Source: Vescimonas coprocola
GTDB taxonomy: Bacteria > Bacillota_I > Bacilli_A > RF39 > UBA660
Assembly (NCBI GenBank): GCA_963660615.1
Contig: CAVKYE010000004.1
Span: 11,465-75,464, forward strand
Direction: 5' to 3'
Length of the DNA stretch: 64,000 bases
Part shown: positions 1 through 64,000 of the stretch, in pieces
Numbering within the stretch: the stretch's first letter is position 1
Layout: each line of letters begins with the position of its first letter
Translations under genes and position numbers: made by a program
The notes under the pieces: generated by a model
The model's database searches: none
Told to the model about the DNA's origin: nothing
What the model saw: the letters and a program-made list of their open reading frames with translations, nothing else

Positions 1-842
1 ATAGCAGGTGTAACAGTACCAAAATAATCAGCATAGTTAGCAGCTTTAGCACTACCTAAAGTAATACCCTTAGTACTATCAAAGATAGTTTTAATACCAT
101 CATAAGCAACTGCATCATTACCGGCAGCAGCAGTTAAAGTATTAATTCCATAAGTATCACGAGCATTAGCAACACCATATGACGTATGAACATCATAATT
201 AGGTTCCCAAATCTTAACAGGTGAAGCCTCACCATTATTTAACCCTTGAATATTAGCAATACTATCATCACTTGTAGTATGACCCAAAGTAATAAATCCA
301 ACTCTTGTAGCATTCTTAATACCAGTATCTTTGGCATCTTTAAATTCTACTTTAGAATTAGCAGTCAAATAAAGATCAGTTGCAGTTTCAGTTTTTAAGA
401 ATAAATCATAAGCAACAAACGCTCCAGTTGAAGCATCACCAGAAGCATTAACTTCAGTAGATTTAGTAGAACTTAAAATCCAATCACCATTATCATTAGC
501 AGCAACAGTACCTAAGAACATTTCCATCTTACCAGTACTATCCACAGTTCCAACAGTTGAAACAGGCTCAAGAGTATTAGGAATTTGGTTAACCGCATTC
601 TTATAATTACCGCTTGCTCCAGTAATATCAGTATTAGTCAAAATAGACTTCCAATTCTGCCCATCTGCAGAAATTTGTAAACCACTCTTAGCAGTTACAT
701 TAACATCAATAGGATTAACAGAAACAGTCTTATTAGCCGTAAACCATGCATAAGTTGCAGTTCCTAAAAAAACACCAGTGCCTAACAACAATAATAGCGA
801 AAGCAACAATCGTCTTTGTTTCTTTTTCTTATTTTTTTTCAT
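1..842 (-). CDS. TasA/camelysin-like exported protein, N-terminal part only (gene runs off left edge); paralogue of 12142..13122
   Basis: Open to window edge so absent from ORF track. Minus-strand ATG at 842 with AAGGAG 6 nt upstream. My translation MKKNKKKKQRRLLLSLLLLLGTGVFLGTATYAWFTANKTVSVNPIDVNV...; KIWEPNYDVHTSYGVANA matches IWEPNYDVHTEYGVSNA of 12142..13122. Confidence 0.75.
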   Translation of the reverse strand, partial: MKKNKKKKQRRLLLSLLLLLGTGVFLGTATYAWFTANKTVSVNPIDVNVTAKSGLQISADGQNWKSILTNTDITGASGNYKNAVNQIPNTLEPVSTVGTVDSTGKMEMFLGTVAANDNGDWILSSTKSTEVNASGDASTGAFVAYDLFLKTETATDLYLTANSKVEFKDAKDTGIKNATRVGFITLGHTTSDDSIANIQGLNNGEASPVKIWEPNYDVHTSYGVANARDTYGINTLTAAAGNDAVAYDGIKTIFDSTKGITLGSAKAANYADYFGTVTPA

Positions 843-1126
843 ACACATCTCCTTCTATTCTATAAAGATATTATCACATTTTGTCAAAACAAGCAAGTAA
901 AAAATAAATAAAAAATAATTTTGTTCATTTATTTTACACAAATAAAAACAACTAAAATTAAAAAAATACTTCTTTATTCTTTATAATATTATATATAAAA
1001 CAAAAAACATAACCATTATAAAAATTGTATTTTAACTTTATCATACACTAAGCAAACTATAAAGGTAATTTTTTTGACAAATTACACGCAAAATAAAAAA
1101 ATGTAAAAAAGTGTAAAAAAAGAACA

Positions 1127-1690
1127 CTAAACCTGTTTAGCGTTCAAACTAATTTCCACATTATCAATCATACTCTGATACATATCGTCATTATACTCAC
1201 TAGGAAAATTAATCACAAGTTTATAAGTATCAGTTTTCTTAACACCCTTAGAAAAACTAGAAGCTGGAATACTAAATTTAAAAAAATACATTCCATCTTT
1301 ATCAGTAATAACTTCCTTATTACCAATAATATTTTCCGTAGAATCATTCAAAAATAAACTATAATTAACAGGAATATTAGTTGTCGTTCTAATAGACAAA
1401 GAATAATCCAAATCAACTTCACTAACCTTATTATCTTTAAAATTAGAAACATCAATATAATAAAAATTATCATTACCATCAGGCTTAACATCACTAAGTT
1501 TCAAGCTCTTTGACTGTGTCCCAGCAGAAATAGCAAAAAAAGCAACCGAAGCTTTCGCACTACCCTCTCCAGAACTCTCAAAAGAAGCAAAAGAATGCCT
1601 AAGCAAAAGTAAAAGCAAAAGCCCCAAGATAATAACTAAAGTAGCCCTATTAAACAACAAAAACTTACGCTTATCAATCATTTTTACCAT
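1127..1690 (-). CDS. small exported protein with SipW-type signal junction (..LRHSFASFESS); TasA-like small paralogue
   Basis: Track ORF 187 aa. Basic n-region, Leu-rich h-region, SFASFE junction. Overlaps upstream sipW-like gene by 17 nt. ATG at 1681 has better spacing to GAAGG and may be the true start. Confidence 0.7.
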   Translation of the reverse strand: MVKMIDKRKFLLFNRATLVIILGLLLLLLLRHSFASFESSGEGSAKASVAFFAISAGTQSKSLKLSDVKPDGNDNFYYIDVSNFKDNKVSEVDLDYSLSIRTTTNIPVNYSLFLNDSTENIIGNKEVITDKDGMYFFKFSIPASSFSKGVKKTDTYKLVINFPSEYNDDMYQSMIDNVEISLNAKQV

Positions 1691-2246
1691 CCTTCATCTT
1701 AATCCCAGAAAAATAAATTCCAAAATCATCAGATTTAGTAAGATGTCTCTTACCAGTATAAGAAAAGGCCAAAGAAAATAAAAACAAAGTAACACAAATC
1801 AAAACAATAATTTTGGGTGTTGTAATAACCTTAAACCATACACCATAATTCGGAAGAATCTTAACAACCTTACCAACAACATCCTTTTTCAAAACAGCCT
1901 TATCAGAAGTATTATTAGCATCTCCCTTAGTAACATAGCCATTCGCTGTAACAGAAACAACCCTATGAGTAACCAAAACATCATCAGACTCAAAAGTAAT
2001 AATATCAGAAGCTTTTGCTTCATCAGTAAGCTTAACCAATATTAAATCATTAGTTGTAATAGCAGGAGCCATACTATTACTACCAAGACTAAAAACAGTA
2101 TAAGAAAAGAAATTAACATACTTATGTGATAAAACATTTAAACAAATAAAAGAATAAACACATAAAACAATAACAAAAGAAAGTAATACAAACAAAATAT
2201 TACTAACAATCTTCGTTATTAAATATATATAATCACTTTTCATCAA
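1674..2246 (-). CDS. sipW: signal peptidase I, ER/archaeal (SipW) type
   Basis: 190 aa. N- and C-terminal TM segments; GSNSMAP (Ser box), NDLILVKL, LVTHRVV (His box), TKGDANN (Asp box), as in B. subtilis SipW (SGSMEP / THR / GDNN). Confidence 0.85.
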   Translation of the reverse strand: MMKSDYIYLITKIVSNILFVLLSFVIVLCVYSFICLNVLSHKYVNFFSYTVFSLGSNSMAPAITTNDLILVKLTDEAKASDIITFESDDVLVTHRVVSVTANGYVTKGDANNTSDKAVLKKDVVGKVVKILPNYGVWFKVITTPKIIVLICVTLFLFSLAFSYTGKRHLTKSDDFGIYFSGIKMKDGKND

Positions 2247-2251
2247 ATCAC

Positions 2252-2815
2252 CTACTTATACTGTACAAATTTAATACTGACTGGCACCTCAATATAATCC
2301 AAATTAGACCCTATACTAGAATCAACATCATTATACTCATCACTATTTTTCCAACTAAACGTGACCTTAATATAATACTTTTTAGAAGCTTTAATCTCAC
2401 TCAAAGAAGCAAGACCACTATAAACGCCATCAGCCAAAGTTAAAGTAGTACCATTAATACCAGAAACCTCATCAACAACAATTTGTGGATAAACTGAAGA
2501 CAAATTGACACTCAAATAATAATTAAATGAAGTCTCAGTATCCTTAGGATCAATAACAATAACAAAAGCTCCTTTAACCCCAGGTGCAAATTTAGAAACA
2601 CTCATCCCTTCTTCATCAGTATACGTAATTTCGTTAACAGTAAAAGTCTTATTTTCACCAGTTAAATCACTTTCATTAACACTAATATGCCATTTTGCAA
2701 TAGACAAATCCGTAGAAGAAGTAACCTTAGTTTCAAAAAGTCCAAAACTATTAACAATTTGAAATAATGTAAAAACAAGACATAATACTCCTAGAAATAT
2801 TAAACATTTTTTCAT
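2252..2815 (-). CDS. small exported TasA/camelysin-like protein (SipW-type signal junction ..IVNSFGLFETK)
   Basis: 187 aa. Shares AKW-I-VN and APGxxGxF motifs with 14426..15007. C-terminal YYIKVTFSW..acidic loop..VPVSIKFVQ pattern. ATGA overlap with upstream gene. Confidence 0.75.
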   Translation of the reverse strand: MKKCLIFLGVLCLVFTLFQIVNSFGLFETKVTSSTDLSIAKWHISVNESDLTGENKTFTVNEITYTDEEGMSVSKFAPGVKGAFVIVIDPKDTETSFNYYLSVNLSSVYPQIVVDEVSGINGTTLTLADGVYSGLASLSEIKASKKYYIKVTFSWKNSDEYNDVDSSIGSNLDYIEVPVSIKFVQYK

Positions 2816-3339
2816 TCTTCAATTGGAGTCTTAATTTCAATAATAACCCTGTATACTTCATACAAGAAAATAATCAAAGTAGGCAAAATAACCAAAAGTA
2901 AGAAACCATACTTAGACTCAAGAAGAGACAAAATTTTTCCTAAACCACTATAACATTTAGCAGTCTCAGTTTTACCAATTAAACTTTCACTAGAAATATC
3001 ATGATTACCATTAACAGTAAAAGTACTTTCAGTATCAGTAATAGTCTCAGTCTTAGTTACCTTACCAACATTAATAGTAGCAATACCATTAGAAACTTCA
3101 TAAAAGAAAATTTCATCCCCAACCTCAACATCACTATTTAAAGTCTTCTTAAAAACAACTAAATCACCACTTTTATACTTGTCACTTTTATCATCAATAA
3201 TAATTAAACTATTTCCATTAACAACCGATACCTTATAATCGTTATAACATAGTAACAAGCCAGTCAAAATGATAACAATTACAAAATATATAGTAATAAG
3301 AATACCTCCAATAATTTTCAAAACTTTTTTCATATACAC
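2812..3339 (-). CDS. SipW-like signal peptidase paralogue with all catalytic boxes substituted (probable pseudo-peptidase)
   Basis: 175 aa. Same N-TM / C-TM architecture and GDLVVFKK core as 1674..2246, but NGNSLI replaces SGSMEP-type box, ATINV replaces THR box, NGNHD replaces GDNN box. Confidence 0.6.
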   Translation of the reverse strand: MYMKKVLKIIGGILITIYFVIVIILTGLLLCYNDYKVSVVNGNSLIIIDDKSDKYKSGDLVVFKKTLNSDVEVGDEIFFYEVSNGIATINVGKVTKTETITDTESTFTVNGNHDISSESLIGKTETAKCYSGLGKILSLLESKYGFLLLVILPTLIIFLYEVYRVIIEIKTPIEE

Positions 3340-3383
3340 ACTCCTCTATAATAATTCTATCACAAAAATACTAAAAATAAAAT

Positions 3384-4904
3384 CTACTTTTCATAATTTG
3401 AAACAATTAACTTACTCTTCTTTACACTCTGCAAATCACAAATCGAAACACCATATTTAGAAAGAAACCTAGAAACTCTAAGCTTTTCTAAATCAGAAAT
3501 AATAGAATCTAAAGAAGAAAGCAAAGATTCCTTTTCAATATTCACATTAAAAAGTCGATAGTTAGAAACAATAATAGAAGCCACATCCACATCATCTAAA
3601 ATAGTTAAATTAGAAATAACCGTATTATCAGGATCTAAAACAAACAAAGCTAAAGAATCAAGTAAAGAAGAAATTTCATTGTAAGAATAATCAGAAGAAG
3701 ATTTAAAATAAGAAGCAAGTATACCATAATTTTGAGCCATCAAAAGCAAAGCTTTAAAAATAGTAGAATTATCCTTCAAACATTCCTTAATCTTAACTTT
3801 CATAATAGAAGAATCAATCTCATCATAAACAACCTTAATTTGATCAATTAAATCATTAATAATAGGCTCATACTTATCAACCTTAGTAAGAGACAAACGG
3901 CGACTAGACTTTTTGTTCAAAGCAAACAACTTAGATTCAAGCTTACCAATTTGTTTAAATCTTTTACCCAAAAAATCCTTTTCTAAATCTTCTTTATATA
4001 ACTCTCTTATCTTATCAATTAAAGAAACATAAGATTGATACTCCTTAAATTCATAAAGAGAATTCAAAAGCTTATTAAGAGCCTTTTCATCTAAAGAACC
4101 ATTAAACAAATTACTAATAATCGCCCCAATCTTTTCATCAGTATAATCATCAGGATTAAAAACATCATTATAAAAATTATAAAGCAAATTATTTTTAGAA
4201 GAAACCCTAGCTAAATCATACTTTCTTCTCGCATTCGAATAACCATCAATCAAACCCTGTTTAGAAGAAAAATTAGAAAGCAAAGACCTATTATAATTTT
4301 TAATATACCTATTAAAAGAACCAATATTCTTTAAATATAAAGATTTAAAATTAAGAATAATATGCATAACCAAATTAGGACATTGCCAAAAAATAGAATC
4401 AAAAGAAGATTTTAATTCATCGCAAGATAAATCCTCCCGAAACACGAAAAACTTAGTCATATATTGATTAACATAAGAACTATATCTAAAAGAAGAAGCA
4501 GAAATACAAACAGAGACCCTATCAAAAATAGAAACACATTCATCAATCTTCTTATTTAAATAATTAAAACTATCCGGCATATCCTCATAGCAAGATAAAT
4601 CATAAATAACCCTATCAAAACCAAGTTTCTCATAAGGAGTATTCATATCAGTAGTATAAAGTAAATCATCATAAAATTTAGAAACATCAGAATACAAAGA
4701 GCCAAAATCATCAAAGACAAGACTATCATAACAAGAAAGTCTATTTTTAAATTCCAAATAAATATTTTTCAAAATCCCTTCATACTTACTAATTTCTAAA
4801 GAAACATCATTAAAAACCTTCTCTTTATTCTTCAAAGTATCAAGAGGCATACTTTCAAAAACCTCAGTTGCAGCTTCAATATCCTTAGTTAACTTTTCCA
4901 ACAT
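3384..4904 (-). CDS. hypothetical cytoplasmic protein, 506 aa, no TM or signal, no family recognised
   Basis: Long uninterrupted ORF inside the fibre operon. Start ATG 5 nt after the AGGTGA that ends the 33-aa ORF upstream. Confidence 0.7.
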   Translation of the reverse strand: MLEKLTKDIEAATEVFESMPLDTLKNKEKVFNDVSLEISKYEGILKNIYLEFKNRLSCYDSLVFDDFGSLYSDVSKFYDDLLYTTDMNTPYEKLGFDRVIYDLSCYEDMPDSFNYLNKKIDECVSIFDRVSVCISASSFRYSSYVNQYMTKFFVFREDLSCDELKSSFDSIFWQCPNLVMHIILNFKSLYLKNIGSFNRYIKNYNRSLLSNFSSKQGLIDGYSNARRKYDLARVSSKNNLLYNFYNDVFNPDDYTDEKIGAIISNLFNGSLDEKALNKLLNSLYEFKEYQSYVSLIDKIRELYKEDLEKDFLGKRFKQIGKLESKLFALNKKSSRRLSLTKVDKYEPIINDLIDQIKVVYDEIDSSIMKVKIKECLKDNSTIFKALLLMAQNYGILASYFKSSSDYSYNEISSLLDSLALFVLDPDNTVISNLTILDDVDVASIIVSNYRLFNVNIEKESLLSSLDSIISDLEKLRVSRFLSKYGVSICDLQSVKKSKLIVSNYEK

Positions 4905-4908
4905 AAAA

Positions 4909-5010
4909 TCACCTACTTTCCTGCTTCTTTTTCTCTAAAAACTTTAAATAAGCTTCAATTTTATTAAAACATTCAATAAGCTCATCCATAGATAAATCAT
5001 TCAAATTCAT
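4909..5010 (-). CDS. 33-aa micro-ORF MNLNDLSMDELIECFNKIEAYLKFLEKKKQESR
   Basis: Below ORF-track size cutoff. ATG at 5010 preceded by GGAGG (5016..5020, overlapping the TAG of the giant gene) with 5-nt spacing. Its last codons AGG TGA form the RBS of the next gene. Confidence 0.45.
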   Translation of the reverse strand: MNLNDLSMDELIECFNKIEAYLKFLEKKKQESR

Positions 5011-5019
5011 AAAAACCTC

Positions 5020-8000
5020 CTATTTAATAATAATATAAGTCTCACAATCACCAATAAACGTATCACCATCATATAAACTAAAAACAAATTTGTAAGTACC
5101 ACTTTTTAAAGTAGACTTCAAATAAAGTGTCTTCTTAGAAGAAGAATCCGGATCAGAAATAAACATATATTCATTTTCAGAAACACTATCAAGTCTATTA
5201 GTAATAAAATCAAACAAATTAACTTTAACATAAGACGTATCATACAAATCATTATACTCACGTCTATAAAGAGAAACCCTAATAGATGGATTAATTAAAT
5301 TAGATGAATAACCAGTATCAAAATCCAAAGCATTAGTACTCTTAACATTAACACCACTATCACTATCAATAACAACCTCATCATCAGGAAGCGTAACATT
5401 AAGTCCATAAACGCTATCAACAATAGTAAATGGAATCTCATAAGAAGAAGCAGAAGAACCATAATAAATACCATCAGAAGAACCAAAAGCCTCAATTTTA
5501 AACTTATAAGTGCCACTAGACAAATTTAAATTTTCCGTATTAACTTTAATCTTACCATACCAATTAGCCACTTTATCAGCAACCGAAATACGAACACTAC
5601 CATCCATCCTTGGATAATAAACCTTATCCTTATATTCATAAGTCAAACCAAGCAAACTACTATTATTAAGTCTATTACCATTATTATCATAAATAGAAAT
5701 TTTAACCCCCATTTTCTTATCAAAATAAGTAGTATCTGTAACCGGAAGTGAACCAACAAGCGGTTGAGTAAAATTCGCATTTAAACTCAAACTAGGAGTA
5801 TCACCTAAATAAACCTTAGAATCATTAATAGAACCAGACAAATCAATAGATGCTTTACTATCATTATACAAATTATAAGTAAGTGCAGAATGTTGAATAC
5901 TAAGAACGCTAATCAAAGTCTGGTCATTTTTATTCCTTAACTCAAGCAAAAGTTTCTTATCAGTAACGTCCGAAGAAATAGAAGTATCTTCAAAAGAAAC
6001 ATTAAAAATAAATTCCTCTAAAACATAACCCGATTTATAATACCGACTATTATTCAAAGATTCATCAAAATTATTCGAGGAACTAGTAGAACCCATAGCC
6101 ACAAAATTACTAAGATTATAAGAACACTCACCATACTTCTCATACTCAGAAGAAGCACGGTTAACATCATCCTCAGAAACAACATAATAATAGTAAGTAT
6201 TATTAGCCAAATCAATCATCGTAAGCTTAGTATTAAGTGGAAAAACATAATCAGAAACTAAAGCATGATAATAACCATCCTGATAATATTGCTTATCAGA
6301 TTTCATATATAAAGAATAATACGCACTAAGATTAGACTTATTAGTAATATTCGTCGCCGTAGAAGCAAACAATCCATATTTCTCACCAGCCGCCATAGCA
6401 CCTTCATAATCATTATCACTATATAAAGCCGAACTCAAAGTAATATTAATATTAACACGAGTAACTTCATTATTTAAATCATCAATAGGCTTAATTGCAA
6501 GAAGTGAAATAACAACCGTACCAATTTCACGATTCAAAGTAATATTCTTTGAATGATACAAATAGAAAAGCAAAGACGGAACAGTAGAAGAGTTCTCAGC
6601 CTGATAATCACGCGTACCATCAATTGGAGTCTTAGAATCAGAAAGAAAATTAGTCTGACCTTTAGTAATAAAACCAGTATTAGAAGATTCCATAGAAAGA
6701 GCCATTCTATCATCAGCCGTTCCACTATTATTAACACGCGAAACAGAAGAAGGGGAAACAAGCTCAAAACCATCCTCCAAATTTTGATAATTAAAACCAA
6801 TAATTTCGTAAATCGTATTAGCACCAGCAGAAGCAGTCAAAGGAAGTTCATAAGTACCTAAAGTAGAATATTTAGATGCCGTCAAACTAAAATCATAAGT
6901 TGTAACCTTCTCCCCAATAACCCACATATAATAACTTGCATCACTAGGAGTAGGTTCAATATATTTAGCCTGAACAACTGAAGCCTTTTCCTCATTTTCA
7001 TAATTAGAATAAAATCCATCCTTAGTAATATCATGATTAGAAGTATGCATACCTAAAACATAACTACCAGAAGTAAATGAATAAAATTCACCAGATAAAA
7101 CCGAATCACCACTATTATACTTATTATTATAAAAAGCTGTAGAAACCTTGCCATTACGATCAAGCTGATACATACCAAAAAACGTCATACCACTTACCTT
7201 ACCATAACTAGTAACCGCTTCATTAGTAGCAATATTCAAATTTTTATTTTCAAGCATATAAACACGATTATTAACATTACGAGTAACATTATCACCATCA
7301 ATAGTAACACTAGCCTTTTCTTCAGTAGCACCGCTAATCTTCAAACTAGAAAACTTTTCAAGTAAATTAGTACCATTTCCCAAAAACAAAGTACTGCCAT
7401 TTGCGAGCTTAAGTTCCTTAACCCTACTAATACTAAACTTAGTATTTGAATACTCATTAGTTCTATCAGTAGTTCCCTCTAACTTAATAGCAGAATTCTT
7501 AATAGTAACAATATCAGCCCTTTGAATAGAAATATTTTCCTTATACTCATCAAAAGTACCATAATTACTAATATTAATATAACTATATCCTTTAGTACTA
7601 GATGCATTACCACTACCGAAAATAGAACCTAAAATATCAAACTGCTTATAACCATTCCCATCAATGTTAATAGTAATACCCTCAGTAACACTAATAAATG
7701 AATAATCATAATTGGTATCACCCGAAGCATTAGCCTCGCCACCACCAAACACAGTACCACCAATATTAATATTAGTCTTAACATAACTATCAACCGAAGA
7801 ACCAATATTCAAAATCGTCTTACCATATAAAATAGCCGTATTAGCACCACCATAAACATTACCAGAAATACTAGCACCTGCAATATTAACAGTACTAATA
7901 GATTTTGTACTATCCTTACTACCTGTATTAGCAGCATTACCTCCACCAAACACATGCTTAGAAATAACCGAATTATTATCAATAGTTAAAGTAGTATTAC

Positions 8001-11000
8001 CACTAACAATAGCTGTATTACCATTACCACCAGCATAAATACTTCCCAAAGACGTTGCATTAGATACATAAACATCAGTATTACCAAGTACAGTACCTAA
8101 ATTACCTCCACCAAATAAATCAGATGAAATACTAGAATTTTTAAAAACAACCTTCGTATTATAATTAACAGTAGCCTTATTACCGCCACCATAAAATTTA
8201 CCAGTCACAGTAACATTAGATACATTAACATTCGTATAATCAGTAGCAGCCTCATTACCTCCACCATAAATATTATTATAAGAACCACCATTCAAATCAA
8301 CAGTTGCAGTTTCCGTAACACCACCTTGATTATTACCACCATAAATATTATCAATCGAAACATCACTAGAAGTAGAAGTAATATTACCACTAGCTACAGT
8401 ACCACTACTATTACTACCACCAAACACAGAAACTGAACTACCAGAAACCAACTCAACATTAGTCTTTGAAACACCAGCCTCATTACCACCACCATAAATA
8501 GAAGTAACAGAAGACCCATTTAACTTAACATTAGAAGTATCAGTAGAAGTTTTATTACCCCCACCATAAACAGAAGTAATAATACCACCATTTAACTTAA
8601 CATTAGAAGTAGTAGTAACACCTCCTTGATTATTACCACCATAAACAGAAGTAATCGTTCCACCATTAATAGAAACATTACTAACAGGAACATCACCAAG
8701 AATATTAGAACCACCATAAACATTTTCGATAGTTCCACCACTAACTAAAACAGAAGTCTTAGAAACAATGCTAGCCTGTTGACCACCACCATAAACAGTA
8801 CCGACCAAACCACCACTAACATTAACATCACTAGTGTCAGTATCAGTAAGCTTACCTCCACCATACAAATTAGTAATCGCCCCAGAACTCACATCAACAG
8901 AAGTAGTAGTAGTCTTACCACCAACATTATTGCCTCCATAAAGATTTGTTACATTTCCACCAGTTACATTAATAGTAGAAGTCTCTACATCTCCGCTTTC
9001 ATTACTACCACCAAAAACATTTGTGCAATCACTACCAATTTGATATACATATGTTTTTGTTACAGCCGTTTTATTACCACCGCCATATGCAGATTCTACA
9101 GTTCCACCATTTAAATATACCTTAACCGTTCCATTTGGAGTTCCTGCCGCATCATTACCACCAAAAGCATTTGTAACTTTACCATTATTTATCGTAAGAG
9201 TAACATCACCAGTTACATATGGTGTATTGCTATCATCACCTTTACCTCCACCAAATACATTATTAACAGTACCACCATTTACATTAACAGCAGTTTTATA
9301 AGAACTTACAGAAGTAGTTTTACTCTTATCATTAACCGTACCATATGCACTTCCACCATATGCTGAACCCGTTAAATTTAAAGAATTAGTACTATCACCT
9401 AAATTTACTGTAACATTTTGTGAAACAACAGTACCACTACCAAGTCCACCACCAAATACATTATTAACACTACCCTTTAATATATCCAAAGTAACATCAC
9501 CGTAAAGTGTTCCTTTTTGATTAGAACCACCATATATTCCACCAGTTACACTACCACCTGTCATCGTTATACTAGTTGGAATACTAACTTGCCATTCTTT
9601 TCCAGAACCACTATTATTTCCAGAACCAAATACCGATCCAATAGTTCCACCTAAAATATTAATACTTACACTACCATTACTGCTAGAATTATAACCAACA
9701 GTTCCATAATTTCCACTACCATATACATTCTTCTTTATTGTAGCCTCATCATTAATAACAATAATTGAATTATCAACCGATCCAATAGTTGCATAACTAG
9801 TATTACCATTTCCAGCACCAAAAACAGAACCACTTTCAGCACCAAACAATGTACTATTATTATTTATATACTCATCATTACCAATAGTAGCCGTTCCACC
9901 AATATAAACATAACTACTTCCAGTTAAAGTACCATCAGAACTAGAACCATCATGACCATTACTACCACCAAAAACACTATAATTAACCGTTCCACCAGTT
10001 ACCTGAATTATTCTATTTCCATAAGTAGTAGATGTTCCAGCACCACCAGTAATCATATCAACTACTCCACCAGTCATATAAATCATAACATCATTTTTAC
10101 TACCCCTACTACTATCAGTAAGCGGACCACCAATCAAATTATAAATATATCCACCTTCTATTTTAGCAGTCTTTGAAGCATAATGAGTCCCAGAATAACG
10201 ACCTCCAACATAAATCCCAGTTGTTAAATCATATTTACTACTTCCAAAAGTTCCACTTTTAACTACAGTATTTAATGCAGCTATATTATCATTATCAGAT
10301 GAATAAATATTAGCATACCAACTACCAGATACACAATAATAAAAATCCAAATAACTATTATTACTTGTAGCCCTGTCATAATCATTACCATATATAGCAT
10401 TCATCTCCGTGTACAAAGATGAACTCCAACCTCGATCATTAGCTCCCGTAGTTGAACTAGCCGAATTATAAAAACCACTTTCAACCATAATAGTAAATCT
10501 TTTAGGATTACTACTACTACCAGTATCAGAACTATCCCAAGAATTAGAAGAATTAGCCCCAGCTATAATTGAATCAAACGTTTTATAACTACCACTTTGC
10601 TTTATACCACGGCCTATTTTAACATTTTGATAATTACCATAAAAAACACCAGAACCACTTGAACTAGAAGTTGGAGCACTTGTAGAATTACTTTTCCGAC
10701 TATTAATAGTCATATTTTCTATTCTTAAAGCACCATAAGCCTTTATAGCAACATTAGAAACAGTCCATGTTGGTTTATAATCCGTACCATTATATATCCC
10801 AGTTAAAGTAAATGGCTTTGATGAAGAAGAACTCCAAGTACTAGAAACATTACCATTCATAACTAAAATATTAGTATCCCTTGTTGTTAAATAATAATAA
10901 TCAGTATTTTCATCAAATAATTCTAAAGAACCATCTGATTTATAAAATTGAATTAATTCATATACCTCACAACCACCACTAGTAGAGCAAGTACCACTTT

Positions 11001-12120
11001 GTAAAACACCAGTATCATTATAATAACCACTAATAGAACTTCTATAATCAACACTAACCTTACGATAATAACCAGCCATATTAGTAGTTGACGTAAAATT
11101 CTTATTTTCCTCTTTGCCTACAACCGTTGCCGTTAAAGAAGCTTCTTCAAAACCATAATAATTATTATAAGTATAATATTTAGCATCCATATCAAAAGTA
11201 TCACTACTAGTTTGTTTATAATATATTTGGCATGTATTTGTATACGTACCTTGACTTTGACCCCAACCAGTATTTGGTGCAGGACATTGATAAGAACTAT
11301 GATAACTACCAGAAGAATCATAACAATTACTACACGTTCCATAAGTAGTATCACCACGTCCCCACCAACCAGAAACAACAGTCTTAGTTGTAATACTATC
11401 TCCTTTATAATAACCTTCAACGCTAGGATAATCATATATATATTTCACAGTATTCACTTTATTCATACCCTTAGTTTTTAACTTACTAATTGCATTATCA
11501 AAAGAATTACTACTATTAACATAAGCAACTTCCCCACTAGTCCAATTAGCATAAAAATTAATATTAATTTTATTTGAACTAACAGGCACTTTAGCACTCC
11601 TAGCGTAATAAGTATCATCATAACTAATAGAAGCACCACTATAATCAGTAATCCAACCATTAAATACCATATCATCAGGATGAGAAGAAAAAGGATTATC
11701 AATTAAATCAATTTCTATATATCCATTATTAACAGGATAATATTTATAGTAAACATACTTACTTTGTTTCTCGCTTAAAGAAACATACCCAGTATTTAAC
11801 CCATTATAATCCGTACCATTATAAGTAATCGTAACCTCTACTAAATTATTATCATTATATAAATTTTTATCAACATTTGTAGGAAGGCTACTAGAACTGC
11901 TACTAGTATAATTTTGACCCGTATAATAATAATAATCACTATCTAAATCATCAACATAAACAGTATCACCAGTAACACCATAAGTAACAGAATCATCACT
12001 ACTAGCACGTAATGATCCATAAGTCAAAGCAATAGAAGTAATAGGAATACATATAGCTAAAAGGACAAGCAAAAAATCTTGTCTATTTCTAAAAAAATTT
12101 TTTAAAATTTTTATAACCAT
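5020..12120 (-). CDS. giant (2366 aa) exported glycine-rich beta-solenoid/adhesin-like protein with SipW-type signal junction
   Basis: Track ORF. N-terminus MVIKILKNFFRNRQDFLLVLLAICIPITSIALTYGSLRASS. About 25-30 modules of about 24 aa centred on [YF]GG[GS]N. No LPXTG, SLH or other anchor recognised at the C-terminus (...GDCETYIIIK). Confidence 0.9.
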   Translation of the reverse strand: MVIKILKNFFRNRQDFLLVLLAICIPITSIALTYGSLRASSDDSVTYGVTGDTVYVDDLDSDYYYYTGQNYTSSSSSSLPTNVDKNLYNDNNLVEVTITYNGTDYNGLNTGYVSLSEKQSKYVYYKYYPVNNGYIEIDLIDNPFSSHPDDMVFNGWITDYSGASISYDDTYYARSAKVPVSSNKININFYANWTSGEVAYVNSSNSFDNAISKLKTKGMNKVNTVKYIYDYPSVEGYYKGDSITTKTVVSGWWGRGDTTYGTCSNCYDSSGSYHSSYQCPAPNTGWGQSQGTYTNTCQIYYKQTSSDTFDMDAKYYTYNNYYGFEEASLTATVVGKEENKNFTSTTNMAGYYRKVSVDYRSSISGYYNDTGVLQSGTCSTSGGCEVYELIQFYKSDGSLELFDENTDYYYLTTRDTNILVMNGNVSSTWSSSSSKPFTLTGIYNGTDYKPTWTVSNVAIKAYGALRIENMTINSRKSNSTSAPTSSSSGSGVFYGNYQNVKIGRGIKQSGSYKTFDSIIAGANSSNSWDSSDTGSSSNPKRFTIMVESGFYNSASSTTGANDRGWSSSLYTEMNAIYGNDYDRATSNNSYLDFYYCVSGSWYANIYSSDNDNIAALNTVVKSGTFGSSKYDLTTGIYVGGRYSGTHYASKTAKIEGGYIYNLIGGPLTDSSRGSKNDVMIYMTGGVVDMITGGAGTSTTYGNRIIQVTGGTVNYSVFGGSNGHDGSSSDGTLTGSSYVYIGGTATIGNDEYINNNSTLFGAESGSVFGAGNGNTSYATIGSVDNSIIVINDEATIKKNVYGSGNYGTVGYNSSSNGSVSINILGGTIGSVFGSGNNSGSGKEWQVSIPTSITMTGGSVTGGIYGGSNQKGTLYGDVTLDILKGSVNNVFGGGLGSGTVVSQNVTVNLGDSTNSLNLTGSAYGGSAYGTVNDKSKTTSVSSYKTAVNVNGGTVNNVFGGGKGDDSNTPYVTGDVTLTINNGKVTNAFGGNDAAGTPNGTVKVYLNGGTVESAYGGGNKTAVTKTYVYQIGSDCTNVFGGSNESGDVETSTINVTGGNVTNLYGGNNVGGKTTTTSVDVSSGAITNLYGGGKLTDTDTSDVNVSGGLVGTVYGGGQQASIVSKTSVLVSGGTIENVYGGSNILGDVPVSNVSINGGTITSVYGGNNQGGVTTTSNVKLNGGIITSVYGGGNKTSTDTSNVKLNGSSVTSIYGGGNEAGVSKTNVELVSGSSVSVFGGSNSSGTVASGNITSTSSDVSIDNIYGGNNQGGVTETATVDLNGGSYNNIYGGGNEAATDYTNVNVSNVTVTGKFYGGGNKATVNYNTKVVFKNSSISSDLFGGGNLGTVLGNTDVYVSNATSLGSIYAGGNGNTAIVSGNTTLTIDNNSVISKHVFGGGNAANTGSKDSTKSISTVNIAGASISGNVYGGANTAILYGKTILNIGSSVDSYVKTNINIGGTVFGGGEANASGDTNYDYSFISVTEGITINIDGNGYKQFDILGSIFGSGNASSTKGYSYINISNYGTFDEYKENISIQRADIVTIKNSAIKLEGTTDRTNEYSNTKFSISRVKELKLANGSTLFLGNGTNLLEKFSSLKISGATEEKASVTIDGDNVTRNVNNRVYMLENKNLNIATNEAVTSYGKVSGMTFFGMYQLDRNGKVSTAFYNNKYNSGDSVLSGEFYSFTSGSYVLGMHTSNHDITKDGFYSNYENEEKASVVQAKYIEPTPSDASYYMWVIGEKVTTYDFSLTASKYSTLGTYELPLTASAGANTIYEIIGFNYQNLEDGFELVSPSSVSRVNNSGTADDRMALSMESSNTGFITKGQTNFLSDSKTPIDGTRDYQAENSSTVPSLLFYLYHSKNITLNREIGTVVISLLAIKPIDDLNNEVTRVNINITLSSALYSDNDYEGAMAAGEKYGLFASTATNITNKSNLSAYYSLYMKSDKQYYQDGYYHALVSDYVFPLNTKLTMIDLANNTYYYYVVSEDDVNRASSEYEKYGECSYNLSNFVAMGSTSSSNNFDESLNNSRYYKSGYVLEEFIFNVSFEDTSISSDVTDKKLLLELRNKNDQTLISVLSIQHSALTYNLYNDSKASIDLSGSINDSKVYLGDTPSLSLNANFTQPLVGSLPVTDTTYFDKKMGVKISIYDNNGNRLNNSSLLGLTYEYKDKVYYPRMDGSVRISVADKVANWYGKIKVNTENLNLSSGTYKFKIEAFGSSDGIYYGSSASSYEIPFTIVDSVYGLNVTLPDDEVVIDSDSGVNVKSTNALDFDTGYSSNLINPSIRVSLYRREYNDLYDTSYVKVNLFDFITNRLDSVSENEYMFISDPDSSSKKTLYLKSTLKSGTYKFVFSLYDGDTFIGDCETYIIIK
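7600..10050 (-). repeat. intragenic tandem array of about 70-80-nt modules encoding the [YF]GG[GS]N repeats
   Basis: On the plus strand, accaccataaa(c/t)a-type cores recur every 70-80 nt (near 8270, 8335, 8490, 8560, 8635, 8715, 8790, 8860, 8935). Adjacent modules 8521..8660 are near-identical. Confidence 0.7.
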
Positions 12121-12141
12121 ACATTTCCTCCTCTTCTAAAA

Positions 12142-13122
12142 CTATGACGGATTAGTTGTAAACTCCAAATTAAAACTTATATCACCATAAGCTGCATTAT
12201 TCTCACAATCAACATCCTGTCCTTCAATCCACATATAAATACGCAATTTAGAAATACTAGGTTTAATCGTAAGAAGCGAAACATTTTGAGAATTATTCTT
12301 AGGTGTATATGCCTTAACATTAACACGCTTAAACAAATTAGGATATAAATTAGCATTTGCATTTTGAATAAGTACATTATTCCCAGCAGAAATATCACTA
12401 ATAACACCATCATAAGGAAGTAAAGAACCACCAGTTTGAGAAGTAGAAATTCCATAAACCTTACTAGCATTACTAACACCATACTCCGTATGAACATCAT
12501 AATTAGGTTCCCAAATAATAGCCTCACTCGCACCCTTTAAATTTTGAGCAGCTGAAGAACTATCACTAGACCCCTCATTCAAAATAGCCACTCTTGTAGC
12601 ATTTTCAATTCCAGAAGTTTTATCGCCAGTATAAGAAACACTAGAATTACTAGATAAATACAACTCTTTTTCACCACTAATCTTAAAAAATAAATCAAAA
12701 ACAATAAAAGTTCCATCACTATCTTCACCAAAACTAGAAGTTTCCAAAGACTTATTAGCTACTAAAATAAAATCAGTTGACTTATCATTAGTAGCATCAC
12801 CCTTATACATATTTAAAAAACCATTGGAAATCGTACCACCCGTCGAAACAGGATAAATTCTATAAGGAATTTGATTAACACTACCACTATAATTTTTACT
12901 AGCATTCCTAATATCATTAACAGTAATAACCTGTTTCCAATCAACAGCATCAGTACTAACCTCAATACCCCCGTCAGCCTGAACGTGAACATCAAGAGCC
13001 TCAATACTAACAACCCTATTCGCTGAAAACCAAGCATAAGTAGTTGTAATTAAAAGGATAAAACTAAAAAATAAAGGAAAAATAATTAACTTACGTCTTT
13101 TTTTTCTATTTTCTTTCGTCAT
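12142..13122 (-). CDS. TasA/camelysin-like exported protein, 326 aa (large paralogue)
   Basis: Track ORF trimmed to ATG at 13122 (GGAGGAG upstream). MTKENRKKRRKLIIFPLFFSFILLITTTYAWFSANRVVS. C-terminus LRIYMWIEGQDVDCENNAAYGDISFNLEFTTNPS. Confidence 0.8.
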   Translation of the reverse strand: MTKENRKKRRKLIIFPLFFSFILLITTTYAWFSANRVVSIEALDVHVQADGGIEVSTDAVDWKQVITVNDIRNASKNYSGSVNQIPYRIYPVSTGGTISNGFLNMYKGDATNDKSTDFILVANKSLETSSFGEDSDGTFIVFDLFFKISGEKELYLSSNSSVSYTGDKTSGIENATRVAILNEGSSDSSSAAQNLKGASEAIIWEPNYDVHTEYGVSNASKVYGISTSQTGGSLLPYDGVISDISAGNNVLIQNANANLYPNLFKRVNVKAYTPKNNSQNVSLLTIKPSISKLRIYMWIEGQDVDCENNAAYGDISFNLEFTTNPS

Positions 13123-13816
13123 CAGTATGCTCCTCCCTAAATTCCATATTAAGTTTAATTTCACCACCAATAATTGCATCAACACACTCAGCGTCTTCAC
13201 CTTCAAGATAAACAACAACCGTATATTTGTCAACATCAGAAGCTTTCAAAGCCTTTCTCTGCTTTAAAACAGCAACATCTTTAGAAACAAAAGGTACAGT
13301 CCCAACCTCAGCCTTACCAGTTAAACTACTGCTTTTCGCATAAACAGTTTCCTTACCATTTTGGTAAACAATAATCCTAATAGCATCATCAACATTTTTA
13401 ATAACATCAAGAATATTAATTTGATACCAGTAATTAGTAGCCTCCTTCCCCTCATTAGCAATATAAAAAGTATAAGCAATATAATTTTCCCCATTATGAC
13501 TGCCACCATTTGAAGAATCAATATCACTAGGAAGCCAGCTCTTAGTAATATTATCCATAAAAGGGATTTCTTTAGCATATAGCTTATTCTTCGGAGTTTT
13601 TTCATCTAAAGATTCATACAAAACAATATCATTTTTCAAAGTTAAATTAGGATCCAAAGTAACAGTAAAATTACCACCCTTATAAATGACCATAAGCACA
13701 AAGAAAAAACAAAGCAACAAAAGAAATAAAATAATAACAATTCTTCTAATATATTTATATCTTCTTTCACGTTTTTTTAATTCTTCAGCTGTAACCTTAA
13801 CAGTACCTACTCCCAT
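13106..13816 (-). CDS. membrane-anchored paralogue of the TasA-like family (236 aa, single N-terminal TM, no SipW junction)
   Basis: RRIVIILFLLLLCFFFVLMVIY TM segment. C-terminus YTVVVYLEGEDAECVDAIIGGEIKLNMEF aligns with the C-terminus of 12142..13122. First gene after the promoter at 13846..13874. Confidence 0.7.
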   Translation of the reverse strand: MGVGTVKVTAEELKKRERRYKYIRRIVIILFLLLLCFFFVLMVIYKGGNFTVTLDPNLTLKNDIVLYESLDEKTPKNKLYAKEIPFMDNITKSWLPSDIDSSNGGSHNGENYIAYTFYIANEGKEATNYWYQINILDVIKNVDDAIRIIVYQNGKETVYAKSSSLTGKAEVGTVPFVSKDVAVLKQRKALKASDVDKYTVVVYLEGEDAECVDAIIGGEIKLNMEFREEHTDDERK

Positions 13817-13845
13817 ACAATCACGATTCCTTTATTATCAATACA

Positions 13846-13874
13846 ATTTTACCATAAAATGCAAATTTTGTCAT
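13846..13874 (-). promoter_or_regulatory. sigma-A-like promoter of the fibre operon
   Basis: Minus strand reads ATGACA - 17 nt (ending TGG) - TAAAAT, about 30 nt upstream of the ATG at 13816. Confidence 0.5.
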
Positions 13875-13944
13875 AAAATTGCAAAAAAAAGAAACATATT
13901 CAAATAAAAATTTATAAAACAATATTTTTAATATTTAAAATATA

Positions 13945-14259
13945 CTACTTTTTTGTTCTTCTAAGACCAAAGTCAAAAGAAGCATCATCACGAACAAACT
14001 TAATTGACATTGTTTTAAATAAATCATCCAAAGGCAAAGTATCATCAAAATTTTCCCTCTTAGCACCCCTAGCAACACCTTCAACAACCGAAAAGCTAGG
14101 ATATTTAATTTCCACACCATTAATTTTTTTACCACTATTTTTTTTATTAGAAATACTCCCATTAGAATCTGAAGTAGCAGAAACATCTACATGTTTCCTC
14201 CTTATCAAAAAAAGAACAATAATAAGACTAACAACACTAACACATAAAATAACAAACAT
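13945..14259 (-). CDS. hypothetical membrane-anchored protein, 104 aa
   Basis: Track ORF trimmed to ATG at 14259 (GGAGG at 14266..14270, 6-nt spacing). MFVILCVSVVSLIIVLFLI TM segment then a hydrophilic tail. Confidence 0.6.
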   Translation of the reverse strand: MFVILCVSVVSLIIVLFLIRRKHVDVSATSDSNGSISNKKNSGKKINGVEIKYPSFSVVEGVARGAKRENFDDTLPLDDLFKTMSIKFVRDDASFDFGLRRTKK

Positions 14260-14391
14260 AAAAAGCCTCCTATTCACATACAATTCTACCACATATAAAA
14301 AAATTATAAAAAATATAACAACAAAAAAATGCTAAAATTTACACAACTTAACACTTTTAAAAACAAAAATAAAAAACAATCAAAAACAAAA

Positions 14392-14400
14392 TGATATAAT
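14392..14400 (+). promoter_or_regulatory. extended -10 element (TGaTATAAT) for 14426..15007
   Basis: tgatataat 26 nt upstream of the ATG; AAGGAGG RBS follows. Confidence 0.45.
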
Positions 14401-14425
14401 AAAACAAAAAGGAGGCGTAGTAAAT

Positions 14426-15007
14426 ATGACAAAACAGCGAAAAATAAAAATATCAATCGCAGTAATTGCATTAATCATATGCATAAGTCAAATAAGTCAA
14501 ACCTACGCCAAATATCTAGAAACAAAAACAGGGGACACTGACTTTAATATAGCTAAATGGCAAATACTAGTTAATGATAAAGATATTACCGAAGCTACCA
14601 CAATGTCATCATTAATAACACCAGTATACTTAGAAAATGAAAATGTTGCCAAAAATGTCATAGCACCAGGTACAGAAGGATACTTCGATCTTGACATAAA
14701 TGCAGAAAAAACCCAAGTATCATTTCAATACAACATAAATGCTACAAATTCTGAAAATAGTTCTGTAACAGACTTAAAAATAACTGGTTACCAATTAAAT
14801 AATAGCACACTAGTAAATACAAATGAAAGTGAAATAAAAGGCACCATAAACCAAAGTGAAACAAACAAAAAATTAACAATAAGAATATACTTCAAATGGT
14901 TAGATGGAGAACAAGAAACAATGGATAACAAAGAAGATACAAAAGCTTCAGTAAACGGTGAAACAGCGAAATTAAAAGTAAATTTATCATTTACCCAAAT
15001 AGCATAA
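14426..15007 (+). CDS. small exported TasA/camelysin-like protein (SipW-type junction ..ISQTYAKYLET), divergently transcribed
   Basis: 193 aa. AKWQILVN and IAPGTEGYFDLDI motifs shared with 2252..2815. C-terminus LTIRIYFKWLDGEQETMDN...AKLKVNLSFTQIA. Confidence 0.8.
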   Translation: MTKQRKIKISIAVIALIICISQISQTYAKYLETKTGDTDFNIAKWQILVNDKDITEATTMSSLITPVYLENENVAKNVIAPGTEGYFDLDINAEKTQVSFQYNINATNSENSSVTDLKITGYQLNNSTLVNTNESEIKGTINQSETNKKLTIRIYFKWLDGEQETMDNKEDTKASVNGETAKLKVNLSFTQIA

Positions 15008-15048
15008 AAAATATTTCCAATAAGAAATATTTTTTTATAAAATAAAAT

Positions 15049-15297
15049 TTAAAAAACAAGCATAAATACAAACAACAAAATAACAAAAAAAACAATTACA
15101 TAAGGTATAAACATCATAACAAAATTTAAAATTTTATGTCTACTTAAAAAACTTTCAAATAAAATTCTAAAAACAATAACAATAAGTATCAAAAAAATTG
15201 AAACAATAATCATATCAAAAATACTACATAAATTATTAATATAATACATAACAACAAACCTTTCTGAAAATAAAAAAGGAATAAAAACATAAACCAC
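15049..15297 (-). CDS. small hydrophobic membrane protein (66-82 aa, about 3 TM)
   Basis: Track ORF starting GTG, sharing one nt with the noc stop (TAGTG). Alternative ATG at 15249 has GAAAGG upstream. No homology recognised. Confidence 0.4.
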   Translation of the reverse strand: MVYVFIPFLFSERFVVMYYINNLCSIFDMIIVSIFLILIVIVFRILFESFLSRHKILNFVMMFIPYVIVFFVILLFVFMLVF

Positions 15298-17168
15298 TAT
15301 TCCTTATTAATTTTAAAAGTAACTTGATAATTCTTATCTAAATCAATTTCATCAACATCAACATAATAACCTAATTTTTCAATCTCGTCCGCACAATTTC
15401 TTATTAAATTAATAACTTCTCTAAAAGAATTATTCGGAGTAGAAACAGCCTTAACATTATTCTCCATCATACTAGGTTGGCTTACAGGAGAACTTGCAGT
15501 TTCAATAATATCAGGTGTAGGAATATTATTAAGATTCTCTTCTGAAATCCTATAATCATCTAAGCCACTACCAATAGAAGAAACATTATTAACACTCTCT
15601 TGCATATTAGAAACAGTAGGTGTACTAGGACTAACCAAAGAATTGGCCTGCACTAAACTATCATTAACAGATGTAACCTCAGGAACAGATTGAGACATAC
15701 CGGAATTAACCGTGCTAAAAGAAGGCGTAACCAAACTAGGTGTCGGTCTAACATCAGAAGAAGATGAAACCAAACTAGGAGTGTTAGTCGCAGATGTAAC
15801 CTCTGGTATAGAAGATGAAACCTCCGGTATAGAACTTATCTCTTGATTATTTAAAGATTTTTGATTCACATAAGCAGAAGAATTACCACCCTCAGTATTT
15901 GCATTCGAACTAGAACCAATAGTATGATAAGCAGGATTAAAACCTTGATTAGAAACCTGACTTTGATTTATACCAGAAGTAACATTAGAGCCAAATCCAG
16001 AAGCCATATTATTTACCTGATTAGAACTAACTTGTCCTCCTACACTTTCTTGAGGTCTTGGCATTCCACCTAAAACATTATTATTAACAGTATTATTAGC
16101 ACCATTAGAATTGTTATCAGGTGTACTAGGTTTCAAATCAGCTGGTGTTTGATTAAAAATACTATCAAAACTAACCGAACCAGAATTAGTCGGTTTAACC
16201 TCAGAAGGCCTTTGTACCTCATTATTTCCATAAGGAATATTAACAAATTTATTATCATTATTAACAGGCGCTGGTGTTGGTGCTACATTACCGCTAGGAC
16301 TAGGCATAGAGGATCCTCTCATAAGTTCAGAAATATCATTAGGTTGCTTAGTCTCATTAATATCGTGAGCCTCCCTCATAATTTTATCAATATCCATAAA
16401 TCCTTTTCCCCTTTCTTCATTCATACTATTATCTTTAGTAAAACTATCCTTTTTAATTTGATTATCAAATAAACTTTCAACCACAGGCTTATCATTTAAA
16501 ACATTAACTTTAACAGGATGACTAATCGTCTTAACAGAAGCACCCACACCATCAGACGGGTTCTCAAGCAAATACTTCTTAATCTCATCATCAGTACGTT
16601 TAACCGTCAAACGCTCACTAATAATCCTTCCAAGCATCATAACCTGAGCATTCCTATTTCCAAGCCTAAGTAAACTTCTTGCATGCCTTTCAGAAATACG
16701 TCCATGCAAAAGCGCATCTTGAACTTGATCATCAAGATTTAAAAGCCTTATCTTATTAGCAATAGTAGACTGAGACTTACCAATCTTTTTCGCAAGTCCA
16801 TCTTGAGTAATATAGCCCATATCCAAAATACGCTTATAAGAAACAGCCTCCTCAATCGCCGTAAGCTCTTGTCTTTGAATATTTTCAAGAAGGGCAATTT
16901 CTTCACTATCCTTATCAGATAAATTTACAACAATAGCCGGAATAGTAGTCCTACTAGCAAGTTTACTAGCCTTAAAACGTCTTTCACCCGCAATAATTTC
17001 ATACTTATTATTAATAGGTCTTACAACAATAGGCTGAATAACACCATATTTATGAATAGACTCCGCAAGTTCCTGAAGCTTAACCTCATCAAAACGAATA
17101 CGCGGTTGAAATCTATTAGGTAAAATATCATTAATATTTAAAACCACTAATTGACCATTTTCGTACAT
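15297..17168 (-). CDS. noc: Noc-like ParB-family protein with long low-complexity insertion (623 aa)
   Basis: Trimmed to ATG at 17168 (GGGAGGGG 7 nt upstream). LPNRFQPR, IIAGERRFKAS, GKSQSTIANKIRLLNL and ISERHARSL resemble B. subtilis Noc rather than Spo0J. Position after rsmG. C-terminus REVINLIRNCADEIEKLGYYVDVDEIDLDKNYQVTFKI resembles the Noc C-terminus. Confidence 0.85.
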   Translation of the reverse strand: MYENGQLVVLNINDILPNRFQPRIRFDEVKLQELAESIHKYGVIQPIVVRPINNKYEIIAGERRFKASKLASRTTIPAIVVNLSDKDSEEIALLENIQRQELTAIEEAVSYKRILDMGYITQDGLAKKIGKSQSTIANKIRLLNLDDQVQDALLHGRISERHARSLLRLGNRNAQVMMLGRIISERLTVKRTDDEIKKYLLENPSDGVGASVKTISHPVKVNVLNDKPVVESLFDNQIKKDSFTKDNSMNEERGKGFMDIDKIMREAHDINETKQPNDISELMRGSSMPSPSGNVAPTPAPVNNDNKFVNIPYGNNEVQRPSEVKPTNSGSVSFDSIFNQTPADLKPSTPDNNSNGANNTVNNNVLGGMPRPQESVGGQVSSNQVNNMASGFGSNVTSGINQSQVSNQGFNPAYHTIGSSSNANTEGGNSSAYVNQKSLNNQEISSIPEVSSSIPEVTSATNTPSLVSSSSDVRPTPSLVTPSFSTVNSGMSQSVPEVTSVNDSLVQANSLVSPSTPTVSNMQESVNNVSSIGSGLDDYRISEENLNNIPTPDIIETASSPVSQPSMMENNVKAVSTPNNSFREVINLIRNCADEIEKLGYYVDVDEIDLDKNYQVTFKINKE

Positions 17169-17255
17169 AAACTGCCCCTCCCTTCTATTCTTTATAATTA
17201 TAATACTATTTTTCGGGAAATAATTCAACAAAAAAACAAAATAAAAAGAAAAAAA

Positions 17256-17954
17256 CTACAAAGGTCTTTTCTTAATCTCAGCAAATCTTCGAGGATATTT
17301 AATTGAAGTCTTCTTTTCCTTACAAATCTTAATAAGCATTCTTGAACTTTCCTCATATGGTAAAACAAATTCATCCACGCATTCAATCTTACCACCTAAA
17401 ACCTTAAGTGCATTAGAAGATGTACTAACATCCTCCATACCCTTCATCGAAACAAAATAAGAAGAAACTTTAACAAGCGGCAAACAATACTCAAGTAAAA
17501 CTGGTAAAGAAGCCACCGCCCTTGCTGTAACTACATCAAACATCTCCCTATTTTTTAAAGCATACTCCTCCGCTCTAGCATGAACTAAAGAAACATCCTC
17601 AAGTCCAAGAGAAAAACAAACAGTCTCCAAAAACTTAATACGTTTATTCAAAGCATCAACCAAAGTAAGTTTTAAATGAGGAAAAAATATCTTTATAACA
17701 ATACCAGGAAAACCAGCACCAGTACCAACATCACAAAAAGAAGATACCTTATTAAAATCAATAACTCTACACAAAGTTAAACTATCATAAAAATGTTTTA
17801 GAAACACATCTTCCTTCTTAGTAATAGCCGTCAAATTAATCTTCTCATTAAAAGAAATAAGTAAATCATAATATTTATCAAGCAATAATAACTCAGAATC
17901 AGAAACAGAAATTCCAAGTTTTGTAACTTCTAAAATAAATTCATCTCTTGTCAT
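17256..17954 (-). CDS. rsmG: 16S rRNA (guanine527-N7)-methyltransferase
   Basis: 232 aa; [13 protein letters not shown] motif; synteny mnmG-rsmG. Confidence 0.93.
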
Positions 17955-19806
17955 AATAATCCCTCTTTAAATAAATCATCAAAATAGAAATATCCGCCGG
18001 ATTAACCCCGCTAATCCTAAGAGCCTGTCCCAAAGATGTTGGCCTAACCTCCTTAAGCTTCTGCTTAGCCTCACTTGCCAAATTATGCATAGCATCATAA
18101 TCAACATCAGAAGGAATAAGTTTCTTCTCTAAATCCTTCATCTTCATAGCCTCGGCCTTAGCCTTCATAATGTATCCCTCATATTTAATCATAATAGAAA
18201 CCTCTTCTAAAACATCTGGCGAATAAGAATAAGAAAGCCTATCAGTCAAAGAAGAAATATTAACCTCAGGTCGCTTAAGCAAATTATATAAAGTCATACC
18301 ATCCTTAATACCAGAAGTACCAATAGATAAAAGAAAATCATTTTCCAAAGGAGTTACCTTTAATGTCATAAGTTCACAAGTAAGCTTATCAATTTCCTCT
18401 TTCTTCTTTAAAAACTTAGAATACCTCTCATCATTAATAAGACCAACACTTCTTCCATAATCACAAAGACGCAAATCCGCATTATCATGTCTTAAAAGCA
18501 AACGATACTCAGCCCTAGAAGTAAGAAGTCTATAAGGATCACGAATACCTTTAGTAACCAAATCATCAATTAAAACACCAATATAAGCCTCATCACGCCC
18601 CAAAATAAGCGGTTCTTTATCCTCAAGACTCAAAGAAGCGTTAATACCAGCAATAAGTCCCTGACAGGCAGCCTCCTCATAACCACTAGTACCATTAATT
18701 TGACCAGCCGTATAAAGGCCAGAATAAAGTTTAGTCTCAAGCGTTCTCTTAAGCTGCGTAGGATAAATAGAATCATACTCAATCGCATAAGCATACTTTA
18801 AAATCTTAGCATTTTCAAGTCCAGGCAAACTATGAACCATCTTTTCTTGAACATCATAAGGCATACTAGTAGAAAAACCTTGAATATAGACATCATCATA
18901 AAATCTACTCTCAGGTTCCAAAAAAAGCTGATGTCTTTCCTTAGAAGCAAACCTCACAACCTTATCTTCAATAGAAGGGCAATACCTAGGACCGATAGAC
19001 TTAACATCAGAAAGCCCACCATACATACTAGACTTATTTAAATTTTCCTTAATAATATCATGCGTAAGACTAGTTGTATAAGTCAAATAACAAGGCTCCT
19101 GATTACAAACATCATATATTGGATCCATATCAAAACTAAAAGTATGATAAACACTATCCCCATCTTCCCTTTTAGTCTTCGAAAAATCAATACTAGACTT
19201 CAAAACCCTTTGAGGTGTACCCGTTTTAAGACGCTTAAGAATAAACCCCTTTTTTGCCAAATTATCACTCAAATAATTAGAAGGTTTCTCCCCGTGAGGC
19301 CCTTCCCTTCTTCTCGTATCACCAACCAAAATATCAGAATTCATATAAGTACCAGTCGTCAAAATAACACAAGAAGACTTAATAGAAGTACCATCCTCAA
19401 GTAAAACACCACAAACCTTAGAAGAAGAAGTCATAATATCAGCTACAAAGCCCTCTAAAATAGTTAAATTTTCCGTACTTTCCAAAGTCTTAATCATTTC
19501 TTTAGGATAAATAGTCTTATCAGCCTGAGCTCTTAAAGCCCTAACCGCAGGTCCCTTACCACTATTAAGCATCTTAATCTGAATCAAAGATTTATCAGCA
19601 TTACGGCCCATCTCACCACCTAAAGAATCAATCTCCCTAACAACAATCCCTTTCGCACTACCACCAATCGATGGATTACAAGGCATATCCGCAATATTAT
19701 TTTTATTTCCCGTAATAAGTAAAGTCTTATGACCCATACGTGCAGACGCAAGCGAAGCCTCACAGCCCGCATGACCGCCACCAACAACAATAATTTCATA
19801 TTCCAT
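17941..19806 (-). CDS. mnmG: tRNA uridine 5-carboxymethylaminomethyl modification enzyme
   Basis: 621 aa; [14 protein letters not shown] motif; synteny. Confidence 0.96.
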
Positions 19807-19891
19807 TTATATCACCAAATTTCTTAACATAAATATTATACATTTATTTTCAAAGAAGAACAAGCAAAAGAAACTATATTTCAAGTTTCTA

Positions 19892-21241
19892 CTACTTTCC
19901 AACACAAAAATTACTAAAAATATTATCAATAAGCTCATCATCATAACTTTCGCCAATAATTTTCCCAAGCAAATTCCAAATATTTTTCAAATCAATCTCA
20001 ATCATATCCAAAGTATACCCCGCATTAAGTCCTTTTTCAACCTCATCTATTGCCACCATAACCTTATCCAAAATAGAAAGCGACCTCGCACTAGTTAAAT
20101 AAGTCAAATCGTCAGTCTCAATCCTCTCTAAATTAAATAATTCCTTAATCCTATCCTTAATCAAATCAATATTAATATCCTTAAGTGCACTCACATAAAT
20201 AACATCATCAAGATCATCATCATTAATCTTTTTAGGTAAATCACACTTATTAACAATAATAATATAATTCTTATCACGAAGCTTATCCAAAATCTTATAA
20301 TCATCAGAAGTAAGCTTCTCATTATAATTAAGAACAAACAAAATCAAATCAGCCGAATCAATAAGTTTCAAACTATTTCGAACGCCAATTTCTTCAACCA
20401 CATCAGAAGTATCACGAATACCAGCCGTATCAACTAAATTCAAAATAATATTATCAATAACAATTGATTCCTCAACACTATCTCGAGTAGTACCTTTAAT
20501 ATCCGTAACAATCGCTTTAGACTCACCAATCAAATTATTAAGCAAACTACTCTTACCAACATTAGGTCTACCAATAATAGCCGTCTTAATACCATTTTTC
20601 AAAAGCTGACCATTCTTACCACTAGAAGCAATCTCACTTACCTTTTCCTTAAACAAAACCATACTTTCTTTAATCTTATTAACCGTAACATCCTCAATAT
20701 CATCATACTCAGGATAATTCAAGTTAACCTCAATATTAGCCAAAATAAAAGCCATTTTCTCCCTCAAATCAGTAATCATAGAAGAAGTCTTACCACTTAC
20801 CTGTTTAATAGCCATCTTTCTTGACTTTTCCGTCTTAGAATTAATCAAATCCATAACACCCTCAGCCTCAGTCAAATCAATACGGCCATTCAAAAAAGCC
20901 CTTTTAGTAAACTCACCAGGTAAAGCAAGTCTGCATCCAGAAGAAAGAAGAAGCCTTAAAATATGATTAGTAGTCGCAATGCCACCATGAGCATTAATTT
21001 CAACCACATCCTCCATCGTAAATGTTCTAGGAGCTCTCATCAAAGAAACCAAAACCTCATCAACCCTATCCTCACCATCCATAATATAACCATAATGAAT
21101 AGTATGTGTAGGAGCATCCTTCATTTTTTTATTAGAAAAAATTGAAGAAACAATACTAATAGCCATAGGGCCACTAACCCTAATAATCGAAATAGCCCCA
21201 ACTCCCTGAGCCGTAGAAATCGCTGCAATTGTGTCATTCAT
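19892..21241 (-). CDS. mnmE: tRNA modification GTPase
   Basis: 449 aa; GRPNVGKSSLLN, DTAG, NKCD; C-terminal CVGK. Confidence 0.96.
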   Translation of the reverse strand: MNDTIAAISTAQGVGAISIIRVSGPMAISIVSSIFSNKKMKDAPTHTIHYGYIMDGEDRVDEVLVSLMRAPRTFTMEDVVEINAHGGIATTNHILRLLLSSGCRLALPGEFTKRAFLNGRIDLTEAEGVMDLINSKTEKSRKMAIKQVSGKTSSMITDLREKMAFILANIEVNLNYPEYDDIEDVTVNKIKESMVLFKEKVSEIASSGKNGQLLKNGIKTAIIGRPNVGKSSLLNNLIGESKAIVTDIKGTTRDSVEESIVIDNIILNLVDTAGIRDTSDVVEEIGVRNSLKLIDSADLILFVLNYNEKLTSDDYKILDKLRDKNYIIIVNKCDLPKKINDDDLDDVIYVSALKDINIDLIKDRIKELFNLERIETDDLTYLTSARSLSILDKVMVAIDEVEKGLNAGYTLDMIEIDLKNIWNLLGKIIGESYDDELIDNIFSNFCVGK

Positions 21242-21330
21242 ATACTGTCACCTCTCAAAAATAATTTTACTATGAGAAAAAAAAATAGTCAACAAAGTGA
21301 CCAAATTAATTATTGTGGAAAACAAAATAA

Positions 21331-21855
21331 CTACTTCTTCTTTTTAGAAATCCCCAAATATTTAAGTAAATTCTTATCAGGCTTCAAAATACCCACACTA
21401 ACCTTCTTATCAACAAAAGTAACAACCCATCCTTCTGCATATTTAGGCGGATAAATATTAAGTGGAAACATATGTCTTAAAATAATATCAGAAACTCTAT
21501 CATTAATGTACTCAGGAAAAAACTTAACCGCATTATCCAAAGCATCAGCCGCATGAGTAAAACCATGCTGCTTAAAAAATGGCTTCTTCTCTCCTAAATG
21601 TTCCTGCCATGGTTCACTATAAAAATCATGAAGAACCCCACCGATAGCCGCATCACGGTAATTAAGACCTATCTTAAGACAGTACCTATAAGCAATATAA
21701 GAAACCATAATACAATGTTCATAAACCGAGCAATCATCATGATGCATAAAAAACTTCCGCTTAGAAAACTCAGAAGAATTAATAATAGGCGAAACAATCT
21801 TCATATATTCCACATCTTTAAGTGCCCTATCTAGAGTAATACCAACCTTATTCAA
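21331..21855 (-). CDS. HD-domain phosphohydrolase
   Basis: 174 aa; H...HD (GGVLHDFY) metal motif. Inserted between mnmE and jag. Confidence 0.7.
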   Translation of the reverse strand: MNKVGITLDRALKDVEYMKIVSPIINSSEFSKRKFFMHHDDCSVYEHCIMVSYIAYRYCLKIGLNYRDAAIGGVLHDFYSEPWQEHLGEKKPFFKQHGFTHAADALDNAVKFFPEYINDRVSDIILRHMFPLNIYPPKYAEGWVVTFVDKKVSVGILKPDKNLLKYLGISKKKK

Positions 21856-21887
21856 ATAAAATCCCTCATTCCTAACAAAAAGAAAGA

Positions 21888-22514
21888 TTACAAACCTTCC
21901 TCATTAACTTTAATTACTACATGACGATTAGGCTCCACGCCTTCACTTTCAGTCACAAGCATATCAAATTCATTAACAACATTATGGACAAGACGTCTTT
22001 CATAAGAATTCATAGGTTCCAAAGAAACAGGTACCTTATTATCCATAATCTCCTTACAAACCTTACGAACAGTTGACTCAATAGAAGCCTCACGATTAGC
22101 CTTATAATTAGAAATATCTAAATTAACCTTAAAATCAAAATTTCCAAACTTTCTAATCGATTGACGCAAAATCATCTGAATACTATTCAAAGTTTTACCT
22201 TCCCTTCCAATCAAAGTTGCGTTATCCAAAGAAACAATTTGAACCGAAAACCCATTTATATTTTCACTAATCTCAATATCAAATTTTGTCCCCATTTTAT
22301 AAGCAAGTGAAGAAAGAAAAGACTTAATATACTCCTTAACCGCATACTTAGTCGTCAAAGTACAAATAAACCTCTTTCCCTTAAAAAGTCCACCATCCGA
22401 CTCTTCAAAATAATAATAACACTCATCCGCACAAACATTAAAAGATTCCAAAGCCTTATTTAAAGCTTCATCCTTACTTTTTGCTTCGCACCTTAACAAC
22501 TCTAACATCATCAT
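21888..22514 (-). CDS. khpB: RNA-binding protein Jag/KhpB (Jag_N-KH-R3H)
   Basis: 208 aa; R3H-type SYERRLVHNVV; follows yidC. Confidence 0.9.
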   Translation of the reverse strand: MMMLELLRCEAKSKDEALNKALESFNVCADECYYYFEESDGGLFKGKRFICTLTTKYAVKEYIKSFLSSLAYKMGTKFDIEISENINGFSVQIVSLDNATLIGREGKTLNSIQMILRQSIRKFGNFDFKVNLDISNYKANREASIESTVRKVCKEIMDNKVPVSLEPMNSYERRLVHNVVNEFDMLVTESEGVEPNRHVVIKVNEEGL

Positions 22515-23469
22515 TCTTCCTCCTAATTAATAAAGTTTGAATAATCGTAAATAGACTTCCAGTAATCCAATAAATAATAATACTAGTAGACATCGTAAAT
22601 GAAACAACAGTAATAAATACCATCATAATATTCATCATAAGTTTCATTTGTTTCTCCTGATCAGAATTCATAGCAGTTGCCCCAGAATTCATCTTAAATG
22701 AGAAGAAAGTAGCAAGACCAACTAAAACAGGAAGTAGAATATAAATAATATTACCTGAAGCAAAAGAATCCGCAAAATGACTAAATGAGAAACTAGTACC
22801 AAATAAAGCACTAAACGGACTCATTCCTAAACTAAATCCTAAAAATTCACCTTCAAACACCGCTGGAATACGATACAAACTTTCAAGGAAAGCAAAGAAT
22901 AAAGGCATTTGAATAAAAGCAAACAAACAACCAGCCATAGGATTAATATTATACTTTTTATAAATCCCCATCATTTCCTGAGCCTGCATCATCTGATCTT
23001 GCTGTGAAGTACGATTGCGATACTTATCCTGAAGTTTTTTCAAATCAGAAGAAGCCTTTTTCATATTTTCAGACTGCATAGCAGATTTCCTACTAAGAGG
23101 GAAAATAATCAAACGAATAAGAATCGTAACCAAAATAATAGCAAGCCCATAATTCTTAACAATATCCCCAAGTTTAATAATAAGAAAACTCAAAGGCTTA
23201 ATAAACAAAGTACTCCAAATACCTTCATATCCCCCACTCGCTGGCGTAAAATCAGAACACTTAGGAAGAGATGAAATATCCTTATCATTCTCCTTATAAG
23301 TCTTAATAACATCATTATTTTCTGGCTGACATAAAATATTAGAAGCCAAACTCTGACCATTAGTAGGTTCCGTAACCACCTTACCAGTATCATCTTTTAA
23401 ATATTGCGTACACCCAGTAAGAGACAAAGTCATAACCAAAAGTGCCACAACTAAAATTTTTTTATACAT
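22474..23469 (-). CDS. yidC: membrane protein insertase YidC/SpoIIIJ (lipoprotein)
   Basis: 331 aa; lipobox LSLTGC; multi-TM; synteny rnpA-yidC-jag. Confidence 0.93.
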   Translation of the reverse strand: MYKKILVVALLVMTLSLTGCTQYLKDDTGKVVTEPTNGQSLASNILCQPENNDVIKTYKENDKDISSLPKCSDFTPASGGYEGIWSTLFIKPLSFLIIKLGDIVKNYGLAIILVTILIRLIIFPLSRKSAMQSENMKKASSDLKKLQDKYRNRTSQQDQMMQAQEMMGIYKKYNINPMAGCLFAFIQMPLFFAFLESLYRIPAVFEGEFLGFSLGMSPFSALFGTSFSFSHFADSFASGNIIYILLPVLVGLATFFSFKMNSGATAMNSDQEKQMKLMMNIMMVFITVVSFTMSTSIIIYWITGSLFTIIQTLLIRRKNDDVRVVKVRSKK

Positions 23470-23470
23470 A

Positions 23471-23806
23471 TCATTTCTCCTTCGTAATTTTTACCAAATC
23501 CAAAGCCCTAAGCAAATTCTCTTCCATCTCAGAAAAAGAACGATTCAGTATTCCCTTTCCTACTATTATAATACAATTAAAATTATTTTTGTAGGTCCTC
23601 TTATCAATAATATTCCTTAAACGCCTTTTATATTTATTACGCGTAACTGCATTACCAATTTTTTTACCAACTGAAAAGCCAAACTTATAAGGTCCATCAC
23701 TTTTCCTTTCAATATAAATAATATAATCCTTATATTTAAAAGGCTTATAAGAACCGATAATTCGATTAAAATCATCATTGCTCTTCAAAATATTAATCTT
23801 TTTCAT
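23471..23806 (-). CDS. rnpA: ribonuclease P protein component
   Basis: Track ORF trimmed to ATG at 23806 (AGGTGA upstream); FGFSVGKKIGNAVTRNKYKRRLR. Confidence 0.9.
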   Translation of the reverse strand: MKKINILKSNDDFNRIIGSYKPFKYKDYIIYIERKSDGPYKFGFSVGKKIGNAVTRNKYKRRLRNIIDKRTYKNNFNCIIIVGKGILNRSFSEMEENLLRALDLVKITKEK

Positions 23807-23850
23807 AATCATCACCTATACAAAAACCACTGCTCCTAAAGCAGCGGCTA

Positions 23851-23976
23851 CTAATGAGATAAAACTTTACGTCCTTTTTTTCTACGACGTTTAATAATAT
23901 TAGTTTGCATTCTCGCAAAAAATCCCATTTTTTTACTTCTTCTTCTATTATTAGGTTGAAAAGTTCTCTTAGACAT
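23851..23976 (-). CDS. rpmH: 50S ribosomal protein L34
   Basis: Below track cutoff. My translation [52 protein letters not shown] upstream. Classic rpmH-rnpA pair facing dnaA. Confidence 0.93.
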
Positions 23977-24208
23977 ATTACACACTCCTCCCTTAAAATT
24001 TCATCTGCTTTTTCAATTATATAGATAAAACTAAGTTTTGTCAACATCTTTCACCATATTGTTATACATTTCCCCCATATTATAAACATATTTTCAAAAA
24101 ACAAAATAATGAACAAAACACCCACATTTAAACATATATATAAGTAAAAGCACCCCAAAAAAAGTTTTCCATATAACGTCAAAATTACACATTGTTTACG
24201 TATTTACG

Positions 24209-24404
24209 TTATCCACATAGTTTTCCACAGTAAAATACTTTTAGTTACAACATCAAACAAATTTTTTCAACACATGTGGAAATGTAAAACTTTATTCACA
24301 TTGTGGAAATAAATATTATCCACAAATATTGTGGAAATAAACAAAAAAAATAGAAAAATAAAAGAAAAAAGCCTGTGTATATCTTTTTTTTTCACTTTTC
24401 CACA
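24209..24404. promoter_or_regulatory. DnaA-box cluster upstream of dnaA (oriC left part / dnaA promoter region)
   Basis: TTATCCACA at 24209 and 24316; TTTTCCACA at 24221 and 24396; TTATTCACA at 24292; TGTGGAAAT (complement orientation) at 24275, 24302 and 24330. Confidence 0.85.
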
Positions 24405-24477
24405 TATTTAGACTTTAAATTTTACCAAAAATAAGGTAAAATGATTATTAGACAAATGCAGATTATGGGGGATAAAT

Positions 24478-25824
24478 ATGGACGTAGAAAATATCTGGAG
24501 TGTCTTTTTAGCCAAAATTGAAATGAAAGTAAAACCAGTACTATATCAAACGTGGTTTAAAGACACCAAACTAATAAAATTAACAAATGACGAAGCTCTC
24601 GTCGAAGTACCACTAGATGTACACAAAAAACACCTAAAAGAAAACTACAATGAAATAATAAAGGAAACATTCATGGAAGTAACAGGAACCATATATACAT
24701 TCGAATACGTTACAGAAAATGAAGTAGACGAAGAATTAACTGAATACAAGCCAGAAATAAAAGAAAACAACGAAGCAATATTTGAAAGTGGACTAGATAC
24801 AAAATACACATTTGATAATTTCATATCAGGTGAAAGTAACAAATTCGCCAAAGCCATTGGACTTGCCGTAGCTGAAAAACCAGGCAGTATGTACAATCCA
24901 CTATTTATCTATGGAAGTAGCGGACTTGGAAAAACCCATTTAATGCATGCAATAGGAAATTACATAACAGAAAACACAAACAAAAGAGTATTATATGTAA
25001 CTAGTGAAAAATTTGTCGATGATTTCCTAAGTTTATATAGAAAAAACGATAATAATTTCAAAGCTGTAGATAACTTCAAAAGAAAATATCGTAACATAGA
25101 CGTCCTAATGATAGACGATATACAATATCTAGAAATAGCCAGCAAAACCCAACAAGAATTTTTCAACACATTTAACGAACTTCACACCAATAACAAACAA
25201 ATAATAATATCATCAGATAGATCCCCAGATGACCTAAAAAAACTAGAAGAACGACTAAGAACAAGATTCAACTGGGGACTAACCATTGATATATTACCAC
25301 CAGACTTTGAATTAAGAATGGCCATATTAGATAAAAAAATAGAAGCACAGGGGATAAGTAGCTACGTTCCAGCAGAAGTAAAAGAATACATCGCCGGCAA
25401 CTGTAAAACTGATATAAGAAAACTAGAAGGCGCATTAACTAGAGTATTTGCTTACGCCACCATAATGAATGGGTCAGAAATAACCATAGACCTTGCCATA
25501 GAAGCACTAAAAGACTACATAGGAAAAAACATCATATCAAAAAATAAAATAGAAAGCGTAATCCAATTAGTCGCCAGTACATATAACATCACCCCAGAAG
25601 ACATAAAAAGTAAAAAAAGATTATCAAAAATATCCGTACCAAGACAAATTGGAATGTATATATGCAGAATACATCTAAAAGAATCACTACCAAAAATAGG
25701 AAGTGAATTTGGTGGAAAAGACCACACAACAGTAATGCACTCAGTAAATAAAATAAAAAGAGAACTTACAAAAGACAAAAAACTAGAAGAAGAAATAAAT
25801 AAAATAATAAGCAAATTAAAATAG
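24478..25824 (+). CDS. dnaA: chromosomal replication initiator protein DnaA
   Basis: 448 aa; GSSGLGKTHL Walker A; C-terminal GGKDHTTVMHS. Confidence 0.98.
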   Translation: MDVENIWSVFLAKIEMKVKPVLYQTWFKDTKLIKLTNDEALVEVPLDVHKKHLKENYNEIIKETFMEVTGTIYTFEYVTENEVDEELTEYKPEIKENNEAIFESGLDTKYTFDNFISGESNKFAKAIGLAVAEKPGSMYNPLFIYGSSGLGKTHLMHAIGNYITENTNKRVLYVTSEKFVDDFLSLYRKNDNNFKAVDNFKRKYRNIDVLMIDDIQYLEIASKTQQEFFNTFNELHTNNKQIIISSDRSPDDLKKLEERLRTRFNWGLTIDILPPDFELRMAILDKKIEAQGISSYVPAEVKEYIAGNCKTDIRKLEGALTRVFAYATIMNGSEITIDLAIEALKDYIGKNIISKNKIESVIQLVASTYNITPEDIKSKKRLSKISVPRQIGMYICRIHLKESLPKIGSEFGGKDHTTVMHSVNKIKRELTKDKKLEEEINKIISKLK

Positions 25825-25894
25825 TGTATAATTTAAAAAAAATCCACAATATTTCACATCACCAAAATCCCAAAAAGCCATAAAATTAAACAAA

Positions 25895-25960
25895 ATTTCC
25901 ACTTTTCCACATTTTCCACACCAATAATAAAAATACATTTAATAAAATAAAAATAAAAGG
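25895..25960. promoter_or_regulatory. DnaA boxes plus AT-rich stretch between dnaA and dnaN (oriC right part, candidate unwinding region)
   Basis: ATTTCCACT 25895, TTTTCCACA 25903 and 25912 in tandem, followed by aataataaaaatacatttaataaaataaaaataaaa. A further TTTTCCACA lies at 27109..27117 just after dnaN. Confidence 0.7.
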
Positions 25961-25970
25961 AGAAAAATTT

Positions 25971-27092
25971 ATGAAAATAGAAATAAAACAAGACATATTA
26001 TTAGAACATTTAAACTATGTAATTAGAGGAATATCATCAAAAAATTTAAGACCAATTCTAAACTGCATAAAATTTGACTTAAAAGAAGAAGGTTTATACC
26101 TTATGAGTACAGATAATGAAATAGCCATCAAAACATTTATCGAAAAAAAAGACATCGAAAAAATAGATAACTATGGTGAAATAGTTGTATCAGGAAGATA
26201 TATATATGATATAGTAAGAAAACTACCAGATGAAATTATAAATATAGAAGAGGTTATAGATTCAAAAATATACATAACTACAAAAAACTCATCATTTAAC
26301 TTAAATTGCAGTAACCCCTCAGAATTTCCAAATCTAGAACTTGAATATAGACCAGATCCTATAATTTTAACCGAAAAAACATTTAAAACAATAGTAGGAC
26401 AAACATCATTTGCCACATCAGCCCAAGAATCAAGACCAGTACTAACAGGAATCAATTTCAAAATAAAAAACAATATAATGGAATGTACCGCAACAGATTC
26501 ATATAGATTAGCCATCAAAAAATTAGAACTAAATCAAAACCTTAGTGAAGAAGTAAATATAATTATCCCCAACAAAAATATATTAGAACTAGTCAAATTG
26601 ATGAATGATGATGAAGAACAAGTAGAAATGCATATATTTGGAAACAAAGTAATATTCAAGTTCAAAAGTATAAGCATGATGACAAGACTAATCAGTGGAA
26701 CCTATCCAGATACATCAAAATTAATACCAACAGAATTTGCTCTAACACTAAAAATAAATTTAATGGATTTCTTTAGTGCCATAGATAGAGCATCACTATT
26801 AACAAACGAAAGTGATAAAAACACAATAAAATTAGAAACCAAAGGAAATACAGTAATAATTTCCTCAAATATTCCTGAAATAGGAAATGTAGAAGAAAAA
26901 ATCACTGTGGAAAAGAGTAACGAAGATAACATAAGAATTGCATTTAATTCAAAATTTATGTTAGACTCAATAAGAGTACTAGAATCAGAAGAAATAGAAT
27001 TATTATTCAATGGGGAATTCAAACCAATAATAATAAAAAATCCAGAAAGTGACAGTTTAACACAATTAATCTTACCAATTAGGACCTATTAA
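25971..27092 (+). CDS. dnaN: DNA polymerase III beta sliding clamp
   Basis: 373 aa; position after dnaA; C-terminal LILPIRTY. Confidence 0.96.
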   Translation: MKIEIKQDILLEHLNYVIRGISSKNLRPILNCIKFDLKEEGLYLMSTDNEIAIKTFIEKKDIEKIDNYGEIVVSGRYIYDIVRKLPDEIINIEEVIDSKIYITTKNSSFNLNCSNPSEFPNLELEYRPDPIILTEKTFKTIVGQTSFATSAQESRPVLTGINFKIKNNIMECTATDSYRLAIKKLELNQNLSEEVNIIIPNKNILELVKLMNDDEEQVEMHIFGNKVIFKFKSISMMTRLISGTYPDTSKLIPTEFALTLKINLMDFFSAIDRASLLTNESDKNTIKLETKGNTVIISSNIPEIGNVEEKITVEKSNEDNIRIAFNSKFMLDSIRVLESEEIELLFNGEFKPIIIKNPESDSLTQLILPIRTY

Positions 27093-27205
27093 AGGTCTTT
27101 TTTTTCACTTTTCCACACACATATGACAAAATTTGATAAAATTTGACAAAAGAAAAGAGTATAAGAGATGTGTCAGCAAAAACTGACAAGAAAGGGGGAT
27201 TTGGT

Positions 27206-27661
27206 ATGATCGATAAAGATATATACGAAATCAATAAAAATACATGTGCTATAATAGCCACAGAAAATAACAAAGCAAAGGTAATAGAAACAGAAAACAC
27301 AATAGTTTTAGAAACCAAAACACTTGATATAATGAAACGAAGTTGTGAATACTATGGTAGTACATTAGAAGGTAGAGTAAAGGGAAGTAAATCCCAATTA
27401 GGTATGAGATATAAACTTCCAGTAATTGTTGAAGAAAGTAAAGAAATAATCTTTTTTCCAACAACCTCGCTCTCTCAAAAAGACTGCAGTTGGATAAATT
27501 TAAAAGCCATAAAATCATATGAAAAAAAAGAATTTGGTGTTTCTGTAACCTTTGAAGGGAATTACGAACAAATAATTCCTATATCTTATGATTCATTTGA
27601 AAATCAGGTATTTAGAGCCACAAAGCTATTATTAATTCTTCAACATCGAAAAAATAATTAA
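27206..27661 (+). CDS. comK: competence transcription factor ComK family
   Basis: Trimmed to ATG at 27206 (AAGGGGGA upstream). RSCEYYGSTLEGRVKGS, IIFFPTTSLSQKDCSWIN and IPISYDSFENQVFRA align with B. subtilis ComK (RSCRFFGSSYAGRKAGT, IFLFPTLSSTRPQCGWIS, LPISYNSFENQVYRT; recalled from memory). Confidence 0.88.
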   Translation: MIDKDIYEINKNTCAIIATENNKAKVIETENTIVLETKTLDIMKRSCEYYGSTLEGRVKGSKSQLGMRYKLPVIVEESKEIIFFPTTSLSQKDCSWINLKAIKSYEKKEFGVSVTFEGNYEQIIPISYDSFENQVFRATKLLLILQHRKNN

Positions 27662-27666
27662 AAAAA

Positions 27667-27703
27667 GCAAAAAAATAAGTTAATAACAACTTATTTTTGC
27701 TTT
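27667..27703 (+). terminator. rho-independent terminator after comK
   Basis: gcaaaaaaataagtt / aacttatttttgc imperfect hairpin followed by ttt. Confidence 0.6.
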
Positions 27704-27718
27704 ATAAAGCCCATTTTG

Positions 27719-27727
27719 TGGTATAAT
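27719..27727 (+). promoter_or_regulatory. extended -10 (TGgTATAAT) upstream of recF
   Basis: ttttgtggtataatgg, 76 nt upstream of the recF ATG. Confidence 0.5.
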
Positions 27728-27802
27728 GGTATAGAGGTATAGGAGTATTACCAAAACCATTTTTGTTAAAATAAGGGGGTTAAAAATGCATAAAAACAAA
27801 AA

Positions 27803-28915
27803 ATGATAATCAAAAATATAGAATTAAAAAATTTTAGAAACTACGAAAGTTTAAAATTAAGCCTAAACCCTAAAATAAACATTATATATGGACAAAATGG
27901 TGCAGGCAAAACAAACATATTAGAAAGTATATATGTACTATCATTAGGAAAATCGCATCGTTCCTTTCTCGATGATACCCTTATCAAAAGTGGACAAGAA
28001 AAAGCACTAATAAAAGGTAAAATTCAAAACATAATACCTTATAATCTAGAAATAGAGATAACAAAAACAAAAAAGCAACTAAAAAAAGATGATAAAATAG
28101 TAACAAAATTAGGTGAATACATTGAAAAAATGAATATTATAATCTTCCACACAGATGATTTAGAATTAATAAAATCATCCCCAAGTGTCAGAAGAAAATA
28201 TCTTGATTTAGAGTTAAGCCAAATATCAAAAAATTATTATAATACTCTAAGTGACTATAATAAATTATTAAAATTAAGAAATGATTACTTAAAGCAAATG
28301 AGTGAAGGGAAAAAAATCGATAAAAACTATTTTGATATTTTAACAAGCTATCTTATAGAAAAAAGTGTATTTATATATCAAATGCGCAATAAATATATAG
28401 ATAAATTAAATAAAATTTGTCCAGCAATATTCAAAGATTTAACACAAAAGGAAAACTTTAAAATTGAATATTTACCATCTATAAGAATCGAAGAAAAAAC
28501 TGTGGAAAAAATAAGAGAAAAAATAAAAGAAAATTTCATTAATAATCTCCAAAAAGAAATACAAAACCATGCAACATTATATGGTCCGCATCGAGACGAT
28601 TTTTTATTCACATTAAATGGAAATAACTTAAAAAATTTTGGCTCACAAGGGCAACAACGAATAGCCGTTATAACCCTTAAACTATCAGAAATCAGCTTAT
28701 TTGAAGATTATAAAAAAACAAGTCCAATAATACTCTTAGATGATGTATTTAGTGAATTAGATGCTGAAAAGAAAAATAATTTATTATCCTATATCGATAA
28801 AGATATGCAGGTTATAATAACATCAACTGATTTAAACAATATTGATAAAAAAATAACAGCAAAGGCCAAATTAATTGAAATATCAAAAGGTCAAATTATA
28901 AAAGAGGTGAGATAA
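27803..28915 (+). CDS. recF: DNA replication and repair protein RecF
   Basis: 370 aa; [12 protein letters not shown] Walker A; [10 protein letters not shown] Walker B. Confidence 0.96.
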
Positions 28916-30840
28916 TGGAAGAAAACAAAGAACATTATAATGAATCAGATATTCAGGTATTAGAAGGCCTAGAAGCCGTAAGAAAAAGACCTGGAATGTA
29001 CATAGGAACAACCGATGTAAAAGGTCTTCATCATTTAGTATGGGAAATAGTTGATAATGCTATAGATGAAGCTCTAGCCGGCTACTGTAACAATATCGAA
29101 ATCATCATTAATAAAGATAACTCAATAACCGTAAAAGATAACGGTAGGGGAATCCCAACTGGAGTACATCCAAAAACCGGATTATCAACCGTAGAAACAG
29201 TATATACAGTTCTTCATGCCGGTGGAAAATTTGGTGGCGGTGGTTACAAAGTCTCAGGAGGACTTCATGGAGTTGGTGCTTCAGTAGTAAATGCCTTATC
29301 AACAAGAGTAACTGTAACTGTATATAAAGATGGTAAAATCTACGAAGCAAAATTCCAAAACGGTGGAAAAATAGTTCAAAAGCTTACCGTAATTGGTGAC
29401 TGTGAAGAAGAAAGAACTGGAACAACCGTTACATTTAAACCAGATCCTGATATTTTTGACACAGATATCTATGATTATCAAACACTAAAAACAAGGACCA
29501 GAGAACTAGCTTTCCTAAATAAAGGACTTAGCTTAACTTTAAGAGACGATAGAGATGATGAAGATACAACTGGTGAAACATTCCATTATGAAGGTGGAAT
29601 AAGTGAATATGTAAAATATTTAAATAAGAACAAAACACCAATTCAAAGTGAAATAATCCATCTAGAAGGTGAAGAACAAGACGTAATAATTGAAGTAGCC
29701 ATCCAATATAATACAGGTTATACCGACAACATTTATTCATTTGTAAACAACATCAATACCCATGATGGAGGAACTCATGAAGAAGGAGTTAGAAGAGCCC
29801 TAACCAGAATATTAAATAGTTATGCTAGAAAAAATAACATCTTAAAAGAAAAAGATGCCTCATTTAGTGGAGAAGACGTAAAAGAAGGACTAACAATGAT
29901 AGTCTCATGTAAACATCCAAACCCACAATTTGAAGGCCAAACCAAAGGAAGATTAGGGAACTCAGAGGTTAGAAAAATAGCCGATAATGTCTTTGCTGAA
30001 GGTTTTGAAAGATATCTTTTAGAGCACCCAGATGAAGCAAAAATAATTATCGAAAAAAACATGACAGCCGCAAGAGCAAGAGTTGCTGCCAAAAAAGCCA
30101 GAGAATTAACCAGAAGAAAAAGTGATTTAGATGTCATCAACTTTGGTGGAAAACTAGTAGATTGTAAAGACAAAGATCCTGCAAAATGCGAAATATTCCT
30201 AGTCGAGGGAGATTCGGCTGGAGGTTCTGCCATAAAAGGTAGAAATTCCATGACACAAGCAATCCTGCCACTAAGAGGTAAGATTTTAAATGTAGAAAAA
30301 GCAAGAATGGATAGAGCATTAAGTAATGAAGAAATAAGAACAATAATAACAGCCTTTGGTACCGGAATAGGTGAAGACTTTGACTTAAAAAAATTAAGAT
30401 ACCATAAAATAGTAATCATGACTGATGCCGATGTTGATGGTTCACATATTAGAGTTTTATTATTAACGCTATTTTACCGTTTCTTTAGACCAATAGTAGA
30501 AGCAGGACACGTATATGCCGCACAGCCTCCACTATTTTGTATAAAACATGGAAAAACTATAAAATATGTTCTAAATGAAGAAGAAAGAGATTCATATTTA
30601 GCATCATTAAATTCAAACACAAAATACGATATTATGCGTATGAAAGGTTTAGGTGAAATGGATGCCGAAGAGCTAAATGAAACAACAATGGATATAAATA
30701 GCAGAATACTAAGAAAAATAACAGTAAATGATATAATCGCTGCTGACGAAGCATTCACAAAATTAATGGGTGAAGAAGTAGAACCAAGAAGAAAATTTAT
30801 CGAAGATAACGCAACATACGCGGAAAATCTAGACATATAG
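28915..30840 (+). CDS. gyrB: DNA gyrase subunit B
   Basis: 641 aa; [32 protein letters not shown]. Confidence 0.98.
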
Positions 30841-30850
30841 GAGGTAAAAA

Positions 30851-33295
30851 ATGGATCATAGTAGAGATAGATTAGAAGAAAACAACATAGTAAATGAAAT
30901 AGAAACTTCATTTCTAGAATACTCAATGAGTGTTATCATTTCAAGAGCCTTACCAGATCTAAGAGATGGACTAAAACCAGTACATAGAAGAATATTATAT
31001 TCAATGTATGAATCAGGGTATACACCAGATAAACCTCATAAAAAAAGTGCTAGAATAGTCGGAGACGTAATGGGAAAATATCACCCTCATGGGGATTCAA
31101 GTATTTATGAAGCCATGGTTAGAATGGCACAAGATTTTAGTTATAGAAACATGCTAGTAGATGGCCACGGAAACTTCGGAAACATTGAAGGTTACGGAGC
31201 CGCCGCAATGCGTTATACAGAATCAAGATTATCAAAAATAGCCTTAGAATTATTAAGAGATATCAATAAAGACACTGTTGATTTCACACCAAACTTTGAT
31301 GAATCAGAAAAAGAGCCCTCAATTTTACCATCAAGATTTCCAAATATATTAGTAAATGGAACCATGGGAATAGCCGTAGGAATGGCTACAAATATTCCCC
31401 CACACAACTTAGGAGAAGTAATAGAGGGATGCATTGCCTATATTGATAATCCTGAAATAGATACATCAGGACTAATGCAATACATAAAAGGCCCAGACTT
31501 TCCAACTGGAGCCATAATCCTTGGTAATAGTGGAATCAAAAAAGCCTACGAAACCGGAAAAGGAACAATAACCATAAGAAGTAGAGCTAGAATAGAAGAG
31601 GCAAATGGTAAACAATATATAATCATAGATGAAGTACCATATGGCGTAAACACCTCAGAATTAAAAAATAAAGTAGCTGATCTAGTACATTCAAAAGTAA
31701 TAGAAGGAATTTCAGATTACCACACCGACTTAAAAGATGGAATTAAAATCACCATAACCTTAAAAAAAGATGCCAATGCCCAAATAGTATTAAACAATCT
31801 TTATAAACACACCCAATTCCAAACAAACTATGGAATAACACTCTTAATGTTAGATAATGGTGTACCCAAAACTCTAGGATTAAAAGACATAATTTCAAAA
31901 TACATCGATTATCAAAAAGAAATAATAATCAGAAGAACAAAATATGATTTAAGAAAAGCAGAAGCTAGAGTTCACATATTAGAAGGACTCAAAATAGCAC
32001 TAGACAACATAGATGAAATAATCAAATTAATTAAAGCCGCCAAAGGCGACGATGAGGCCAGAAAACAACTAATGGAAAGATTCCATTTAACAGAAATACA
32101 AGCTAATGCCATTCTAGAAATGAAATTAAGAAGATTAACGGGCTTAGAAAGAGCAAAAATCGAAGCCGAATTAGCCGACTTATTAGAGAAAATAAAATAT
32201 TATAAAGAAATACTAGCATCGGAGCAAAAAGTATTAAATATAATCAAAGAAGAATTATTAGAAATAAAAAATAAATACAGTGATGATAGACGAACAGAAA
32301 TAGATATGACAGCAATAGATTATATAGAAGATGAATCACTAATACCTGTGGAAAACATCGTAATAACTTTAACAAATAATGGTTATATAAAAAGAACAAC
32401 AAGCGAAACATATAAAACGCAAAATAGAGGCGGAGTAGGAATTAAAGGAATGACTACAAACGAAGATGATTTTGTGGAAAAACTAATATCGATGACAACA
32501 CATGATTATATAATGTTCTTCACCAACAAAGGAAAAGTATATAGATTAAAAGGATATGAAATCCCACAATACAGCAGACAATCAAAGGGATTGCCAATAA
32601 TAAATCTTTTACCATTAGAAAAAACAGAACACATAAAAGCCATGTTAAAAGTAGAAAAAGAAGAGAAAAACAACTATATTGTATTTTGTACACAAAACGG
32701 TTTAGTAAAAAGAACATCATTATCAGAATTCGAAAACATAAGATCAAACGGTAAAATTGCAATAACATTAAAAGAAACAGATGAATTAATATCAGTAATG
32801 AAAACAACTGGGGAAAACGAAGTAATTATAGCCGCATCAAATGGTAGAATGATAAGATTTGTGGAAAACGAAATAAGAATAATGGGAAGAACAGCATCCG
32901 GAGTAAAAGGAATAGACCTTGGACAAGATGGAATTTGCGTAGAATGTGAAATAGCAGAGCCAGAACAACAAATATTAGTAGTAACAGAAAATGGTTATGG
33001 AAAAAGAACAAATATTGAAGAATATAGAATGACTCATAGAGGAAGCAAAGGAGTCAAAGCACTAAACATAACCGAGAAAAATGGAAATATAGTTGCATTT
33101 AAATTAGTAAATGGTGACGAAGACTTAATGATAATAACAAATAGTGGAATAATAATAAGACTATCAGTAGACCAAGTATCAACAACCGGTAGAGTAGCCC
33201 AAGGCGTAAGATTAATTCATTTAAAAAATGAACAACAAGTAAGTAATGTAGCACTATTAGCTAAAGAAGAAACTATAGAAACCGAAGAACACTAA
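30851..33295 (+). CDS. gyrA: DNA gyrase subunit A
   Basis: 814 aa; [24 protein letters not shown] active-site Tyr region. Confidence 0.98.
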
Positions 33296-33302
33296 AAAAT
33301 TA

Positions 33303-33341
33303 AATAAGATATCGATTTAAAACATCATATCTTATTTTTTT
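33303..33341 (+). terminator. rho-independent terminator of gyrA
   Basis: aataagatat ... atatcttatt 10-bp stem followed by a T-run. Confidence 0.7.
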
Positions 33342-33464
33342 GTGTAAAAAAAAATAAGGAACAAAAAACAAAATAGTGGATAATTAAACATAATAAAAAA
33401 TAATATTGTGGAAAACAGGGTTAAAAGTGCGAAAAAGACAAGAAAAAGTCAAAATACAAAAAAA

Positions 33465-34432
33465 TGTTTCACGTGAAACATGCAATTAACATTAATAAGA
33501 AGGAATAAAAAAAATTAAATAAAACATTCAAGAACAATAAAGTAAGCATGAATTCAAAATACAAAATATAAGTATACTTTTGCAAATGAAACATTATATA
33601 CATAATTACTAACCATTGTGTAAAAAATACATATGTTTCACGTGAAACATATAAAAAATTGAATTATTATACTGAAAAAGATTTGTTAAAATAATAGAGT
33701 TGTATATTAATTACATAATATACAAGGTATAATATGTAAAAAAACGAACATTTCATATGGAAACACTCTAAAATTAAATTGAATAAGGTCTAATACAATA
33801 CAAAATGATGTTTCACATGAAACATCTACAAAGTATTTTTTATATAATACAAAAATGTATTATATAAGTAATATTTTAATTGATGATTTTTTAATAATCG
33901 ACGTTTCACATGAAACATTGAAATTATAAAAAAACTAAAATAAAGATAAAAATAGTTAAAAGAAAAAGAATTTAGATATTATTAAACATTTTTAGTATAA
34001 ATAATATAAGTATATTTATGAATTTTACGTTCAAAAGCATTATATATATTTAATGTAGTAATTTTTAATTATTATTATTACTATTATAAAAAATTATGTT
34101 TCACGTGAAACTATGGTTATGTTAAAAGATAAATATTATTTGTTATTTCGATAGAAAAGTGACTAAAAAAATCAAAGAACTGATTAAAATTATATTTTTT
34201 ATGAATAATATACATTTGTTTAGTGAAAAAATTCTAGTCCAATCATATAAAATTGAATAAAAGCTAGTATTTATGGGTTAATAGTATATGTTCCACGTGA
34301 AACATATAGAATAAATAAATTAAAAATAATCGAATAATGTATTGGCAAAAATAAGAAAGTAGATAAAAATTGTGAATAAAATGATTAAATATATATAAAA
34401 AATACACTTACAAATATGTTTCACGCGAAACT
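33465..34432. repeat. array of 7 parS-like 16-bp palindromes (plus 1 degenerate copy) in non-coding DNA
   Basis: TGTTTCACGTGAAACA at 33465 and 33634; TGTTTCACATGAAACA 33809; CGTTTCACATGAAACA 33902; TGTTTCACGTGAAACT 34097; TGTTCCACGTGAAACA 34289; TGTTTCACGCGAAACT 34417; degenerate CATTTCATATGGAAACA 33749. B. subtilis parS consensus is TGTTNCACGTGAAACA. Confidence 0.85.
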
Positions 34433-34484
34433 ATGAAAAATACACATAATATATATAAAAAAATCAAATAACAGGCATTATAGA

Positions 34485-34513
34485 TTGCATTTTTAGGTAA
34501 AATGATGTAATAT
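34485..34513 (+). promoter_or_regulatory. sigma-A-type promoter of the SRP RNA gene
   Basis: TTGCAT - 17 nt - TAATAT, 6 nt before the G at 34520. Confidence 0.6.
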
Positions 34514-34519
34514 GAAAAA

Positions 34520-34592
34520 GGTACAACATTTATATCTGAACCAGGTCAGAATCGGAAGATAGCAGCCTTAAGGATCCCTAAGTGTGTGTACC
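34520..34592 (+). ncRNA. ffs: small (about 73 nt) signal recognition particle RNA
   Basis: ACCAGGUCAGAAUCGGAAGAUAGCAGCC matches the SRP domain IV motif (GGAA tetraloop closed by AUC/GAU, conserved AGCAGCC/CCAGGUCAG). Terminal helix GGUACA...UGUACC. Synteny with tadA-dnaX-ybaB-recR, as scr in B. subtilis. Confidence 0.8.
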
Positions 34593-34610
34593 TTTTAATT
34601 AGGTGATAAT

Positions 34611-35015
34611 GTGGAAAAATATATGCAATTAGCCATTTTAGAAGCAAAAAAATGTAAAAAAACAGACGACGTCCCAGTTGGAGCAGTTATTGTTGAAAAT
34701 GGAAAAATTATAGCCAAAGCTCATAATACAAAAGAAAAAACAAAATCAGCAATAGCACATGCCGAAATAAATGCTGTGGAAAAAGCATGCAAAAAAAAGA
34801 AAAATTGGCACTTAAATGAATGTGAAATGTATGTCACACTAGAACCATGCCCAATGTGCCTAGGAGCCATAAAAGAAGCAAGAATAAAAAAAGTGACATA
34901 TGCAGTCTCAAGAGACAAAAAAAACACCCTTAACAATCCAAAAATGATCCTAGGAACCCAGACCAAAGAATCAAAAACAATACTCAAAAGCTTTTTCGAA
35001 AACAAGAGGAAATAA
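34611..35015 (+). CDS. tadA: tRNA-specific adenosine deaminase
   Basis: 134 aa; HAEINAV and PCPMCLGAI zinc motifs. GTG start after AGGTGA (alternative ATG at 34623). Confidence 0.93.
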   Translation: MEKYMQLAILEAKKCKKTDDVPVGAVIVENGKIIAKAHNTKEKTKSAIAHAEINAVEKACKKKKNWHLNECEMYVTLEPCPMCLGAIKEARIKKVTYAVSRDKKNTLNNPKMILGTQTKESKTILKSFFENKRK

Positions 35016-35092
35016 TAAAAGATATTTCCTTTTGTTGTGGAAAAAACCAAACAAAAATGATATAATTATATATAGATTCAGAAGGTGATATT

Positions 35093-36829
35093 GTGTATCA
35101 AGCATTATATAGAAAATATAGGCCAAAAACCCTAACCGAGATAGGTGGTCAAGATACAATTGTAAAAATAATAAATAATTCAATAACAAACAATAGAATA
35201 AACCATGCATACCTATTTGCAGGACCAAGAGGAACCGGAAAAACCAGCATAGCAAAAATATTTGCAAAAATGGTAAACTGTGAAAATCTAAAAAATGGAA
35301 TCCCTTGCAATAAATGTGTGAGTTGTACACAAACAAACAATAGTGACATAATAGAAATAGATGCAGCCTCAAATAACGGAGTAGATGAAATCAGAGAATT
35401 GAGAAATAAAGTAAACCTCGTACCATCATACGGTAAATATAAAGTATATATAATTGATGAAGTACACATGCTTACTACTGGTGCCTTTAACGCACTATTA
35501 AAAACCCTTGAAGAACCACCAGCACATATAATATTTATTCTAGCAACCACAGATCCACATAAAATACCCGAAACAATATTATCAAGGTGCCAAAGACTAG
35601 ATTTCAAAAAAATTAGCAATAAAAGCATAGTAGAAAGACTAAAAGAAATATCATCCAAAGAAAACATCAAAATAACCGATGAAGCCCTAAATGAAATAGC
35701 AAGACTTTCTGATGGTGGAATGCGAGATTCAATAGGATTATTAGATGAAGCCACCGCATATAGTGATAATGAAATAACAATAAAAGATATACATGCCATA
35801 AATGGTACCCTAACCCCACAAGACTTAGCAGAATTTTTAGAACTGATTGTGGATAAAAAAATAGAAAAAATCCTTCAAAAAATAGACGAATATAGTGAAA
35901 GTGGAAAAAATTTTGTAAAATTAACCGAAGAAATCATAAACTTTATCCGAAACATCTTACTATATCAAAAAGCCGAGGGATATTTTAAATCATTACATAA
36001 AGATACAAAATTATATGAAAAAATAAGCTCAAAAATAGCTGATTTTCAATTAATGGAATATATTGACCGACTAAACCAAGGATTATTAGAAATGAAAACA
36101 ACAAATAATCCCAAATTAGTTCTTGAACTAACTCTAATAAAAATATTATCCAATAAAAATCAAAATATTGTGGAAAAAGAGCCAGAAACTAACACTTATC
36201 AAAAAAGCGTAACAACTACACAAAACCAAAACTCCCACATCACACAAACAGAAATACAAAAAAATGAAAATACTGTGGAAAAAGACCAAATAATTACCCA
36301 ACAAAACAAAAGCTCAATTCAAAATATAAATAAAGTTCCAATTACAAACGAAAAAGTAGTTTTCACCCCAAAAAATCAAAAAAAATTAGAAGAACTAAAA
36401 CAACTTAGAATAAATAATACCCTAGCAAAATTTACAAAAAAATTAATTCCCATAACAAAACAAAAACTATTAGAATTAAATAACTACTTATTAGATCCAG
36501 ATATAAGTACATTTGCTTCGATGCTAATGGATGGAACATTAAAAGCTGCCAGTGAAGAAAATTTAATATTTGTCTACAGCAAAGAAAGAACCGCAAAACG
36601 GTTCAATGAAAACATAATAAATCTAGAAACTACCATTCAAAAAATATTAAACAAAAAATATAAAATTATTGCCACAGATATAAACGAGTGGCAACAAATA
36701 AAAGATGATTTTAATAGCCGTAAAAAAATCTATGAATACAAAGAAGAAAATATAAATATAGAAGAAATATTTACGAAAAACGAGAATAATGAATTTAGCT
36801 CATATAGTGAGTTAATAGAATATAATTAA
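35093..36829 (+). CDS. dnaX: DNA polymerase III subunit gamma/tau
   Basis: 578 aa; GPRGTGKTS Walker A, IIDEVHML, SRCQ; GTG start after AAGGTGA. Confidence 0.96.
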   Translation: MYQALYRKYRPKTLTEIGGQDTIVKIINNSITNNRINHAYLFAGPRGTGKTSIAKIFAKMVNCENLKNGIPCNKCVSCTQTNNSDIIEIDAASNNGVDEIRELRNKVNLVPSYGKYKVYIIDEVHMLTTGAFNALLKTLEEPPAHIIFILATTDPHKIPETILSRCQRLDFKKISNKSIVERLKEISSKENIKITDEALNEIARLSDGGMRDSIGLLDEATAYSDNEITIKDIHAINGTLTPQDLAEFLELIVDKKIEKILQKIDEYSESGKNFVKLTEEIINFIRNILLYQKAEGYFKSLHKDTKLYEKISSKIADFQLMEYIDRLNQGLLEMKTTNNPKLVLELTLIKILSNKNQNIVEKEPETNTYQKSVTTTQNQNSHITQTEIQKNENTVEKDQIITQQNKSSIQNINKVPITNEKVVFTPKNQKKLEELKQLRINNTLAKFTKKLIPITKQKLLELNNYLLDPDISTFASMLMDGTLKAASEENLIFVYSKERTAKRFNENIINLETTIQKILNKKYKIIATDINEWQQIKDDFNSRKKIYEYKEENINIEEIFTKNENNEFSSYSELIEYN

Positions 36830-36848
36830 AAAAGAAAGAAGGATTAAA

Positions 36849-37145
36849 ATGAATATACAAGCCATGATGAAACAAGCACAAAAAATGCAAAAAGATATGA
36901 TTAAAGCAAAAGAGGAAATTGATAATACAATATTTGAAGGAAAATCTTCATTAGTAACCATCCAAATGAAAGGAACAAAAGAAATCGCAAAAGTAAAAAT
37001 AGAAGCTGAATCTTTAGAAAAAGAAGACATAGAAATGCTAGAAGACATGATACAAGTTGCTGTTAATGACGCAAACAAAAAAATCGATAAAGAAACCGAA
37101 GAAAAAATGGGCAAATACACAAAAGGAATGCCAGGATTATTCTAA
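36849..37145 (+). CDS. ybaB: YbaB/EbfC family nucleoid-associated protein
   Basis: 98 aa; C-terminal GMPGLF; between dnaX and recR. Confidence 0.93.
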   Translation: MNIQAMMKQAQKMQKDMIKAKEEIDNTIFEGKSSLVTIQMKGTKEIAKVKIEAESLEKEDIEMLEDMIQVAVNDANKKIDKETEEKMGKYTKGMPGLF

Positions 37146-37741
37146 TGTACCCAAAGACAATAATAAATTTAATAGAATGTTTCAAAAAATTCCCTGGAAT
37201 AGGTTCCAAAACCGCTGAACGATTGGCCCTATCATGTTTAAAAATGGATGAAGAAACCATAGAAATTTTTATAAACTCTCTAAAAAATAGTCAAACAAAA
37301 ATAAAAAAATGTGAAAAATGTGGCAATCTTTCAGAAGACACCTTATGTGAGATTTGCAAAGACAAAAAACGTGAAAAAAATATAATTTGCGTAGTAGAAG
37401 AAAGCAAAAATATAATAATGTTTGAAAAAATAGGAACATACAATGGACAATATCATGTACTAAATGGCCTTATATCCCCTTTAGATGGAATAAACCCAGA
37501 AGATATAAACATAAAAAGTCTTCTTAAAAGAATAGACGAAGAAGATATAAAAGAAATAATCTTAGCCGTAAAACCAACCGTAGAAGGAGAAACCACAGCA
37601 TTATATATAAGTAAACTATTGCAAAATAAAAATATCACCATCACCAAAATAGCACATGGAATACCAATAGGAGCTGAAATTGATTACATAGATCCATTAA
37701 CCCTAGAAATAGCCCTACAAGAACGTTCCCAAATCTCATAA
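37145..37741 (+). CDS. recR: recombination protein RecR
   Basis: 198 aa; CEKCGNLSEDTLCEIC zinc finger; Toprim region. Confidence 0.96.
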   Translation: MYPKTIINLIECFKKFPGIGSKTAERLALSCLKMDEETIEIFINSLKNSQTKIKKCEKCGNLSEDTLCEICKDKKREKNIICVVEESKNIIMFEKIGTYNGQYHVLNGLISPLDGINPEDINIKSLLKRIDEEDIKEIILAVKPTVEGETTALYISKLLQNKNITITKIAHGIPIGAEIDYIDPLTLEIALQERSQIS

Positions 37742-37779
37742 AAATCAGAAAAAAAAATATACTGATATTGAGGTGGAAT

Positions 37780-37965
37780 ATGCAGGTACAAATAACAAAC
37801 ATCCTAAAAAAAATATTAGCCGCTTTTTTCATGTTATATGGTTACAATATACTAGTACCCGCTGTTGCAATAATACCAATAAATATAATAACCATAGTAA
37901 TATTAACTATATTTAGCCTTCCAGGACTAATATTTTTAATAATAATAAGATTGCTAATATATTAG
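37780..37965 (+). CDS. bofA: pro-sigma-K processing inhibitor BofA-like membrane protein
   Basis: Trimmed to ATG at 37780 (AGGTGG upstream). IPINIITIVILTIFSLPGLIFLIIIRLLI aligns with the B. subtilis BofA C-terminal half (VPINLVTTAIAGILGIPG...; from memory). Position after recR as in B. subtilis. Confidence 0.7.
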   Translation: MQVQITNILKKILAAFFMLYGYNILVPAVAIIPINIITIVILTIFSLPGLIFLIIIRLLIY

Positions 37966-37976
37966 GAGGAAAGAAA

Positions 37977-38921
37977 ATGCTAGACGAATATAAAAAAAGT
38001 CAACCAATACCATATCAAATATTAAAAAATACTATTAGTAAAGAAAAGTATTCACATGCTTATCTATTTGAAACTAATAGCTTTTCTGGTTCATATGAAC
38101 TAGTAATGGCTTTCGTAAAATCCCTTCTATGTCCAAATAAATATACATCAAAAAATAATTGTCAAAATTGCAAACAATGCTTACTAATAGAAAGTGGAAA
38201 CTACACAGAAATAGAAATAATAAATCCTGATGGACTTTGGATAAAAAAAGAACAATTAAAAAAACTACAAGAAGAATTCAGTACAAAAGCGCTAATCGGA
38301 AATAAAAAAATATATATCATAAATGGTGCCGAAAAACTAAACACAACAGCAGCTAATTCTATACTAAAGTTTTTAGAAGAACCCGCCAAAGGAATAATTG
38401 CAATCCTTATAACCAATAACATATATAGCGTATTAGAAACCATAAAATCAAGATGTCAAATAATAAAACTAATTCCAGATAAAAAAGCATTTAAGGATGA
38501 AACAACCATTGAGAGATTAAATATAAGCATAAATAAAACAAAAGACCTAGATGCCCAAACCAAAGAAAAATATGAAAAAATAATATATTTTATAAATTTT
38601 TATGAAAAAAATCATCTAGATACCTTGTCATATATGCAAAAGCATTGGCATGACAACATAAAAACCAAAGAAGAATTACAAATAGCCTTTGATATAATGA
38701 TACTTTATTATAAAGACATCTTAAACAAACAAACAAATAGAAAAGTAGAAATATTTGAAGATTATCAAAAAGAAATAAATGACATAATAGAAAAAAACAC
38801 CATCTTAGACATAACACAAAAAATAAATATAATTGCAGAAACAAAAGAAAAAATAAAATATAACGCTAATCAAAACTTATTAATGGACAAGCTAATAATT
38901 GATTTAGAGGGAGGAGTATAA
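37977..38921 (+). CDS. holB: DNA polymerase III delta-prime subunit
   Basis: 314 aa; HAYLFE, IIN...LEEP, SRCQ motifs. Confidence 0.9.
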   Translation: MLDEYKKSQPIPYQILKNTISKEKYSHAYLFETNSFSGSYELVMAFVKSLLCPNKYTSKNNCQNCKQCLLIESGNYTEIEIINPDGLWIKKEQLKKLQEEFSTKALIGNKKIYIINGAEKLNTTAANSILKFLEEPAKGIIAILITNNIYSVLETIKSRCQIIKLIPDKKAFKDETTIERLNISINKTKDLDAQTKEKYEKIIYFINFYEKNHLDTLSYMQKHWHDNIKTKEELQIAFDIMILYYKDILNKQTNRKVEIFEDYQKEINDIIEKNTILDITQKINIIAETKEKIKYNANQNLLMDKLIIDLEGGV

Positions 38922-39697
38922 TGATAGAAGTAATAGCTGTAACCCTAAAAAATAATAGTAGAGTATACTACTTTGATCCAAATAATTTCAAACTAAAAAA
39001 CGGAGTAACCGTCATCGTAGAAACAGAACAAGGATTAGGATTTGGAAAAGTAAAAGAAACCAAAAAAATAGACTCAAAAACTTTAAAAAGTCCATTAAAA
39101 AAAATCATAAGAATATCTACCAAAGAAGATTATAGAAAACATAAAAAAAATTTAAAAGATGCCACATCCGCTCTAACAAAATGCAAACAAATAGTAGAAA
39201 AAAAGCAAATCCCAATGCAAATAATAGATGCTACCTTCACATTTGATAGGGATAAATTAATATTTAGATTTCTAGCTGACGGTCGTGTAGATTTCAGAGA
39301 ACTTGCCAAAGATTTAGCCCATATATACAAAGTAAGAATAGAATTAAGACAGATAGGAGTAAGAGACAAAGCCAAAGAAGTAAGTGGCTGTGGGCCATGT
39401 GGTCAAAAATTATGTTGCTCAAGATTCTTAAAAGACCTAGACACCGTATCAATATCCATGGCAAAAAACCAAAATATTGCCCTAAACCCTTCAAAAATAA
39501 ATGGAGTATGTGGAAGATTACTTTGCTGCTTAAAATATGAAGACGAAAATTACACATGTGCCAAAAAATGCATGTTAAAAATTGGCGATAAAATCCAAAC
39601 AGAATATGGAGAAGGCATAGTAAAAGGATTAGATATACTAAATCAACAATATAAAGTAGAAGTACCAAACCATGGAATAATAAGGATTGATAAATAA
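38921..39697 (+). CDS. ricT: PSP1-domain protein YaaT/RicT
   Basis: 258 aa; Cys-rich CGPCGQKLCC / CGRLLCCLKYE; follows holB. Confidence 0.9.
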   Translation: MIEVIAVTLKNNSRVYYFDPNNFKLKNGVTVIVETEQGLGFGKVKETKKIDSKTLKSPLKKIIRISTKEDYRKHKKNLKDATSALTKCKQIVEKKQIPMQIIDATFTFDRDKLIFRFLADGRVDFRELAKDLAHIYKVRIELRQIGVRDKAKEVSGCGPCGQKLCCSRFLKDLDTVSISMAKNQNIALNPSKINGVCGRLLCCLKYEDENYTCAKKCMLKIGDKIQTEYGEGIVKGLDILNQQYKVEVPNHGIIRIDK

Positions 39698-40416
39698 TGG
39701 AAGTAATAAACGACCTGTTAGGCTACAAAAAACTCAAAATCTATCAAAATACTGAAATGTTTAACTTCTCATTAGACTCAGTCCTCTTGCCAAACTTCAT
39801 AACACTAGGCCCAAACACAAACAAAATAATAGATATAGGAACAGGAAACGCACCAATACCCATAATCCTTTCAACCAAAACAACCGCCAAGATAATAGGC
39901 GTTGAAATTCAAAAAGAATCAGCCCTCCTCGCCCAAAAATCAATAAAATTAAATCATCTAGAAAAACAAATAACCATAATAAATAAAGACATCAAAGAAT
40001 ATCAAAAAGAAATAGAAATAAATTCAGTAGACATAATAACCTGTAACCCACCATTTTTTAAAGTAACAGAAACCTCAAACCTAAATAAAAATGATTACAA
40101 AACACTAGCCAGACACGAAATAACCTTAAATCTAGATGACATATGCCAAATATCAAAAAAATTACTAAAAACAAATGGAACGCTCGCCCTAGTTCATAGA
40201 CCAGAGCGTCTTCCAGACATCTTTGAAGCCATGAGAAAACATAATATAGAACCAAAAAAAATAAGACTAGTTTATCCAAAGAAAAATAAAGAAGCCAACA
40301 TAGTTCTAATAGAAGGAAGATTAAACGGAAAACCAGGTCTAAAAATAAATCCACCACTATATAGCCACATCGAAAATGGCGATTATAGTGAAGAAATAAA
40401 AAAATACTTTGAATAG
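39697..40416 (+). CDS. SAM-dependent N6-adenine methyltransferase (YabB/TrmN6-like)
   Basis: 239 aa; IDIGTGNA and CNPPFF motifs. Confidence 0.85.
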   Translation: MEVINDLLGYKKLKIYQNTEMFNFSLDSVLLPNFITLGPNTNKIIDIGTGNAPIPIILSTKTTAKIIGVEIQKESALLAQKSIKLNHLEKQITIINKDIKEYQKEIEINSVDIITCNPPFFKVTETSNLNKNDYKTLARHEITLNLDDICQISKKLLKTNGTLALVHRPERLPDIFEAMRKHNIEPKKIRLVYPKKNKEANIVLIEGRLNGKPGLKINPPLYSHIENGDYSEEIKKYFE

Positions 40417-40425
40417 GTGATACAA

Positions 40426-41265
40426 ATGAAACAAAAAAGTTATGACAATACCCCAACAGTCTACCTAGTACCAACTCCAATAGGTAACCTAGAAGACATA
40501 ACCCTAAGAGCAATAAACACCCTAAAAGAAGTAGACATAATATTTTCCGAAGACACAAGAGTGACCAAAGAATTACTAAATCACTTAGACATTCATAAAA
40601 AACTAATATCAAGTCATCTATACAATGAAAGTAAAAACGAAGAAACCGAAATAAACTACCTAAAAGAGGGAAAAAACATCGCCATAGTTAGTGATAGAGG
40701 GACCCCAGTAATAAGCGATCCAGGAAATATATTAGTAAAAAAAGCCATAGAAAAAGGCTATAACGTCGTATGCTTGCCAGGACCAACCGCCATAATCCCA
40801 GCCATAGTAATGTCAGGCCTATCCGAAGGACCTTTTACCTTTTATGGATTTCTAAACAGCAAAGAAACCAAAAGAAAACAAGAACTAGAATCCCTAAAAA
40901 ATCATAAATTTACCCTTATATTTTATGAAGCCCCACATCGAATCCAAAAAACATTACTAAATATAAAAGAAATATTAGGAAATAGAAAAGCCGCCCTAAT
41001 AAGAGAAATCAGCAAAAAATATGAAGAAGCCATAAGAGGTGACATAGATTACCTAATACAAGAAACCGAAACCATCAAAGGAGAAATAGTAATAGTTGTA
41101 GAAGGAAACAAAGAACAAATATCATTTGAAAACCTAACCATAACAAAACACGTAAATCTATATATAGAAGATGGTCTAACCCCAAACGAAGCCATAAAAA
41201 AAGTTGCCAAAGAACGAAACGTTCCAAAAAGCGAAATATATAATGAATACCACAATATAAAATAA
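40426..41265 (+). CDS. rsmI: 16S rRNA (cytidine1402-2'-O)-methyltransferase
   Basis: Trimmed to ATG at 40426 (AGGTGA upstream); LYLVPTPIGNLEDIT, FYEAPHR. Confidence 0.93.
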   Translation: MKQKSYDNTPTVYLVPTPIGNLEDITLRAINTLKEVDIIFSEDTRVTKELLNHLDIHKKLISSHLYNESKNEETEINYLKEGKNIAIVSDRGTPVISDPGNILVKKAIEKGYNVVCLPGPTAIIPAIVMSGLSEGPFTFYGFLNSKETKRKQELESLKNHKFTLIFYEAPHRIQKTLLNIKEILGNRKAALIREISKKYEEAIRGDIDYLIQETETIKGEIVIVVEGNKEQISFENLTITKHVNLYIEDGLTPNEAIKKVAKERNVPKSEIYNEYHNIK

Positions 41266-41376
41266 CTCCATTTTTAGGCTAATAACTTTAATGTCTCAAT
41301 CTAAAACAAAGAACACAAAGCTTTGTTTTAATTTTAATCAAAATATAGTATAATATACAAAGAAGGGCGTGATAAA

Positions 41377-41940
41377 ATGAAATTAATAGTAGGATTAGGT
41401 AACCCAGGAAAAGAATACGAAAATACAAGACATAACGCCGGCTTTAGATTTATAGATACCTTCGCCAAAGAAATGAATTTAACATTCACCAAAGAAAAAT
41501 TTGGTGGAATATACACAGACTTCATATACAATAATGAAAAAATAATCCTTCTAAAACCCCAAAAATACATAAACCTTTCAGGAGAAGTAATAATAGAATA
41601 TCTAAATTATTTTAAAATAGACAAACAAGATCTATTAATAATATGTGATGACCTAGATACCGAAAGCGGAAAACTAAAACTAAAATATAAAGGCACATCA
41701 GGAGGGCATAATGGCCTAAAAAATATCGAAAACCATTTAAAAACCAAAGAATACAAAAGAGTAAAAATAGGCATATCAAATGACAAAACCAAAGATAAAA
41801 TAAATTACGTCATAGGAGATATTTCAAAAGAAGAACTAAACAAAATAAACGAAGTAAACAAATACGCCAAAGACTTAATCATCGACTACCTAACCCAAAA
41901 TTTTGATAACGTCATGAATAAGTACAATAAGAAAGTGTGA
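41377..41940 (+). CDS. pth: peptidyl-tRNA hydrolase
   Basis: 187 aa; GLGNPGKEYENTRHNAGF. Confidence 0.96.
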   Translation: MKLIVGLGNPGKEYENTRHNAGFRFIDTFAKEMNLTFTKEKFGGIYTDFIYNNEKIILLKPQKYINLSGEVIIEYLNYFKIDKQDLLIICDDLDTESGKLKLKYKGTSGGHNGLKNIENHLKTKEYKRVKIGISNDKTKDKINYVIGDISKEELNKINEVNKYAKDLIIDYLTQNFDNVMNKYNKKV

Positions 41941-41944
41941 TAAC

Positions 41945-44900
41945 ATGAGTTTTTTAGAAAACATAATCCCCATAAATAAAGAAAACCAAATAATAGGATT
42001 AACAAATGAATTAAAAGCCCTATACATTTATAATAAATACAAAAAAACAAAAAAATCAATAATCTTCGTAACCTCAAACCTAAACGAAGCAGGAAAAATA
42101 TATAATTCCTTAACAAACTATACAAAAAATGTATGGTTTTTTCCCATGGATGACTTCCTAACAAGCGAAGCCATAGCCATCTCCCCAGAATTTAAAATAA
42201 GCCGCCTAGAAACAATAAATAGTATATTAAAAATAAAAGAGGGAATCATCATAACCAGCCTAATGGGCTACCTAAGATACTTACCAAATAAAGAAATATT
42301 CAAACAAAGCTATATAACAATAAAAAAATCACAAACAATCCCCCTAGAAAAACTAGTTGAAAAACTATATTACCTAGGATATAAAAAACAAACAACCGTA
42401 AATATGACTGGAGAAATCGCCGTAAGAGGATTCGTCCTAGACATATTTCCCATAAACAAAGAAAACCCAATAAGGCTAGAATATTGGGGAGAAGAAATAG
42501 ACACCATCAAAACCTTCGACGTCAATACCCAAAGAACCAAAGAAGAACAAGAAGAAATAACAATATACCCAAACACCGAACTACTAATAAATAAAGATAA
42601 TTTCAACATTCCCTATAGAGACATAACAAAATACATAGAAACATCAAGCATCAAAGACTACCTAAATAACCCAATAACAATATACGATAACTACCACACC
42701 CTAACCATAAACAACCAAAGGCTAGAAGAAGAAATATTCAGCTACAACACAAGTATGCAAAGAAAAGCCGCCACAAAATATATGTATAGTTTTGAAGAAC
42801 TAGAAGATAAAAACGCCATAATCTTCGAAACATTTGATAATATTTCAAAACAAAATAAAAACATTTTAAACATAAATGCCAAAGAAATAGAACTATTTCC
42901 TATAGCAAAAGAACAAATAAAAGAAAAACTAAACATCTATCTAAAAACAAATAAAAAAATAATAATTTGCCTAGAAAACAGGTATCAAATAAATAAATTA
43001 GAAGAAGACCTAGAACCTCTTCCACTAGTATATACAAACGAAAACGAAATATATAATGGAAAAATAAACCTCATTATAAAAAAACTAAATAGCGGATTCG
43101 AAACCGAAAACTACATCATAATCACCCAAAAAGAACTATTTAACCAAAAAGAAGAAAATAATTACAAAACAAAATTCAAATATGGAAGCCGCATAAAAGA
43201 CATAACAAAACTAAGTCTAGGAGACTACGTCGTTCACGGCGCCCATGGAATAGGAAGATATCAAGGAATAAAATCAATAATAAAAAACGGCATAAAAAAA
43301 GACTACATATCAGTAGAATATCAAGGTGGAGACAAACTCTACATCCCCGTAGAAAAAATCGACCTAATAACAAAATATACAGGAAAAGAAGGAGCCGTTC
43401 CCAAACTAAACAAACTAGGAAGTACCCAGTGGCAAAAAACCAAAGCAAGAGCAAAAAAAAGAGCCGAAGACATGGCCACAGACTTACTAGAACTATACGC
43501 CCAAAGAGAATCCAAAAAAGGCTTTGCCTTCCAAAAAGACGGCGAAGAACAAAAAATATTTGAAGAAGAATTTGAACACGAAGAAACAAATGATCAACTA
43601 AAAACAACAAGTGAAATAAAAGAAGACATGCAATCAGACAAACCAATGGATAGATTATTATGCGGTGATGTAGGTTACGGAAAAACCGAAGTAGCCTTCA
43701 GAGCCATATTCAAATGCATAATGTCAGGAAAACAAGCAGCCATTCTATGTCCTACCACCATCCTATCATCCCAGCACTACAAAAATGCCATAAATAGATT
43801 CAAAACCTTCCCAGTAGATATCGCTCTATTAAATAGATTTGTAACAAAAAAAGAAACCCAAAAAACCCTAGAAGAACTGAAACAAGGAAAAATCGACCTA
43901 CTAATAGGTACCCATAGAATACTAAGTGATGATGTAATATTTAAAGACCTAGGCTTACTCGTAATAGACGAAGAACAAAGATTTGGTGTCAAACACAAAG
44001 AAAAAATAAAAAAATATAAAAACAACATAGACGTATTAACCCTATCAGCCACCCCAATACCAAGAACATTACAAATGTCAATGGCCGGAATAAGAAGCCT
44101 GTCACTAATAGAAACCCCACCCGCCCAAAGATATCCAATTCAAACCTACGTTCTTGCCGAAAATAACCAAATAATAAAAGAAGCCATCCACAAAGAAATG
44201 GGAAGAGGCGGACAAACCTTCATCCTCTTCAATAGAATCGAAAACATCGAAAGTAAAAAAGCCCAAATACAAACACTCATACCAGATGCCAAAATCGCCA
44301 TCGCCCACGGCAGAATGGATAAAAATACCCTCGAAAAAGTCATGCTAGACTTTAGCCAAGGAAAATTCGACATTCTCCTATGTACCACCATAATCGAAAC
44401 AGGAATAGATATACCATCCGCAAACACCCTAATAATAATAGATGCCGATAGATTTGGACTATCACAACTATATCAAATAAGAGGTAGAATAGGAAGAAGT
44501 AACAAAATAGCCTACTGCTACCTAATGTATAACAATCAAAAAATCTTATCAGAAATCGCCATAAAAAGACTAAACGTCATCAAAGAATTCACAGAATTAG
44601 GAAGCGGTTTCTCAATCGCCATGAGAGACCTATCAATAAGAGGTGCAGGAGACCTATTAGGAGGAGAACAATCAGGCTTCATCGACAGCATAGGAATAGA
44701 ACTATTCCTAGAAATGCTAAACGAAGAAGTCCAAAAACTACAAGGAAAAGAAATCAAAAAAGAAGAAGAAAACCAAACAAACCCACTAATAGACATCAAA
44801 ACCTCAATAGAAGATAATTACGTAAGTGATGAAGACTTAAAAATAGAAATACACAAAAAAATAAACACCATCGACTCAAAAGAAAAACTAGAAGAAGTCA

Positions 44901-45232
44901 AAGCAGAACTAGAAGATAGATTTGGAAAAATAGACAAAGACATGGAAATATACATGTATGAAGAATGGTTTGAAAAACTAGCCCAAAACCTAAATATAAC
45001 CAAAGTAAAACAAACCAAAAACTTCATAAACATCGAAATCCCCAAAACAACCCTAAAAGACGTCGACGGTGAAAACCTCTTCTACGAAATATCAAAACAA
45101 GGAAGAATGTTTAGATTCTCATCCAAAGAAAACAACCTAGTAATAACCCTAGACACCATAAAATTAGAAAAACACTTCATCTACTATCTAATTGACCTAA
45201 TGAAAATAATAAATAAAAACATAAAAAAATAA
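41945..45232 (+). CDS. mfd: transcription-repair coupling factor
   Basis: 1095 aa; GDVGYGKTEVA, DEEQRFGV, SATPIPRTL. Confidence 0.97.
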   Translation: MSFLENIIPINKENQIIGLTNELKALYIYNKYKKTKKSIIFVTSNLNEAGKIYNSLTNYTKNVWFFPMDDFLTSEAIAISPEFKISRLETINSILKIKEGIIITSLMGYLRYLPNKEIFKQSYITIKKSQTIPLEKLVEKLYYLGYKKQTTVNMTGEIAVRGFVLDIFPINKENPIRLEYWGEEIDTIKTFDVNTQRTKEEQEEITIYPNTELLINKDNFNIPYRDITKYIETSSIKDYLNNPITIYDNYHTLTINNQRLEEEIFSYNTSMQRKAATKYMYSFEELEDKNAIIFETFDNISKQNKNILNINAKEIELFPIAKEQIKEKLNIYLKTNKKIIICLENRYQINKLEEDLEPLPLVYTNENEIYNGKINLIIKKLNSGFETENYIIITQKELFNQKEENNYKTKFKYGSRIKDITKLSLGDYVVHGAHGIGRYQGIKSIIKNGIKKDYISVEYQGGDKLYIPVEKIDLITKYTGKEGAVPKLNKLGSTQWQKTKARAKKRAEDMATDLLELYAQRESKKGFAFQKDGEEQKIFEEEFEHEETNDQLKTTSEIKEDMQSDKPMDRLLCGDVGYGKTEVAFRAIFKCIMSGKQAAILCPTTILSSQHYKNAINRFKTFPVDIALLNRFVTKKETQKTLEELKQGKIDLLIGTHRILSDDVIFKDLGLLVIDEEQRFGVKHKEKIKKYKNNIDVLTLSATPIPRTLQMSMAGIRSLSLIETPPAQRYPIQTYVLAENNQIIKEAIHKEMGRGGQTFILFNRIENIESKKAQIQTLIPDAKIAIAHGRMDKNTLEKVMLDFSQGKFDILLCTTIIETGIDIPSANTLIIIDADRFGLSQLYQIRGRIGRSNKIAYCYLMYNNQKILSEIAIKRLNVIKEFTELGSGFSIAMRDLSIRGAGDLLGGEQSGFIDSIGIELFLEMLNEEVQKLQGKEIKKEEENQTNPLIDIKTSIEDNYVSDEDLKIEIHKKINTIDSKEKLEEVKAELEDRFGKIDKDMEIYMYEEWFEKLAQNLNITKVKQTKNFINIEIPKTTLKDVDGENLFYEISKQGRMFRFSSKENNLVITLDTIKLEKHFIYYLIDLMKIINKNIKK

Positions 45233-45260
45233 AGTAAAACCAATTACTTTGTCAACAATC

Positions 45261-45292
45261 AAAAATACTTACCAAAAAGTAAGTATTTTTTC
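45261..45292 (+). terminator. rho-independent terminator of mfd
   Basis: aaaaatacttac / gtaagtattttt perfect 12-bp stem, loop caaaaa, T-run. Confidence 0.75.
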
Positions 45293-45372
45293 TAATTCAA
45301 AACCATTAAATTTGTAGTTTTACAGGACATTCATCAAAAATTATAGTATAATAGATAAAAGAGGTGAAAGTA

Positions 45373-46350
45373 ATGGACTATTTGTTCGAGAAACTAACAC
45401 AAAATATAAAATCACATTCAAATATTGTTTTAATGACCCATAAACATCCAGATTTAGATGGAATGGGAAGCGCAATCGCTTTATCAAAAATAATCAAATC
45501 AATGAAAAAAGACTGCTACATAGTCTTTCCAACAGAGCAAGTAAATGTTTCTTTAGAAAAAGGAATCAAAGCCCTAGAAGAAAACAACATAACCATAAAT
45601 TTCCGCAAATATGAAGAAATATTAGAATTGATAGACGATAATACACTACTTATAGTTCTAGACACCCAAGTCCCAGCCATCGTCGAAAAAAAAGAACTAC
45701 TAGATCAAATAAAAGACATATTTGTAATAGACCATCATACCAACAGTTCACACCACATCGATAACACAATATTTGAATACATAAACTCATCAAAATCAAG
45801 CGTCGTTGAAATAATAACAGAATATCTAAAATATCTAAACAAAACCCTAGATCCCATCATCATAACATTATTAAGTGCAGGAATGGAAATAGATACCCAT
45901 TCATACAGTCTAAAAACCACCGAAAATACCTTTAAAATGGCAGGATACCTAACCAGATTAGGTGCAGACCCAGTATTAAAAAAAGAAATATTAAAAGAAT
46001 CAAAAGACGACGCCATAAGAAGACACGACTATATCAAAGAAAGCTATTACCTAAAAGATGGATATTTAATGTGTGACATGGGAAATAAAGACAAAAATGA
46101 CCCAGTAGACCTAGCCATCCTAGCCGATGAACTATTACGTTTTGACGGAGTAGAAGTCTCATTTGCCGTAGGAAAACTAAAAAACGAAAACATCGGTGTA
46201 AGTGCCCGTTCAATGGGGAAAGTGAGCGTAGCAAACATCATGAGTAAAATAGGTGGTGGAGGTCACGTAACCGATGCCGCTGCCCAAATAAAAGATTCAA
46301 CCACAAAAAAAATAATAAATCAAATAAAAAAAGCCATAGAGGAGGAATAA
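45373..46350 (+). CDS. DHH/DHHA1 phosphoesterase (stand-alone; NrnA/GdpP catalytic-domain type)
   Basis: Trimmed to ATG at 45373; HKHPDLDGMGS, DHH (VIDHHT), GGGH motifs. No TM, PAS or GGDEF parts. Confidence 0.85.
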   Translation: MDYLFEKLTQNIKSHSNIVLMTHKHPDLDGMGSAIALSKIIKSMKKDCYIVFPTEQVNVSLEKGIKALEENNITINFRKYEEILELIDDNTLLIVLDTQVPAIVEKKELLDQIKDIFVIDHHTNSSHHIDNTIFEYINSSKSSVVEIITEYLKYLNKTLDPIIITLLSAGMEIDTHSYSLKTTENTFKMAGYLTRLGADPVLKKEILKESKDDAIRRHDYIKESYYLKDGYLMCDMGNKDKNDPVDLAILADELLRFDGVEVSFAVGKLKNENIGVSARSMGKVSVANIMSKIGGGGHVTDAAAQIKDSTTKKIINQIKKAIEEE

Positions 46351-46353
46351 ACC

Positions 46354-46791
46354 ATGAGAGTTATTTTATTAGAAGATGTAAAAAAACAAGGAAAAAAAGG
46401 CGAAATACTAACCGTAAAAGATGGATATGGTAACTACCTAATAACAAATAACTTAGCCGTAATGGAAACCAAAGGCAGTAAAAAAGTTCTAGACAACCAA
46501 AAAAAACAAGCCGAAAAAGAAGCAAAACAAGAACTACAAGAAGCCAAAGAACTAAAAGCCAAAATCGAAAAAATAACCCTAGAATTTACCGTAAACACCG
46601 GAAAAGAAGGACAAGTATTCGGTAGCATAAGCACAAAACAAATCGCAAGCGAACTAAAAACAAAAAACATAAACATAGATAAAAGAAAAATAAAAATAGA
46701 AACTCCAATTAATACATTAGGGATGACAGAAGTAGAAATAGAATTACACAAAGAAGTAATTGCCAAACTAAAAGTTCATCTAAAAAAATAA
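46354..46791 (+). CDS. rplI: 50S ribosomal protein L9
   Basis: 145 aa; MRVILLEDVKKQGKKGEI. Confidence 0.97.
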   Translation: MRVILLEDVKKQGKKGEILTVKDGYGNYLITNNLAVMETKGSKKVLDNQKKQAEKEAKQELQEAKELKAKIEKITLEFTVNTGKEGQVFGSISTKQIASELKTKNINIDKRKIKIETPINTLGMTEVEIELHKEVIAKLKVHLKK

Positions 46792-46801
46792 GGTGATAAA
46801 A

Positions 46802-48142
46802 ATGAATGAAAGAATAATGCCACATAACACAGATGCCGAACAAGCCGTTTTAGGCTCAGTATTTCTAAGCAAATATGCCTTAGAAAAAGCCCTAGAAGAA
46901 CTAACAAAAGACCATTTCTACCTAGACGCAAATGGTCAAATCTTCGAAGCAATAAAATATCTAGCCGAAAAAGGAACCCCAATAGACATAACCACCGTAA
47001 CCGCCGAACTAGATAGAAGAAACATTCTAAAAACAGTAGGAGATGTTGAATACCTAACCGAAGTTGTAAACTGCGTACCAACCGCCGCAAACATTGATGA
47101 ATACATAAAAATCGTCCAAGAAAAATTCCTAAGAAGATCCCTAATAGAAACCGCCACCACCATCGCCACAGATGGCTTTTCATCAACAGATACCATAGGA
47201 GACATCCTAGACACCGCCGAAAAAAGAATGCTAGACGTCATCAAAAATCGTCGTGGTAGCGAATTTAGAACCATACAAGACGTATTATTCAAAGCCCAAT
47301 CAGATCTAGAAGAACTATCAAAACAAAAAGGTGAAATCACAGGAATCCCAACCGGTTACTACGATTTAGATAGATTAACCAAAGGCTTCCATGAAAACGA
47401 ACTAATCATCATCGCTGCTCGTCCAGCTATGGGAAAAACCGCCTTCGCACTAAACATGGCCACAAACATGGCCGTAAACTTTAAAAAAAGCGTCGCTCTA
47501 TTCAACATGGAAATGGGAGCCGAACAACTAGTAAATAGAATGCTCGCCTCAGTCGGACAAATAGAAATGCCAAAATTACTAACTGGTAGACTAGAACACC
47601 AAGACTGGAAAAGAGTAAACGAAGCCATCAGCCGCCTAGCTGACACCAAAATGTTTATTGATGACACCCCTGGAATGACCGTAAGTGAAATAAGAGCAAA
47701 ATGCCGTAGACTCTCAAACTCCAAAGATGGACTAGACGTAGTAATAATCGACTATCTGCAATTAATAAGCGGTTCCGCAAAATATGCCGGACAGCGTCAG
47801 CAAGAAGTTTCAGAAATATCACGTTCCCTAAAAACAATGGCCATGGAACTAAACATCCCAGTAATTGCTCTTGCCCAATTATCACGTAGTGTCGAAGGAA
47901 GAGAAGACAAAAGACCACTACTATCAGACCTAAGAGAATCAGGCTCAATCGAACAAGACGCCGACATCGTCGCCTTCCTATATCGTGACGATTACTACAA
48001 TAAAGAAAGTGCCATTGACGAAAACACAAGTAAATCAGAATTCATAATGAGTAAACACCGTAATGGACCAACCGCCACCGTAAACTTCATATTCAAACGA
48101 GACACAAGCTCATTCTTTAATATGGAAAAAGAACAAGAATAA
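46802..48142 (+). CDS. dnaB: replicative DNA helicase (DnaB family; DnaC of B. subtilis)
   Basis: Trimmed to ATG at 46802; ARPAMGKTAFALN Walker A, IDYLQL, RNGPT. Confidence 0.97.
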   Translation: MNERIMPHNTDAEQAVLGSVFLSKYALEKALEELTKDHFYLDANGQIFEAIKYLAEKGTPIDITTVTAELDRRNILKTVGDVEYLTEVVNCVPTAANIDEYIKIVQEKFLRRSLIETATTIATDGFSSTDTIGDILDTAEKRMLDVIKNRRGSEFRTIQDVLFKAQSDLEELSKQKGEITGIPTGYYDLDRLTKGFHENELIIIAARPAMGKTAFALNMATNMAVNFKKSVALFNMEMGAEQLVNRMLASVGQIEMPKLLTGRLEHQDWKRVNEAISRLADTKMFIDDTPGMTVSEIRAKCRRLSNSKDGLDVVIIDYLQLISGSAKYAGQRQQEVSEISRSLKTMAMELNIPVIALAQLSRSVEGREDKRPLLSDLRESGSIEQDADIVAFLYRDDYYNKESAIDENTSKSEFIMSKHRNGPTATVNFIFKRDTSSFFNMEKEQE

Positions 48143-48153
48143 AGGTGATAAAA

Positions 48154-49632
48154 TTGAAAAAAGTATCAGTATGGATAATAATAGCCCTAATCCTAACAAG
48201 CGTATGCATGCTAGGATTTGGTTATCAAAAAAGCGCTTTACCAAATTATTATTATGAAGTATATTTAAATAATAAATCATTAGGTGTCATAACCGATGAA
48301 AACAAACTACTAAACTACATCGATAAAAACGGAAAATACTACAAAAACAAATACAAAGTATCAAAAATATATGCCCCAAATGGTCTTCAAATAAAAAAAC
48401 TAACAACCTATAGTGGGAACACAACCTCAGTAAAAGACATATACAAACAAATCAAAAAACAATCATCATTCACCGTAAAAGGATATGTAATGACCATTAA
48501 AAAGAAAGATAGTGAAGACGAAAATAAAATAAATACCACCAAAATAAACGTCCTAAAAACAAAAACATTTAAAGAAGCAGTAAACAACCTAATAAACACC
48601 TACGTAGGCAAAGATGAATATAAATCATACAAAGATGGCACCCAAACAAAAATAGAAACAACCGGTGAAAACATCGAAAATGTCTACGTAAATGAAGACA
48701 TAACCGTCAAAGAAACAAACATCCCAGTAGATGAAAAAATATACACCGACAGCACAGAACTAAGTAGATTTTTATTGTATGGAAAAGACTCCAAAGAAAG
48801 CATATACACCGTACAATCAGGAGACACCGTAGATTCAGTTGCCTTCAGCAACAAAGTAAGTCCAGAAGAACTACTACTATCAAACGATAACCTAACAAGT
48901 GAAACAAACTTACTTTACCCAGGCCAAGAACTAAAAATCGCCGAAACAAATCCACAAATAAGTATTGTTACAGAATTATACGTCGTTGAAGACACCCCAA
49001 GCAGTTATAAAACCGAAGAAAAATACGACGACTCAGTTCTAGTAGGAGATGACAAAGTAATCAAAGAAGGAGAAAACGGACTAGATAGAGTATCTCAAAA
49101 AGTCAAAAAAATAAATGGAGAAATCGTCTACGTTGATCCACAAGGCAAACAAGTACTAAAATCACCAGTAAACAAAGTAGTCCTTAAAGGAAGCAAATAC
49201 GTCCCAACCGTCGGAAGTTTAACAAACTGGGGATGGCCAACAGATAGTGGTTGGACCCTAAGTAGTGGATACATATATCGTACAAGCCCAATAAACGGTT
49301 CCCGTGAACTTCATACCGGACTAGATATATCAGGAACAGGATATGGTTCAAAAATATATGCCACCAACAACGGAGTAGTCCAAATCGCTGGAACCCATTA
49401 CAGTTATGGTAACTACGTCGTAATAAACCATAATAATGGATACCTAACCCTCTACGCTCACATGTCAAAAATAGCCGTCAAAAAAGGCCAAACAGTCGAA
49501 AAAGGAGAAGTAATAGGATACGTCGGAATGACCGGTTCCGCAACAGGACCACACGTTCACTACGAAGTATGGAAAGGACGTGAATACAATCACGTAAATC
49601 CATCAGTCCTATATCCAAACGGTTATAGATAA
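48154..49632 (+). CDS. LysM/G5-domain M23 family metallopeptidase
   Basis: TTG start after AAAGGTGA (track gives GTG at 48145). LysM (YTVQSGDTVDSVA...YPGQELKI), G5-like (VIKEGENGLDRV), M23 (HTGLDIS...GMTGSATGPHVHYEV). Confidence 0.88.
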   Translation: MKKVSVWIIIALILTSVCMLGFGYQKSALPNYYYEVYLNNKSLGVITDENKLLNYIDKNGKYYKNKYKVSKIYAPNGLQIKKLTTYSGNTTSVKDIYKQIKKQSSFTVKGYVMTIKKKDSEDENKINTTKINVLKTKTFKEAVNNLINTYVGKDEYKSYKDGTQTKIETTGENIENVYVNEDITVKETNIPVDEKIYTDSTELSRFLLYGKDSKESIYTVQSGDTVDSVAFSNKVSPEELLLSNDNLTSETNLLYPGQELKIAETNPQISIVTELYVVEDTPSSYKTEEKYDDSVLVGDDKVIKEGENGLDRVSQKVKKINGEIVYVDPQGKQVLKSPVNKVVLKGSKYVPTVGSLTNWGWPTDSGWTLSSGYIYRTSPINGSRELHTGLDISGTGYGSKIYATNNGVVQIAGTHYSYGNYVVINHNNGYLTLYAHMSKIAVKKGQTVEKGEVIGYVGMTGSATGPHVHYEVWKGREYNHVNPSVLYPNGYR

Positions 49633-50390
49633 TGAAAGTATGCATGTTAGCAAGCGGCAGTAAAGGCAACTGCGCCTACGTAGAAACCAAAACAACCCGC
49701 TCATTAATCGACATAGGAATGAGCTGTGCCTACGTAGAAAAAGCCCTAAAAGACATAAACGTAGATCCAAACACCATCGAGAGAATATTCATAACCCATG
49801 CCCACACCGACCACATAAATGGACTTAGAGTCTTCCTAAAAAAATACAACCCAACCATTTACCTAACCGAAAAAATGGATGAAGAAATAGACCTAATCAT
49901 AGACGATGAAATATACATAACAGAAGACACAAAAATAAAAGACCTACTAGTAAGACCAATAAAAACATCCCATGACGCCGCCGATTCCAACGGTTATGTA
50001 TTAATATCAGAAGGCAAATCACTAATGTATATGACCGACACAGGCTATATAAACATAAGAAACTATAACAAACTAAAAGACCACGACATATACATCCTAG
50101 AAAGCAACCACGACACCACCATGCTAATGAATGGCTCATACCCATATCACTTAAAACAAAGAATACTAGGAGATAAAGGACACTTATCAAACAAAGACTG
50201 TTCCTACTATCTATCACAATTTACCACCAACAAAACCAAACAAGTAATACTAGCCCACCTATCAGAACACAACAATGACCCCGAAATAGCCCTAAAAACC
50301 TATTACGAAACTTATGAAAAAGAAAACAAAAAACCACCAAAAGTAATAGTCGCCACCCAGAAACAGCACACAGAGGTAATAGAAGTATGA
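49632..50390 (+). CDS. MBL-fold metallo-hydrolase (YycJ/WalJ-like)
   Basis: 252 aa; HAHTDHINGL. Confidence 0.85.
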   Translation: MKVCMLASGSKGNCAYVETKTTRSLIDIGMSCAYVEKALKDINVDPNTIERIFITHAHTDHINGLRVFLKKYNPTIYLTEKMDEEIDLIIDDEIYITEDTKIKDLLVRPIKTSHDAADSNGYVLISEGKSLMYMTDTGYINIRNYNKLKDHDIYILESNHDTTMLMNGSYPYHLKQRILGDKGHLSNKDCSYYLSQFTTNKTKQVILAHLSEHNNDPEIALKTYYETYEKENKKPPKVIVATQKQHTEVIEV

Positions 50391-50836
50391 TAAAAATAAT
50401 ATGCGTCGGAAAAATAAAAGAAAAATTCTATAAAGAAGCCATCGAAGAATACCAAAAAAGACTCACAAAATACACAAAATTAGAAATAATTGAAGTAAAA
50501 GACGAATCAAGCACCGAAAAAGCCTTAAAAATAGAAGGCGAAAGAATACTAAGCAAAATAAACCAAACAGATTACATAATCACCTTAGACATAAACGGCA
50601 AACCCCTAACCTCACTAGAACTCGCAAACACCATAGATAAATGGTTAATGCAAAACAGCAACATAGTATTCATAATAGGAGGCTCATACGGACTATCAAC
50701 CGAAGTAAAAAACCGTAGTAACTACTCACTATCATTCTCAAACCTAACCTTTCCACATCAACTATTTAGAGTAATACTACTAGAACAAATATATAGATCA
50801 TTCAAAATAAATTGTAACGAAAGTTACCACAAATGA
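50387..50836 (+). CDS. rlmH: 23S rRNA (pseudouridine1915-N3)-methyltransferase
   Basis: 149 aa; FIIGGSYGLS; ATGA overlap with upstream gene. Confidence 0.93.
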   Translation: MIKIICVGKIKEKFYKEAIEEYQKRLTKYTKLEIIEVKDESSTEKALKIEGERILSKINQTDYIITLDINGKPLTSLELANTIDKWLMQNSNIVFIIGGSYGLSTEVKNRSNYSLSFSNLTFPHQLFRVILLEQIYRSFKINCNESYHK

Positions 50837-50885
50837 ATAAAAAAAAACAAATCCGCTCATCATTAAATAGAAGGGTGGATTTTTA

Positions 50886-51413
50886 ATGAAAAAAATAACA
50901 ATAACACTTATCATAATAAGCATATTTTACCTATCAATATCAAACATCCTAGCCGAAAACCTCACCACTCCAGAAGACGCCATCAGAATAAGAGTAGTCC
51001 CAAACAGTAATGAAGAAAACGACCAAAAAATAAAATCAACCGTCAAAGATAAGCTATCAGTAGAAATGTATAACCTCTTAAAAGACGCCAAAACAAGCCA
51101 AAACGCCAGAGAAATAATTGAACAAAACCTAGAAGAAATAAAAGCATCAGTATCCAAAACCCTAGAAAAAGAAAACTATAACAAAGATTTCAAGGTAAAC
51201 TTCGGATACAACTATTTTCCAGAAAAAAAATACAAAGGCGTAACCTATGAGGAAGGCTACTACGAATCACTACTCGTAACCCTAGGCGAAGGAAAAGGAG
51301 ATAATTGGTGGTGCGTCTTATTCCCACCCCTCTGCCTAGTAGAAGCCGACGAAAGCCAAAAAGACGTCGAATACAAATCATTAATAAAAGAAATACTAGA
51401 CAAATATTTATAG
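50886..51413 (+). CDS. spoIIR: stage II sporulation protein R
   Basis: 175 aa; signal peptide, IRIRVVPNSNEENDQKIK, GDNWWCVLFPPLC. Confidence 0.85.
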   Translation: MKKITITLIIISIFYLSISNILAENLTTPEDAIRIRVVPNSNEENDQKIKSTVKDKLSVEMYNLLKDAKTSQNAREIIEQNLEEIKASVSKTLEKENYNKDFKVNFGYNYFPEKKYKGVTYEEGYYESLLVTLGEGKGDNWWCVLFPPLCLVEADESQKDVEYKSLIKEILDKYL

Positions 51414-51458
51414 TAATAACAAAAAATAAAACCAATAAAATTCTAATAGGAGGCACCT

Positions 51459-51992
51459 ATGGAATTTTTTTTAATACTAATACTAGCAGTAAGCTTAAGC
51501 ATGGACGCATTTTCCTTATCATTAGCCTACGGAACCCTAGGAATAAAGAAAAACCACATATATGCCCTATCAATAATCACCGGAACATTTCACTTCATAA
51601 TGCCCTTATTAGGCTACATAATAGGTTCAAATATAATATCAATCCTAAAAATAAACACCAGCCTAATAACCTCAGCAGTCCTAATGATAATAGGAATTCA
51701 AATGATAATAGAAACCTTCAAAGAAGAAGAAATAAAATCCTTAAAAATACCCCAATATTTTCTCTTCGCCTTAGCAGTAAGCCTAGATAGCTTCACCATC
51801 GGCCTAACCCTCGACGAATTTAGTCAAAATATCACCATATCAGCCATAATATTCGCAATAACATCCGCAATATTTACTTTTATAGGCTTATCATTAGGTA
51901 ACAAAATAGAAAAATTAATAGGCAAAATCGCCACCATCACAGGAGGTATAATTTTAATCTTAATCGGCACAATATTCACTATAAATATGTAA
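51459..51992 (+). CDS. MntP/YtaF family (DUF204) membrane protein
   Basis: 177 aa; duplicated SMDAFS / SLDSFT motifs; 6 TM. Confidence 0.8.
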   Translation: MEFFLILILAVSLSMDAFSLSLAYGTLGIKKNHIYALSIITGTFHFIMPLLGYIIGSNIISILKINTSLITSAVLMIIGIQMIIETFKEEEIKSLKIPQYFLFALAVSLDSFTIGLTLDEFSQNITISAIIFAITSAIFTFIGLSLGNKIEKLIGKIATITGGIILILIGTIFTINM

Positions 51993-52228
51993 ATAAAATG
52001 TAAAGAAAAAACACTACTTAGTGTTTTTTTAAAATTTAAAAACCTCATCAAATATCGTAAAATCAAGAAAACCTTATAAATAAGTTCGTAAAACCGATTG
52101 AGATAATACAAATTTTATAAAAACATTTAAAAACAAACAAAAAAGGTGTATAATATGTTTCAGAATTTAATCAAAAGGGTTAAACACCATTTTAGGTTAA
52201 TAACATAATGTATAGTGAGAGTGATAGA

Positions 52229-53479
52229 ATGGAAATATTAAAAATAAAAGGTGGCAAAACCTTAAGTGGAACCATAGAAATAGGCGGAGCCAAAAATAGC
52301 GCAGTCGCCCTAGTACCAGCCGCAATATTATCAGACCATGTTGTTATCGAAAACGTTCCAGAAATATCTGATGTAAGAGCCTTAGAAGAAATAATCAATT
52401 ACTTAGGCGGAGAATATTATAAAGAAGGAAAAAAAGTAACCATCAATGCAAAAAAACTAAGAAACACACCCATAACCGCCGAACACTGCAAAAAACTAAG
52501 AGCATCATATTACTTTATGGGAGCCTTATTAGGAAGGTACAAAAAAGCCGAAATGTATTTTCCAGGAGGATGCACCATCGGCAAAAGACCAATCGATTTT
52601 CACCTAAAAGCCTTCGAAAAACTAGGAGCCAAAGTAACAATCGACGGTGATAAATATACAATCAAGGCAGATAAACTAAAAGGAGCAGAAATAACCTTCC
52701 CATTTGCCAGCGTAGGAGCCACCATAAATGTCCTACTAGCCGCCACCAAAGCCGAAGGAATAACAAAAATAAACAACGCCGCCAAAGAACCAGAAGTCGC
52801 AAACGTAATCGACCTATTAAATAGTATGGGGGCTAAAATAAGTGGTAAAGACACAAACACAATAACCATCGAAGGCGTAAAAAAACTAACCGGAGGAATT
52901 GTAAAAGTAATACCAGACCGCATAGAAGCTGGAACATATATAATCTTAGGAGCCATGGTTGGAAAAAATCTTGTAATAGATAAAATAAACAAAAACCACC
53001 TAACAAGCCTTTTAGAAACCCTAAAAGAAATGAACGTTCCATTAAAAATAGAAAAAGACAAAATAACCGTCAGTAAAAAAGAAACCCTAAATAAAGTAAA
53101 AGTAAAAACCGAAGTATACCCAGGTTTTCCAACCGACCTTCAGCAACCCCTAACACCACTTTTAACCAAAGCCCAAGGTGAAAGCCAAATAGAAGAAACA
53201 ATATACGAAAATAGATTCAAAAACGTAAAATACCTAAATCAAATGGGAGCAAACATCAAAGAAGAAGAAACAAAAATAATCATCAAAGGAAAAACAACCT
53301 TCCATAATGAAAAAGTAAAAGCAACAGACCTAAGAGCAGGAGCCTCATTAATCATCGCCGCCTTAGAAGCCGAAGGAGAAACCACCATCGAAGATGTAAA
53401 ATATGTCCTAAGAGGATACGAAAACATCATCAAAAAACTTACCCAAGTAGGAGCCGAAATAAGCCTAGAATACGTATAA
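52229..53479 (+). CDS. murA: UDP-N-acetylglucosamine 1-carboxyvinyltransferase
   Basis: Trimmed to ATG at 52229; MEILKIKGGKTLSGTIEIGGAKNSAVAL; PGGCTIGKRPID active-site Cys. Confidence 0.96.
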   Translation: MEILKIKGGKTLSGTIEIGGAKNSAVALVPAAILSDHVVIENVPEISDVRALEEIINYLGGEYYKEGKKVTINAKKLRNTPITAEHCKKLRASYYFMGALLGRYKKAEMYFPGGCTIGKRPIDFHLKAFEKLGAKVTIDGDKYTIKADKLKGAEITFPFASVGATINVLLAATKAEGITKINNAAKEPEVANVIDLLNSMGAKISGKDTNTITIEGVKKLTGGIVKVIPDRIEAGTYIILGAMVGKNLVIDKINKNHLTSLLETLKEMNVPLKIEKDKITVSKKETLNKVKVKTEVYPGFPTDLQQPLTPLLTKAQGESQIEETIYENRFKNVKYLNQMGANIKEEETKIIIKGKTTFHNEKVKATDLRAGASLIIAALEAEGETTIEDVKYVLRGYENIIKKLTQVGAEISLEYV

Positions 53480-53538
53480 AAATCATAAAATAAAATATAA
53501 TTAAGTAGACTAAATGTCTACTTTTTATGAGGTGAAGT

Positions 53539-54216
53539 ATGAAAAAAATATTAGTCTTCGGCCTAATTATACTAGCAGTCTTTCTTATCTACCTATGCAA
53601 TCTAGATAAAAAAGTTTACTACCTAGCCCTAGGAGATAACCAAAATAACCAAAAAAGTTATAGCACACACATAAAAGACTATTTAAAAAAACAAAAACTC
53701 CTAGAAACATACGTAAAAACAAAAAACACATATCGCACCACCGATTTAATAAACAAAATCAAACAAAACAAAAAAATAAACCACAACAAAAAAGAAATAA
53801 CCATGCAAAATGCCCTAATAAAAGCTGACCTCGTAACCCTATCAATAGAAAACAAAGACATAATAGAAAAAATAGAAAAAAATGACATTACAAACAAAAC
53901 ATATAACTACATAGATGACCTTACAAAAGATCTAGACAAACTTCTTTCACTAACAAGAGAATATTGCAAAGAAGATATAATCATGACAGGCTACTATAAT
54001 CCTTATCCAAAAAACAAACAAAGCGAAAAAATAATAAACTATCTAAACAAAAAATATAAAGAAACCTCAAAAAAATACAACGTTATATATGTAGAAATAG
54101 ATACACTTTTCAAAGAAAACCCCGCATTCATAAATGATAAATCAACCAAAGACTCATCCAAAGCCATATCAGGAGAAATAATTGGTAGAATAAATAAAAC
54201 CTTACTAAAGTCTTGA
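53539..54216 (+). CDS. membrane-anchored SGNH/GDSL-like protein with substituted catalytic blocks
   Basis: 225 aa. N-terminal TM; YYLALGDNQ (block I with Asn for Ser), LVTLSIENKD (block II), TGYYNPY (block III); no DxxH block found. Confidence 0.5.
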   Translation: MKKILVFGLIILAVFLIYLCNLDKKVYYLALGDNQNNQKSYSTHIKDYLKKQKLLETYVKTKNTYRTTDLINKIKQNKKINHNKKEITMQNALIKADLVTLSIENKDIIEKIEKNDITNKTYNYIDDLTKDLDKLLSLTREYCKEDIIMTGYYNPYPKNKQSEKIINYLNKKYKETSKKYNVIYVEIDTLFKENPAFINDKSTKDSSKAISGEIIGRINKTLLKS

Positions 54217-54297
54217 TTTTTACAACATAATTTGTTACAATAACAAAGTATTAAATTTCTATGGCAAAAAATTTGTCATGGCGGAAGGAGAGATATT

Positions 54298-54510
54298 ATG
54301 AAAAAAGGCATTCATCCAGAATACCAAGATACTAAAGTAATATGCGCTTGCGGAAACACTTTTACCGTAAAATCAAACAAAGCAGAATTACACTTAGAAG
54401 TATGTGATAAATGTCATCCATTCTTTACTGGAAAACAAGGAGCAACCAAAAAAGCTGGTCGTGTTGAGAAGTTTAACAAAAAATATGGATTTGATAAGAA
54501 AGAAGCGTAA
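54298..54510 (+). CDS. rpmE: 50S ribosomal protein L31 (Cys-containing type)
   Basis: 70 aa; [13 protein letters not shown]...[10 protein letters not shown]. Confidence 0.97.
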
Positions 54511-54514
54511 AACC

Positions 54515-54544
54515 AATAACTCAGTTTCAAAACTGAGTTATTTT
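54515..54544 (+). terminator. rho-independent terminator of rpmE
   Basis: aataactcagtt / aactgagttatt perfect 12-bp stem, loop tcaa, then tt. Confidence 0.8.
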
Positions 54545-54652
54545 CATAAACCAAAAAACGACAAAAAAAAATAATCTATTTAATATCCATAGATTTATAA
54601 CGAACTTTATGGTAAAATGGTAATAGTGTATTTATAGAAAATGGTGGTATAA

Positions 54653-55438
54653 ATGGGAAAAATAATAGCATTAGTAAATCAAAAAGGTGGAGTAGGAAAA
54701 ACAACAACAAGCATCAATCTATCAGCATCCCTAGGAACCCTAGGCAAAAAAGTATTGCTAATAGACCTAGACCCACAAGGTAACAGTACCACAGGACTAG
54801 GAATCGAAAAAGGCGACATAAAAAGTAGTATCTATGACCTTTTAACCGACAAAGCCGAACTAAAAGATGTAATAAAGAAAACAAAATTTAGAAACCTTTA
54901 CATCATCCCCGCAACAATAAGCCTAGCCGGAGCAGACATCGAACTAATGGAAAGAAGTAGAATGGATCCAACATTCACAAAAAACAGTCAACTAAAAAAA
55001 CATCTAGAACTCGCAAGCCCAATGTTTGACTACATCCTAATAGACTGCCCACCATCACTAGGCATTCTAACCACCAACGCCCTAACCGCTGCTAACTCAG
55101 TAATAATTCCCGTACAGTGTGAATTTTTCGCTCTAGAAGGAATAATGCAACTATTAAACTCAATCATGTTAGCCCAAAAAACCCTAAATCCATCATTAGA
55201 CATCGAAGGCGTATTACTAACAATGTTAGATAATAGAACAAACCTTGGATTAGAAGTAGTACAAGACATAAAAAGCTATTTCAAAGAAAGAGTATATGAT
55301 ACCATAATTCCAAGACTAGTAAGACTATCAGAAGCCCCAAGTCATGGAAAACCAATAATTGCTTATGACCCAAAAAGTAGAGGAGCTGAAGCATACTTAA
55401 ACTTAGCCAAAGAGGTGATGAATAGAAATGGAAAATAA
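54653..55438 (+). CDS. parA: chromosome partitioning ATPase ParA/Soj
   Basis: 261 aa; NQKGGVGKTTT deviant Walker A. Confidence 0.96.
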   Translation: MGKIIALVNQKGGVGKTTTSINLSASLGTLGKKVLLIDLDPQGNSTTGLGIEKGDIKSSIYDLLTDKAELKDVIKKTKFRNLYIIPATISLAGADIELMERSRMDPTFTKNSQLKKHLELASPMFDYILIDCPPSLGILTTNALTAANSVIIPVQCEFFALEGIMQLLNSIMLAQKTLNPSLDIEGVLLTMLDNRTNLGLEVVQDIKSYFKERVYDTIIPRLVRLSEAPSHGKPIIAYDPKSRGAEAYLNLAKEVMNRNGK

Positions 55439-56306
55439 AAAAAGAGCCCTAGGTAAAGGCCTAGAACAATTATTTGATTTAGAAAACTTAAACGTCGACA
55501 ACGTAAGTAATTTTGAAAAACAAATATACGAAGAAACAAAAGGCGAAGAAATAATCGAACTTAATGTAGATGAAATAAGACCAAACCCATATCAACCAAG
55601 ACACATATTCAACGAAGAAGCCCTAAAGGATCTAGCAAATTCCATCAAAGAAAATGGCGTATTTCAACCAATAATCGTCAAAAAAAGCATAAAAGGATAT
55701 GAACTAATAGCCGGAGAAAGAAGACTAAGAGCAAGTAAAATGGCTGGAAAAACAACAATACCTGCCATAATTCGCCAATTATCAGATGATAAAATGGCCG
55801 AAATAGCCCTTCTAGAAAACCTTCAAAGAGAAAACCTAAACGCCCTAGAAGAAGCCATGGCCTATAAAAGCCTAATAGATAAATTAGGCATAACCCAAGA
55901 AGAACTATCAAAAAAAGTCAGCAAAAGCCGTAGTCATATCACCAACATGATAGGATTACTTAGACTACCAAACGAAGTACAAGAAATGATAGCCGACAAA
56001 AAAATAACCATGGGTCATGCAAGAGCCCTAAGCAAACTAGAAAATGAAGAAGAAATAATAAATATGGCTAAAGACATAACAGAAAACAGCCTACCAGTCC
56101 GTGAAATAGAAAAAGCTTCAGAAAATTCAGCAAAAAAAATAGTCCAACACCGCATCAAACCAACAAACGAATATGCTTATGTTGAAGACTTAATAAGAGA
56201 AAAACTAGACACCAAAATAAAAATAAAAAATAATAAAATAGAAATATCCTTCACCAACACAGCCGATTTAAACCGTATATTAGAAATATTAAATATAAAG
56301 GAATGA
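55428..56306 (+). CDS. parB: chromosome partitioning protein ParB/Spo0J
   Basis: 292 aa; RPNPYQPR, LIAGERRLRAS, SRSHITNMIGLLRLP, GHARAL. Confidence 0.96.
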   Translation: MENKKRALGKGLEQLFDLENLNVDNVSNFEKQIYEETKGEEIIELNVDEIRPNPYQPRHIFNEEALKDLANSIKENGVFQPIIVKKSIKGYELIAGERRLRASKMAGKTTIPAIIRQLSDDKMAEIALLENLQRENLNALEEAMAYKSLIDKLGITQEELSKKVSKSRSHITNMIGLLRLPNEVQEMIADKKITMGHARALSKLENEEEIINMAKDITENSLPVREIEKASENSAKKIVQHRIKPTNEYAYVEDLIREKLDTKIKIKNNKIEISFTNTADLNRILEILNIKE

Positions 56307-56310
56307 TAAA

Positions 56311-57105
56311 ATGATAGAAAAACTATTAACCAAAGAAATCATAGCCCCAATATTTATAGTCATAATTGCCATCCTTACATACATATTAATCAAACAAATT
56401 ATAATGAAAATGTTTAAGGCAAGCAAAAAATATGGGATACATAAAAAATCACTCACAATAATTAACCTAATTACAAATATAATAAAATACATAATCATCA
56501 TAGTCGCAGTTTTATCAGTCCTAAATATTTGGGGAGTCGATACCAAAGCTCTAGTCGCATCACTTGGAATTGTCGGAGTTGTAGCTGGACTTGCCATGCA
56601 AGACATATTAAAGGATTTCCTAGCTGGATTTTCAATAATCGTTGACAACGAATACGACGTAGGTGACAACATAAAAATAGGTACATTCAGAGGAGATGTC
56701 ATCGAACTTGGAATGAAAAACACCAAAGTAAGAGCCTACAGTGGAGAAGTATTAACAATTTCCAATAGAAATATAAACGAAGTAATCAACTATAGTACCC
56801 AATCATCAAGAAGTATAGTAGACGTAACCGTCGACTACACATGTGACCTAGAAGAAGTCGAAAAAGTCTTAAAAGAAGTATGCGAAACCTTAAGCAAAGA
56901 AACCCCATACCTAACATCAGACGTCGAATTACTAGGAATTCAAGAACTAGGAGATAACGCTGTAATATATCGACTAATAGCCGACTGTGAACCAACCAAA
57001 GACATCCCATTTAATAGAGAAGTTCTAAGAGCCGTAAAAATAGCCTTCGACAAAAATGGCATTGAAATTCCTTATCCTCAGGTGGTGGTACACAGTGCAA
57101 AATAA
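56311..57105 (+). CDS. small-conductance mechanosensitive channel (MscS family)
   Basis: 264 aa; 3 TM then GDNIKIGTFRGDVIELGMKNTKVRAYSGEVLTISN. Confidence 0.88.
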   Translation: MIEKLLTKEIIAPIFIVIIAILTYILIKQIIMKMFKASKKYGIHKKSLTIINLITNIIKYIIIIVAVLSVLNIWGVDTKALVASLGIVGVVAGLAMQDILKDFLAGFSIIVDNEYDVGDNIKIGTFRGDVIELGMKNTKVRAYSGEVLTISNRNINEVINYSTQSSRSIVDVTVDYTCDLEEVEKVLKEVCETLSKETPYLTSDVELLGIQELGDNAVIYRLIADCEPTKDIPFNREVLRAVKIAFDKNGIEIPYPQVVVHSAK

Positions 57106-57280
57106 CTACAACATTGGAACAAAAGTAATAATGAAAAAACCACATCCATGTGGAACAAACTCATGGGAAATAGTAAGAATAGGAGCCGACATAAAAATAA
57201 AATGTCTAGGCTGTGGAAGAACCCTAATGTTGCCTCGAGTAGAATTCAACAAAAAACTCAAAAAAATAGTAGAGGAGTAG
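57095..57280 (+). CDS. DUF951 family protein
   Basis: Trimmed to GTG at 57095 (GGTGG upstream); KKPHPCGTNSWEIVRIGADIKIKCLGCGRTLMLPR. Confidence 0.8.
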   Translation: MQNNYNIGTKVIMKKPHPCGTNSWEIVRIGADIKIKCLGCGRTLMLPRVEFNKKLKKIVEE

Positions 57281-57284
57281 GAAA

Positions 57285-58799
57285 ATGAAAAAGAAAAAGA
57301 AAAATATATTATTAGGTCCAGTAATAACCATCATAATCATGATCCTAGTTATTACAATAATAAGTGCAATCTGTTCCGCATTTTCCGTCCAAGGAGAAAT
57401 AACAAGCGTTTCAAACGGCACCCTAGAAACCGAAACAACCACCGTAAAAAGTTTATTTTCTAGTGAAGGAATAAAATACATCTTTAGCTCACCAGTTCAA
57501 ACCTTCAAAACATTCCAGCCCCTAGTTTTACTAATAATCGCCCTAATGGCAATCTCAATCGGAAAAGCCAGCGGCCTATTCAAAGCAATATTCACAAGAT
57601 TCAGAAAATTAAAACCAGGATTTGTAACCTTCATAACCCTATTCGTTGGAATAATCTCATCATTTTTTGGGGAATACGGATACGTAGTACTAGTACCACT
57701 AACCGCCGTAATATATCAATATTTAGGTAGAAATTCAGTTTTAGGAATCCTAACATCATTCATCGGAATAACATTAGGCTATGGAGCCGGGCTAATCTTC
57801 AACTTCGACGATTACAGTCTAGGCTTACTAACCAAAGAAGCCGCCACCGTAAGTGTCGACAAAGACTATGTCTTCAACGCTTGGTCTAACTCATACATAA
57901 TGATAGCAAGTTCCTTTATCCTATCAATAATAGGAACAATAATAATAGAATCATTCCTAAGACCAAAAGTCAAAGAAGACATAAAAGAAGAAGCCGAATT
58001 CAACTACTCAAAAAAAGGCCTAATAATAAGCAACATAGCCTTCGTAATTCTAAGCTTATTCTTCATATATATGATAGTACCAGATCTTCCAGGCAGTGGA
58101 ATACTACTAGATATGGATAAAAAAGACTACGTCGCACAACTACTAGGAGGAGATGCACCATTCACAGATGCCTTCATCTTCATGCTACTAATTATGCTAA
58201 TGATATGTTCCGCAATCTATGGTTTCATCTCAAAAAATTTCAAAAACACCAACGAATTCAGTGTGGGCCTATCAAAAGAATTTGATAACCTAGGATACAT
58301 ATTTGTCCTAATGTTCTTCGTATCATTAATGGTAAGCATCCTAAACTTTACCAACCTAGGAGAAGTATTAGGATCATATCTAATATCATTTATGGATAAC
58401 CTAGAATTCACAGGAATACCATTAATCATAACAATGATGATAGTAATAATCCTAATGTCAATATTAATACCAGATTCAGTAACAAAATGGACAATTGCAT
58501 CCCCAATCCTAGTTCCACTATTTATGAAAGCCAACATAACCCCAGATTTTACCCAATTTATCTTTAAAGCCGCCGACAGTATAGGAAAAGGAATAACCCC
58601 ATTTTTCATATACTTCATAGTTATGTTAGCCTTCCTAGAAAAATATAATAGTAAAGAAAGCGTTAGAATAACTGTGTTTGGAACTTTGAAAACAATAATG
58701 CCAACCATACTACTATTTGCCGTAGTATTAGTACTTATCGTAATAGGATGGTTCATAATAGGCCTTCCAATAGGACCAGATACATACCCAACAATGTAA
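57285..58799 (+). CDS. AbgT family transporter
   Basis: 504 aa polytopic. VKSLFSSEGIKYIF...FQPLVLLIIALMAISIGKASGLF parallels E. coli AbgT VKNLLSVEGLHWFL...FAPLGAILALVLGAGLAERVGLL (from memory). Confidence 0.78.
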   Translation: MKKKKKNILLGPVITIIIMILVITIISAICSAFSVQGEITSVSNGTLETETTTVKSLFSSEGIKYIFSSPVQTFKTFQPLVLLIIALMAISIGKASGLFKAIFTRFRKLKPGFVTFITLFVGIISSFFGEYGYVVLVPLTAVIYQYLGRNSVLGILTSFIGITLGYGAGLIFNFDDYSLGLLTKEAATVSVDKDYVFNAWSNSYIMIASSFILSIIGTIIIESFLRPKVKEDIKEEAEFNYSKKGLIISNIAFVILSLFFIYMIVPDLPGSGILLDMDKKDYVAQLLGGDAPFTDAFIFMLLIMLMICSAIYGFISKNFKNTNEFSVGLSKEFDNLGYIFVLMFFVSLMVSILNFTNLGEVLGSYLISFMDNLEFTGIPLIITMMIVIILMSILIPDSVTKWTIASPILVPLFMKANITPDFTQFIFKAADSIGKGITPFFIYFIVMLAFLEKYNSKESVRITVFGTLKTIMPTILLFAVVLVLIVIGWFIIGLPIGPDTYPTM

Positions 58800-58819
58800 A
58801 AGAGCAAAAGCTCTTTTTT
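58798..58819 (+). terminator. rho-independent terminator
   Basis: aaaagagc aaaa gctctttt followed by tt. Confidence 0.7.
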
Positions 58820-58882
58820 GTTTTAAAATAGCCCTTTAAAAATAAACAAATATATAGTATAATACCATATAGGTGATGAAAA

Positions 58883-59977
58883 ATGAGTTTAACAGCAGGA
58901 ATCGTAGGATTACCAAACGTAGGTAAATCCACACTATTTAACGCCATAACAAAACAAAACATACTAGCGGCCAACTATCCATTCGCCACCATTGAACCAA
59001 ACGTTGGAATGGTAACCGTGCCAGATAAAAGAGTAGACTTTTTAGAAAAACTATACAACCCCAAAAAAACAATCCCAGCCACCTTTGAATTTACCGATAT
59101 AGCAGGTTTAGTAGAGGGAGCCTCAAAAGGAGAAGGACTAGGAAATAAATTCTTATCACATATAAGAGAAGTAGACGCCATCTGTGAGGTAGTAAGATGC
59201 TTCGATAACGAAAACGTAACCCACGTAAGTGGAGGAGTAGATCCAGTTAGAGACGTAGATATTATTAACCTAGAATTAATCTTATCAGACCTAGAAGTAA
59301 TCGAAACAAGACTAGAAAAAATAGGCAGAAAAGCCAAACTATCAAACGACAAAGAAACCAAAGAAGAAGTAAAAATTCTAGAAAAAGTAAAAGAAGCCTT
59401 AATAAACAATAACCCCGCAAGAAGTCTAGAATACACAGAAGAAGAACTAAAAACATTAAAAGCCTTCAACTTACTAACCATAAAACCAATAATCTACGTT
59501 GCAAACGTCAGTGAAGAAGAAATAAATATAGAAAACAAGTACGTAAAAAAACTAAAAGAATACGCCGGAAGTGATGCCGAAGTAGTCGTAATATGTGCTA
59601 AAATAGAAGCTGAACTATCAGAATTAGATGACGAAGACAAAAAAGAATTCCTAGAAGACCTAGGAATAGAAGAAAGTGGACTAGACAAACTAATAAAAAA
59701 ATCATATAGCCTTCTAGGACTATCAACCTTCCTAACAGGAGGAAAAGACGAAGTAAAAGCTTGGACTTTCAAAAACGGAATGAAAGCCCCACAATGTGCT
59801 GGAATAATCCATACAGACTTCGAAAAAGGATTCATAAAAGCCGAAGTAATGAGCTATAATGACCTAGAAAAATATGGAACCGAAGCCAAAGTAAAAGAAG
59901 CCGGCAAACTTAGATTAGAAGGAAAAGACTACATAATGCAAGATGGGGATATCTGTTACTTTAGATTCAATGTATAA
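58883..59977 (+). CDS. ychF: redox-regulated ATPase YchF
   Basis: 364 aa; GLPNVGKSTLFNA, C-terminal TGS region. Confidence 0.97.
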   Translation: MSLTAGIVGLPNVGKSTLFNAITKQNILAANYPFATIEPNVGMVTVPDKRVDFLEKLYNPKKTIPATFEFTDIAGLVEGASKGEGLGNKFLSHIREVDAICEVVRCFDNENVTHVSGGVDPVRDVDIINLELILSDLEVIETRLEKIGRKAKLSNDKETKEEVKILEKVKEALINNNPARSLEYTEEELKTLKAFNLLTIKPIIYVANVSEEEINIENKYVKKLKEYAGSDAEVVVICAKIEAELSELDDEDKKEFLEDLGIEESGLDKLIKKSYSLLGLSTFLTGGKDEVKAWTFKNGMKAPQCAGIIHTDFEKGFIKAEVMSYNDLEKYGTEAKVKEAGKLRLEGKDYIMQDGDICYFRFNV

Positions 59978-60020
59978 GAATAAAAAACAATTAAAAATAC
60001 ATAATAAAAAAGGTGATAAA

Positions 60021-60527
60021 ATGTATTATATTAATTGTTTTTTTATATACTCATTCCTAGGATTTATATTAGAAACCCTAATCACATTTATATTAGGATA
60101 TAACTACAATAGTGGATTTTTAAAAGGCCCCATAACCCCATTATATGGCATAGGAGCCATACTAGTTATAATAATATCAGATAAATGCTTCAAAAATCTC
60201 CACTTGCCAAGATGGATAGAAACAATAATAGTCTTCATCATAATAACAATCATCTTAAGCTTCCTAGAATACATAGGAGGAACACTAATAGAAATAATTT
60301 TCCACAAAGTATTTTGGGACTATAGCAATTACAAATTCAACATAGGCAAATACATTTGCCTAGAAATGAGTGCAGTATGGGGAATATTAAGCATAATATT
60401 TATATACCTAATAAAACCAATATTAGATAACACCATAATCTTAATACCAAAAAAAATAACATATATATTTTGTATAATCTTTATTCTAGATATAATATAT
60501 ACACTCATTACCGCAAATCCAAACTAA
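60021..60527 (+). CDS. polytopic membrane protein (putative ABC-transporter type IV / PF06541-like)
   Basis: Trimmed to ATG at 60021 (AAGGTGA upstream); FIYSFLGFILETL N-terminus typical of that family. Core-like A/C-ending codon usage. Confidence 0.65.
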   Translation: MYYINCFFIYSFLGFILETLITFILGYNYNSGFLKGPITPLYGIGAILVIIISDKCFKNLHLPRWIETIIVFIIITIILSFLEYIGGTLIEIIFHKVFWDYSNYKFNIGKYICLEMSAVWGILSIIFIYLIKPILDNTIILIPKKITYIFCIIFILDIIYTLITANPN

Positions 60528-60640
60528 AAACGTAAAATAACGACAAAAACGGCTGATTTAGGAAAAATATTACTTGTTTTTTTTTTTTTTTGTGATACTA
60601 TAGATTCGAAAAGGAGGAACAATTATGCACGAAGAATTCA
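60263..60640 (+). repeat. direct repeat copy A (3' 265 nt of 60021..60527 + intergenic region + RBS + first codons of 60625..61095)
   Basis: Aligned by eye to 61690..62062 (offset 1427). First about 205 nt identical, then increasingly diverged. Confidence 0.85.
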
Positions 60641-61095
60641 TAAAATTAAGAGAAGGGGAAGGAGAATATACTGAATATACAAAAGATTTTAAAGATTTAG
60701 CAATGAGTTTGATTGAAAAATATAACTTAGATGTATCTGAAGCTATGGACTTGCATCACTTTATTTCCAATTATGCACACCATATTATGCAATTTAATGA
60801 AGGATTATACAATGGCTTTTCACTTCCTACTGGTACTGGAGAAAAAGGAGTAAAAAGTAGTGAAAATTTTTCTAATGCTTATAAAGAATTCTATGAGCAA
60901 TATAAAGAATATATAGATTATTTTAATTCAGACTTTGATGCAAAATATTATGCTGATAAAGCAGATGAATTAAGAAAACTAGAAAACGAAGCTGAAACTA
61001 AAGCTGCAAATGCTACATTAAAAGCAAATGAATTAAAAGAAAATCTTCTGGCTCAATTGCAAAACACAAATAGTGTAGATGGAAAATCAAGATAA
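60625..61095 (+). CDS. hypothetical protein, 156 aa, C-terminal coiled-coil-like
   Basis: AAAGGAGG RBS. T-ending / TTA codon usage unlike the flanking core genes. Confidence 0.65.
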   Translation: MHEEFIKLREGEGEYTEYTKDFKDLAMSLIEKYNLDVSEAMDLHHFISNYAHHIMQFNEGLYNGFSLPTGTGEKGVKSSENFSNAYKEFYEQYKEYIDYFNSDFDAKYYADKADELRKLENEAETKAANATLKANELKENLLAQLQNTNSVDGKSR

Positions 61096-61660
61096 AAGAA
61101 ATAAAGAGATGATTTTAAATATGTTGTTTTATCAAAATCCAAACATTCTTTCTTTGGATGAATATCAGCAAATAAAATCATTTCTTTTTCAAAATATAGA
61201 ATATTTTGATTTGTCAAAAATAAAACAAATTTCTTTTTGGTGTTATCGATATGAGGATTATATTATAAAAATTAAAGAAGGCTTGTTACCAGTAGCACAT
61301 ACTTTTAAAAATGATTTTTTTGTTAAAACCTTCGCAACACATCAATTTAAATTCAAAAATATAAATATGTACATTGAAATAAATGAATATTTAAGGGAAA
61401 CTGAAAATGTTTCTTTTTCAGATTTATTTTATATATATTCATCTTTAAGAAAACAAGGTATTATATGGAATGATGTTTCGTATAGTAATGTTATTAAATG
61501 TGGTGATTCTATAAAGATAATAGATCTTGAATATATTTATGATAAAGAAAACTATGATAAAAATACTTGTAAAGTAGAATCGGATTTATCTAAAGAGTGT
61601 GCCAATTTATATGAATTATTAAATGGGAATCTATATTATATGAATAAAAAAAGATTATAA
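61079..61660 (+). CDS. hypothetical protein, 193 aa, with protein-kinase-like catalytic-loop pattern
   Basis: Overlaps upstream ORF by 17 nt. YIIKIKE ... IIWNDVSYSNVIKCGDSIKIIDLEY fits K ... D-x4-N ... 12 residues ... D of kinase-like folds. Assignment weak. Confidence 0.55.
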   Translation: MENQDKRNKEMILNMLFYQNPNILSLDEYQQIKSFLFQNIEYFDLSKIKQISFWCYRYEDYIIKIKEGLLPVAHTFKNDFFVKTFATHQFKFKNINMYIEINEYLRETENVSFSDLFYIYSSLRKQGIIWNDVSYSNVIKCGDSIKIIDLEYIYDKENYDKNTCKVESDLSKECANLYELLNGNLYYMNKKRL

Positions 61661-61683
61661 GGTGCTAAATCAGGCACCCTTTT
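61661..61683 (+). terminator. short hairpin terminator ending the cassette
   Basis: ggtgc taaatcag gcacc then cttttaag; abuts repeat copy B. Confidence 0.45.
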
Positions 61684-61689
61684 AAGTAT

Positions 61690-61954
61690 CCTAGAATACA
61701 TAGGAGGAACACTAATAGAAATAATTTTCCACAAAGTATTTTGGGACTATAGCAATTACAAATTCAACATAGGCAAATACATTTGCCTAGAAATGAGTGC
61801 AGTATGGGGAATATTAAGCATAATATTTATATACCTAATAAAACCAATATTAGATAACACCATAATCTTAATACCAAAAAAAATAACATATACGTTTTGT
61901 ATAATCTTTATTCTAGATATAATATATACACTTCTTATCACAAACACAAACTAA
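61690..61954 (+). pseudogene. startless duplicate of the last 88 codons of 60021..60527
   Basis: Reads LEYIGGTLIEIIFHKVFWDYSNYKFNIGKYICLEMSAVWGILSIIFIYLIKPILDNTIILIPKKITYTFCIIFILDIIYTLLITNTN; no start codon or RBS. Confidence 0.8.
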
Positions 61955-62062
61955 AAAAGTAAAATAATGACAAAAGCATTGATTTAGAAAAAATATTACT
62001 TGTTTTTTTTTTGTAATATTATAATTGTAAAAAGGAGGAAACAATTATGTATGAAGAAGACC
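61690..62062 (+). repeat. direct repeat copy B
   Basis: See copy A. Includes a second AAAGGAGG-ATG. Confidence 0.85.
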
Positions 62063-62118
62063 ATAAAGATTATGATAATTATAATGATTATGAAACATTA
62101 ATTGTACACTTTCAATAA
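62047..62118 (+). CDS. 23-aa ORF MYEEDHKDYDNYNDYETLIVHFQ behind the duplicated RBS (remnant or micro-protein)
   Basis: AAAGGAGG 8 nt upstream. First four codons parallel MHEE of 60625..61095. Confidence 0.3.
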   Translation: MYEEDHKDYDNYNDYETLIVHFQ

Positions 62119-62214
62119 AAATTTACGTTGTATCATAAACTAATGAATTTTCTTTCATTAATTTACATCCTAAAGTATACATGATATAATCAATATTAGA
62201 AGAAGGTGAAATTT

Positions 62215-62730
62215 ATGAAAAAAATTTTATTACAGGAGATGAAAGGATCAATTATTAATATTTTTATTCCCAAGGTACAAGGAAGCAATGATTTTTTACC
62301 AGAAAATAAAGTTGACATTATTGCAATTGAAATAGATACTGAAGAAGGGACTAAAAAATTAATTAAACCTAGAAATAGTAAATATTCATCACTTATGAAA
62401 GGGAAACAAGTAAAAATTAGAAAATATGCGTTGGAATATGATTACAATAATTATTTAAATGCATTAAAAAATATTATTGATAATTATTACTCTGAATATA
62501 AAGAGGAATCTAAAAAAAATATATATAAAAAATATTTCTGTTCTTCAGAAGAATTTAAAAATCATCCTAGAAAACTTATTGAATATGAGATTCTTGATTA
62601 TGATAATACCAGTAATAAAGATAAGGTATATCAAAGAATAAAAGTTGCGAATAAAGAAGTTTTAATACCCATTATATCTAAAGAAGAAAAACTTTTTTAT
62701 GAGTCATCTTTTGATGGAAGGAGTGAGTAA
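62215..62730 (+). CDS. hypothetical protein, 171 aa
   Basis: Trimmed to ATG at 62215 (AAGGTGA upstream). TGaTATAAT extended -10 at about 62183..62191. No family recognised. Confidence 0.65.
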   Translation: MKKILLQEMKGSIINIFIPKVQGSNDFLPENKVDIIAIEIDTEEGTKKLIKPRNSKYSSLMKGKQVKIRKYALEYDYNNYLNALKNIIDNYYSEYKEESKKNIYKKYFCSSEEFKNHPRKLIEYEILDYDNTSNKDKVYQRIKVANKEVLIPIISKEEKLFYESSFDGRSE

Positions 62731-62732
62731 TC

Positions 62733-64000
62733 GTGAGCAAAAAAATAATTTCAGAATTTTTAGAAGATTTAGAACAAAATGACTTTTTAAGTGCTTACAA
62801 TCAGCTAATTTATTACACGCCTGATTTTGAAAATAAATCTTTAAAAGAATATCGTAAAGAAATTGAAGAAAAACTTTCTTCAAAAGCAAATATTAGTTAC
62901 TGGGGTGGTCCAACAAAAGATTATTTTATGAATTTTAGAAGTAATAATTGCTCTGGAACATCTTATGACCAAGTAAAACTTTATATCCCTTTAAATGGAG
63001 AAAATGTTGTAACCATTGTTACTAAAATATTTGATTTTATTTATGATAACAATATTGAACATTTATCTAAAATTTCATCCAATACAAGAGTTGATGATTT
63101 TGTTATTAGAGTTTCTAATATAGATGATGCTAAAAAAATTATTGATTTTATAAACAATGATGATGAAATATGTGCAGGACTATTTAAATATACAATCCCA
63201 TTTGATGTAAAATGTGGTAGAGTAAGTTTAGGATATGATGCATTTAAATCATTTCATTGTGATGTAGCAGATTATATTGACGCATATAGAAAAAGAGCTT
63301 ATGAAAAAGAAGAACATTTAAGTTTAGAAGGATTTAAAAGTTACATGAATAATTTATATAAAACAAAATATAAGCCTGCCGATTCTAAATATGATGATCA
63401 TTTATCTGGAATAGAAAGTAAATTCGATTTCACAACCATATATAGTGCGAAACATTTTAAAGGAAATTTTCACACATATCAATTAAATACTTTAAATATA
63501 ATGAAACTTATCATGAATAATCTTGAAGGAAATAACACATTCGAAGATTATATAGATTATTATAATATGCTTAAAAGTGATTCATATAAAAACGAAGCTA
63601 ATAAACTTATAAAAAATATGTATGAAATATCCAAAGAAGGAAAATACTTTGAAGCAACTTTTTCTTATTCAGGGCCTAAATTAAGAGAAAAGAATAGTGA
63701 AAATATTAACTTTTATCAAGGAAGAGTAAATGGCTGTGTCGGAATAGCAATTGAGGATATTGAAACCTCATCTAATATGATAAATGCTGAAGATATGCTC
63801 GACGGTGAACGAACAGGAGTGTATTATTGGAAAGTATCAGATCTTGATTTTTTTATTAAATATGGCATGAATGATTTAGATAAAAAAACTAAAGTTGAAC
63901 AAGAAAGGGAAGATGAAAGATATGAACTTCTAAAGTGGCTTTCAGAATTGCAACATGAAAATTCTGATTTACTTAATAAGTGTTTTAAAATAAAAAACAA
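62733..64000 (+). CDS. hypothetical protein, at least 422 aa, open at the right edge of the window
   Basis: Not in track. GTG at 62733, 8 nt after GGAAGGAG. I translated it without stops to 64000 (VSKKIISEFLEDLEQNDFLSAYNQLIYY...KLYIPLNGENVV...RVDDFVIRV...YYWKVSDLDFF...). Confidence 0.7.
   Translation, partial: MSKKIISEFLEDLEQNDFLSAYNQLIYYTPDFENKSLKEYRKEIEEKLSSKANISYWGGPTKDYFMNFRSNNCSGTSYDQVKLYIPLNGENVVTIVTKIFDFIYDNNIEHLSKISSNTRVDDFVIRVSNIDDAKKIIDFINNDDEICAGLFKYTIPFDVKCGRVSLGYDAFKSFHCDVADYIDAYRKRAYEKEEHLSLEGFKSYMNNLYKTKYKPADSKYDDHLSGIESKFDFTTIYSAKHFKGNFHTYQLNTLNIMKLIMNNLEGNNTFEDYIDYYNMLKSDSYKNEANKLIKNMYEISKEGKYFEATFSYSGPKLREKNSENINFYQGRVNGCVGIAIEDIETSSNMINAEDMLDGERTGVYYWKVSDLDFFIKYGMNDLDKKTKVEQEREDERYELLKWLSELQHENSDLLNKCFKIKN

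Follow-up and report, generated by a model that had tools for sequence, protein, structure and literature searches.

What do the exported proteins at the start of this window (the whole 64,000-nucleotide stretch analyzed here) build, and with which machinery? The sequence-only reading had proposed a multi-subunit TasA-like fiber system in which every exported product, a 2366-aa giant included, shares one signal-peptide junction. Positions 1..15007 are the structural, exported-protein half of a cluster of ~26 kb and at least 19 genes that is cut by the window edge. Gene calls on the source contig carry the locus ~7 kb past position 1, and this off-window half changes which known system the cluster is closest to. 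We estimate a probability of about 55% that the cluster builds a surface fiber with a giant adhesin, by means of dedicated signal peptidases and a McrBC-like motor or platform. The system is largely undescribed.

The nine packed minus-strand genes were recovered as originally described, with overlaps of 17 nt at E/D, 4 nt at SipW2/C and 17 nt at SipW1/B, as were the flanking paralogs A and divergent F (Table 1). Public gene calls for this contig differ only in slightly shorter starts for SipW2, SipW1 and B. Gene order is conserved in more than 400 species representatives of uncultured gut Bacilli. Among 84 loci from ~80 species, 83 carry E and 74 carry F; in 57 of 61 loci the giant comes after D. 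F is divergent in the source and in all four other species with gene maps compared. The genome is small, and dnaA is ~9 kb away from the cluster.

Table 1. Features of the exported-protein half, in window coordinates (slash, predicted cleavage position)
Feature	Position	Strand	Description	Leader or evidence
A	1..842	-	5' 280 codons of a 335-aa gene, cut by window edge	...GTATYA/WFTAN
Terminator-like hairpin and T-run	1122..1145	-	overlaps B stop codon	consensus scan only
B	1127..1690	-	small exported beta-rich protein	...RHSFA/SFESS
SipW1	1674..2246	-	ER/archaeal-type signal peptidase I	TIGR02228 76.4 bits (cutoff 51.85)
C	2252..2815	-	small subunit-like exported protein	...VNSFG/LFETK
SipW2	2812..3339	-	degenerate SipW homolog (pseudo-peptidase)	TIGR02228 only 19.8 bits
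cyt506	3384..4904	-	506 aa, conserved partner of giant	no leader motif
33-aa ORF	4909..5010	-	between giant and cyt506	called on public contigs; detected in 17 loci
Giant	5020..12120	-	2366-aa exported protein	...IALTYG/SLRAS
D	12142..13122	-	326 aa, candidate major subunit	...TTTYA/WFSANR
E	13106..13816	-	type-II membrane protein	basic cytoplasmic N-terminus, one transmembrane segment, ectodomain
Promoter-like element	13846..13874	-	ATGACA-17-TAAAAT, TG upstream	consensus scan
p104	13945..14259	-	small single-pass membrane protein between F and E	public contig calls; detected in 25 loci
F	14426..15007	+	193 aa, small subunit-like exported protein	...SQTYA/KYLET

The junction [ST][YF][AG]x[FYL] directly follows the hydrophobic core in six exported products (A, B, C, D, F and the giant) and in 0 of 47 other window ORFs of at least 150 aa. 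Given a background motif density of 2e-4 per residue, the common junction is real and above chance. It is also kept in orthologs from ~80 species, reading [TS]-Y-A-W-F in D (A and W in 70/70), [TS]-Y-A-K-Y in F (K and Y in 72/72), S-F-G-x-F in C (n = 12) and [TS]-Y-G in the giant (G in 28/31). Mature position 2 is aromatic in nearly all junction-bearing families, the giant often having Leu there. To ascribe the junction to every exported product was too strong, because E has an exported domain that follows a different, non-cleavable-looking junction, I-Y-K-G-G-x-F-T-V-T-L-D, kept in 79 orthologs. The common junction fits the (-3,-1) signal-peptidase rule, with small residues placed as in the TasA site; the mature N-terminus of TasA (8AUR starts at A28) gives a cut T-W-A/A-F at the equivalent position. 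In the D family TIGR04088 alone recurs among the NCBIfam matches, in 54 of 113 diverse representatives, and protein A reaches 18.4 bits, just under the cutoff of 19. Together with an intact TIGR02228 peptidase in the operon, these matches and the TasA-equivalent position bear out the proposed SipW-class cleavage site, at which the leaders would be cut.

The two ER/archaeal-type peptidase genes noticed mid-operon are indeed one peptidase and one pseudo-peptidase. SipW1 orthologs keep the Ser of GSMxP, the His of THR and GDxNN, and SipW1 is, judged from these residues, catalytically intact. In the ortholog comparison SipW2 lacks the catalytic His and has no conserved Ser; it is present in 50 loci and aligns by hhalign with SipW4 at 98% and with SipW1 at 96.5%. 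SipW3 and SipW4 are third and fourth homologs on the source contig outside the window. SipW4 scores above the TIGR02228 cutoff and keeps Ser and His, and SipW3 is homologous but without them. The two degenerate genes each overlap the start of the next exported-protein gene.

The exported proteins, first read as six paralogs, do include paralogs, but they form two families, {A, D} and {F, C, B}, with a weak link between the families and E joined only at its C-terminus. A, whose full gene lies at L085:11974-12981, is 40% identical to D (E 3e-67). C is a paralog of F (BLASTP E 7e-17; hhalign 99.7%) and aligns with the off-window protein p192 at 92.8%, and B is a divergent member of this family (hhalign 84% with C, 79% with F) with orthologs in only four fetched loci, three of them near-identical contigs of the source lineage. 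The similarity of E to D and A is confined to ~35-50 C-terminal residues (BLASTP 4e-4 over 49 C-terminal residues for D and E; hhalign 93% for A and E), and E is a candidate membrane-anchored base.

Searches with D gave 1614 homologs and 3471 representatives of 50%-identity clusters, with invariant motifs WEPNYDxHT and IEGQDVDCE; no Pfam family appeared on the listed homologs or among the matches listed for the 113 scanned representatives. The D model (pLDDT 85, pTM 0.83) is mostly beta and has no PDB or BFVD structural neighbor at E <= 1e-3. The F model (pLDDT 76) is a beta-sandwich with generic jelly-roll/beta-sandwich Foldseek matches (CBM6/35, PNGase C-terminal domain, Cry toxins and FimG) at E ~1e-4 and TM-scores of 0.19-0.32, FimG being a pilin-like sandwich with a donor strand. 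In both models pLDDT is low just past the junction, as expected for an N-terminal extension.

The giant was first read as lacking a recognizable anchor and as perhaps using the same leader pathway, and both points find support: its orthologs keep the junction, and neither LPXTG nor a second transmembrane segment was found beyond the single N-terminal one. Its leader profile aligns with those of F, C and E at 64-84%. An N-terminal region is followed by ~22 repeats of ~25 residues ([FY]GG[GSAN], spacing 24-26) between residues ~860 and 1460, which we take to be a beta-helix, and then by a ~870-residue C-terminal region with a conserved end, ...LYDGDxFIG...YIIIK-COOH. The giant has no Pfam, NCBIfam or PDB match, searches with profile A5 included. 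Its partner cyt506, which we take to be cytoplasmic, has no Pfam, NCBIfam or PADLOC match; it occurs in 56 fetched loci and in 51 of 61 species loci with at least 9.5 kb downstream of D.

Membership of these proteins in the TasA/camelysin family, as first proposed, is supported by no sequence, profile or structure search, and none ties a product to TasA or to its relatives of solved structure. The matches listed for the window proteins and for the 113 D-family representatives did not include the Pfam TasA/camelysin model PF12389, sequence and profile searches against the PDB gave no match, hhalign against a 112-sequence TasA profile gave probabilities of at most 3%, and TasA was absent from the top 50 Foldseek matches of the D and F models. 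The likeness noted between the C-termini and the last strands of TasA also has no statistical support. The resemblance to TasA systems is functional: the leader is TIGR04088-like, the subunits are beta-sandwiches, and a dedicated TIGR02228 peptidase and a membrane-anchored D relative are present. The B. subtilis tapA-sipW-tasA and B. cereus sipW-tasA-calY operons likewise have a dedicated ER/archaeal-type SipW, a leader ending T-aromatic-A/x-F (TIGR04088 class) and several exported beta-sandwich proteins; E is possibly an anchor or nucleator, comparable to TapA. Compared to these operons, the present cluster has no detectable TasA homology, ~19 genes instead of 3, four SipW homologs (two inactive), a 2366-aa substrate and a McrBC-like module.

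The fiber-type layout fared better, as the major and minor subunits, membrane-anchored relative, large putative tip protein and dedicated SPase I match TasA-superfamily loci (10.64898/2026.01.04.697558). The filaments of this superfamily (AbpX, AbpA, Tafi, Saci_0406 threads and cannulae) are donor-strand assemblies of archaea and bacteria; the loci encode major and minor subunits, a predicted tip protein, a membrane anchor, a TIGR02228 SPase I and an SPase accessory protein, and a conserved aromatic at mature position 2 of the donor strand clamps the strand in the next subunit (10.64898/2026.01.04.697558). Our cluster has this locus logic in common, and F would start K-Y-L-E, with an acidic residue at position 4 as in AbpX. 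It differs in that a sequence link to TasA was not found, the comparison covering TasA itself; that its accessory proteins are degenerate SPase paralogs instead of DUF5305 proteins; and that it has an NTPase, none being described for those loci.

The C. perfringens sipW-bsaA-bsaB-bsaC operon is another Firmicute SipW operon with a polymerizing subunit and a large non-TasA secreted protein, the 70-kDa BsaC, whose signal is likely SipW-processed according to its authors and whose secretion depends on type IV pilus proteins (PMC7395162, PMC11580942). BsaA and BsaB are recognizable TasA relatives, a feature not seen here, and BsaA is locked by isopeptide bonds (PMC7395162, PMC11580942). As BsaC demonstrates, a SipW operon may carry a large secreted protein that is not TasA-like, which lends some weight to a possible but rather doubtful alternative: a secreted matrix or adhesin cluster without an ordered fiber, whose small beta-sandwich proteins and giant act independently at the surface or in the matrix and share only a dedicated signal peptidase, and whose McrBC-like block is an unrelated neighbor. 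The D fold, with no pilin-like neighbor, and the relative position of the two blocks, which varies between lineages, are compatible with it. However, rearrangement has not separated the blocks (36 of 51 loci have the McrB block upstream, the source genome has it downstream), SipW homologs and junction proteins of the F/C/p192 family occur in both, the E gene runs into the start of D in the window and in all three further species checked, and the position-2 aromatic recurs across nearly all junction families, apart from the frequent Leu of the giant.

Besides SipW3 and SipW4, the off-window half encodes two more junction-bearing exported proteins, a membrane-anchored McrB-like protein (p505), a McrC-like protein (p368) and p322, which is leaderless and probably cytoplasmic; p192 is junction-bearing and belongs to the F/C family. 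p505 matches McrB (PDB 6UT6) with Walker A, Walker B and sensor motifs aligned and a highly conserved core; its candidate for the NxD signature reads INNDD. An N-terminal transmembrane and helical region stands where a DNA-binding domain would be. p368 contains DUF2357 (McrC N-terminal). The two appear to be a membrane-anchored ATPase/GTPase pair related to the restriction system McrBC. McrBC relatives act on nucleic acids, and we know of no case in which a McrB-like ring works on protein export; the NTPase block could be physically linked and yet function as a module of its own.

The cluster matches the CoCoPALM class, which is named in one passage by Bell et al. (2024), placed among CoCoNuT-like systems and deferred to a later paper; no such later analysis was found in the literature searched. 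The points of likeness are a McrB-like NTPase whose N-terminal transmembrane/helical region replaces the DNA-binding domain, a DUF2357 partner and signal-peptidase-family genes in the same operon. That description gives neither gene content nor examples nor a mechanism, and it does not cover the families of exported subunits, the giant, the pairing of intact with degenerate peptidases or the taxonomic home seen here. This placement could also indicate an anti-phage or conflict system of a CoCoNuT-like McrBC clade, with the exported proteins as envelope sensors or effectors that, for example, block or sense phage adsorption, instead of parts of a housekeeping adhesion fiber. p505 indeed matches the PADLOC candidate PDC-M26A at 7e-34. 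Plasmid-borne AAA ATPases from diverse bacteria share 36-40% identity with its AAA+ core; one further match, of lower identity, is annotated as an EVE domain-containing protein, and the one neighborhood examined comprised only AAA proteins and hypothetical proteins. We nonetheless regard a defense role as distinctly unlikely, as p368 has no conserved PD-(D/E)xK nuclease motif, no nucleic-acid-binding domain was detected, p505 starting with a membrane anchor instead, structural exported proteins take up more than 15 kb of the cluster, and the widely conserved order near dnaA is unlike a variable defense island. It is very improbable that the N-termini are uncleaved anchors and the motif a membrane-interface or recognition motif, with all the proteins, the giant included, staying tethered: E is clearly anchor-like, two of four peptidase homologs are inactive and BsaA oligomers are reported to be membrane-anchored before cleavage or release (PMC7395162, PMC11580942), but the -3/-1 residues are small exactly as in the proven TasA site, TIGR04088 matches, and two intact dedicated peptidases are conserved in the cluster.

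For the fiber-building reading we infer donor-strand polymerization, the subunit roles and any NTPase role as follows. Products would be made with an N-terminal membrane-spanning leader ending [ST]-[YF]-[AG]/x-[FY], and SipW1 and SipW4 would cut after the small residue, freeing an N-terminus with an aromatic at position 2 as in TasA-superfamily donor strands. D, perhaps also A, would be the major beta-sandwich subunit, with F, C, B and p192 as minor or adaptor subunits and E as a D-like base that remains uncleaved and anchored in the membrane. The giant, with its beta-helix, would be exported and trimmed likewise and carried on the fiber as an adhesin. The degenerate SipW homologs may bind leaders without cutting, as holdase or assembly subunits, and the McrB-like NTPase, its McrC-like partner, cyt506 and p322 may form a platform on the inner side of the membrane that drives or gates export or assembly.

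The single promoter-like element described upstream of the packed genes is present, but is not distinguishable from AT-rich background, as promoter-like sites show no excess (89 found versus 84 ± 9 in shuffled sequence). Terminator-like sites numbered 7 versus 3.5 ± 2.0 in shuffles, and the hairpin at the B stop codon is a possible end of the E-to-B transcription unit.

The fibre locus runs on past window position 1 on the source contig, where its second half was recovered, and the sequence-only reading saw half of the system only. Taking both halves together, our main reading, to which we give a probability of roughly 55%, is a SipW-dependent surface-fibre apparatus with a McrB-like/McrC-like module. 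Its parts list, leader-junction motif, intact and degenerate peptidases, subunit fold class and synteny were observed directly.

ORF calls on the window agreed with the gene positions of the sequence-only reading. In the minus-strand run the order is E, D, giant, a 33-aa ORF, cyt506, SipW2, C, SipW1 and B; neighboring genes overlap by 17, 4 and 17 nt or leave short gaps, and every SipW homologue overlaps the start of the following exported-protein gene. The stop codon of B is overlapped by a terminator-like hairpin, and the start of B differs in the public gene call. Gene A is truncated at the window edge, and F is divergent from the run. The promoter-like hexamers reported for the run are present but carry no weight as evidence, with 89 such sites in the window versus 84 ± 9 in shuffled sequence; a consensus scan is uninformative in AT-rich DNA of this kind.

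Features of the fibre locus and its surroundings. Coordinates are those of the window unless a contig or locus is named; a slash in a motif marks the inferred cut.
Feature	Coordinates	Strand	Description
A	1..842 (cut)		Exported product; full length 335 aa on source contig; junction [TS]-Y-A-W-F-[TS]-x-N-R, as in D (A and W in 70/70)
B	1127..1690	-	Exported product
SipW1	1674..2246	-	Signal peptidase, intact
C	2252..2815	-	Exported product; junction S-F-G-[LV]-F-E
SipW2	2812..3339	-	Degenerate signal peptidase homologue
cyt506	3384..4904	-	506-aa leaderless protein
giant	5020..12120	-	2,366-aa exported protein; junction [TS]-Y-G-x-[LFY] (G in 28/31)
giant residues ~200-350	~11070..11520	-	Least conserved stretch
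D	12142..13122	-	Exported product; junction as in A
E	13106..13816	-	Membrane-anchored relative of D
small ORF beside F	13945..14259	-	104-aa single-pass membrane protein
F	14426..15007		Exported product; junction [TS]-Y-A-K-Y (K and Y in 72/72)
small ORF, other flank of F	15049..15249	-	66 aa
ParB/Spo0J homologue	15297..17231	-	ParB_N and HTH_ParB on public call
Replication gene block	15297..33295	-, then +	parB, rsmG, mnmG, mnmE, jag, yidC (-), then dnaA, dnaN, recF, gyrB, gyrA (+)
dnaA	24478..25824	+	Coincides with GC-skew sign change
Small SRP RNA	34510..34607	+	Rfam 61.8 bits
L31-Firmicutes ribosomal leader	54259..54290	+	Rfam 38 bits
Second half of locus	L085:13070-19202 (source contig)		SipW3 to p192
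SipW3	source contig		159 aa; degenerate peptidase homologue
p307	source contig		Membrane or exported protein; junction T-L-G-R-Y
p322	source contig		No leader motif; probably cytoplasmic
p505	source contig		McrB-like AAA+ protein
p368	source contig		DUF2357 (McrC-like) protein
SipW4	source contig		189 aa; intact; TIGR02228 74.9 bits
p192	source contig		Leader N-S-F-A/W-F-I-Y; F/C family; hhalign 92.8% to C
Extra exported protein	L061:6578-8509		643 aa
Long SipW4-position ORF	L084:7108-8361		417 aa

The window, from an uncultured Bacilli genome bin, has a G+C content of ~30%. The sign of its GC skew flips near 24-26 kb; from this switch and the dnaA coordinates, the fibre locus therefore sits on the leading strand at ~9 kb from the origin of replication, with transcription co-directional with replication. 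The neighboring ParB homologue carries a low-complexity extension of ~350-400 residues, rich in Ser, Asn, Pro and Val and followed by a short ordered C-terminus, giving a length unusual for a ParB. Of the two small ORFs flanking F, the 104-aa one was detected in 25 related loci and the 66-aa one is called on public contigs. Rfam gave no matches in the window beyond the small SRP RNA and the L31-Firmicutes leader.

The exported products had been read as a TasA-like fibre system. As a functional analogy this is reasonable, but membership of the TasA/camelysin family was rejected on Pfam, NCBIfam, PDB, hhalign and Foldseek comparisons. PF12389 (Peptidase_M73), present in all 120 listed TasA homologues, matched none of the nine small or mid-sized products or the giant at E ≤ 0.1, and for 113 diverse D-family representatives (E ≤ 1) it was not one of the 25 families listed as most frequent. 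Searches with phmmer and hmmsearch against all PDB sequences found no relative. The TasA sequence was checked against 8AUR and TasA homologues were then gathered into a profile of 112 sequences; against it, hhalign gave probabilities of ≤3% for the D, A, F, C, B, p192, p307 and E profiles, with the leader alone aligning. Forced (greedy) alignments of F, C and p192 to TasA were co-linear end to end and not significant.

The AlphaFold2 model of D (m4d74df06eaea; pLDDT 85, pTM 0.83) is mostly beta and had no Foldseek neighbor at E ≤ 1e-3 in PDB or BFVD; D may be a fold variant lacking a solved representative. A viral or capsid-like origin of D was also rejected on the empty BFVD search at this threshold. 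The model of F (pLDDT 76) is a beta-sandwich with 15 PDB matches at E ≤ 1e-3, the best of which (CBM6/35, the PNGase C-terminal domain, Cry11 toxins, phiX174 G and FimG with donor strand) are generic jelly-rolls or sandwiches at E ~1e-4 and TM-scores of 0.19-0.32. On the two models, the fold class therefore fits a TasA-like subunit without identifying one; TasA itself (5OF1, 8AUR) was missing from the top 50 matches of either model. Both monomer models are beta-sandwich-like with an N-terminal extension of low confidence.

Among themselves, D and A (40% identity) form one clear pair of paralogues and F and C (E 7e-17; hhalign 99.7%) another. B is weakly joined to F and C (hhalign 79-84%), D/A are linked to F at about 80% only, across the N-terminal 100-120 columns, and the similarity of E to D/A is confined to ~35-50 C-terminal residues (BLASTP 4e-4; hhalign up to 93%). 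Two other pilus types were considered. Sortase-assembled Gram-positive pili depend on a sortase gene and LPXTG sorting signals; a [LIV]Px[TSA]G motif is lacking in the giant, in line with the earlier remark that it lacks LPXTG, and no Pfam sortase match was found among the locus products scanned. Type IV pilins have a class III leader (G before the cut, then F or M and xxxE) and a prepilin peptidase; here the motif stands after the hydrophobic core, not before it, and the products scanned gave no prepilin-peptidase match in Pfam or NCBIfam.

The off-window block brings in the McrB-like and McrC-like proteins. The AAA+ core of p505 matched E. coli McrB (6UT6) at E 1.7e-3 with Walker A, Walker B and sensor/MNxxD-region motifs aligned, and is almost invariant across 48 species. 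The N-terminus of p505 has hydrophobic segments and then a charged helical stretch, with weak FtsL, DUF948 and AmaP matches. DUF2357, the part of McrC that inserts into the McrB ring, was found in p368 as a precomputed match on the source contig and at E 2.3e-12 (PF09823) on a related-locus orthologue, and no conserved PD-(D/E)xK motif was seen in the p368 family. No homology was found among the leaderless, probably cytoplasmic cyt506, p322, p368 and p505.

On the source contig, and in other species too, the genes from SipW3 to p192 form an unbroken run. The McrB block lies upstream of F in other species (36 of the 51 loci that extend far enough on that side), versus downstream of A in the source genome; in 57 of 61 loci the gene after D is the giant. 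That the products form a non-filamentous secreted matrix, with McrBC as an unrelated neighbor, appears unlikely. A conflict system with envelope effectors is quite improbable. In PADLOC, p505 matches the candidate PDC-M26A (7e-34), and no defence match was obtained for p368, p322, cyt506 or p307. A complete copy of the system in a cultured organism or on a plasmid was looked for; the plasmid relatives of p505 share no more than the AAA+ core, and the single neighborhood examined holds no annotated peptidase.

The surface-fibre reading draws on the leader junction. The motif [ST]-[YF]-[AG]-x-[FYL], claimed earlier for every exported product, is present in A, B, C, D, F and the giant but not in E, which has a basic cytoplasmic N-terminus, a single transmembrane segment and a different conserved stretch, I-Y-K-G-G-x-F-T-V-T-L-D, in its place. 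The junction is genuine and specific: the motif stood directly after a hydrophobic core in 0 of 47 other window ORFs of ≥150 aa, with a background density of 2e-4 per residue. Alignment of orthologues from 80 fetched loci, each from a different species, showed it to be kept, with a family-specific version each. The motif satisfies the -3/-1 rule for type I signal peptidases, and its TasA-family counterpart, G-G-G-T-W-A-A-F-N-D, aligns with it position for position in the TasA profile; 8AUR, the solved TasA fibre chain, starts at A28 (T-W-A/A-F). By analogy, we infer that the products are cut after [AG], which would leave an aromatic residue at mature position 2. That the leaders are uncleaved anchors, a state we would assign to E, is scarcely probable for products with this junction.

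TIGR04088 is the NCBIfam model of SipW-dependent leaders. It scored 18.4 bits on A (cutoff 19), matched no other window product at E ≤ 0.1 and matched 54 of the 113 D-family representatives at E ≤ 1 (best 1.6e-4), across which it was the sole recurring family; no known non-leader family recurred among the matches listed. Apart from these near-threshold leader matches, no Pfam or NCBIfam family was found for the structural proteins of the cluster.

The ER/archaeal-type signal peptidase assignment was borne out for SipW1, with TIGR02228 at 76.4 bits versus a cutoff of 51.85, a threshold that SipW4 also exceeds. SipW1 retains the GSMxP serine, THR histidine and GDxNN, and GSMxP and THR are conserved in both enzymes. 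SipW2, earlier called a pseudo-peptidase, is homologous to the intact enzymes (hhalign 96-98%); it has no histidine, and its serine is not conserved among orthologues. Both SipW2 and SipW3 fall below the TIGR02228 cutoff and lack the catalytic Ser/His pattern, and on these sequence features are pseudo-peptidases. In one species, the SipW4-position peptidase is ~230 residues above the usual length, perhaps as a fusion, which would echo the SPase I-DUF5305 fusions that the AbpX preprint mentions (10.64898/2026.01.04.697558).

The giant has one N-terminal transmembrane segment and ~22 repeats of ~25 residues marked by [FY]GG[GSAN], which from their sequence are taken to form a beta-helix. No known domain emerged from Pfam, NCBIfam or PDB phmmer searches, and the ~870-residue C-terminal region had no Pfam or PDB match even as a 15-sequence profile. 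The extreme C-terminus (...LYDGDxFIG...YIIIK) is kept in all orthologues, whose identity ranges from 36 to 80%. The leader region aligns with the leaders of F, C, p192, p307 and E at 64-84%; homology of the body to the small subunits was rejected, as alignment is confined to the leader and the body aligns with nothing. The least conserved stretch (column identity 0.28-0.39) holds four of the 11 cysteines, and two more follow shortly after it (378 and 384); the stretch may be a variable insert that possibly faces a ligand.

The D family comprises 1,614 close homologues and 3,471 representatives of 50%-identity clusters at E ≤ 1e-3, of which the best 150 were inspected; no Pfam family is recorded for any of 120 listed homologues. 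At least 415 GTDB species representatives carry a D relative, nearly all of them uncultured Bacilli from gut or rumen. Most are labeled uncultured Bacilli, Tenericutes or Erysipelotrichaceae, and Clostridium sp. CAG:451, CAG:914, CAG:628 and CAG:609 and Firmicutes bacterium CAG:884 are also included. One of them, the sole complete relative in the scan, is a 1.26-Mb chromosome in a single record. The conserved cluster was seen in most of ~80 loci examined and takes up ~2% of a genome of roughly 1.2-Mb scale. Given this share, breadth and conservation, it is therefore probably central to the attachment of these reduced-genome organisms to hosts, food particles or partner cells. Several loci whose D is 60-79% identical to that of the window (L008, L009, L011, L019, L021 and others) come from bins labeled Muribaculaceae, Bacteroidaceae, Sphaerochaetaceae, Paludibacteraceae or Oribacterium; these are probably binning or labeling errors because the flanking genes match Bacilli loci.

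For the surface-fibre apparatus, we infer cleavage, polymerization and any NTPase role as follows. Leaders would anchor the proteins in the membrane, SipW1 and SipW4 would cut them after [AG], and the newly exposed N-terminus would serve as donor strand. D would build the shaft, with F, C, B and p192 as minor or adaptor subunits, E as an uncleaved base and the giant as adhesin. SipW2 and SipW3 would bind leaders without cutting, and the McrB-like/McrC-like pair, cyt506 and p322 would form a membrane-associated cytoplasmic module driving or gating the process. In an unlikely extension, an NTP-dependent fibre-assembly machine of monoderms would have as its motor or gate the McrB-like ring together with the McrC-like partner, both tethered to the membrane's inner face. 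A motor of restriction-enzyme origin would in this case have been taken over for the assembly, extrusion or retraction of a SipW-processed fibre of donor-strand type with a giant adhesin tip, and the degenerate peptidases would act as leader-binding assembly subunits; if true, such a machine would be previously unrecognized.

The system is akin to SPase-I-dependent donor-strand-type fibre loci and to CoCoPALM, with protein families that are undescribed and an NTPase module that is unexplained. The TasA superfamily (TasA, AbpX, AbpA, Tafi, threads and cannulae) consists of jelly-roll subunits that polymerize as the N-terminus of each supplies a donor strand, clamped by a conserved aromatic residue at mature position 2; besides minor subunits, tip proteins and membrane anchors, the loci encode a TIGR02228 SPase I with an SPase accessory protein (10.64898/2026.01.04.697558). 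The locus logic here is the same, but the sequences look unrelated and the system is known from genes and monomer models. In C. perfringens, the SipW operon sipW-bsaA-bsaB-bsaC also encodes a 70-kDa non-TasA secreted protein (PMC7395162, PMC11580942).

CoCoPALM was named by Bell et al. (eLife 2024), who deferred its analysis; no later mention was found in the literature searched and no example in the supplementary files searched. The off-window block shows three of its five listed features: a McrB-like GTPase homologue, a DUF2357 McrC homologue and operonic signal-peptidase-family genes. For the FtsB-like transmembrane and coiled-coil fusion, the observations on p505 are the hydrophobic segments, the charged helical stretch and the weak matches noted above; for an NxD rather than NxxD signature, its invariant GTINNDDST reads either way. 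For CoCoPALM, so far only a name, this locus adds gene content, substrates, a cleavage motif (inferred cut) and peptidase pairs. Besides fibre subunits, very large adhesins may pass through dedicated SPase I systems for export and trimming, and envelope biogenesis may have taken over a motor of McrBC type. The motif [ST]-[YF]-[AG]/x-[FY] offers a simple handle to annotate SipW substrates in metagenomes. In one species, an extra 643-aa protein carries a textbook leader (...GATYAYFQAQ).

Follow-up and report, generated by a model that had tools for sequence, protein, structure and literature searches.

Strand asymmetry that does not flip at the rpmH-dnaA-dnaN locus of a gut Firmicute, pointing to a probable replication origin far from dnaA

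The window, that is, the whole stretch of 64,000 nucleotides analysed here, is divided at about 24 kb by a change in gene orientation. To the left (1127-23976) 18 of 19 genes are on the minus strand; from left to right the block comprises a SipW-associated cluster of ~187-residue paralogues, a 2366-residue protein, a Noc-like ParB, rsmG, mnmG, mnmE, jag, yidC, rnpA and rpmH. The exception is a plus-strand gene at 14426-15007, which is paralogous to the one at 2252-2815. To the right (24478-60527) all 33 genes are on the plus strand, in the order dnaA (24478-25824), dnaN, comK, recF, gyrB, gyrA, scr, tadA, dnaX, recR, holB, ricT, rsmI, pth, mfd, an nrnA-like gene, rplI, dnaB, rlmH, a murA-like gene, rpmE, parA, parB and ychF. 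The remainder (60528-64000, plus strand) is a low-GC (24%) inserted island without skew, whose first ~1.4 kb (60.65-61.68 kb) is flanked by direct repeats of ~400 bp (60255-60648 and 61682-62072).

The dnaA locus looks like a canonical Firmicutes oriC, with DnaA-box clusters both upstream and downstream of dnaA and divergent gene orientation. The rpmH-dnaA spacer carries five DnaA boxes (24209-24404), two of them perfect (TTATCCACA), and this cluster is predicted to be an oriC-like or dnaA-autoregulation module. The dnaA-dnaN spacer (25840-25970) contains tandem DnaA boxes (TTTTCCACA, twice, at 25903-25920) and, after them, an AT-rich tract; it resembles the Firmicutes incC/DUE module. A search for DnaA-trios found two TAA repeats in this tract, which is weak evidence in a genome that is 70% A+T. 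Seven parS sites (TGTTTCACGTGAAACA-like; 0.01 matches expected) occupy 33465-34432, within the 1.2 kb of non-coding DNA that separates gyrA from the SRP RNA. The array, which is found at the same position in 43 related loci, is predicted to act as a centromere-like site where ParB loads, next to the oriC-like locus.

Does base composition agree that this is an origin? At third-codon and 4-fold sites, no replication-linked change of skew sign was found at rpmH-dnaA-dnaN. Pooled plus-strand GC/AT skews were -0.78/+0.59 on the left and -0.67/+0.48 on the right at third positions, and -0.69/+0.68 and -0.85/+0.63, respectively, at 4-fold sites. Every one of the 18 minus-strand genes on the left and the 33 genes on the right has negative GC3 and positive AT3 skew on the plus strand. 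Read on their own coding strands, the left genes are G/T-rich at synonymous sites (GC3 +0.5 to +0.96, AT3 -0.4 to -0.67) and look co-oriented with a leftward fork, and the right genes are C/A-rich, a composition of the lagging-strand (head-on) type. dnaA itself (GC3 -0.65, AT3 +0.50) shows no synonymous-site flip. Whole-base skews on the plus strand are GC -0.343 and AT +0.149 for 1-24047, and GC -0.062 and AT +0.335 for 24478-60527. Raw GC skew steps up by ~0.3 at 24 kb and is slightly positive (+0.088) across 26-35 kb. This shift comes from codon position 1: coding strands are enriched in G there (GC1 +0.25 to +0.56), and the sign therefore flips with gene orientation.

The plus-strand gene at 14426-15007 serves as an internal control. 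Its plus-strand skews (GC3 -0.59, AT3 +0.42) are like those of its opposite-strand neighbors, which indicates that the asymmetry is a property of the strand and not of transcription direction. Skew that, as here, is strongest at synonymous sites and independent of gene orientation is what characterizes replication-linked asymmetry. Intergenic DNA right of dnaA has a GC skew near zero (+0.06), much weaker than that of 4-fold sites, a difference for which G-rich ribosome-binding motifs may be responsible. At ~60.6 kb the skew stops because of the inserted island; beyond it, contig L083 of the same species shows the skew resuming (GC3 -0.71 in rpsF and -0.79 in ssb).

A sequence-only reading of this DNA had claimed that C exceeds G and A exceeds T on the plus strand on either side of 24 kb, with G/T-ending codons on the left and A/C-ending codons on the right. 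Both statements are borne out, more sharply than claimed, at synonymous sites by all 18 and 33 genes, and the codons given for the shared IAGERR motif in noc (left) and parB (right) are as quoted. The underlying counts of 60-nt lines were reproduced exactly for the right set (A194 C115 G71 T100) and were slightly off for the left (recount A155 C73 G43 T89 vs. 151/77/41/91). The claim that plus-strand skew does not change sign near dnaA stands for synonymous sites; by the letter, raw skew makes a feeble switch at ~26 kb that is due to codon position 1.

Many assemblies of uncultured gut Bacilli (order RF39, CAG-822/Ca. Coprosoma), made independently of one another, contain the same junction. 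Wherever a related locus extends far enough, rpmH is, with hardly an exception, directly upstream of dnaA; one species shows the junction in eight assemblies of separate origin, long-read contigs among them, and complete chromosomes have it too. Among 72 species-level dnaA loci, 30 do not flip, three are mirror images and 26 show the normal flip, the last group being a positive control for the skew method. In many loci oppositely oriented neighbors have a common plus-strand skew. The non-flipping component of skew ranges from -0.63 to +0.76 among lineages and a flipping component of ~0.16 is present nearly everywhere; absence of a flip and extreme skew go together.

Long contigs are available for a relative, the species of OZ007022.1. 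In tig00014406 (788,768 bp), dnaA is on the reverse strand at 604,971-606,314. The forward strand is G-rich in the stretches sampled at 47-69, 162-204, 269-291, 353-366, 595-616 and 701-739 kb, and only weakly so at 661-678 kb, beside the r-protein operon. One polarity therefore spans at least 692 kb (~47 to 739 kb), passing through dnaA at 605 kb, where gene orientation does flip (mostly reverse below 605 kb, forward above 606 kb). In another contig from this strain graph (576 kb), polarity is uniform at the two ends (at least 552 kb), and its genes are on the G-rich strand. These two polarity blocks each make up about half of the 1.52-Mb genome, in which one origin-type switch was found. The switch was located through L167, which is collinear with 47-53 kb of tig00014406 (95-99% identity). 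Within ~1.6 kb, one-strand GC3 in L167 passes from -0.27/-0.58 (ftsW, comEA, comEC) to +0.69/+0.80 (a radical-SAM gene and RecD2); as all genes around the flip are on one strand, no change of gene orientation is involved. The flip is thus just downstream of comEC, ~558 kb from dnaA on the dnaN side (37% of the chromosome). It was observed in a strain variant (L167, L168) and in tig00014405, but was not seen in tig00014406. The DNA examined past the flip amounts to ~9 kb, and the flip might be no more than one end of a short inverted stretch. The region carries an IS605-type tnpB insertion but no DnaA-box cluster: 21 kb contained 8 unclustered near-consensus matches vs. 7.6 expected. In strain variants L168 and L141 the flanks are joined as expected of inversions between opposite-polarity replichores.

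We consider it probable on balance that the window lies inside one replichore traversed by forks moving from right to left, that the DNA from dnaA to ychF has long been head-on, and that the skew-defined origin is far to the right. The G+T-rich strand is the strand exposed to C-to-T deamination, and is taken as the leading strand. We infer that this holds here and that the flip marks a functional origin. The asymmetry would then be a replication-linked, strand-specific mutational bias of the keto/amino type that is unusually strong in this lineage. The minus strand would be leading throughout the window and the left genes co-oriented with the fork; the 36 kb or more from dnaA to ychF (extending to rpsR) would have been head-on long enough to reach compositional equilibrium. 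Since the skew has the same sign on either side of dnaA, rpmH-dnaA-dnaN does not behave as a bidirectional origin here, despite its oriC-like appearance. In the relative, which shows the same pattern, the skew-defined origin would be next to comEC, ~558 kb from dnaA, and two roughly equal replichores of opposite polarity would run from it to a terminus 134-340 kb past dnaA on the rpmH side. By analogy, the window's own species, whose sequence was followed to ~66 kb, is presumably organized likewise. The head-on composition proposed in the sequence-only reading is supported by GC3 below zero and AT3 above zero in 33/33 genes. Among the four explanations it offered, an origin elsewhere to the right is the best supported, given the relative's G-rich strand of at least 692 kb and flip ~558 kb out on the dnaN side.

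Several observations count against an origin far to the right. The flip is without a DnaA-box cluster, whereas the dnaA locus retains box clusters and a conserved parS array; no terminus-type switch was seen; intergenic GC skew right of dnaA is close to zero; and in a PolC-type Firmicute one would not expect dnaN, gyrAB, polC, dnaE and rpsB-tsf to have been head-on for long.

A broader proposition, which we advance tentatively and as somewhat short of an even bet, is that the whole clade (RF39, CAG-822/Ca. Coprosoma) has retired the rpmH-dnaA-dnaN oriC despite intact boxes and an expanded parS array. Replication would start at a DnaA-box-free site separated from it by over a third of the genome, leaving ~0.5 Mb permanently head-on (including dnaA, dnaN, gyrAB, polC, dnaE, polA and rpsB-tsf), and lineages would have shifted in opposite directions. 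The mutational regime would give a strand asymmetry stronger than any other that we know of in bacteria.

The alternative that survives best, though we judge it unlikely, is replication that is unidirectional, or effectively so, from a dnaA-linked oriC. A leftward fork alone would go full circle and come back at dnaN from the right, and one physical strand would be leading everywhere. Such a scheme suits the intact oriC-like module and parS array, the uniform polarity of 692 kb across dnaA and of 552 kb of the second contig, and the complete chromosome OZ007025.1, in which G-richness falls on one and the same strand at dnaA (~141 kb) and again, if weakly, at 843-856 kb. Roughly half the gene runs sampled are on the C-rich strand, as if the ancestral two-arm layout were now under one fork direction, and extreme skew and absence of a flip coincide across lineages. 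A unidirectional replicon should, however, have a single polarity and no skew extrema, which is not what was found in the relative: the sharp origin-type flip next to comEC (L167, L168) would have to be a very recent inversion. Moreover, the L168 and L141 rearrangements would become direct-repeat recombination, giving lethal deletions and not inversions. The survey of Xie et al. predicted 77 unidirectionally replicating large replicons, mostly secondary replicons (chromids), and the Firmicutes entries examined in its table carry plasmid labels (PMC7858055). Unidirectional or strongly asymmetric replication, as the sequence-only reading had suggested, fitted all the data before the flip was found; it is now unnecessary and is disfavored by the inversion-like L168 and L141 arrangements.

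Could the asymmetry instead come from a strand-specific mutation or repair process that is independent of fork direction, with replication bidirectional from dnaA? The variation of the non-flipping component among lineages beside a near-universal small flipping one would fit, as would intergenic skew far below that of 4-fold sites. We know of no process that exposes one strand over hundreds of kilobases, however, and polarity domains of about half a genome with an origin-type boundary are what replichores predict. Transcription as the cause is excluded by oppositely oriented genes with the same strand skew. We regard such a process as very unlikely.

A recent large inversion or translocation that put lagging-type DNA beside an otherwise normal dnaA origin is highly improbable. 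These genomes are rich in insertion sequences, strain-level rearrangements were observed, and genes of the B. subtilis left arm (rplI-dnaB, parAB, ychF, rpsF-ssb-rpsR) are on the right arm here. But an inversion leaves a gene's own coding-strand composition unchanged, so that C/A-rich coding strands need a long head-on period, and the dnaA-dnaN-recF-gyrBA-...-mfd order is intact and ancestral. The large rearrangement suggested in the sequence-only reading could not, if recent, have produced the composition: the skew has reached its full equilibrium size and is common to 30 species.

Selection on codon usage or a transcription-coupled bias, such as a preference for C- and A-ending codons in strongly expressed genes on the right, is less credible still. 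Ribosomal-protein genes do behave differently (the S10-spc operon of L138 has almost no skew), and the genes nearest dnaA are less skewed than those farther right. All 33 right genes are affected irrespective of function, however, including those for hypothetical and membrane proteins, and the idea is contradicted by the orientation controls, in the left plus-strand gene as in the opposed neighbors of many loci. The idea of a misjoin, in which assembly linked two regions of different skew at the rpmH-dnaA spacer, was also raised in the sequence-only reading; it has nothing in its favor besides the anomaly and can be dismissed. It is refuted by recurrence of the junction in dozens of assemblies made independently from short or long reads, complete chromosomes among them, and joining two leading-strand regions would not give the same polarity on both sides.

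It is common practice to rotate genomes and MAGs to dnaA, to predict origins from that gene together with DnaA boxes, and to estimate growth rates from origin-to-terminus coverage ratios. If an origin far from dnaA is confirmed, all three practices would go wrong in this abundant gut lineage, whose members are so far without culture. The chromosome probably starts hundreds of kilobases from dnaA, with many essential genes meeting the fork head-on. Firmicutes are the textbook case of strong selection for co-orientation of essential genes with replication, and a clade with about a third of its genome head-on, replication genes included, would put that rule to a natural test. So large a skew suggests that the mutational regime is unusual, perhaps through heavy deamination of cytosines in exposed single strands or through lack of a repair function. 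If the new start site truly has no DnaA boxes, how initiation is specified becomes a question.

The classic case of replication-associated strand asymmetry with strand-dependent codon usage is Borrelia burgdorferi. As there, third positions end in G/T or A/C according to strand, most strongly at synonymous sites and irrespective of function; unlike there, the codon split is not at the dnaA/oriC locus. The principle of replication-associated compositional asymmetry has been reviewed, and whole-genome skew of RefSeq genomes spans ±0.4 (PMC7111523). The 4-fold GC skew of 0.7-0.85 found here, with a matching AT skew, is far above that range, a comparison that is indicative only because the RefSeq values are all-base. 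In Escherichia coli oriC is between mnmG and mioC, ~42 kb from dnaA, and in Caulobacter too it is not adjacent to dnaA. There, as probably here, dnaA is no origin marker and the skew minimum is elsewhere; the intervening genes, however, are co-oriented with the fork over tens of kilobases, whereas here they would be head-on, over ~558 kb (37%) in the relative, in a Bacillus-class Firmicute with canonical rpmH-dnaA-dnaN, DnaA-box clusters and a parS array. As in the unidirectional Pseudoalteromonas chromids, one skew sign extends far across the initiator-gene locus (Xie et al. 2021, PMC7858055). The chromids are plasmid-derived secondary replicons without any skew flip; the present case has an origin-type flip and blocks of about half a genome. 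In vertebrate mitochondria the heavy and light strands are asymmetric, one being G+T-rich and the other A+C-rich. The mutational signature is the same, and of comparable size at 4-fold sites, which agrees with strong deamination of cytosines in a strand long exposed in single-stranded form; replicon and replication machinery are entirely different, and the resemblance is one of signature only.

The window (30% G+C) comes from a Bacillus-class chromosome. To the left of 24 kb the minus strand carries almost all genes: rpmH, rnpA, yidC, jag, mnmE, mnmG, rsmG, a Noc-like ParB gene, a gene for a protein of 2366 aa, and a cluster of paralogues of ~187 aa associated with SipW. Between 24,478 and 60,527 all genes are on the plus strand, in the order dnaA, dnaN, comK, recF, gyrB, gyrA, SRP RNA, tadA, dnaX, recR, holB, ricT, rsmI, pth, mfd, then rplI-dnaB, rlmH, rpmE, parA-parB and ychF; as far as mfd this order matches the right arm of Bacillus subtilis. 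The dnaA locus resembles a canonical Firmicutes oriC because DnaA boxes cluster 5' of dnaA (24209-24404) and within the dnaA-dnaN spacer. The window was searched for rRNA and tRNA genes as orientation markers and has none.

Several genes in this region deserve comment. The ComK-family competence regulator gene (27143-27661) lies between dnaN and recF, a position kept in relatives (L117-L126). The Noc-like ParB protein (15297-17231) has 644 residues, of which only the first ~250 match Noc/ParB; it scores below the NCBIfam cut-off for Noc and has a long, uncharacterised C-terminal extension. The ~187-aa family (1127-4904 and 14426-15007) is lineage-specific, has several copies in the window, adjoins a SipW-type signal peptidase, and gave no match in Pfam or NCBIfam; elsewhere in the genome of a relative, seven tandem copies lie beside a signal peptidase (L139, 823-5730). 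Seven parS sites (TGTTTCACGTGAAACA, allowing 2 mismatches; chance expectation 0.01) at 33465-34432 fill the non-coding 1.2 kb that separate gyrA from the SRP RNA gene, a position at which B. subtilis has an rRNA operon. The equivalent position in 43 related loci also has parS, in up to 11 perfect copies, and the array is present in lineages with and without a skew flip (L001-L074).

The sequence-only reading had claimed that base skew does not flip at dnaA. Its hand base counts and its comparison of codons for the motif IAGERR were reproduced on recount, and the claim holds at third positions and fourfold sites. Raw GC skew shifts at 24 kb, without mirroring. The left side has raw plus-strand GC and AT skews of -0.343 and +0.149, the right side -0.062 and +0.335, with GC skew weakly positive (+0.088) at 26-35 kb. 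The GC shift arises because codon position 1, which is G-rich on the coding strand in every gene, flips with gene orientation whereas position 3 does not. On the plus strand GC3 skew is negative and AT3 skew positive in 18 of 18 genes on the left and 33 of 33 on the right, and pooled fourfold GC/AT skews are -0.69/+0.68 and -0.85/+0.63. The lone plus-strand gene of the left block (14426-15007) has the same plus-strand skew as its neighbours (-0.59/+0.42), so the asymmetry is tied to the strand and not to transcription. Intergenic DNA gives a less clear picture, with GC skews of -0.42 (left) and +0.06 (right) and AT skews of +0.20 and +0.23; we infer that the flipping part of the GC skew reflects G-rich ribosome-binding motifs. 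The asymmetry is of keto/amino type, and this, together with its size, may point to unusually heavy deamination of DNA exposed as single strands.

Within the right block skew is weaker close to dnaA (GC3 skew -0.12 to -0.65 at 24478-36829, -0.62 to -0.88 at 40417-58799), and GC3 content climbs with distance from dnaA, from ~0.19 to 0.30-0.41. Both trends could stem from expression level, from residual firing at the local oriC, or from something else. Beyond 60.6 kb skew disappears solely because a low-GC island is inserted there; in a 99.7%-identical contig it is back beyond the island, at rpsF and ssb. The island (60255-64000; 4376-8100 in the comparison stretch L083) has 21-26% G+C, is skew-free, carries hypothetical genes, and lies 3' of ychF and a CmpB-like gene. 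The 3' end of the latter, over about 400 bp, occurs twice in direct orientation (60255-60648 and 61682-62072, 91% identity), the copies being separated by ~1.4 kb of island, and the window's best dif-like half-site (7 mismatches) is at the start of this repeat. The island looks like a recent insertion.

The DnaA relatives are from uncultured gut Bacilli MAGs such as 'Firmicutes bacterium CAG:822' and 'Candidatus Coprosoma', the latter being the name of GTDB genus CAG-822 (family CAG-822, order RF39; PMC8035907). We surveyed 72 species-level loci, each with genes on both sides of dnaA. Thirty have the window's pattern (both sides negative), three its mirror image (both sides positive) and 26 a canonical flip, with the remaining 13 weak; that 26 canonical flips were recovered serves as a positive control for the skew method. 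A two-term description, (left, right) = (U-B, U+B), fits the data: the orientation-linked term B averages 0.16, and the non-flipping term U lies between -0.63 and +0.76 across these loci, the value for the window being about -0.73 (third positions). In the mirror-image lineages (L041, L061 and L057, CANRPB010000015.1) the strand that encodes dnaA is rich in G and T to either side of the gene, with GC3 skew of +0.64/+0.87 and AT3 skew of -0.52/-0.59 in L057, and the rpmH-side genes appear head-on.

More distant regions were sampled by exact-sequence look-up with multi-copy insertion-sequence proteins and the DnaA of the species of OZ007022.1 (1,520,450 bp), which yielded many 13-22 kb samples placed by coordinate on long contigs. 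On one of these, tig00014406 (788,768 bp), dnaA is on the reverse strand at 604,971-606,314. Third positions on the forward strand are G-rich (GC3 skew +0.2 to +0.85) at 47-69, 162-204, 269-291, 353-366, 595-616 and 701-739 kb and weakly so at 661-678 kb, beside a ribosomal-protein operon; 504-517 kb is a defence/IS island uninformative for skew. Gene orientation switches at dnaA, from mostly reverse below 605 kb (tsf, rpsB, rpsU, ileS, argS, dnaE, polA, polC, arc operon) to forward above 606 kb. At least ~558 kb on the dnaN side therefore has C-rich coding strands. A further contig from this strain graph (576,257 bp) shows a single polarity at its two ends, and its genes lie on the G-rich strand. 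In other IS-flanking samples from related genomes gene runs are about evenly divided between G-rich and C-rich strands; more distant relatives in JGI metagenomes (70% identity or less for the gene next to the comEC flip described below) show the same split, runs on the C-rich strand being widespread. The S10-spc ribosomal-protein operon (L138, 95-7566; ~671-678 kb on tig00014406) has third-position skews from -0.48 to +0.37, mean about 0, in strongly skewed surroundings; presumably translational selection there overrides mutational bias.

A sharp switch of origin type, with G-rich strands diverging and gene orientation constant, is found ~558 kb from dnaA at comEC in L167, a stretch of contig_33235 found with a comEC fragment and collinear with tig00014406 at 47-53 kb (95-99% identity). 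All genes around comEC are on one strand. GC3 skew is -0.27 in ftsW, -0.29 in comEA and -0.58 and -0.31 in comEC, and past an IS605-type insertion is +0.80, +0.71, +0.69, +0.74 and +0.57 in genes for a 220-aa protein, a radical-SAM enzyme, a 141-aa protein, RecD2 and a dehydrogenase, respectively. The last tig00014406 sample lies 692 kb from this flip, roughly half the 1.52-Mb genome. A second origin-type GC3 flip (-0.2 to +0.5, all genes on one strand) is at ~4.9-6.5 kb of L170 (ODAI012609216.1), from a more distant relative (radical-SAM protein 70% identical). Strain-level structural variants occur at IS clusters in L167, L141 and L168 (tig00014405, 1-19230); in one of them IS21/IS66/Mu-like insertions interrupt comEC, which in one strain adjoins a different region.

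The comEC flip in strains of a relative favours the first explanation offered by the sequence-only reading, an origin elsewhere, to the right of the window. Probably, then, the window lies inside one replichore: forks would cross it from right to left, the dnaA-linked oriC-like module would not be the bidirectional origin of this lineage, and the skew-defined origin would be far off on the dnaN side of dnaA. Unidirectional replication, in which one fork direction would hold for the entire circle, accounted for all data before the comEC flip, and every informative position sampled on the 789-kb contig does have one polarity. It is demoted by that flip and by two inversion-like strain variants. 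In tig00014405 the right-hand side of the comEC flip is connected through an IS cluster to different DNA, in which genes and raw skew (-0.35 vs +0.38) both diverge from the junction; in L141, a low-quality contig that could be a chimera, an S10-operon flank is fused to sequence that borders a distant IS copy. Inversions between oppositely polarised replichores would yield both arrangements, which under a single polarity would instead be large deletions. Unidirectional replication keeps a modest probability since no DnaA-box cluster was found at the comEC flip, no dif-like terminus site in the window (best match 7 mismatches) or 1 Mb of related loci, and no terminus-type switch among the sampled regions, since the flip was observed in strain variants, not in tig00014406, with ~9 kb past it covered, and since the window's own genome was traced to ~66 kb (contigs matching ychF all 29 kb or less). 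A misjoin in the rpmH-dnaA spacer is excluded because the junction recurs in dozens of independent assemblies, complete long-read chromosomes among them. RpmH sequences differ between species, so that RpmH does not serve as an exact-match anchor across them.

A large survey of skew in RefSeq found the expected bidirectional pattern in most genomes (PMC7111523), and a second, of 16,103 large replicons, predicted bidirectional replication for 13,722 and unidirectional replication for 77, the Firmicutes entries seen among the latter being labelled as plasmids (PMC7858055). No Firmicutes are among the RefSeq genomes listed as having rolling-circle-like skew. Codon usage that depends on strand is known, and so are origins far from dnaA. 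We found no published account of skew anomalies in RF39 or CAG-822, and no description of a Bacillus-class chromosome with a canonical rpmH-dnaA-dnaN locus deep in a replichore and core genes head-on over hundreds of kb.

Follow-up and report, generated by a model that had tools for sequence, protein, structure and literature searches.

In Escherichia coli, DnaA is titrated by boxes that are concentrated around oriC; because these sites are copied early, more DnaA can be titrated as soon as initiation has occurred (Olivi et al. 2025, PMC12371093). E. coli also carries datA, whose strong DnaA boxes outside oriC lower initiation potential; this locus spans about 1 kb, contains five boxes together with an IHF site, and promotes DnaA-ATP hydrolysis. 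Bacillus subtilis, with a Firmicute DnaA and a two-part oriC, has compact DnaA-box clusters (4–12 boxes within 300 bp) that are intergenic, often at promoters, and for the most part lie towards the origin (Ishikawa/Okumura; PMC3245932; in vitro map, PMC4447404). Deletion of these clusters leads to early initiation, and rescue depends on dosage (PMC3245932). In vivo, DnaA was seen bound only at the eight strongest, compact clusters, and isolated boxes needed micromolar DnaA for binding in vitro (PMC4447404). In Caulobacter crescentus, boxes lie beside and within the parS region, a few kb from the origin (Mera et al. 2014, as reviewed in PMC6399470).

Here we describe a 64,000-nucleotide stretch of the Vescimonas coprocola genome (GCA_963660615.1 CAVKYE010000004.1:11465-75464; hereafter the window), from an uncultured gut bacterium, in which repeated copies of one 9-mer, TGTGGAAAA, extend rightward from the origin through dnaN to dnaX. 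The gene names dnaA, dnaN, recF, gyrB, gyrA, tadA and dnaX were confirmed with NCBIfam. The relevant features are as follows.

21314–21322, plus strand: lone TGTGGAAAA in the spacer that separates mnmE from an HD-domain gene, the sole copy left of oriC in the window
24165–24404, both orientations: left half of oriC, upstream of dnaA, with about ten DnaA boxes (perfect or one mismatch), including TTATCCACA at 24209 and 24316, TTTTCCACA at 24221 and 24396, and TGTGGAAAT at 24275, 24302 and 24330
24478–25824, plus strand: dnaA (TIGR00362, 510 bits)
25896–25965, plus strand: right half of oriC in the dnaA–dnaN spacer, three head-to-tail boxes (AATTTCCAC, TTTTCCACA, TTTTCCACA), then an A+T-rich stretch
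26906–26914, plus strand: box in dnaN, ACT GTG GAA AAG
27109–27117, minus strand: reverse box in the dnaN–comK spacer (exact search)
28501–28509, plus strand: box in recF, peculiar to this lineage
29221–30153, plus strand: three one-mismatch copies, GGTGGAAAA, in gyrB (29221, 29362, 30145), read as Gly-Gly-Lys and of uncertain status as sites
32347–32481, plus strand: pair of gyrA boxes 126 bp apart (32347 and 32473; exact search)
32860–32868, plus strand: third gyrA box, peculiar to this lineage
33375–33415, plus strand: one-mismatch copy AGTGGATAA at 33375 and TGTGGAAAA at 33407, in the spacer immediately ahead of the parS array
33465–34432: parS array, seven sites with 0–2 mismatches to TGTTTCACGTGAAACA, the only such sites in the window
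34510–34607, plus strand: small SRP RNA gene (RF00169, 61.8 bits)
34610–34618, plus strand: box forming the GTG start codon of tadA
34775–34783, plus strand: box within tadA (exact search)
35036–35044, plus strand: box in the tadA–dnaX spacer (exact search)
35848–35856, plus strand: consensus box TGTGGATAA in dnaX, frame GTG GAT AAA
35900: one-mismatch copy, AGTGGAAAA
36169–36282, plus strand: boxes at 36169 and 36274, both in the variable dnaX linker, the last sites of the array

Exact search reproduced every coordinate of the initial annotation, including the twelve plus-strand sites. Eleven copies of TGTGGAAAA and one of TGTGGATAA, all on the plus strand, occupy 26906–36282 (9.4 kb) at successive spacings of 1595, 3846, 126, 387, 547, 1203, 165, 261, 812, 321 and 105 bp; elsewhere in the genome TGTGGAAAA occurs about once per 37 kb. 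On the minus strand of the window it is found at 24221, 24396, 25903, 25912 and 27109, and at 60298 and 61725, both within a duplicated segment. By eye, the motif had been reported missing between 36.3 and 60 kb and present only once to the left, at 21314. The first point holds for exact copies from 36283 to 60297, with 60298 and 61725 the next to appear, and the second holds for the window left of oriC. The base composition used in that earlier account (A.40, C.24, G.15, T.21) was off, the window having A.43, C.18, G.13 and T.26. Overall, the window contains 19 copies compared with a mean of 0.63 in dinucleotide shuffles. Genome-wide (1.26 Mb) there are 52, of which 20 are on this contig. When the region was compared with the remainder of the genome, with no word chosen beforehand, TGTGGAAAA ranked first among locally enriched 9-mers and GTGGAAAA first among 8-mers (p ~1e-16 to 1e-18). 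The array boundary is sharp: V-E-K is spelled with GTG in 8 of 11 cases inside the array versus 0 of 7 at 37–57 kb.

The motif had been described as DnaA-box-like, with a complement that is the commonest box of the oriC clusters, and both descriptions stand. The complement, TTTTCCACA, fits TTWTNCACA, the relaxed form of the DnaA box (consensus TTATCCACA), and is the commonest box in both oriC halves, not only here but in many genera of the family. On the two sides of dnaA, the spacers contain four exact TGTGGAAAA/TTTTCCACA copies plus variants, and the site at 35848 is a perfect DnaA-box consensus. Since the array 9-mer is identical to the main oriC box, we read the twelve 9-mers as putative DnaA boxes of the TTTTCCACA/TTATCCACA type, predicted to bind DnaA. 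The A+T-rich stretch following the right-half boxes is likely to serve as the unwinding element.

The array resembles and departs from each of the described systems. Compared with the dispersed boxes of E. coli, its local density is far higher (12–17 perfect boxes in 10–15 kb), with roughly one quarter of the TGTGGAAAA copies falling in 1% of the chromosome, and the dense part is one-sided and sharply bounded. Its boxes also demonstrably occupy essential genes in defiance of codon bias and at the cost of amino-acid changes. The host belongs to the Bacilli and is a spore-forming gut bacterium with a small genome and without the SeqA/Dam/Hda system. As with datA, the box set lies outside oriC, but no compact unit was seen here. 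The initial annotation proposed a DnaA-binding cluster outside oriC comparable to those of B. subtilis; the first part probably remains the best reading, whereas the likeness is only partial. A Firmicute DnaA, a two-part oriC and extra, mostly origin-side boxes are common to both, but the sites here are 105–3846 bp apart and mostly intragenic, and the array lacks the compact, intergenic form of the B. subtilis class. A cluster scan of this contig returned oriC only, and one compact site of the B. subtilis kind lies elsewhere in the genome (C5:37424-37539). In the Caulobacter case (PMC6399470), a few boxes occupy one spacer region, whereas here the boxes run through several genes on either side of seven parS copies.

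Selection maintaining the 9-mers acts at the DNA level. Eight TGTGGAAAA copies and the TGTGGATAA copy lie inside genes; all eight stand in the frame x-GTG-GAA-AAn, and a ninth TGTGGAAAA provides the GTG start of tadA, matching the nine intragenic copies originally described. V-E-[K/N] is spelled as the motif in 8 of 11 cases in the region versus 11 of 198 elsewhere. The reported use of a rare codon was likewise confirmed: across the genome GTG encodes 9.2% of valines, and in the gene class of these genes 2.4%, yet 9 of the 13 GTG valine codons from dnaN to dnaX fall within a box, and dnaA, gyrB, ybaB, recR, mfd and dnaC have none. When codons of the seven genes were resampled with proteins fixed (1000–2000 resamples), the expected count was 0.38 under genome-wide usage or 0.07 under local class usage and the maximum reached was 3, versus 8 observed. 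Codon resampling, amino-acid replacements among orthologs, independent gains in sister species and genus-wide presence all bear out the earlier proposal that the motif itself is selected.

The shared orientation of the sites had also suggested a polar architectural signal. On that reading, the array would not be a DnaA set: it would either work at the RNA level or be recognized by some other machinery, for instance as a guide for a translocase, as a hotspot of recombination, or as a fork barrier that acts on one side and is connected with the odd strand skew. The single orientation of all intragenic copies, the confinement of the array to one side of oriC and a one-strand genomic skew with no flip at oriC would agree with it. 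However, orientation and frame are shared because only x-GTG-GAA-AAn spells the box with common residues. Synonymous opportunity is about 16 times greater in sense (0.379 expected) than in antisense (0.024), and the orientation therefore gives no pointer to polar function. In spacers the box is found both ways round (27109 here; the L055 parS array has three reverse copies), as it is in both oriC halves, which it fills, and G001 has, outside its origin cluster, 42 copies versus 39 of the reversed control word, unlike KOPS or Chi. In G030 the array is on the same side with a skew constant of opposite sign. Further, the position of dif is opposite to oriC, and inversions have the origin as their centre of symmetry. 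We consider a polar signal highly improbable. A genome-wide polar word (KOPS/SRS, Chi) was rejected given the local cluster, the origin-side gradient described below and mixed strand use on the arms.

The array is genus-wide, with some sites shared and others gained or lost. Among four other species of the genus, 13–17 copies are found in G001, 14–17 in G073, 11 in G100 and 7 in G082, and a second genus, G030, has six in the same frame. Conservation at orthologous positions, on which the initial annotation had made its proposal depend, extends to some sites only. The dnaN box occupies an identical codon position in L055, L008, G073 and G082, the gyrA pair 32347/32473 is common to L055, G073, G100 and G030, and both dnaX linker boxes (36169 and 36274) recur in L055, whereas the recF and gyrA 32860 sites are lineage-specific. 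Amino-acid replacements made the sites in recF (TVEK here; DKET, KNDN, EKEF, IKES or NEDD in relatives), gyrA at 32860 (FVEN; FNEN, FDEN and similar in relatives) and tadA at 34775 (AVEK; AIEK, AITK or AIKK in relatives), and sister species gained other sites. Some of those lie in gyrB, which has no such box in this genome. This turnover bears on the idea that DnaA acts as an orientation-dependent roadblock to RNA polymerase in dnaN, recF, gyrA, tadA and dnaX, coupling replisome and gyrase gene expression to the initiator level. DnaA is a known transcription factor (PMC4447404), and the boxes sit in replication genes with the same orientation to transcription. Nevertheless, the gyrB difference indicates that no fixed regulatory target is kept, boxes are also present in tadA and spacers, codon opportunity already accounts for the orientation, and the enrichment on both chromosome arms would be left unexplained; we regard a roadblock as very unlikely.

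That wider enrichment was seen in two complete chromosomes of the genus, where the box is concentrated 20–400 kb from the origin on both arms, in counts that omit 20 kb on either side of the origin. G001 has 36 copies of TGTGGAAAA at 20–400 kb versus 7 beyond, placing it first among 8250 9-mers of similar count, and its synonymous and permuted control words are flat. G073 has about 32 versus 6, and G000, placed through synteny, has 23 near versus 10 far, where 53% would be expected near. As in E. coli, density is raised near oriC with oriC itself left out, and permuted control words do not reproduce the enrichment (PMC12371093), a distribution that fits titration.

An origin-side DnaA sink that titrates the initiator is, in our judgement, the most likely function of the array, at about even odds. 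The twelve boxes and the two-part oriC make up a delimited field of strong putative initiator sites, which covers about 10 kb immediately to the right of the origin; on both arms, the origin-side 400 kb is more weakly enriched for this box. Domain IV of DnaA would bind the array sites, and replication of the field within seconds of initiation would double the local site number at once. The new sites would then absorb free DnaA, lowering it below the level for refiring oriC until growth refills the pool. Such a sink would be written into essential genes through a near-forbidden valine codon and some amino-acid changes. The wide spacing of the boxes, 105–3846 bp, speaks against it, given that in B. 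subtilis isolated boxes need micromolar DnaA in vitro and in vivo occupancy is confined to the eight strongest, compact clusters (PMC4447404). The dosage-dependent effect of the B. subtilis clusters and their genetic link with Soj and Spo0J (PMC3245932) would offer a parallel. The lineage encodes Soj and Spo0J, with ParA and ParB present, and a search for YabA gave zero matches over the Pfam cut-off; a sink could therefore carry much of the negative control. Because YabA is missing throughout the family, its absence cannot explain an array found in only this genus and partly in G030.

A contrary function for the same sites would be a positive reservoir or loading platform, in which high local DnaA by oriC, with recruited DnaD and DnaB, aids firing. 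DnaA-bound regions of B. subtilis reportedly recruit DnaD and DnaB, and the field adjoins oriC directly and is built of strong oriC-type boxes, all of which would suit this role. Yet the precedents for extra boxes are negative regulators, both the B. subtilis clusters (PMC3245932) and datA and titration in E. coli (PMC12371093), and a 400-kb gradient on both arms would be unneeded, making a reservoir distinctly unlikely.

Early copying alone, as in titration, predicts neither the sharp end of the array, at the end of dnaX 2.4 kb beyond parS, nor its crowding at parS, with 10 of the 12 sites no more than 2.4 kb from the seven parS copies; these features hint at a local domain function. One form of this would be a DnaA depot tied to the centromere, with box placement due to the parS array. 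DnaA could be held inside the ParB–parS domain and exposed to Soj/Spo0J control, or could aid origin release or segregation, as at the Caulobacter centromere, where DnaA binds the parS boxes and enables segregation (Mera et al. 2014, as reviewed in PMC6399470). In L055, three reverse boxes each precede a parS copy by about 15 bp. The ParA and ParB genes of the present genome are 20 kb away, and in B. subtilis, removing the box clusters and losing spo0J have synergistic effects (PMC3245932). On the other hand, L001, L004 and L008 keep the parS array after gyrA without a box array, and the both-arm gradient is unrelated to parS. The crowding may partly reflect where proteins tolerate change, such as the C-terminal part of gyrA, the dnaX linker and the spacers. 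A centromere depot therefore seems unlikely.

The genus also has a specific one-strand composition skew that flips at neither oriC nor dif. One physical strand remains G+T-rich at neutral sites whichever side of oriC or of dif is considered, as though forks travelled in a single direction round the circle. Should replication indeed be unidirectional, as the skew might imply, the array would be the last region to be replicated instead of the first, which would count against a sink. Box array and skew could conceivably be two faces of an unusual, strongly lopsided replication mode, in which a DnaA-bound array, perhaps with ParB, on the side seemingly "copied backwards" would hold back or delay the rightward fork; we find this extremely doubtful. 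In a milder form, a sink in essential genes may be the main initiation brake in small Bacilli that lack YabA.

The array to the right of oriC comprises eleven copies of TGTGGAAAA and one of TGTGGATAA, the complement of the consensus DnaA box, all on the plus strand between 26906 and 36282. Exact window searches recovered these words wherever the initial annotation had placed them, and a gene-family search upheld its gene names (dnaA, dnaN, recF, gyrB, gyrA, tadA and dnaX), adding ybaB and recR downstream of dnaX.

Genes and word copies in the origin region (window coordinates)
15297-17168, minus strand, Noc-like ParB paralogue of 623 aa (ParB_N and HTH_ParB), left of oriC
21314, plus strand, TGTGGAAAA, the single copy left of oriC
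24221, 24396, 25903, 25912 and 27109, minus strand, TGTGGAAAA
24478-25824, dnaA
25971-27092, dnaN
26906, 28501, 32347, 32473, 32860, 33407, 34610, 34775, 35036, 36169 and 36274, plus strand, TGTGGAAAA
27143-27661, ComK-family gene in the slot between dnaN and recF (Pfam PF06338, E 2e-38)
27803-28915, recF
28915-30840, gyrB
30851-33295, gyrA
33465-34432, parS array of seven sites with 0-2 mismatches to TGTTTCACGTGAAACA, in the 1.2-kb non-coding gap from gyrA to the SRP RNA gene
34510-34607, small SRP RNA gene
34611-35015, tadA
35093-36829, dnaX
35848, plus strand, TGTGGATAA
54653-55438, plus strand, ParA (soj type)
55428-56306, plus strand, ParB (spo0J type)

The ComK homologue occupies the same slot in all relatives examined. 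The ParA and ParB genes lie 30 kb to the right of oriC, whereas their B. subtilis counterparts are on the rpmH side. Two further minus-strand copies of TGTGGAAAA, at 60298 and 61725, are 1427 bp apart and belong to a local duplication, since their 15-bp flanks are identical on each side.

TGTGGAAAA occurs 19 times in the window, against 0.63 expected from dinucleotide shuffles. The clustering suspected from the window held across the source genome (1.26 Mb, 30% G+C, 33 contigs), where 20 of the 52 copies fall on C4, the contig whose positions 11465-75464 form the window, and concentrate at dnaN-dnaX. In an open comparison, in which every k-mer of the dnaN-dnaX stretch was tested against the rest of the genome, the most enriched words were GTGGAAAA (15 copies, p ~1e-18) and TGTGGAAAA (11 copies, p ~1e-16), followed by fragments of parS; the enrichment is therefore no artefact of a pre-chosen word.

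Codon usage, taken from ~1100 long ORFs called in the source genome, indicates that the DNA word itself is under selection. The genome holds two gene classes of opposite synonymous composition, and GTG, which makes up 9.2% of valine codons genome-wide, falls to 2.4% in the class that includes the array genes. With the seven proteins held fixed and synonymous codons redrawn 1000 times from genome-wide usage, 0.38 sense copies of TGTGGAAAA are expected in the seven genes and no draw exceeded 3, against 8 observed, and the antisense expectation is 0.024; at the rarer GTG usage of the local class the sense expectation drops to 0.07. Between dnaN and dnaX, 8 of 11 V-E-[K/N] tripeptides are spelled as the motif, compared with 11 of 198 elsewhere, and nine of the 13 GTG valine codons from dnaN to dnaX sit inside a box, in keeping with the initial description of a mostly rare-GTG spelling. 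No GTG valine codon is present in dnaA, gyrB, ybaB, recR, mfd or dnaC. The shuffles, the genome-wide count and the codon resampling together exclude chance or composition as the cause of the array.

Relatives gathered via GyrB (80 loci) come from uncultured gut Bacilli near Erysipelotrichaceae. The closest, locus L055 of a sister species (87% GyrB identity), lies on G001, a 1.52-Mb chromosome-scale single-contig assembly, and carries 13 plus-strand copies of TGTGGAAAA from dnaN to dnaX. Distant relatives (L001, L004, L008 and L002) have the same gene order and, for the most part, the parS array, with 0-2 copies between dnaN and dnaX. In codon-level alignments, the source and L055 have five sites in common: dnaN column 312, gyrA columns 505 and 547, and dnaX columns 364 and 402. 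Sites specific to the source in recF (TVEK, versus DKET, KNDN, EKEF, IKES and NEDD in relatives), gyrA (FVEN, versus FNEN and FDEN) and tadA (AVEK, versus AIEK) needed amino-acid replacements, while L055 has gained seven other sites. Since these positions are occupied in relatives by valine codons other than GTG or by different residues, a protein-level cause is ruled out, and this comparison of orthologous sites joins codon resampling and GTG use in bearing out the proposal that the DNA motif is selected.

Further species of the genus, scored by pattern coordinates within 10-15 kb downstream of dnaA, have 14-17 (G073), 11 (G100) and 7 (G082) sense copies among the matches listed; the dnaN site, a gyrB pair 243 bp apart and a gyrA pair 126 bp apart recur among them. 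In G030, from a different genus, recF, gyrB and gyrA together carry six GTG boxes in frame, at positions that partly coincide. Strong spill-over of TGTGGAAAA into genes is seen only in this genus among the 30 genera sampled in the family. Sites are gained and lost while their number is kept up, which indicates that selection acts on how densely sites fill the origin-side domain (~10 kb) rather than on individual positions. The array is a readable record of natural selection, in which sites turn over, the number in a 10-kb origin-side domain is maintained, and a gradient extends along both arms. It also shows that the sequences of gyrase and clamp-loader genes are open to shaping by a non-coding function. 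Roadblock regulation, in which the in-gene sites would govern the replication genes that carry them, fits their location; we regard it as improbable.

Several features suggest what the word is. Firstly, TTTTCCACA, the complement of TGTGGAAAA, matches the relaxed DnaA-box consensus TTWTNCACA. Secondly, the same word fills oriC: ~10 boxes in both orientations lie upstream of dnaA, the consensus TTATCCACA twice among them, and three more, head to tail, lie in the dnaA-dnaN spacer ahead of an A+T-rich stretch. These groups flanking dnaA are a two-part firmicute origin. Finally, many of the 30 sampled genera have TGTGGAAAA as their most frequent oriC box, in up to seven copies. Given the consensus match and the filling of oriC, we read the in-gene copies as putative DnaA boxes. 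Binding by another protein, or a fork barrier, seems a very remote prospect, given that the same word fills oriC. On the DnaA reading, essential genes throughout a genus of uncultured gut Bacilli would have been made to carry the initiator's site in defiance of a 40-fold codon bias, with amino-acid changes as the price.

Spacings between the array boxes range from 105 to 3846 bp. Of the initial proposal of a DnaA-box cluster outside oriC, a field of predicted boxes stands as the best reading; the likeness to the compact B. subtilis type, with 4-12 boxes in 300 bp (PMC4447404), is only partial, as the sites here are dispersed. The right edge is sharp, with GTG in none of the seven V-E-K tripeptides between 37 and 57 kb. 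YabA gave no match reaching the Pfam cut-off in five genomes (the source, the sister species and three other genera of the family), which rules out its absence as a genus-specific cause of the array.

Ten of the 12 array sites lie within 2.4 kb of the parS array, whose seven sites are the only parS-like ones in the window and which keeps its position in relatives (nine perfect sites in L055, eight in L001, at least three in L004, two in L008). This crowding can in part be attributed to opportunity, because gyrB is highly constrained (no exact box in the source, two in the sister species) and change is tolerated in the C-terminal part of gyrA, the dnaX linker and the spacers. A DnaA depot working together with parS, ParB and Soj would account for the proximity, and the synergy in B. 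subtilis between box-cluster deletion and loss of spo0J (PMC3245932) touches the same partners; with opportunity able to explain part of the crowding, we consider such coupling unlikely, if the strongest of the alternatives.

A polar architectural signal had been raised as an alternative for the motif. Common residues spell the box only in the x|GTG|GAA|AAn frame, synonymous opportunities are ~16 times more numerous in sense than in antisense orientation, and spacer copies occur both ways (the reverse copy at 27109 here, three reverse copies within the L055 parS array). The shared orientation thus tracks codon opportunity, and a polar signal is not supported. A KOPS- or Chi-like word is rejected on its distribution, with 42 copies of TGTGGAAAA in G001 outside the origin cluster versus 39 of the reversed control word.

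Whether titration of the initiator by chromosomal boxes is a real, selected form of replication control has been debated for decades; to our knowledge, direct evidence for it comes almost only from E. coli. In the whole of G001, with 20 kb either side of the origin left out, 36 copies of TGTGGAAAA fall 20-400 kb away from the origin, compared with 7 farther out, a near fraction of 0.84 that ranks first of 8250 9-mers with similar counts (mean 0.51, sd 0.08). TGTGGATAA behaves similarly (20 near, 6 far), and the control words are flat, including the synonymous TGTAGAAAA and TGTTGAAAA, permuted words and one-mismatch words. In G073, the genus's other single-contig genome, ~32 lie near and 6 far among the matches listed, and the source contigs, placed by synteny to G001, have 23 near and 10 far, where 53% near is expected. 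Both chromosome arms contribute.

E. coli has the same kind of origin-side distribution, for which Olivi et al. argue a titration role (PMC12371093). B. subtilis cells from which six box clusters have been deleted initiate replication early, and one re-inserted cluster rescues better closer to oriC, via gene dosage (PMC3245932). The array shares the logic of both, and differs from them in being dispersed, in-gene, codon-enforced, parS-flanking and genus-wide. An origin-side sink that titrates DnaA is the reading we favour, at about an even chance. A reservoir acting positively, by supplying DnaA, would draw on the same origin-side sites; early initiation upon cluster deletion in B. subtilis is a loss of restraint, and we rate such a reservoir slightly below coupling to parS. 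The source genome also has a compact cluster of the classical B. subtilis type outside the window, downstream of ftsH (C5:37424-37539), with an inverted TGTGGATAA/TTATCCACA pair and three near-boxes in 115 bp.

The strand composition of this genus is unusual. At fourfold-degenerate sites, one physical strand is G- and T-rich on both sides of oriC, so the genes of the two arms use nearly opposite synonymous codons.

Third-position skews on the coding strand
Window, left of oriC: GC3 skew +0.68, AT3 skew -0.67
Window, right of oriC: GC3 skew -0.71, AT3 skew +0.53
L055, left of oriC: GC3 skew +0.48, AT3 skew -0.27
L055, right of oriC: GC3 skew -0.66, AT3 skew +0.09

Throughout G001, G exceeds C on the plus strand at fourfold sites in all four arm and gene-strand classes, and the source contigs have the same strand-constant skew, including C2, which carries a dif-like site (C2:78398, minus strand) with three differences from that of G001. 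The G001 site, TAATCCGATAATATATATTATGTTAACT, is single (C1:665155-665182, plus strand) and lies opposite oriC where gene orientations, which diverge at dnaA, converge (~0.67 Mb). The skew keeps its sign across both oriC and dif, and among the 30 genera sampled it is strong in this one alone. Between the source and G001, gene order is fragmented into 10-40 kb blocks, and several junctions (e.g. on C15, C9 and C23) join segments about equidistant from the origin on opposite arms; these are origin-symmetric inversions. The skew conflicts with gene orientation, dif position, these inversions and the two-armed gradient, all of which look two-way. It strengthens the main finding, because the local bias that the GTG codons go against is very strong. 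Which side of oriC the array occupies shows no consistent tie to the sign of the constant skew: in G030 the array is on this side too and the skew has the opposite sign, although the left flank there is rearranged. Apart from L002 (CALVVN010000024.1), which has a weaker asymmetry of opposite polarity (AT3 skew +0.42 left, -0.17 right), the remaining loci tested show mirror symmetry about oriC.

Follow-up and report, generated by a model that had tools for sequence, protein, structure and literature searches.

Genomic context

The window, i.e. the whole 64-kb stretch of DNA that was analyzed, represents the origin region of an uncultured Bacilli lineage of ca. 30% GC that is kin to CAG:822 and Ca. 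Coprosoma. Within it, a non-coding gap of ca. 1.2 kb extends from the gyrA stop codon (33295) to ffs (34510–34607). The features at the borders of the gap are:

30851–33295, plus strand: gyrA, the upstream border (814-aa ORF)
33302–33341, plus strand: intrinsic terminator of gyrA, an AT-rich hairpin with a T-run after it (RNA fold)
34485–34513, plus strand: probable ffs promoter, TTGCAT / 17 nt / TAATAT (read from the sequence)
34510–34607, plus strand: ffs (small SRP RNA), the downstream border (Rfam RF00169, 61.8 bits)
34611–35015, plus strand: tadA-like deaminase gene (gene order shared with relatives)

The DNA_topoisoIV and DNA_gyraseA_C domains of the gyrA product were found on an identical protein. 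The gyrA terminator had a folding energy of −9.7 kcal/mol (z = −3.6), which was equaled by none of 200 shuffled sequences. A consensus promoter scan missed the probable ffs promoter, and promoter-like sites were not in excess in the gap (11 seen vs. 14.9 expected).

The original prediction had found no credible ORF between gyrA and ffs, and the ORF listing bears this out: the short ORFs of the gap are low-complexity sequences of AT-driven composition, the longest comprising 47 aa, and a hidden protein gene was thus ruled out. A hidden RNA was also ruled out, as Rfam at E ≤ 1 returned ffs and nothing more. The gap was reproduced at 100% over 1505 bp in an independent assembly (Logan SRR13434598); this match, together with a 24-copy array at the same locus in the closed long-read genome of a relative, rules out an assembly artefact.

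Identification of parS sites

Sites were classified as parS if they were 16-bp palindromes matching TGTTNCACGTGAAACA. Seven sites in the gap, spanning 33465–34432, match at 0–2 mismatches, and a decayed copy lies among them (no strand is assigned to these features; the intact sites were located by a mismatch scan):

33465–33480: parS-1, TGTTTCACGTGAAACA, exact; within an 18-bp perfect palindrome (33464–33481)
33634–33649: parS-2, exact; within a 22-bp perfect palindrome (33631–33652)
33749–33765: decayed parS copy, CATTTCATATGGAAACA, with substitutions and a 1-nt insertion (read from the sequence)
33809–33824: parS-3, TGTTTCACATGAAACA, 1 mismatch, the central CG being changed to CA
33902–33917: parS-4, CGTTTCACATGAAACA, 2 mismatches
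34097–34112: parS-5, TGTTTCACGTGAAACT, 1 mismatch
34289–34304: parS-6, TGTTCCACGTGAAACA, the T5C variant
34417–34432: parS-7, TGTTTCACGCGAAACT, 2 mismatches

On rescanning, all seven positions and mismatch counts agreed with those originally given, as did the decayed eighth copy and the extended palindromes of the first two copies. The site at 34289 fits the N-containing consensus without a mismatch but differs from TGTTTCACGTGAAACA at one position; its type (T5C) is the second commonest in the clade. In total, 14 strand-matches were counted in the 64-kb window, compared to 0.09 ± 0.35 by chance (about 0.1–0.2). The earlier claim that neither parB nor the rest of the window holds a parS site stands even when 3 mismatches are allowed.

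The spacing of the sites had been described as irregular, without a longer shared unit. The intact sites are indeed 93–195 bp apart (start to start), and Tandem Repeats Finder and a repeat search detected no tandem or longer shared unit in the window array beyond the 16–24-bp core. A longer repeat unit was accordingly dismissed for this array; the tandem form is known from the relatives only. The central CACGTG is altered in three of the seven sites (33809, 33902 and 34417), which may for that reason be weakly bound by ParB.

The position of the array relative to oriC was established with a scan for DnaA boxes:

24209–24404, plus strand: DnaA-box cluster upstream of dnaA, the left part of oriC (five boxes, 0–1 mismatch)
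25903–25920, plus strand: pair of adjacent DnaA boxes in the dnaA–dnaN interval, the right part of oriC
33375–33383, minus strand: DnaA-box-like 9-mer TTATCCACT, 1 mismatch
33407–33415, minus strand: DnaA-box variant TTTTCCACA, a variant also used in the oriC of this genome
34371–34379, minus strand: DnaA-box-like 9-mer TTATTCACA, 1 mismatch; this variant recurs in oriC at 24292

The array is 7.5–10 kb from the DnaA-box clusters flanking dnaA and 20 kb from parA (start at 54653), in keeping with the distances of the original prediction.

Partition proteins

Three genes of the window are relevant to partition:

54653–55438, plus strand: parA/soj, Walker-type ATPase (Pfam AAA_31, 5e-66, and CbiA; Walker A motif KGGVGKT)
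55428–56306, plus strand: parB/spo0J, presumed binder of the array (ParB_N, 9e-36; HTH_ParB, 9e-35)
15297–17231, minus strand: Noc-type ParB paralogue, a 644-aa ORF next to rsmG (Pfam ParB_N and HTH)

The parA gene adjoins parB and overlaps its start. Among solved structures, the best match of the parB product was B. subtilis Spo0J (6sdk, 4e-58). The protein contains GERRLRA (the CTP motif GERRxRA) and ENLQRE, and its specificity residues are R-M-R-G, with R173 and G201 of the parS type being kept. It is presumed to be the cognate binder of the array.

In the paralogue, ParB_N and the HTH are followed by a low-complexity linker of ca. 400 aa and a short C-terminal domain. It matched Noc structures at 3e-57 vs. 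7e-45 for Spo0J. Its recognition helix is KSQSTIANKIRLL, and its specificity residues are Q-K-N-R. By the NBS rule (site ATTTCCCGGGAAAT; binder with Q173/K179/K184/R201), its residues 173 (Q), 179 (K) and 201 (R) are of the NBS type. No NBS was found in the window at ≤1 mismatch, and the single 2-mismatch match (17208) is at chance level. Perfect NBS sites are present elsewhere in the relatives' loci, and the array sites themselves are of the parS type, not NBS. The paralogue appears to have NBS sites of its own, and it was rejected as binder of the array on its specificity residues and on these separate sites. That this rsmG-adjacent ParB-like gene is of the Noc type had gone unnoticed in the original prediction.

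Comparison with related genomes

Relatives were recovered with the C-terminal domain of GyrA as bait. The comparison set comprised 58 genomes, namely 57 species-representative loci from GTDB (each ±10 kb) and the window; seven Clostridia loci served as an outgroup. Sites were present in the gyrA–ffs–tadA spacer of all 56 informative relatives, with 1–24 sites in each. Over the 58 genomes, the gyrA–tadA gaps (38.4 kb) held 298 parS sites, whereas the flanks (910 kb) held 4, each of them located just past tadA. None of the seven Clostridia loci had a parS site. The order gyrA–[array]–ffs–tadA–dnaX–recR is kept in the relatives. The comparison of this spacer among relatives, which had been suggested along with the prediction, thus placed the array at one syntenic position while the spacers had diverged: blastn of the window gap against 64 loci gave short matches that were mostly parS-centered, and the spacers were unalignable between species. 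Apart from DnaA boxes, no conserved spacer element besides parS was found across the relatives. From the 64 kb scanned here and the ±10 kb scanned in 57 relatives, the genome may well have no comparable parS cluster elsewhere, although further parS sites may lie at a greater distance from the origin.

Core positions 2–4, 6–11 and 13–15 are at least 99% invariant (300 sites), and the clade logo reads A-TGTT(T/C)CACGTGAAACA-T. The common variants are T5C, A12G and A16T. Their pairing is not compensated, which fits recognition by a protein better than hairpin formation.

The median copy number at the locus is 5, and 32 of the 39 complete gaps have at least three sites. The closed long-read genome mentioned above (L056) has 24 perfect 26-bp tandem units, and three others (L002, L005 and L028) have tandem arrays with 37–39-bp units; overall, tandem periods of 26, 28, 36–39 and 63 bp were encountered in the relatives, and higher-order repeats in the arrays of L001 and L006. 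Head-to-tail copies of a fixed unit with one site each, as in sopC, are thus found in relatives and are lacking in the window. Site spacing followed no consistent multiple of ca. 10.5 bp, i.e. there was no helical phasing. Two sites that are intact in L022 are decayed in L007, a genome whose gyrA 3' end is 97% identical. The turnover by birth and decay that had been proposed from the graded mismatches is corroborated by this pair and by the segmental and tandem duplications in the relatives; as judged from the sequences, rapid turnover of the array, with births by duplication and decay by GC-to-AT changes, is supported.

Relation to known parS arrays

In B. subtilis, eight origin-proximal parS sites are scattered over ca. 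0.75 Mb. The window shares with that species the site consensus, including T/C at position 5, a ParB whose closest solved homologue is Spo0J, and the presence of both Soj and a Noc paralogue. It differs in that every site detected here lies in one non-coding spacer.

The original prediction had treated arrays as a plasmid trait. This is true of sopC in the F plasmid, which has 12 direct 43-bp repeats, SopB binding a 16-bp inverted repeat in each (PMC3177203), but as a generalization it was overstated. According to PMC8357415, scattered sites are considered typical of Bacilli, and clustered chromosomal parS sites are the common pattern outside them; such clusters also occur in Myxococcus and in metagenomes. 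The tandem arrays of L056, L002, L005 and L028 resemble sopC in being built of a short direct repeat with one 16-bp palindrome. They are nevertheless chromosomal, with the universal chromosomal parS and a chromosomal ParB, and the array of the window is not tandem.

M. xanthus has 24 chromosomal parS sites, mostly within ca. 3 kb and ca. 30 kb from oriC (bioRxiv 10.1101/2021.05.05.442810), and this cluster nucleates one compact ParB peak (PMC3778016; bioRxiv 10.1101/2021.05.05.442810). What the two share is a chromosomal location near the origin and a dense packing of canonical 16-bp parS sites, a compact ParB peak being predicted for the present array. However, the Myxococcus cluster is directly upstream of parAB, whereas the present array is in the gyrA–ffs spacer, 20 kb from parAB, and belongs to a reduced, low-GC Bacilli lineage with variable copy number and layout (1–24, dispersed or strictly tandem).

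A metagenome scan revealed that tight chromosomal parS clusters are abundant. Among 120 sampled contigs with at least three close copies, ca. 70 had the cluster beside parA, rsmG or mnmG, and 6 were of the gyrA–tadA type. The rsmG/parA triplets likewise place several canonical parS sites in one origin-proximal intergenic spacer, but they usually have 3–5 copies over 70–350 bp beside parAB, compared to 7 over 1 kb, away from parAB, in the window. Canonical parS copies are also known from phi29, which exploits host Spo0J through five of them (PMC2731898), and ca. 12-kb phi29-like contigs were found with parS triplets near both ends. The phage sites hijack a host system; the window array, in contrast, is a conserved chromosomal locus without mobile-element genes. 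A literature search on parS in RF39-type bacteria found nothing relevant. Given the Myxococcus cluster and the metagenome scan, the array belongs to a known class, clustered chromosomal parS, and differs from its known members in position and size.

Interpretation

The seven palindromes are very probably bona fide chromosomal parS sites that together form an origin-proximal, and probably the principal, centromere, i.e. a ParB-loading array shaped by duplication and decay. The original prediction of a dedicated chromosomal ParB-loading centromere is strengthened by the canonical sites, by the presence of ParB and ParA in the window, by the occurrence in 56 of 56 relatives and by the count of 298 vs. 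4.

ParB dimers would recognize each 16-mer via the helix-turn-helix. Upon CTP binding at GERRxRA, the ParB clamps would close and slide onto flanking DNA, giving rise to a partition complex that would extend over the oriC region 7.5–10 kb to the left. Going by B. subtilis and other species, this complex would activate ParA/Soj for origin segregation and would recruit SMC. Many sites in one transcription-free, co-oriented spacer would afford a higher loading rate and a single loading locus. Sites would be gained via tandem or segmental duplication and lost via GC-to-AT changes, with the syntenic spot remaining fixed. Multiplicity may not be required, because some relatives have 1–2 sites.

It is conceivable, if rather unlikely, that one or two sites matter and that the rest are satellite-like copies that unequal recombination or replication slippage has spread about a strong palindrome, with neutral copy number and a location explained by this being the sole sizeable non-coding spacer near the origin. 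The range of 1–24 copies among species at one locus, the perfect homogeneity of some 26–39-bp tandem repeats and the quick site loss between L007 and L022 are all consistent with this reading. The dispersed arrays nonetheless keep their 16-mers near consensus amid spacers of chance-level similarity, which points to purifying selection on several sites individually, and the median of 5 sites and the prevalence of gaps with at least three also argue against it. An origin-control platform composed of parS and interleaved DnaA boxes, serving DnaA titration or as a meeting point of ParB/Soj and DnaA that couples initiation to segregation, is improbable. In its favor, the clade spacers contain 51 DnaA-box 9-mers (≤1 mismatch) vs. 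8.9 ± 2.9 simulated, with preferred offsets to parS (12 cases starting 16 nt upstream of the site; 7 on the reverse strand at +34). In an unbiased 8-mer scan, TTTTCCAC(A) was the sole clearly enriched family besides ffs-derived words (26–33-fold; 25 seen vs. ca. 0.9 expected, in 12 genomes). In the relatives, the boxes are preserved whereas the 7 nt that separate them from parS differ, and 3 boxes of the TTATCCACA type, with one mismatch, were counted in the gap of the window vs. 0.35 simulated. On the other hand, boxes were seen in only ca. 12 of the 58 genomes, and the counts are not independent, as these genomes are related; the boxes of the window do not adjoin parS; tandem-type arrays such as that of L056 have none; and an excess of DnaA boxes is usual around origins (49 in the whole window vs. 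21 expected).

Hairpins in DNA or RNA (cruciforms, bidirectional terminators, or replication or recombination signals), as opposed to ParB sites, could account for palindromes that outgrow 16 bp with arms that are variable yet complementary: in 91 of 260 unique sites vs. ca. 13 expected, each arm is lengthened by 4 or more paired nt (z reaching 8.5, at flank positions 3–4), and on the minus strand one site scores as a terminator-like hairpin. We regard this explanation as very improbable, since the sequence of the 16-mer core is invariant and equals that of the universal parS, its variants break pairing without compensation, and a T-run is absent after most copies. Template switching around a perfect palindrome may be a mutational source of extended arms, and such "correction" of quasi-palindromes in unconstrained DNA would explain the arms equally well. 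REP-like repeats and terminator hairpins were rejected on the confinement of the palindrome to one spacer within the window and the ±10-kb loci of the relatives, the invariant core and the non-compensatory variants. Hardly any credence is given to the notion that the Noc-type paralogue is the binder of the array, or that the array is a centromere left over from an integrated plasmid or phage. Its appeal is that the paralogue is of the ParB family and also lies in the origin region, and that mobile elements such as phi29-like phages bear canonical parS triplets. It is contradicted by the NBS-type residues of the paralogue, by parS-type sites in the array and by separate, perfect NBS sites in relatives. 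The lack of a credible ORF in the gap and the synteny across 58 genomes rule out a recent mobile insertion, and a mobile-element relic was rejected on the same evidence.

A joint reading, which we consider improbable, would have all ParB loading of this reduced-genome lineage consolidated in one fast-evolving, satellite-like intergenic centromere that is interleaved with DnaA boxes at fixed offsets in part of the clade and has functional palindrome arms. The syntenic position would be fixed, copy number would range from 1 to at least 24, and the units would be homogenized within genomes. ParB/Soj and DnaA would in that case be recruited together to one stretch of DNA, coupling initiation control to segregation, and the variable-arm palindromes would aid loading, e.g. 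by cruciform extrusion, and not be a mutational by-product.

With the array taken as a parS centromere, an uncultured, abundant gut lineage gains a defined centromere and a prediction of where ParB and SMC act, and the scattered layout of B. subtilis would not be universal in Bacilli. As 1–24 sites occupy one fixed locus, in dispersed or tandem form, the clade could be used as a natural experiment on why there are multiple parS sites and on how arrays arise, homogenize and vanish. Short-read contigs often break within the array (19 of 58 contigs end inside it), and, being a recurrent break point in short-read MAGs, the array is of use as a marker when the origin region is scaffolded.

parS sites in the gyrA-ffs spacer

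The whole 64-kb window was scanned with the pattern TGTTNCACGTGAAACA, allowing ≤2 mismatches. The scan returned 14 strand-matches, compared to 0.09 ± 0.35 expected by chance, and recovered all seven of the sites that the original prediction had placed in the gap that separates the gyrA stop codon (33295) from ffs, the gene for the small SRP RNA (Rfam RF00169).

33296-34519, gap between gyrA and ffs
33465, 33634, 33809, 33902, 34097, 34289 and 34417, parS sites (≤2 mismatches)
33749-33765, decayed parS copy carrying a 1-nt insertion
34510-34607, ffs

No parS was found outside the gap in the window, the interior of parB included, even at ≤3 mismatches. The first and second copies form perfect palindromes of 18 and 22 bp, respectively. 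Site spacing is uneven (93-195 bp), and a search of the array for tandem structure or a longer repeat unit detected neither. The array looks old and diverged, with the central CACGTG weakened in three sites. The gap itself looks genuinely non-coding: its ORFs are short (the longest is 47 aa) and of low-complexity, AT-driven composition, and no Rfam match other than ffs was obtained even at E≤1. A plausible gyrA terminator is located at the start of the gap, in which no excess of promoter-like sites was found. The gap is matched identically over 1505 bp in an independent public assembly. The original description of the locus, including the absence of a credible ORF, the restriction of parS to the gap, the palindromes, the decayed copy, the irregular spacing and the lack of a longer unit, was reproduced in every detail. 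A MAG of the same species (GCA_963652445.1) breaks at the array.

In layout, the window is an origin region of the Bacillota type. The gene order is rnpA, a DnaA-box cluster (24209-24404), dnaA, two DnaA boxes (25903-25920), dnaN, a ComK-like ORF, recF, gyrB and gyrA, followed by the array, ffs, tadA, dnaX and recR. This order and the DnaA-box positions place the array to the right of oriC, at a distance of 7.5-10 kb, and it occupies a spacer between co-oriented genes. The ORF between dnaN and recF (27143-27661, + strand) belongs to the ComK family (Pfam, 2e-38); in other Bacillota, a small S4-like gene is found there. A giant ORF of 2366 aa (5020-12120, - strand) had no Pfam match, nor did several ORFs neighboring it (1127-4904, 12142-15007).

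Conservation in relatives

Species-representative genomes were searched with the GyrA C-terminal domain. The search yielded 57 loci (handles from L001 to L059) from an uncultured Bacilli clade, at 68-87% identity, and seven Clostridia outgroups. The relatives carry labels such as “Firmicutes bacterium CAG:822”, “CAG:884” and “Candidatus Coprosoma”, and we take the clade to be the RF39-type group. The order gyrA-gap-ffs-tadA-dnaX-recR is kept among them. Comparison of this spacer, which had been proposed as a check, revealed parS in every informative gap, i.e. in 56 of the 56 relatives whose contig reaches beyond gyrA; the scan of the seven Clostridia loci found none. For the window and relatives combined, 298 parS were located in 38.4 kb of gaps and four in 910 kb of flanks (roughly 7.8/kb vs. 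0.004/kb), and all four of the latter lie just beyond tadA. Complete gaps contain 1-24 sites (median, 5). In one sub-clade (L034, L036, L038, L039, L040, L042 and L050), ffs is situated inside the array, with sites on both sides.

The parS core is essentially invariant over 300 sites. The recurrent variants T5C, A12G and A16T occur without mutual compensation, a pattern that would be predicted for a protein-binding site and not for an RNA or DNA hairpin. The spacers could not be aligned between species. The strongest in-silico evidence of function is that the sites are conserved while their spacers are not, at a syntenic locus that stays fixed.

ParB, ParA and a Noc-type paralog

The window encodes two ParB-family proteins, one of which had been passed over in the original prediction. 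The canonical soj/spo0J pair is located 20 kb further to the right of the array.

54653-55438, ParA, containing KGGVGKT
55428-56306, ParB; best solved relative, B. subtilis Spo0J (4e-58)
15297-17231 (- strand), second ParB-family gene, adjoining rsmG; 644-aa ORF

The product of the second gene is closer to Noc structures (3e-57) than to Spo0J (7e-45) and contains the Noc recognition helix KSQSTIANKIRLL. Its ~400-aa linker is S/N/P-rich and of low complexity, and its C-terminal domain is short; no N-terminal amphipathic helix of the type present in B. subtilis Noc was obvious. Four specificity positions were defined by Jalal et al. 2020, with RTAG in ParB and QKKR in Noc (PMC7383237). The canonical ParB has R-M-R-G at these positions, thus retaining the parS-type R173 and G201; the residues at 179 and 184 differ from one ParB to another. 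The paralog has Q-K-N-R, which is of the Noc-binding-site (NBS) type. Since these residues differ and relatives carry perfect NBS sites (ATTTCCCGGGAAAT) elsewhere, the two paralogs appear to have separate targets, with the array belonging to ParB.

The perfect NBS recurs in about 17 relatives at a similar distance (~6.6-7.8 kb) downstream from where gyrA ends (e.g. L027 at 17919, L043 at 18236 and L053 at 17769), which suggests a conserved NBS position. NBS-like (ATTTCCTGGGAAAT) or perfect NBS sites were also present in the gaps of most genomes with ffs inside the array and in L044-L046 and L049, frequently close to where the array stops. A search of the window for NBS with ≤1 mismatch returned none; a two-mismatch site (ATTTTTCGGGAAAT, 17208-17221) at the 5' end of the paralog gene is at chance level.

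The array is real and far beyond chance expectation; the explanation that fits it best, and is very probable, is that it serves the chromosome as its ParB-loading centromere. This reading, advanced in the original prediction, gained support from the conserved syntenic sites of the relatives, their unalignable spacers and the canonical ParB of the window. We infer that ParB binds the array and spreads from it, that ParA and SMC act there, and that sites are absent elsewhere in the genome.

Array forms and turnover

Two forms of array were observed in the clade, dispersed and strictly tandem. Dispersed arrays, such as that of the window, have unique AT-rich spacers. At the other extreme, the closed long-read 1.26-Mb genome OZ006994.1 (L056) features 24 perfect tandem 26-bp units (AACAATGTTCCACGTGAAACTAAATA) between gyrA and ffs (10935-11559). 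Tandem units of 28, 36-39, 57 and 63 bp were found in other genomes, and intermediate higher-order repeats in L001 (a ~230-bp unit with two sites) and L006 (a ~400-bp unit). These tandem arrays resemble F-plasmid sopC, which comprises 12 43-bp units with one 16-bp inverted repeat each (PMC3177203); the array of L056 is a chromosomal satellite centromere of the sopC kind.

Site loss was evident in the pair L007/L022, whose gyrA 3' ends are 97% identical. Two parS that are intact in L022 have 3-4 substitutions in L007 (e.g. CACGTGAAAC to CATATAAAAC), and the spacer around the decayed sites is about 92% identical (alignment A1, columns about 490-510 and 855-875). The decay looks locally accelerated after site loss, or it may stem from a multi-base event. 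The array forms in relatives and this decay together favor the birth-and-decay turnover that had been proposed from the graded mismatches. The main value of the array lies in its natural series of parS copy-number variants and in its use as a landmark when this uncultured gut lineage is annotated and assembled.

The array is also a systematic break point in short-read MAG assembly. Nineteen of 58 contigs stop in the gyrA-ffs gap (L002, L005, L014, L017, L018, L020, L028, L033, L035, L045 and others), most of them no more than about 60 bp, and often <25 bp, away from a parS copy. Copy numbers in these 19 genomes are underestimates because the contigs end inside the array.

DnaA boxes and extended palindromes

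DnaA-box 9-mers numbered 51 in the spacers, compared to 8.9 ± 2.9 in Markov simulations, although these counts are not phylogenetically independent. In an unbiased 8-mer scan, TTTTCCAC(A) was the only clearly enriched non-ffs motif (25 vs. about 0.9 expected, in 12 genomes). The gaps of L003, L006, L008, L010, L011, L012, L052 and L059 have boxes (TTATCCACA or TTTTCCACA) interspersed among their parS at fixed offsets; most of the clade has none in the spacers. In the commonest layout, the box begins exactly 16 nt upstream of parS (L003, L006, L008/L052 and L010), while L011 and L012 have a reverse-strand box about 20 nt downstream. The window gap contains three one-mismatch boxes (0.35 expected), which are the same variants as those of the window's oriC.

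33375-33383, one-mismatch DnaA box
33407-33415, one-mismatch DnaA box
34371-34379, one-mismatch DnaA box

Eleven copies of the variant TTTTCCACA (TGTGGAAAA as read on the plus strand) are located on the minus strand at 26906-36282, within about 10 kb to the right of oriC; they are mostly intragenic, and the local excess is strand-biased.

About a third of unique parS are embedded in perfect palindromes that extend beyond the site; the additional arms vary from one site to the next yet are complementary. At least four extra pairs per arm were found in 91 of 260 unique parS (about 13 expected). Many sites fall within perfect palindromes of 24-38 bp (e.g. L003 2977-4011). Template-switch “correction” around a perfect palindrome may have left the extensions as a by-product in unconstrained DNA, or selection may have favored the formation of cruciforms or hairpins. 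A composite parS/DnaA-box platform with functional extended palindromes was judged unlikely.

Comparison with known parS systems

The original prediction regarded dense arrays as a plasmid trait. In most bacteria, parS are clustered within 5-40 kb, and they are scattered in few lineages, including Bacilli (Anchimiuk et al., citing Livny 2007; PMC8357415). M. xanthus has 24 parS, most of which are packed into 3 kb at a distance of about 30 kb from oriC. Metagenomic contigs were scanned for at least three canonical parS with a period ≤54 bp, yielding at least 120 contigs that differed greatly in GC content. Among the 120 matches listed, the cluster was beside parA, rsmG or mnmG in about 70, and six were of the gyrA-tadA type; about seven unrelated contigs among the matches listed, L158 being one of them, had 7-15 parS within 1.2 kb. 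Given these chromosomal clusters in the literature and in metagenomes, the plasmid premise was too strong; clustering is the rule outside a few lineages.

Even larger arrays are present in unrelated metagenomic contigs.

L158, 1044-2027, 15 parS in 1 kb, about 1 kb upstream of dnaA (GC 0.35)
L157, 105-6157, 29 canonical parS in 6.2 kb (GC 0.51)
L185, 1306-2172, 11 canonical parS in 0.9 kb (GC 0.50)

The differences from known clusters are positional and quantitative. Typical clusters lie beside parA, whereas the array of the window is uncoupled from parAB and occupies the gyrA-ffs spacer. The present Bacilli group also departs from the scattered layout of B. subtilis, and its arrays are unusually large and fast-changing.

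A scan of viral contigs identified phi29-like phages of about 12 kb with parS triplets near both ends. These podophages (L068, L085, L098, L112 and many others from IMG/VR, mostly sample 3300045988) encode a protein-primed PolB, a Gp16 ATPase, a connector and a phi29-type capsid protein. Within a triplet, the canonical sites are spaced by 28-39 bp; the triplets lie about 150-250 bp in from either end of the genome, and there is one internal site. The triplets fit the known hijacking of host Spo0J by phi29, a phage with five parS (PMC2731898).
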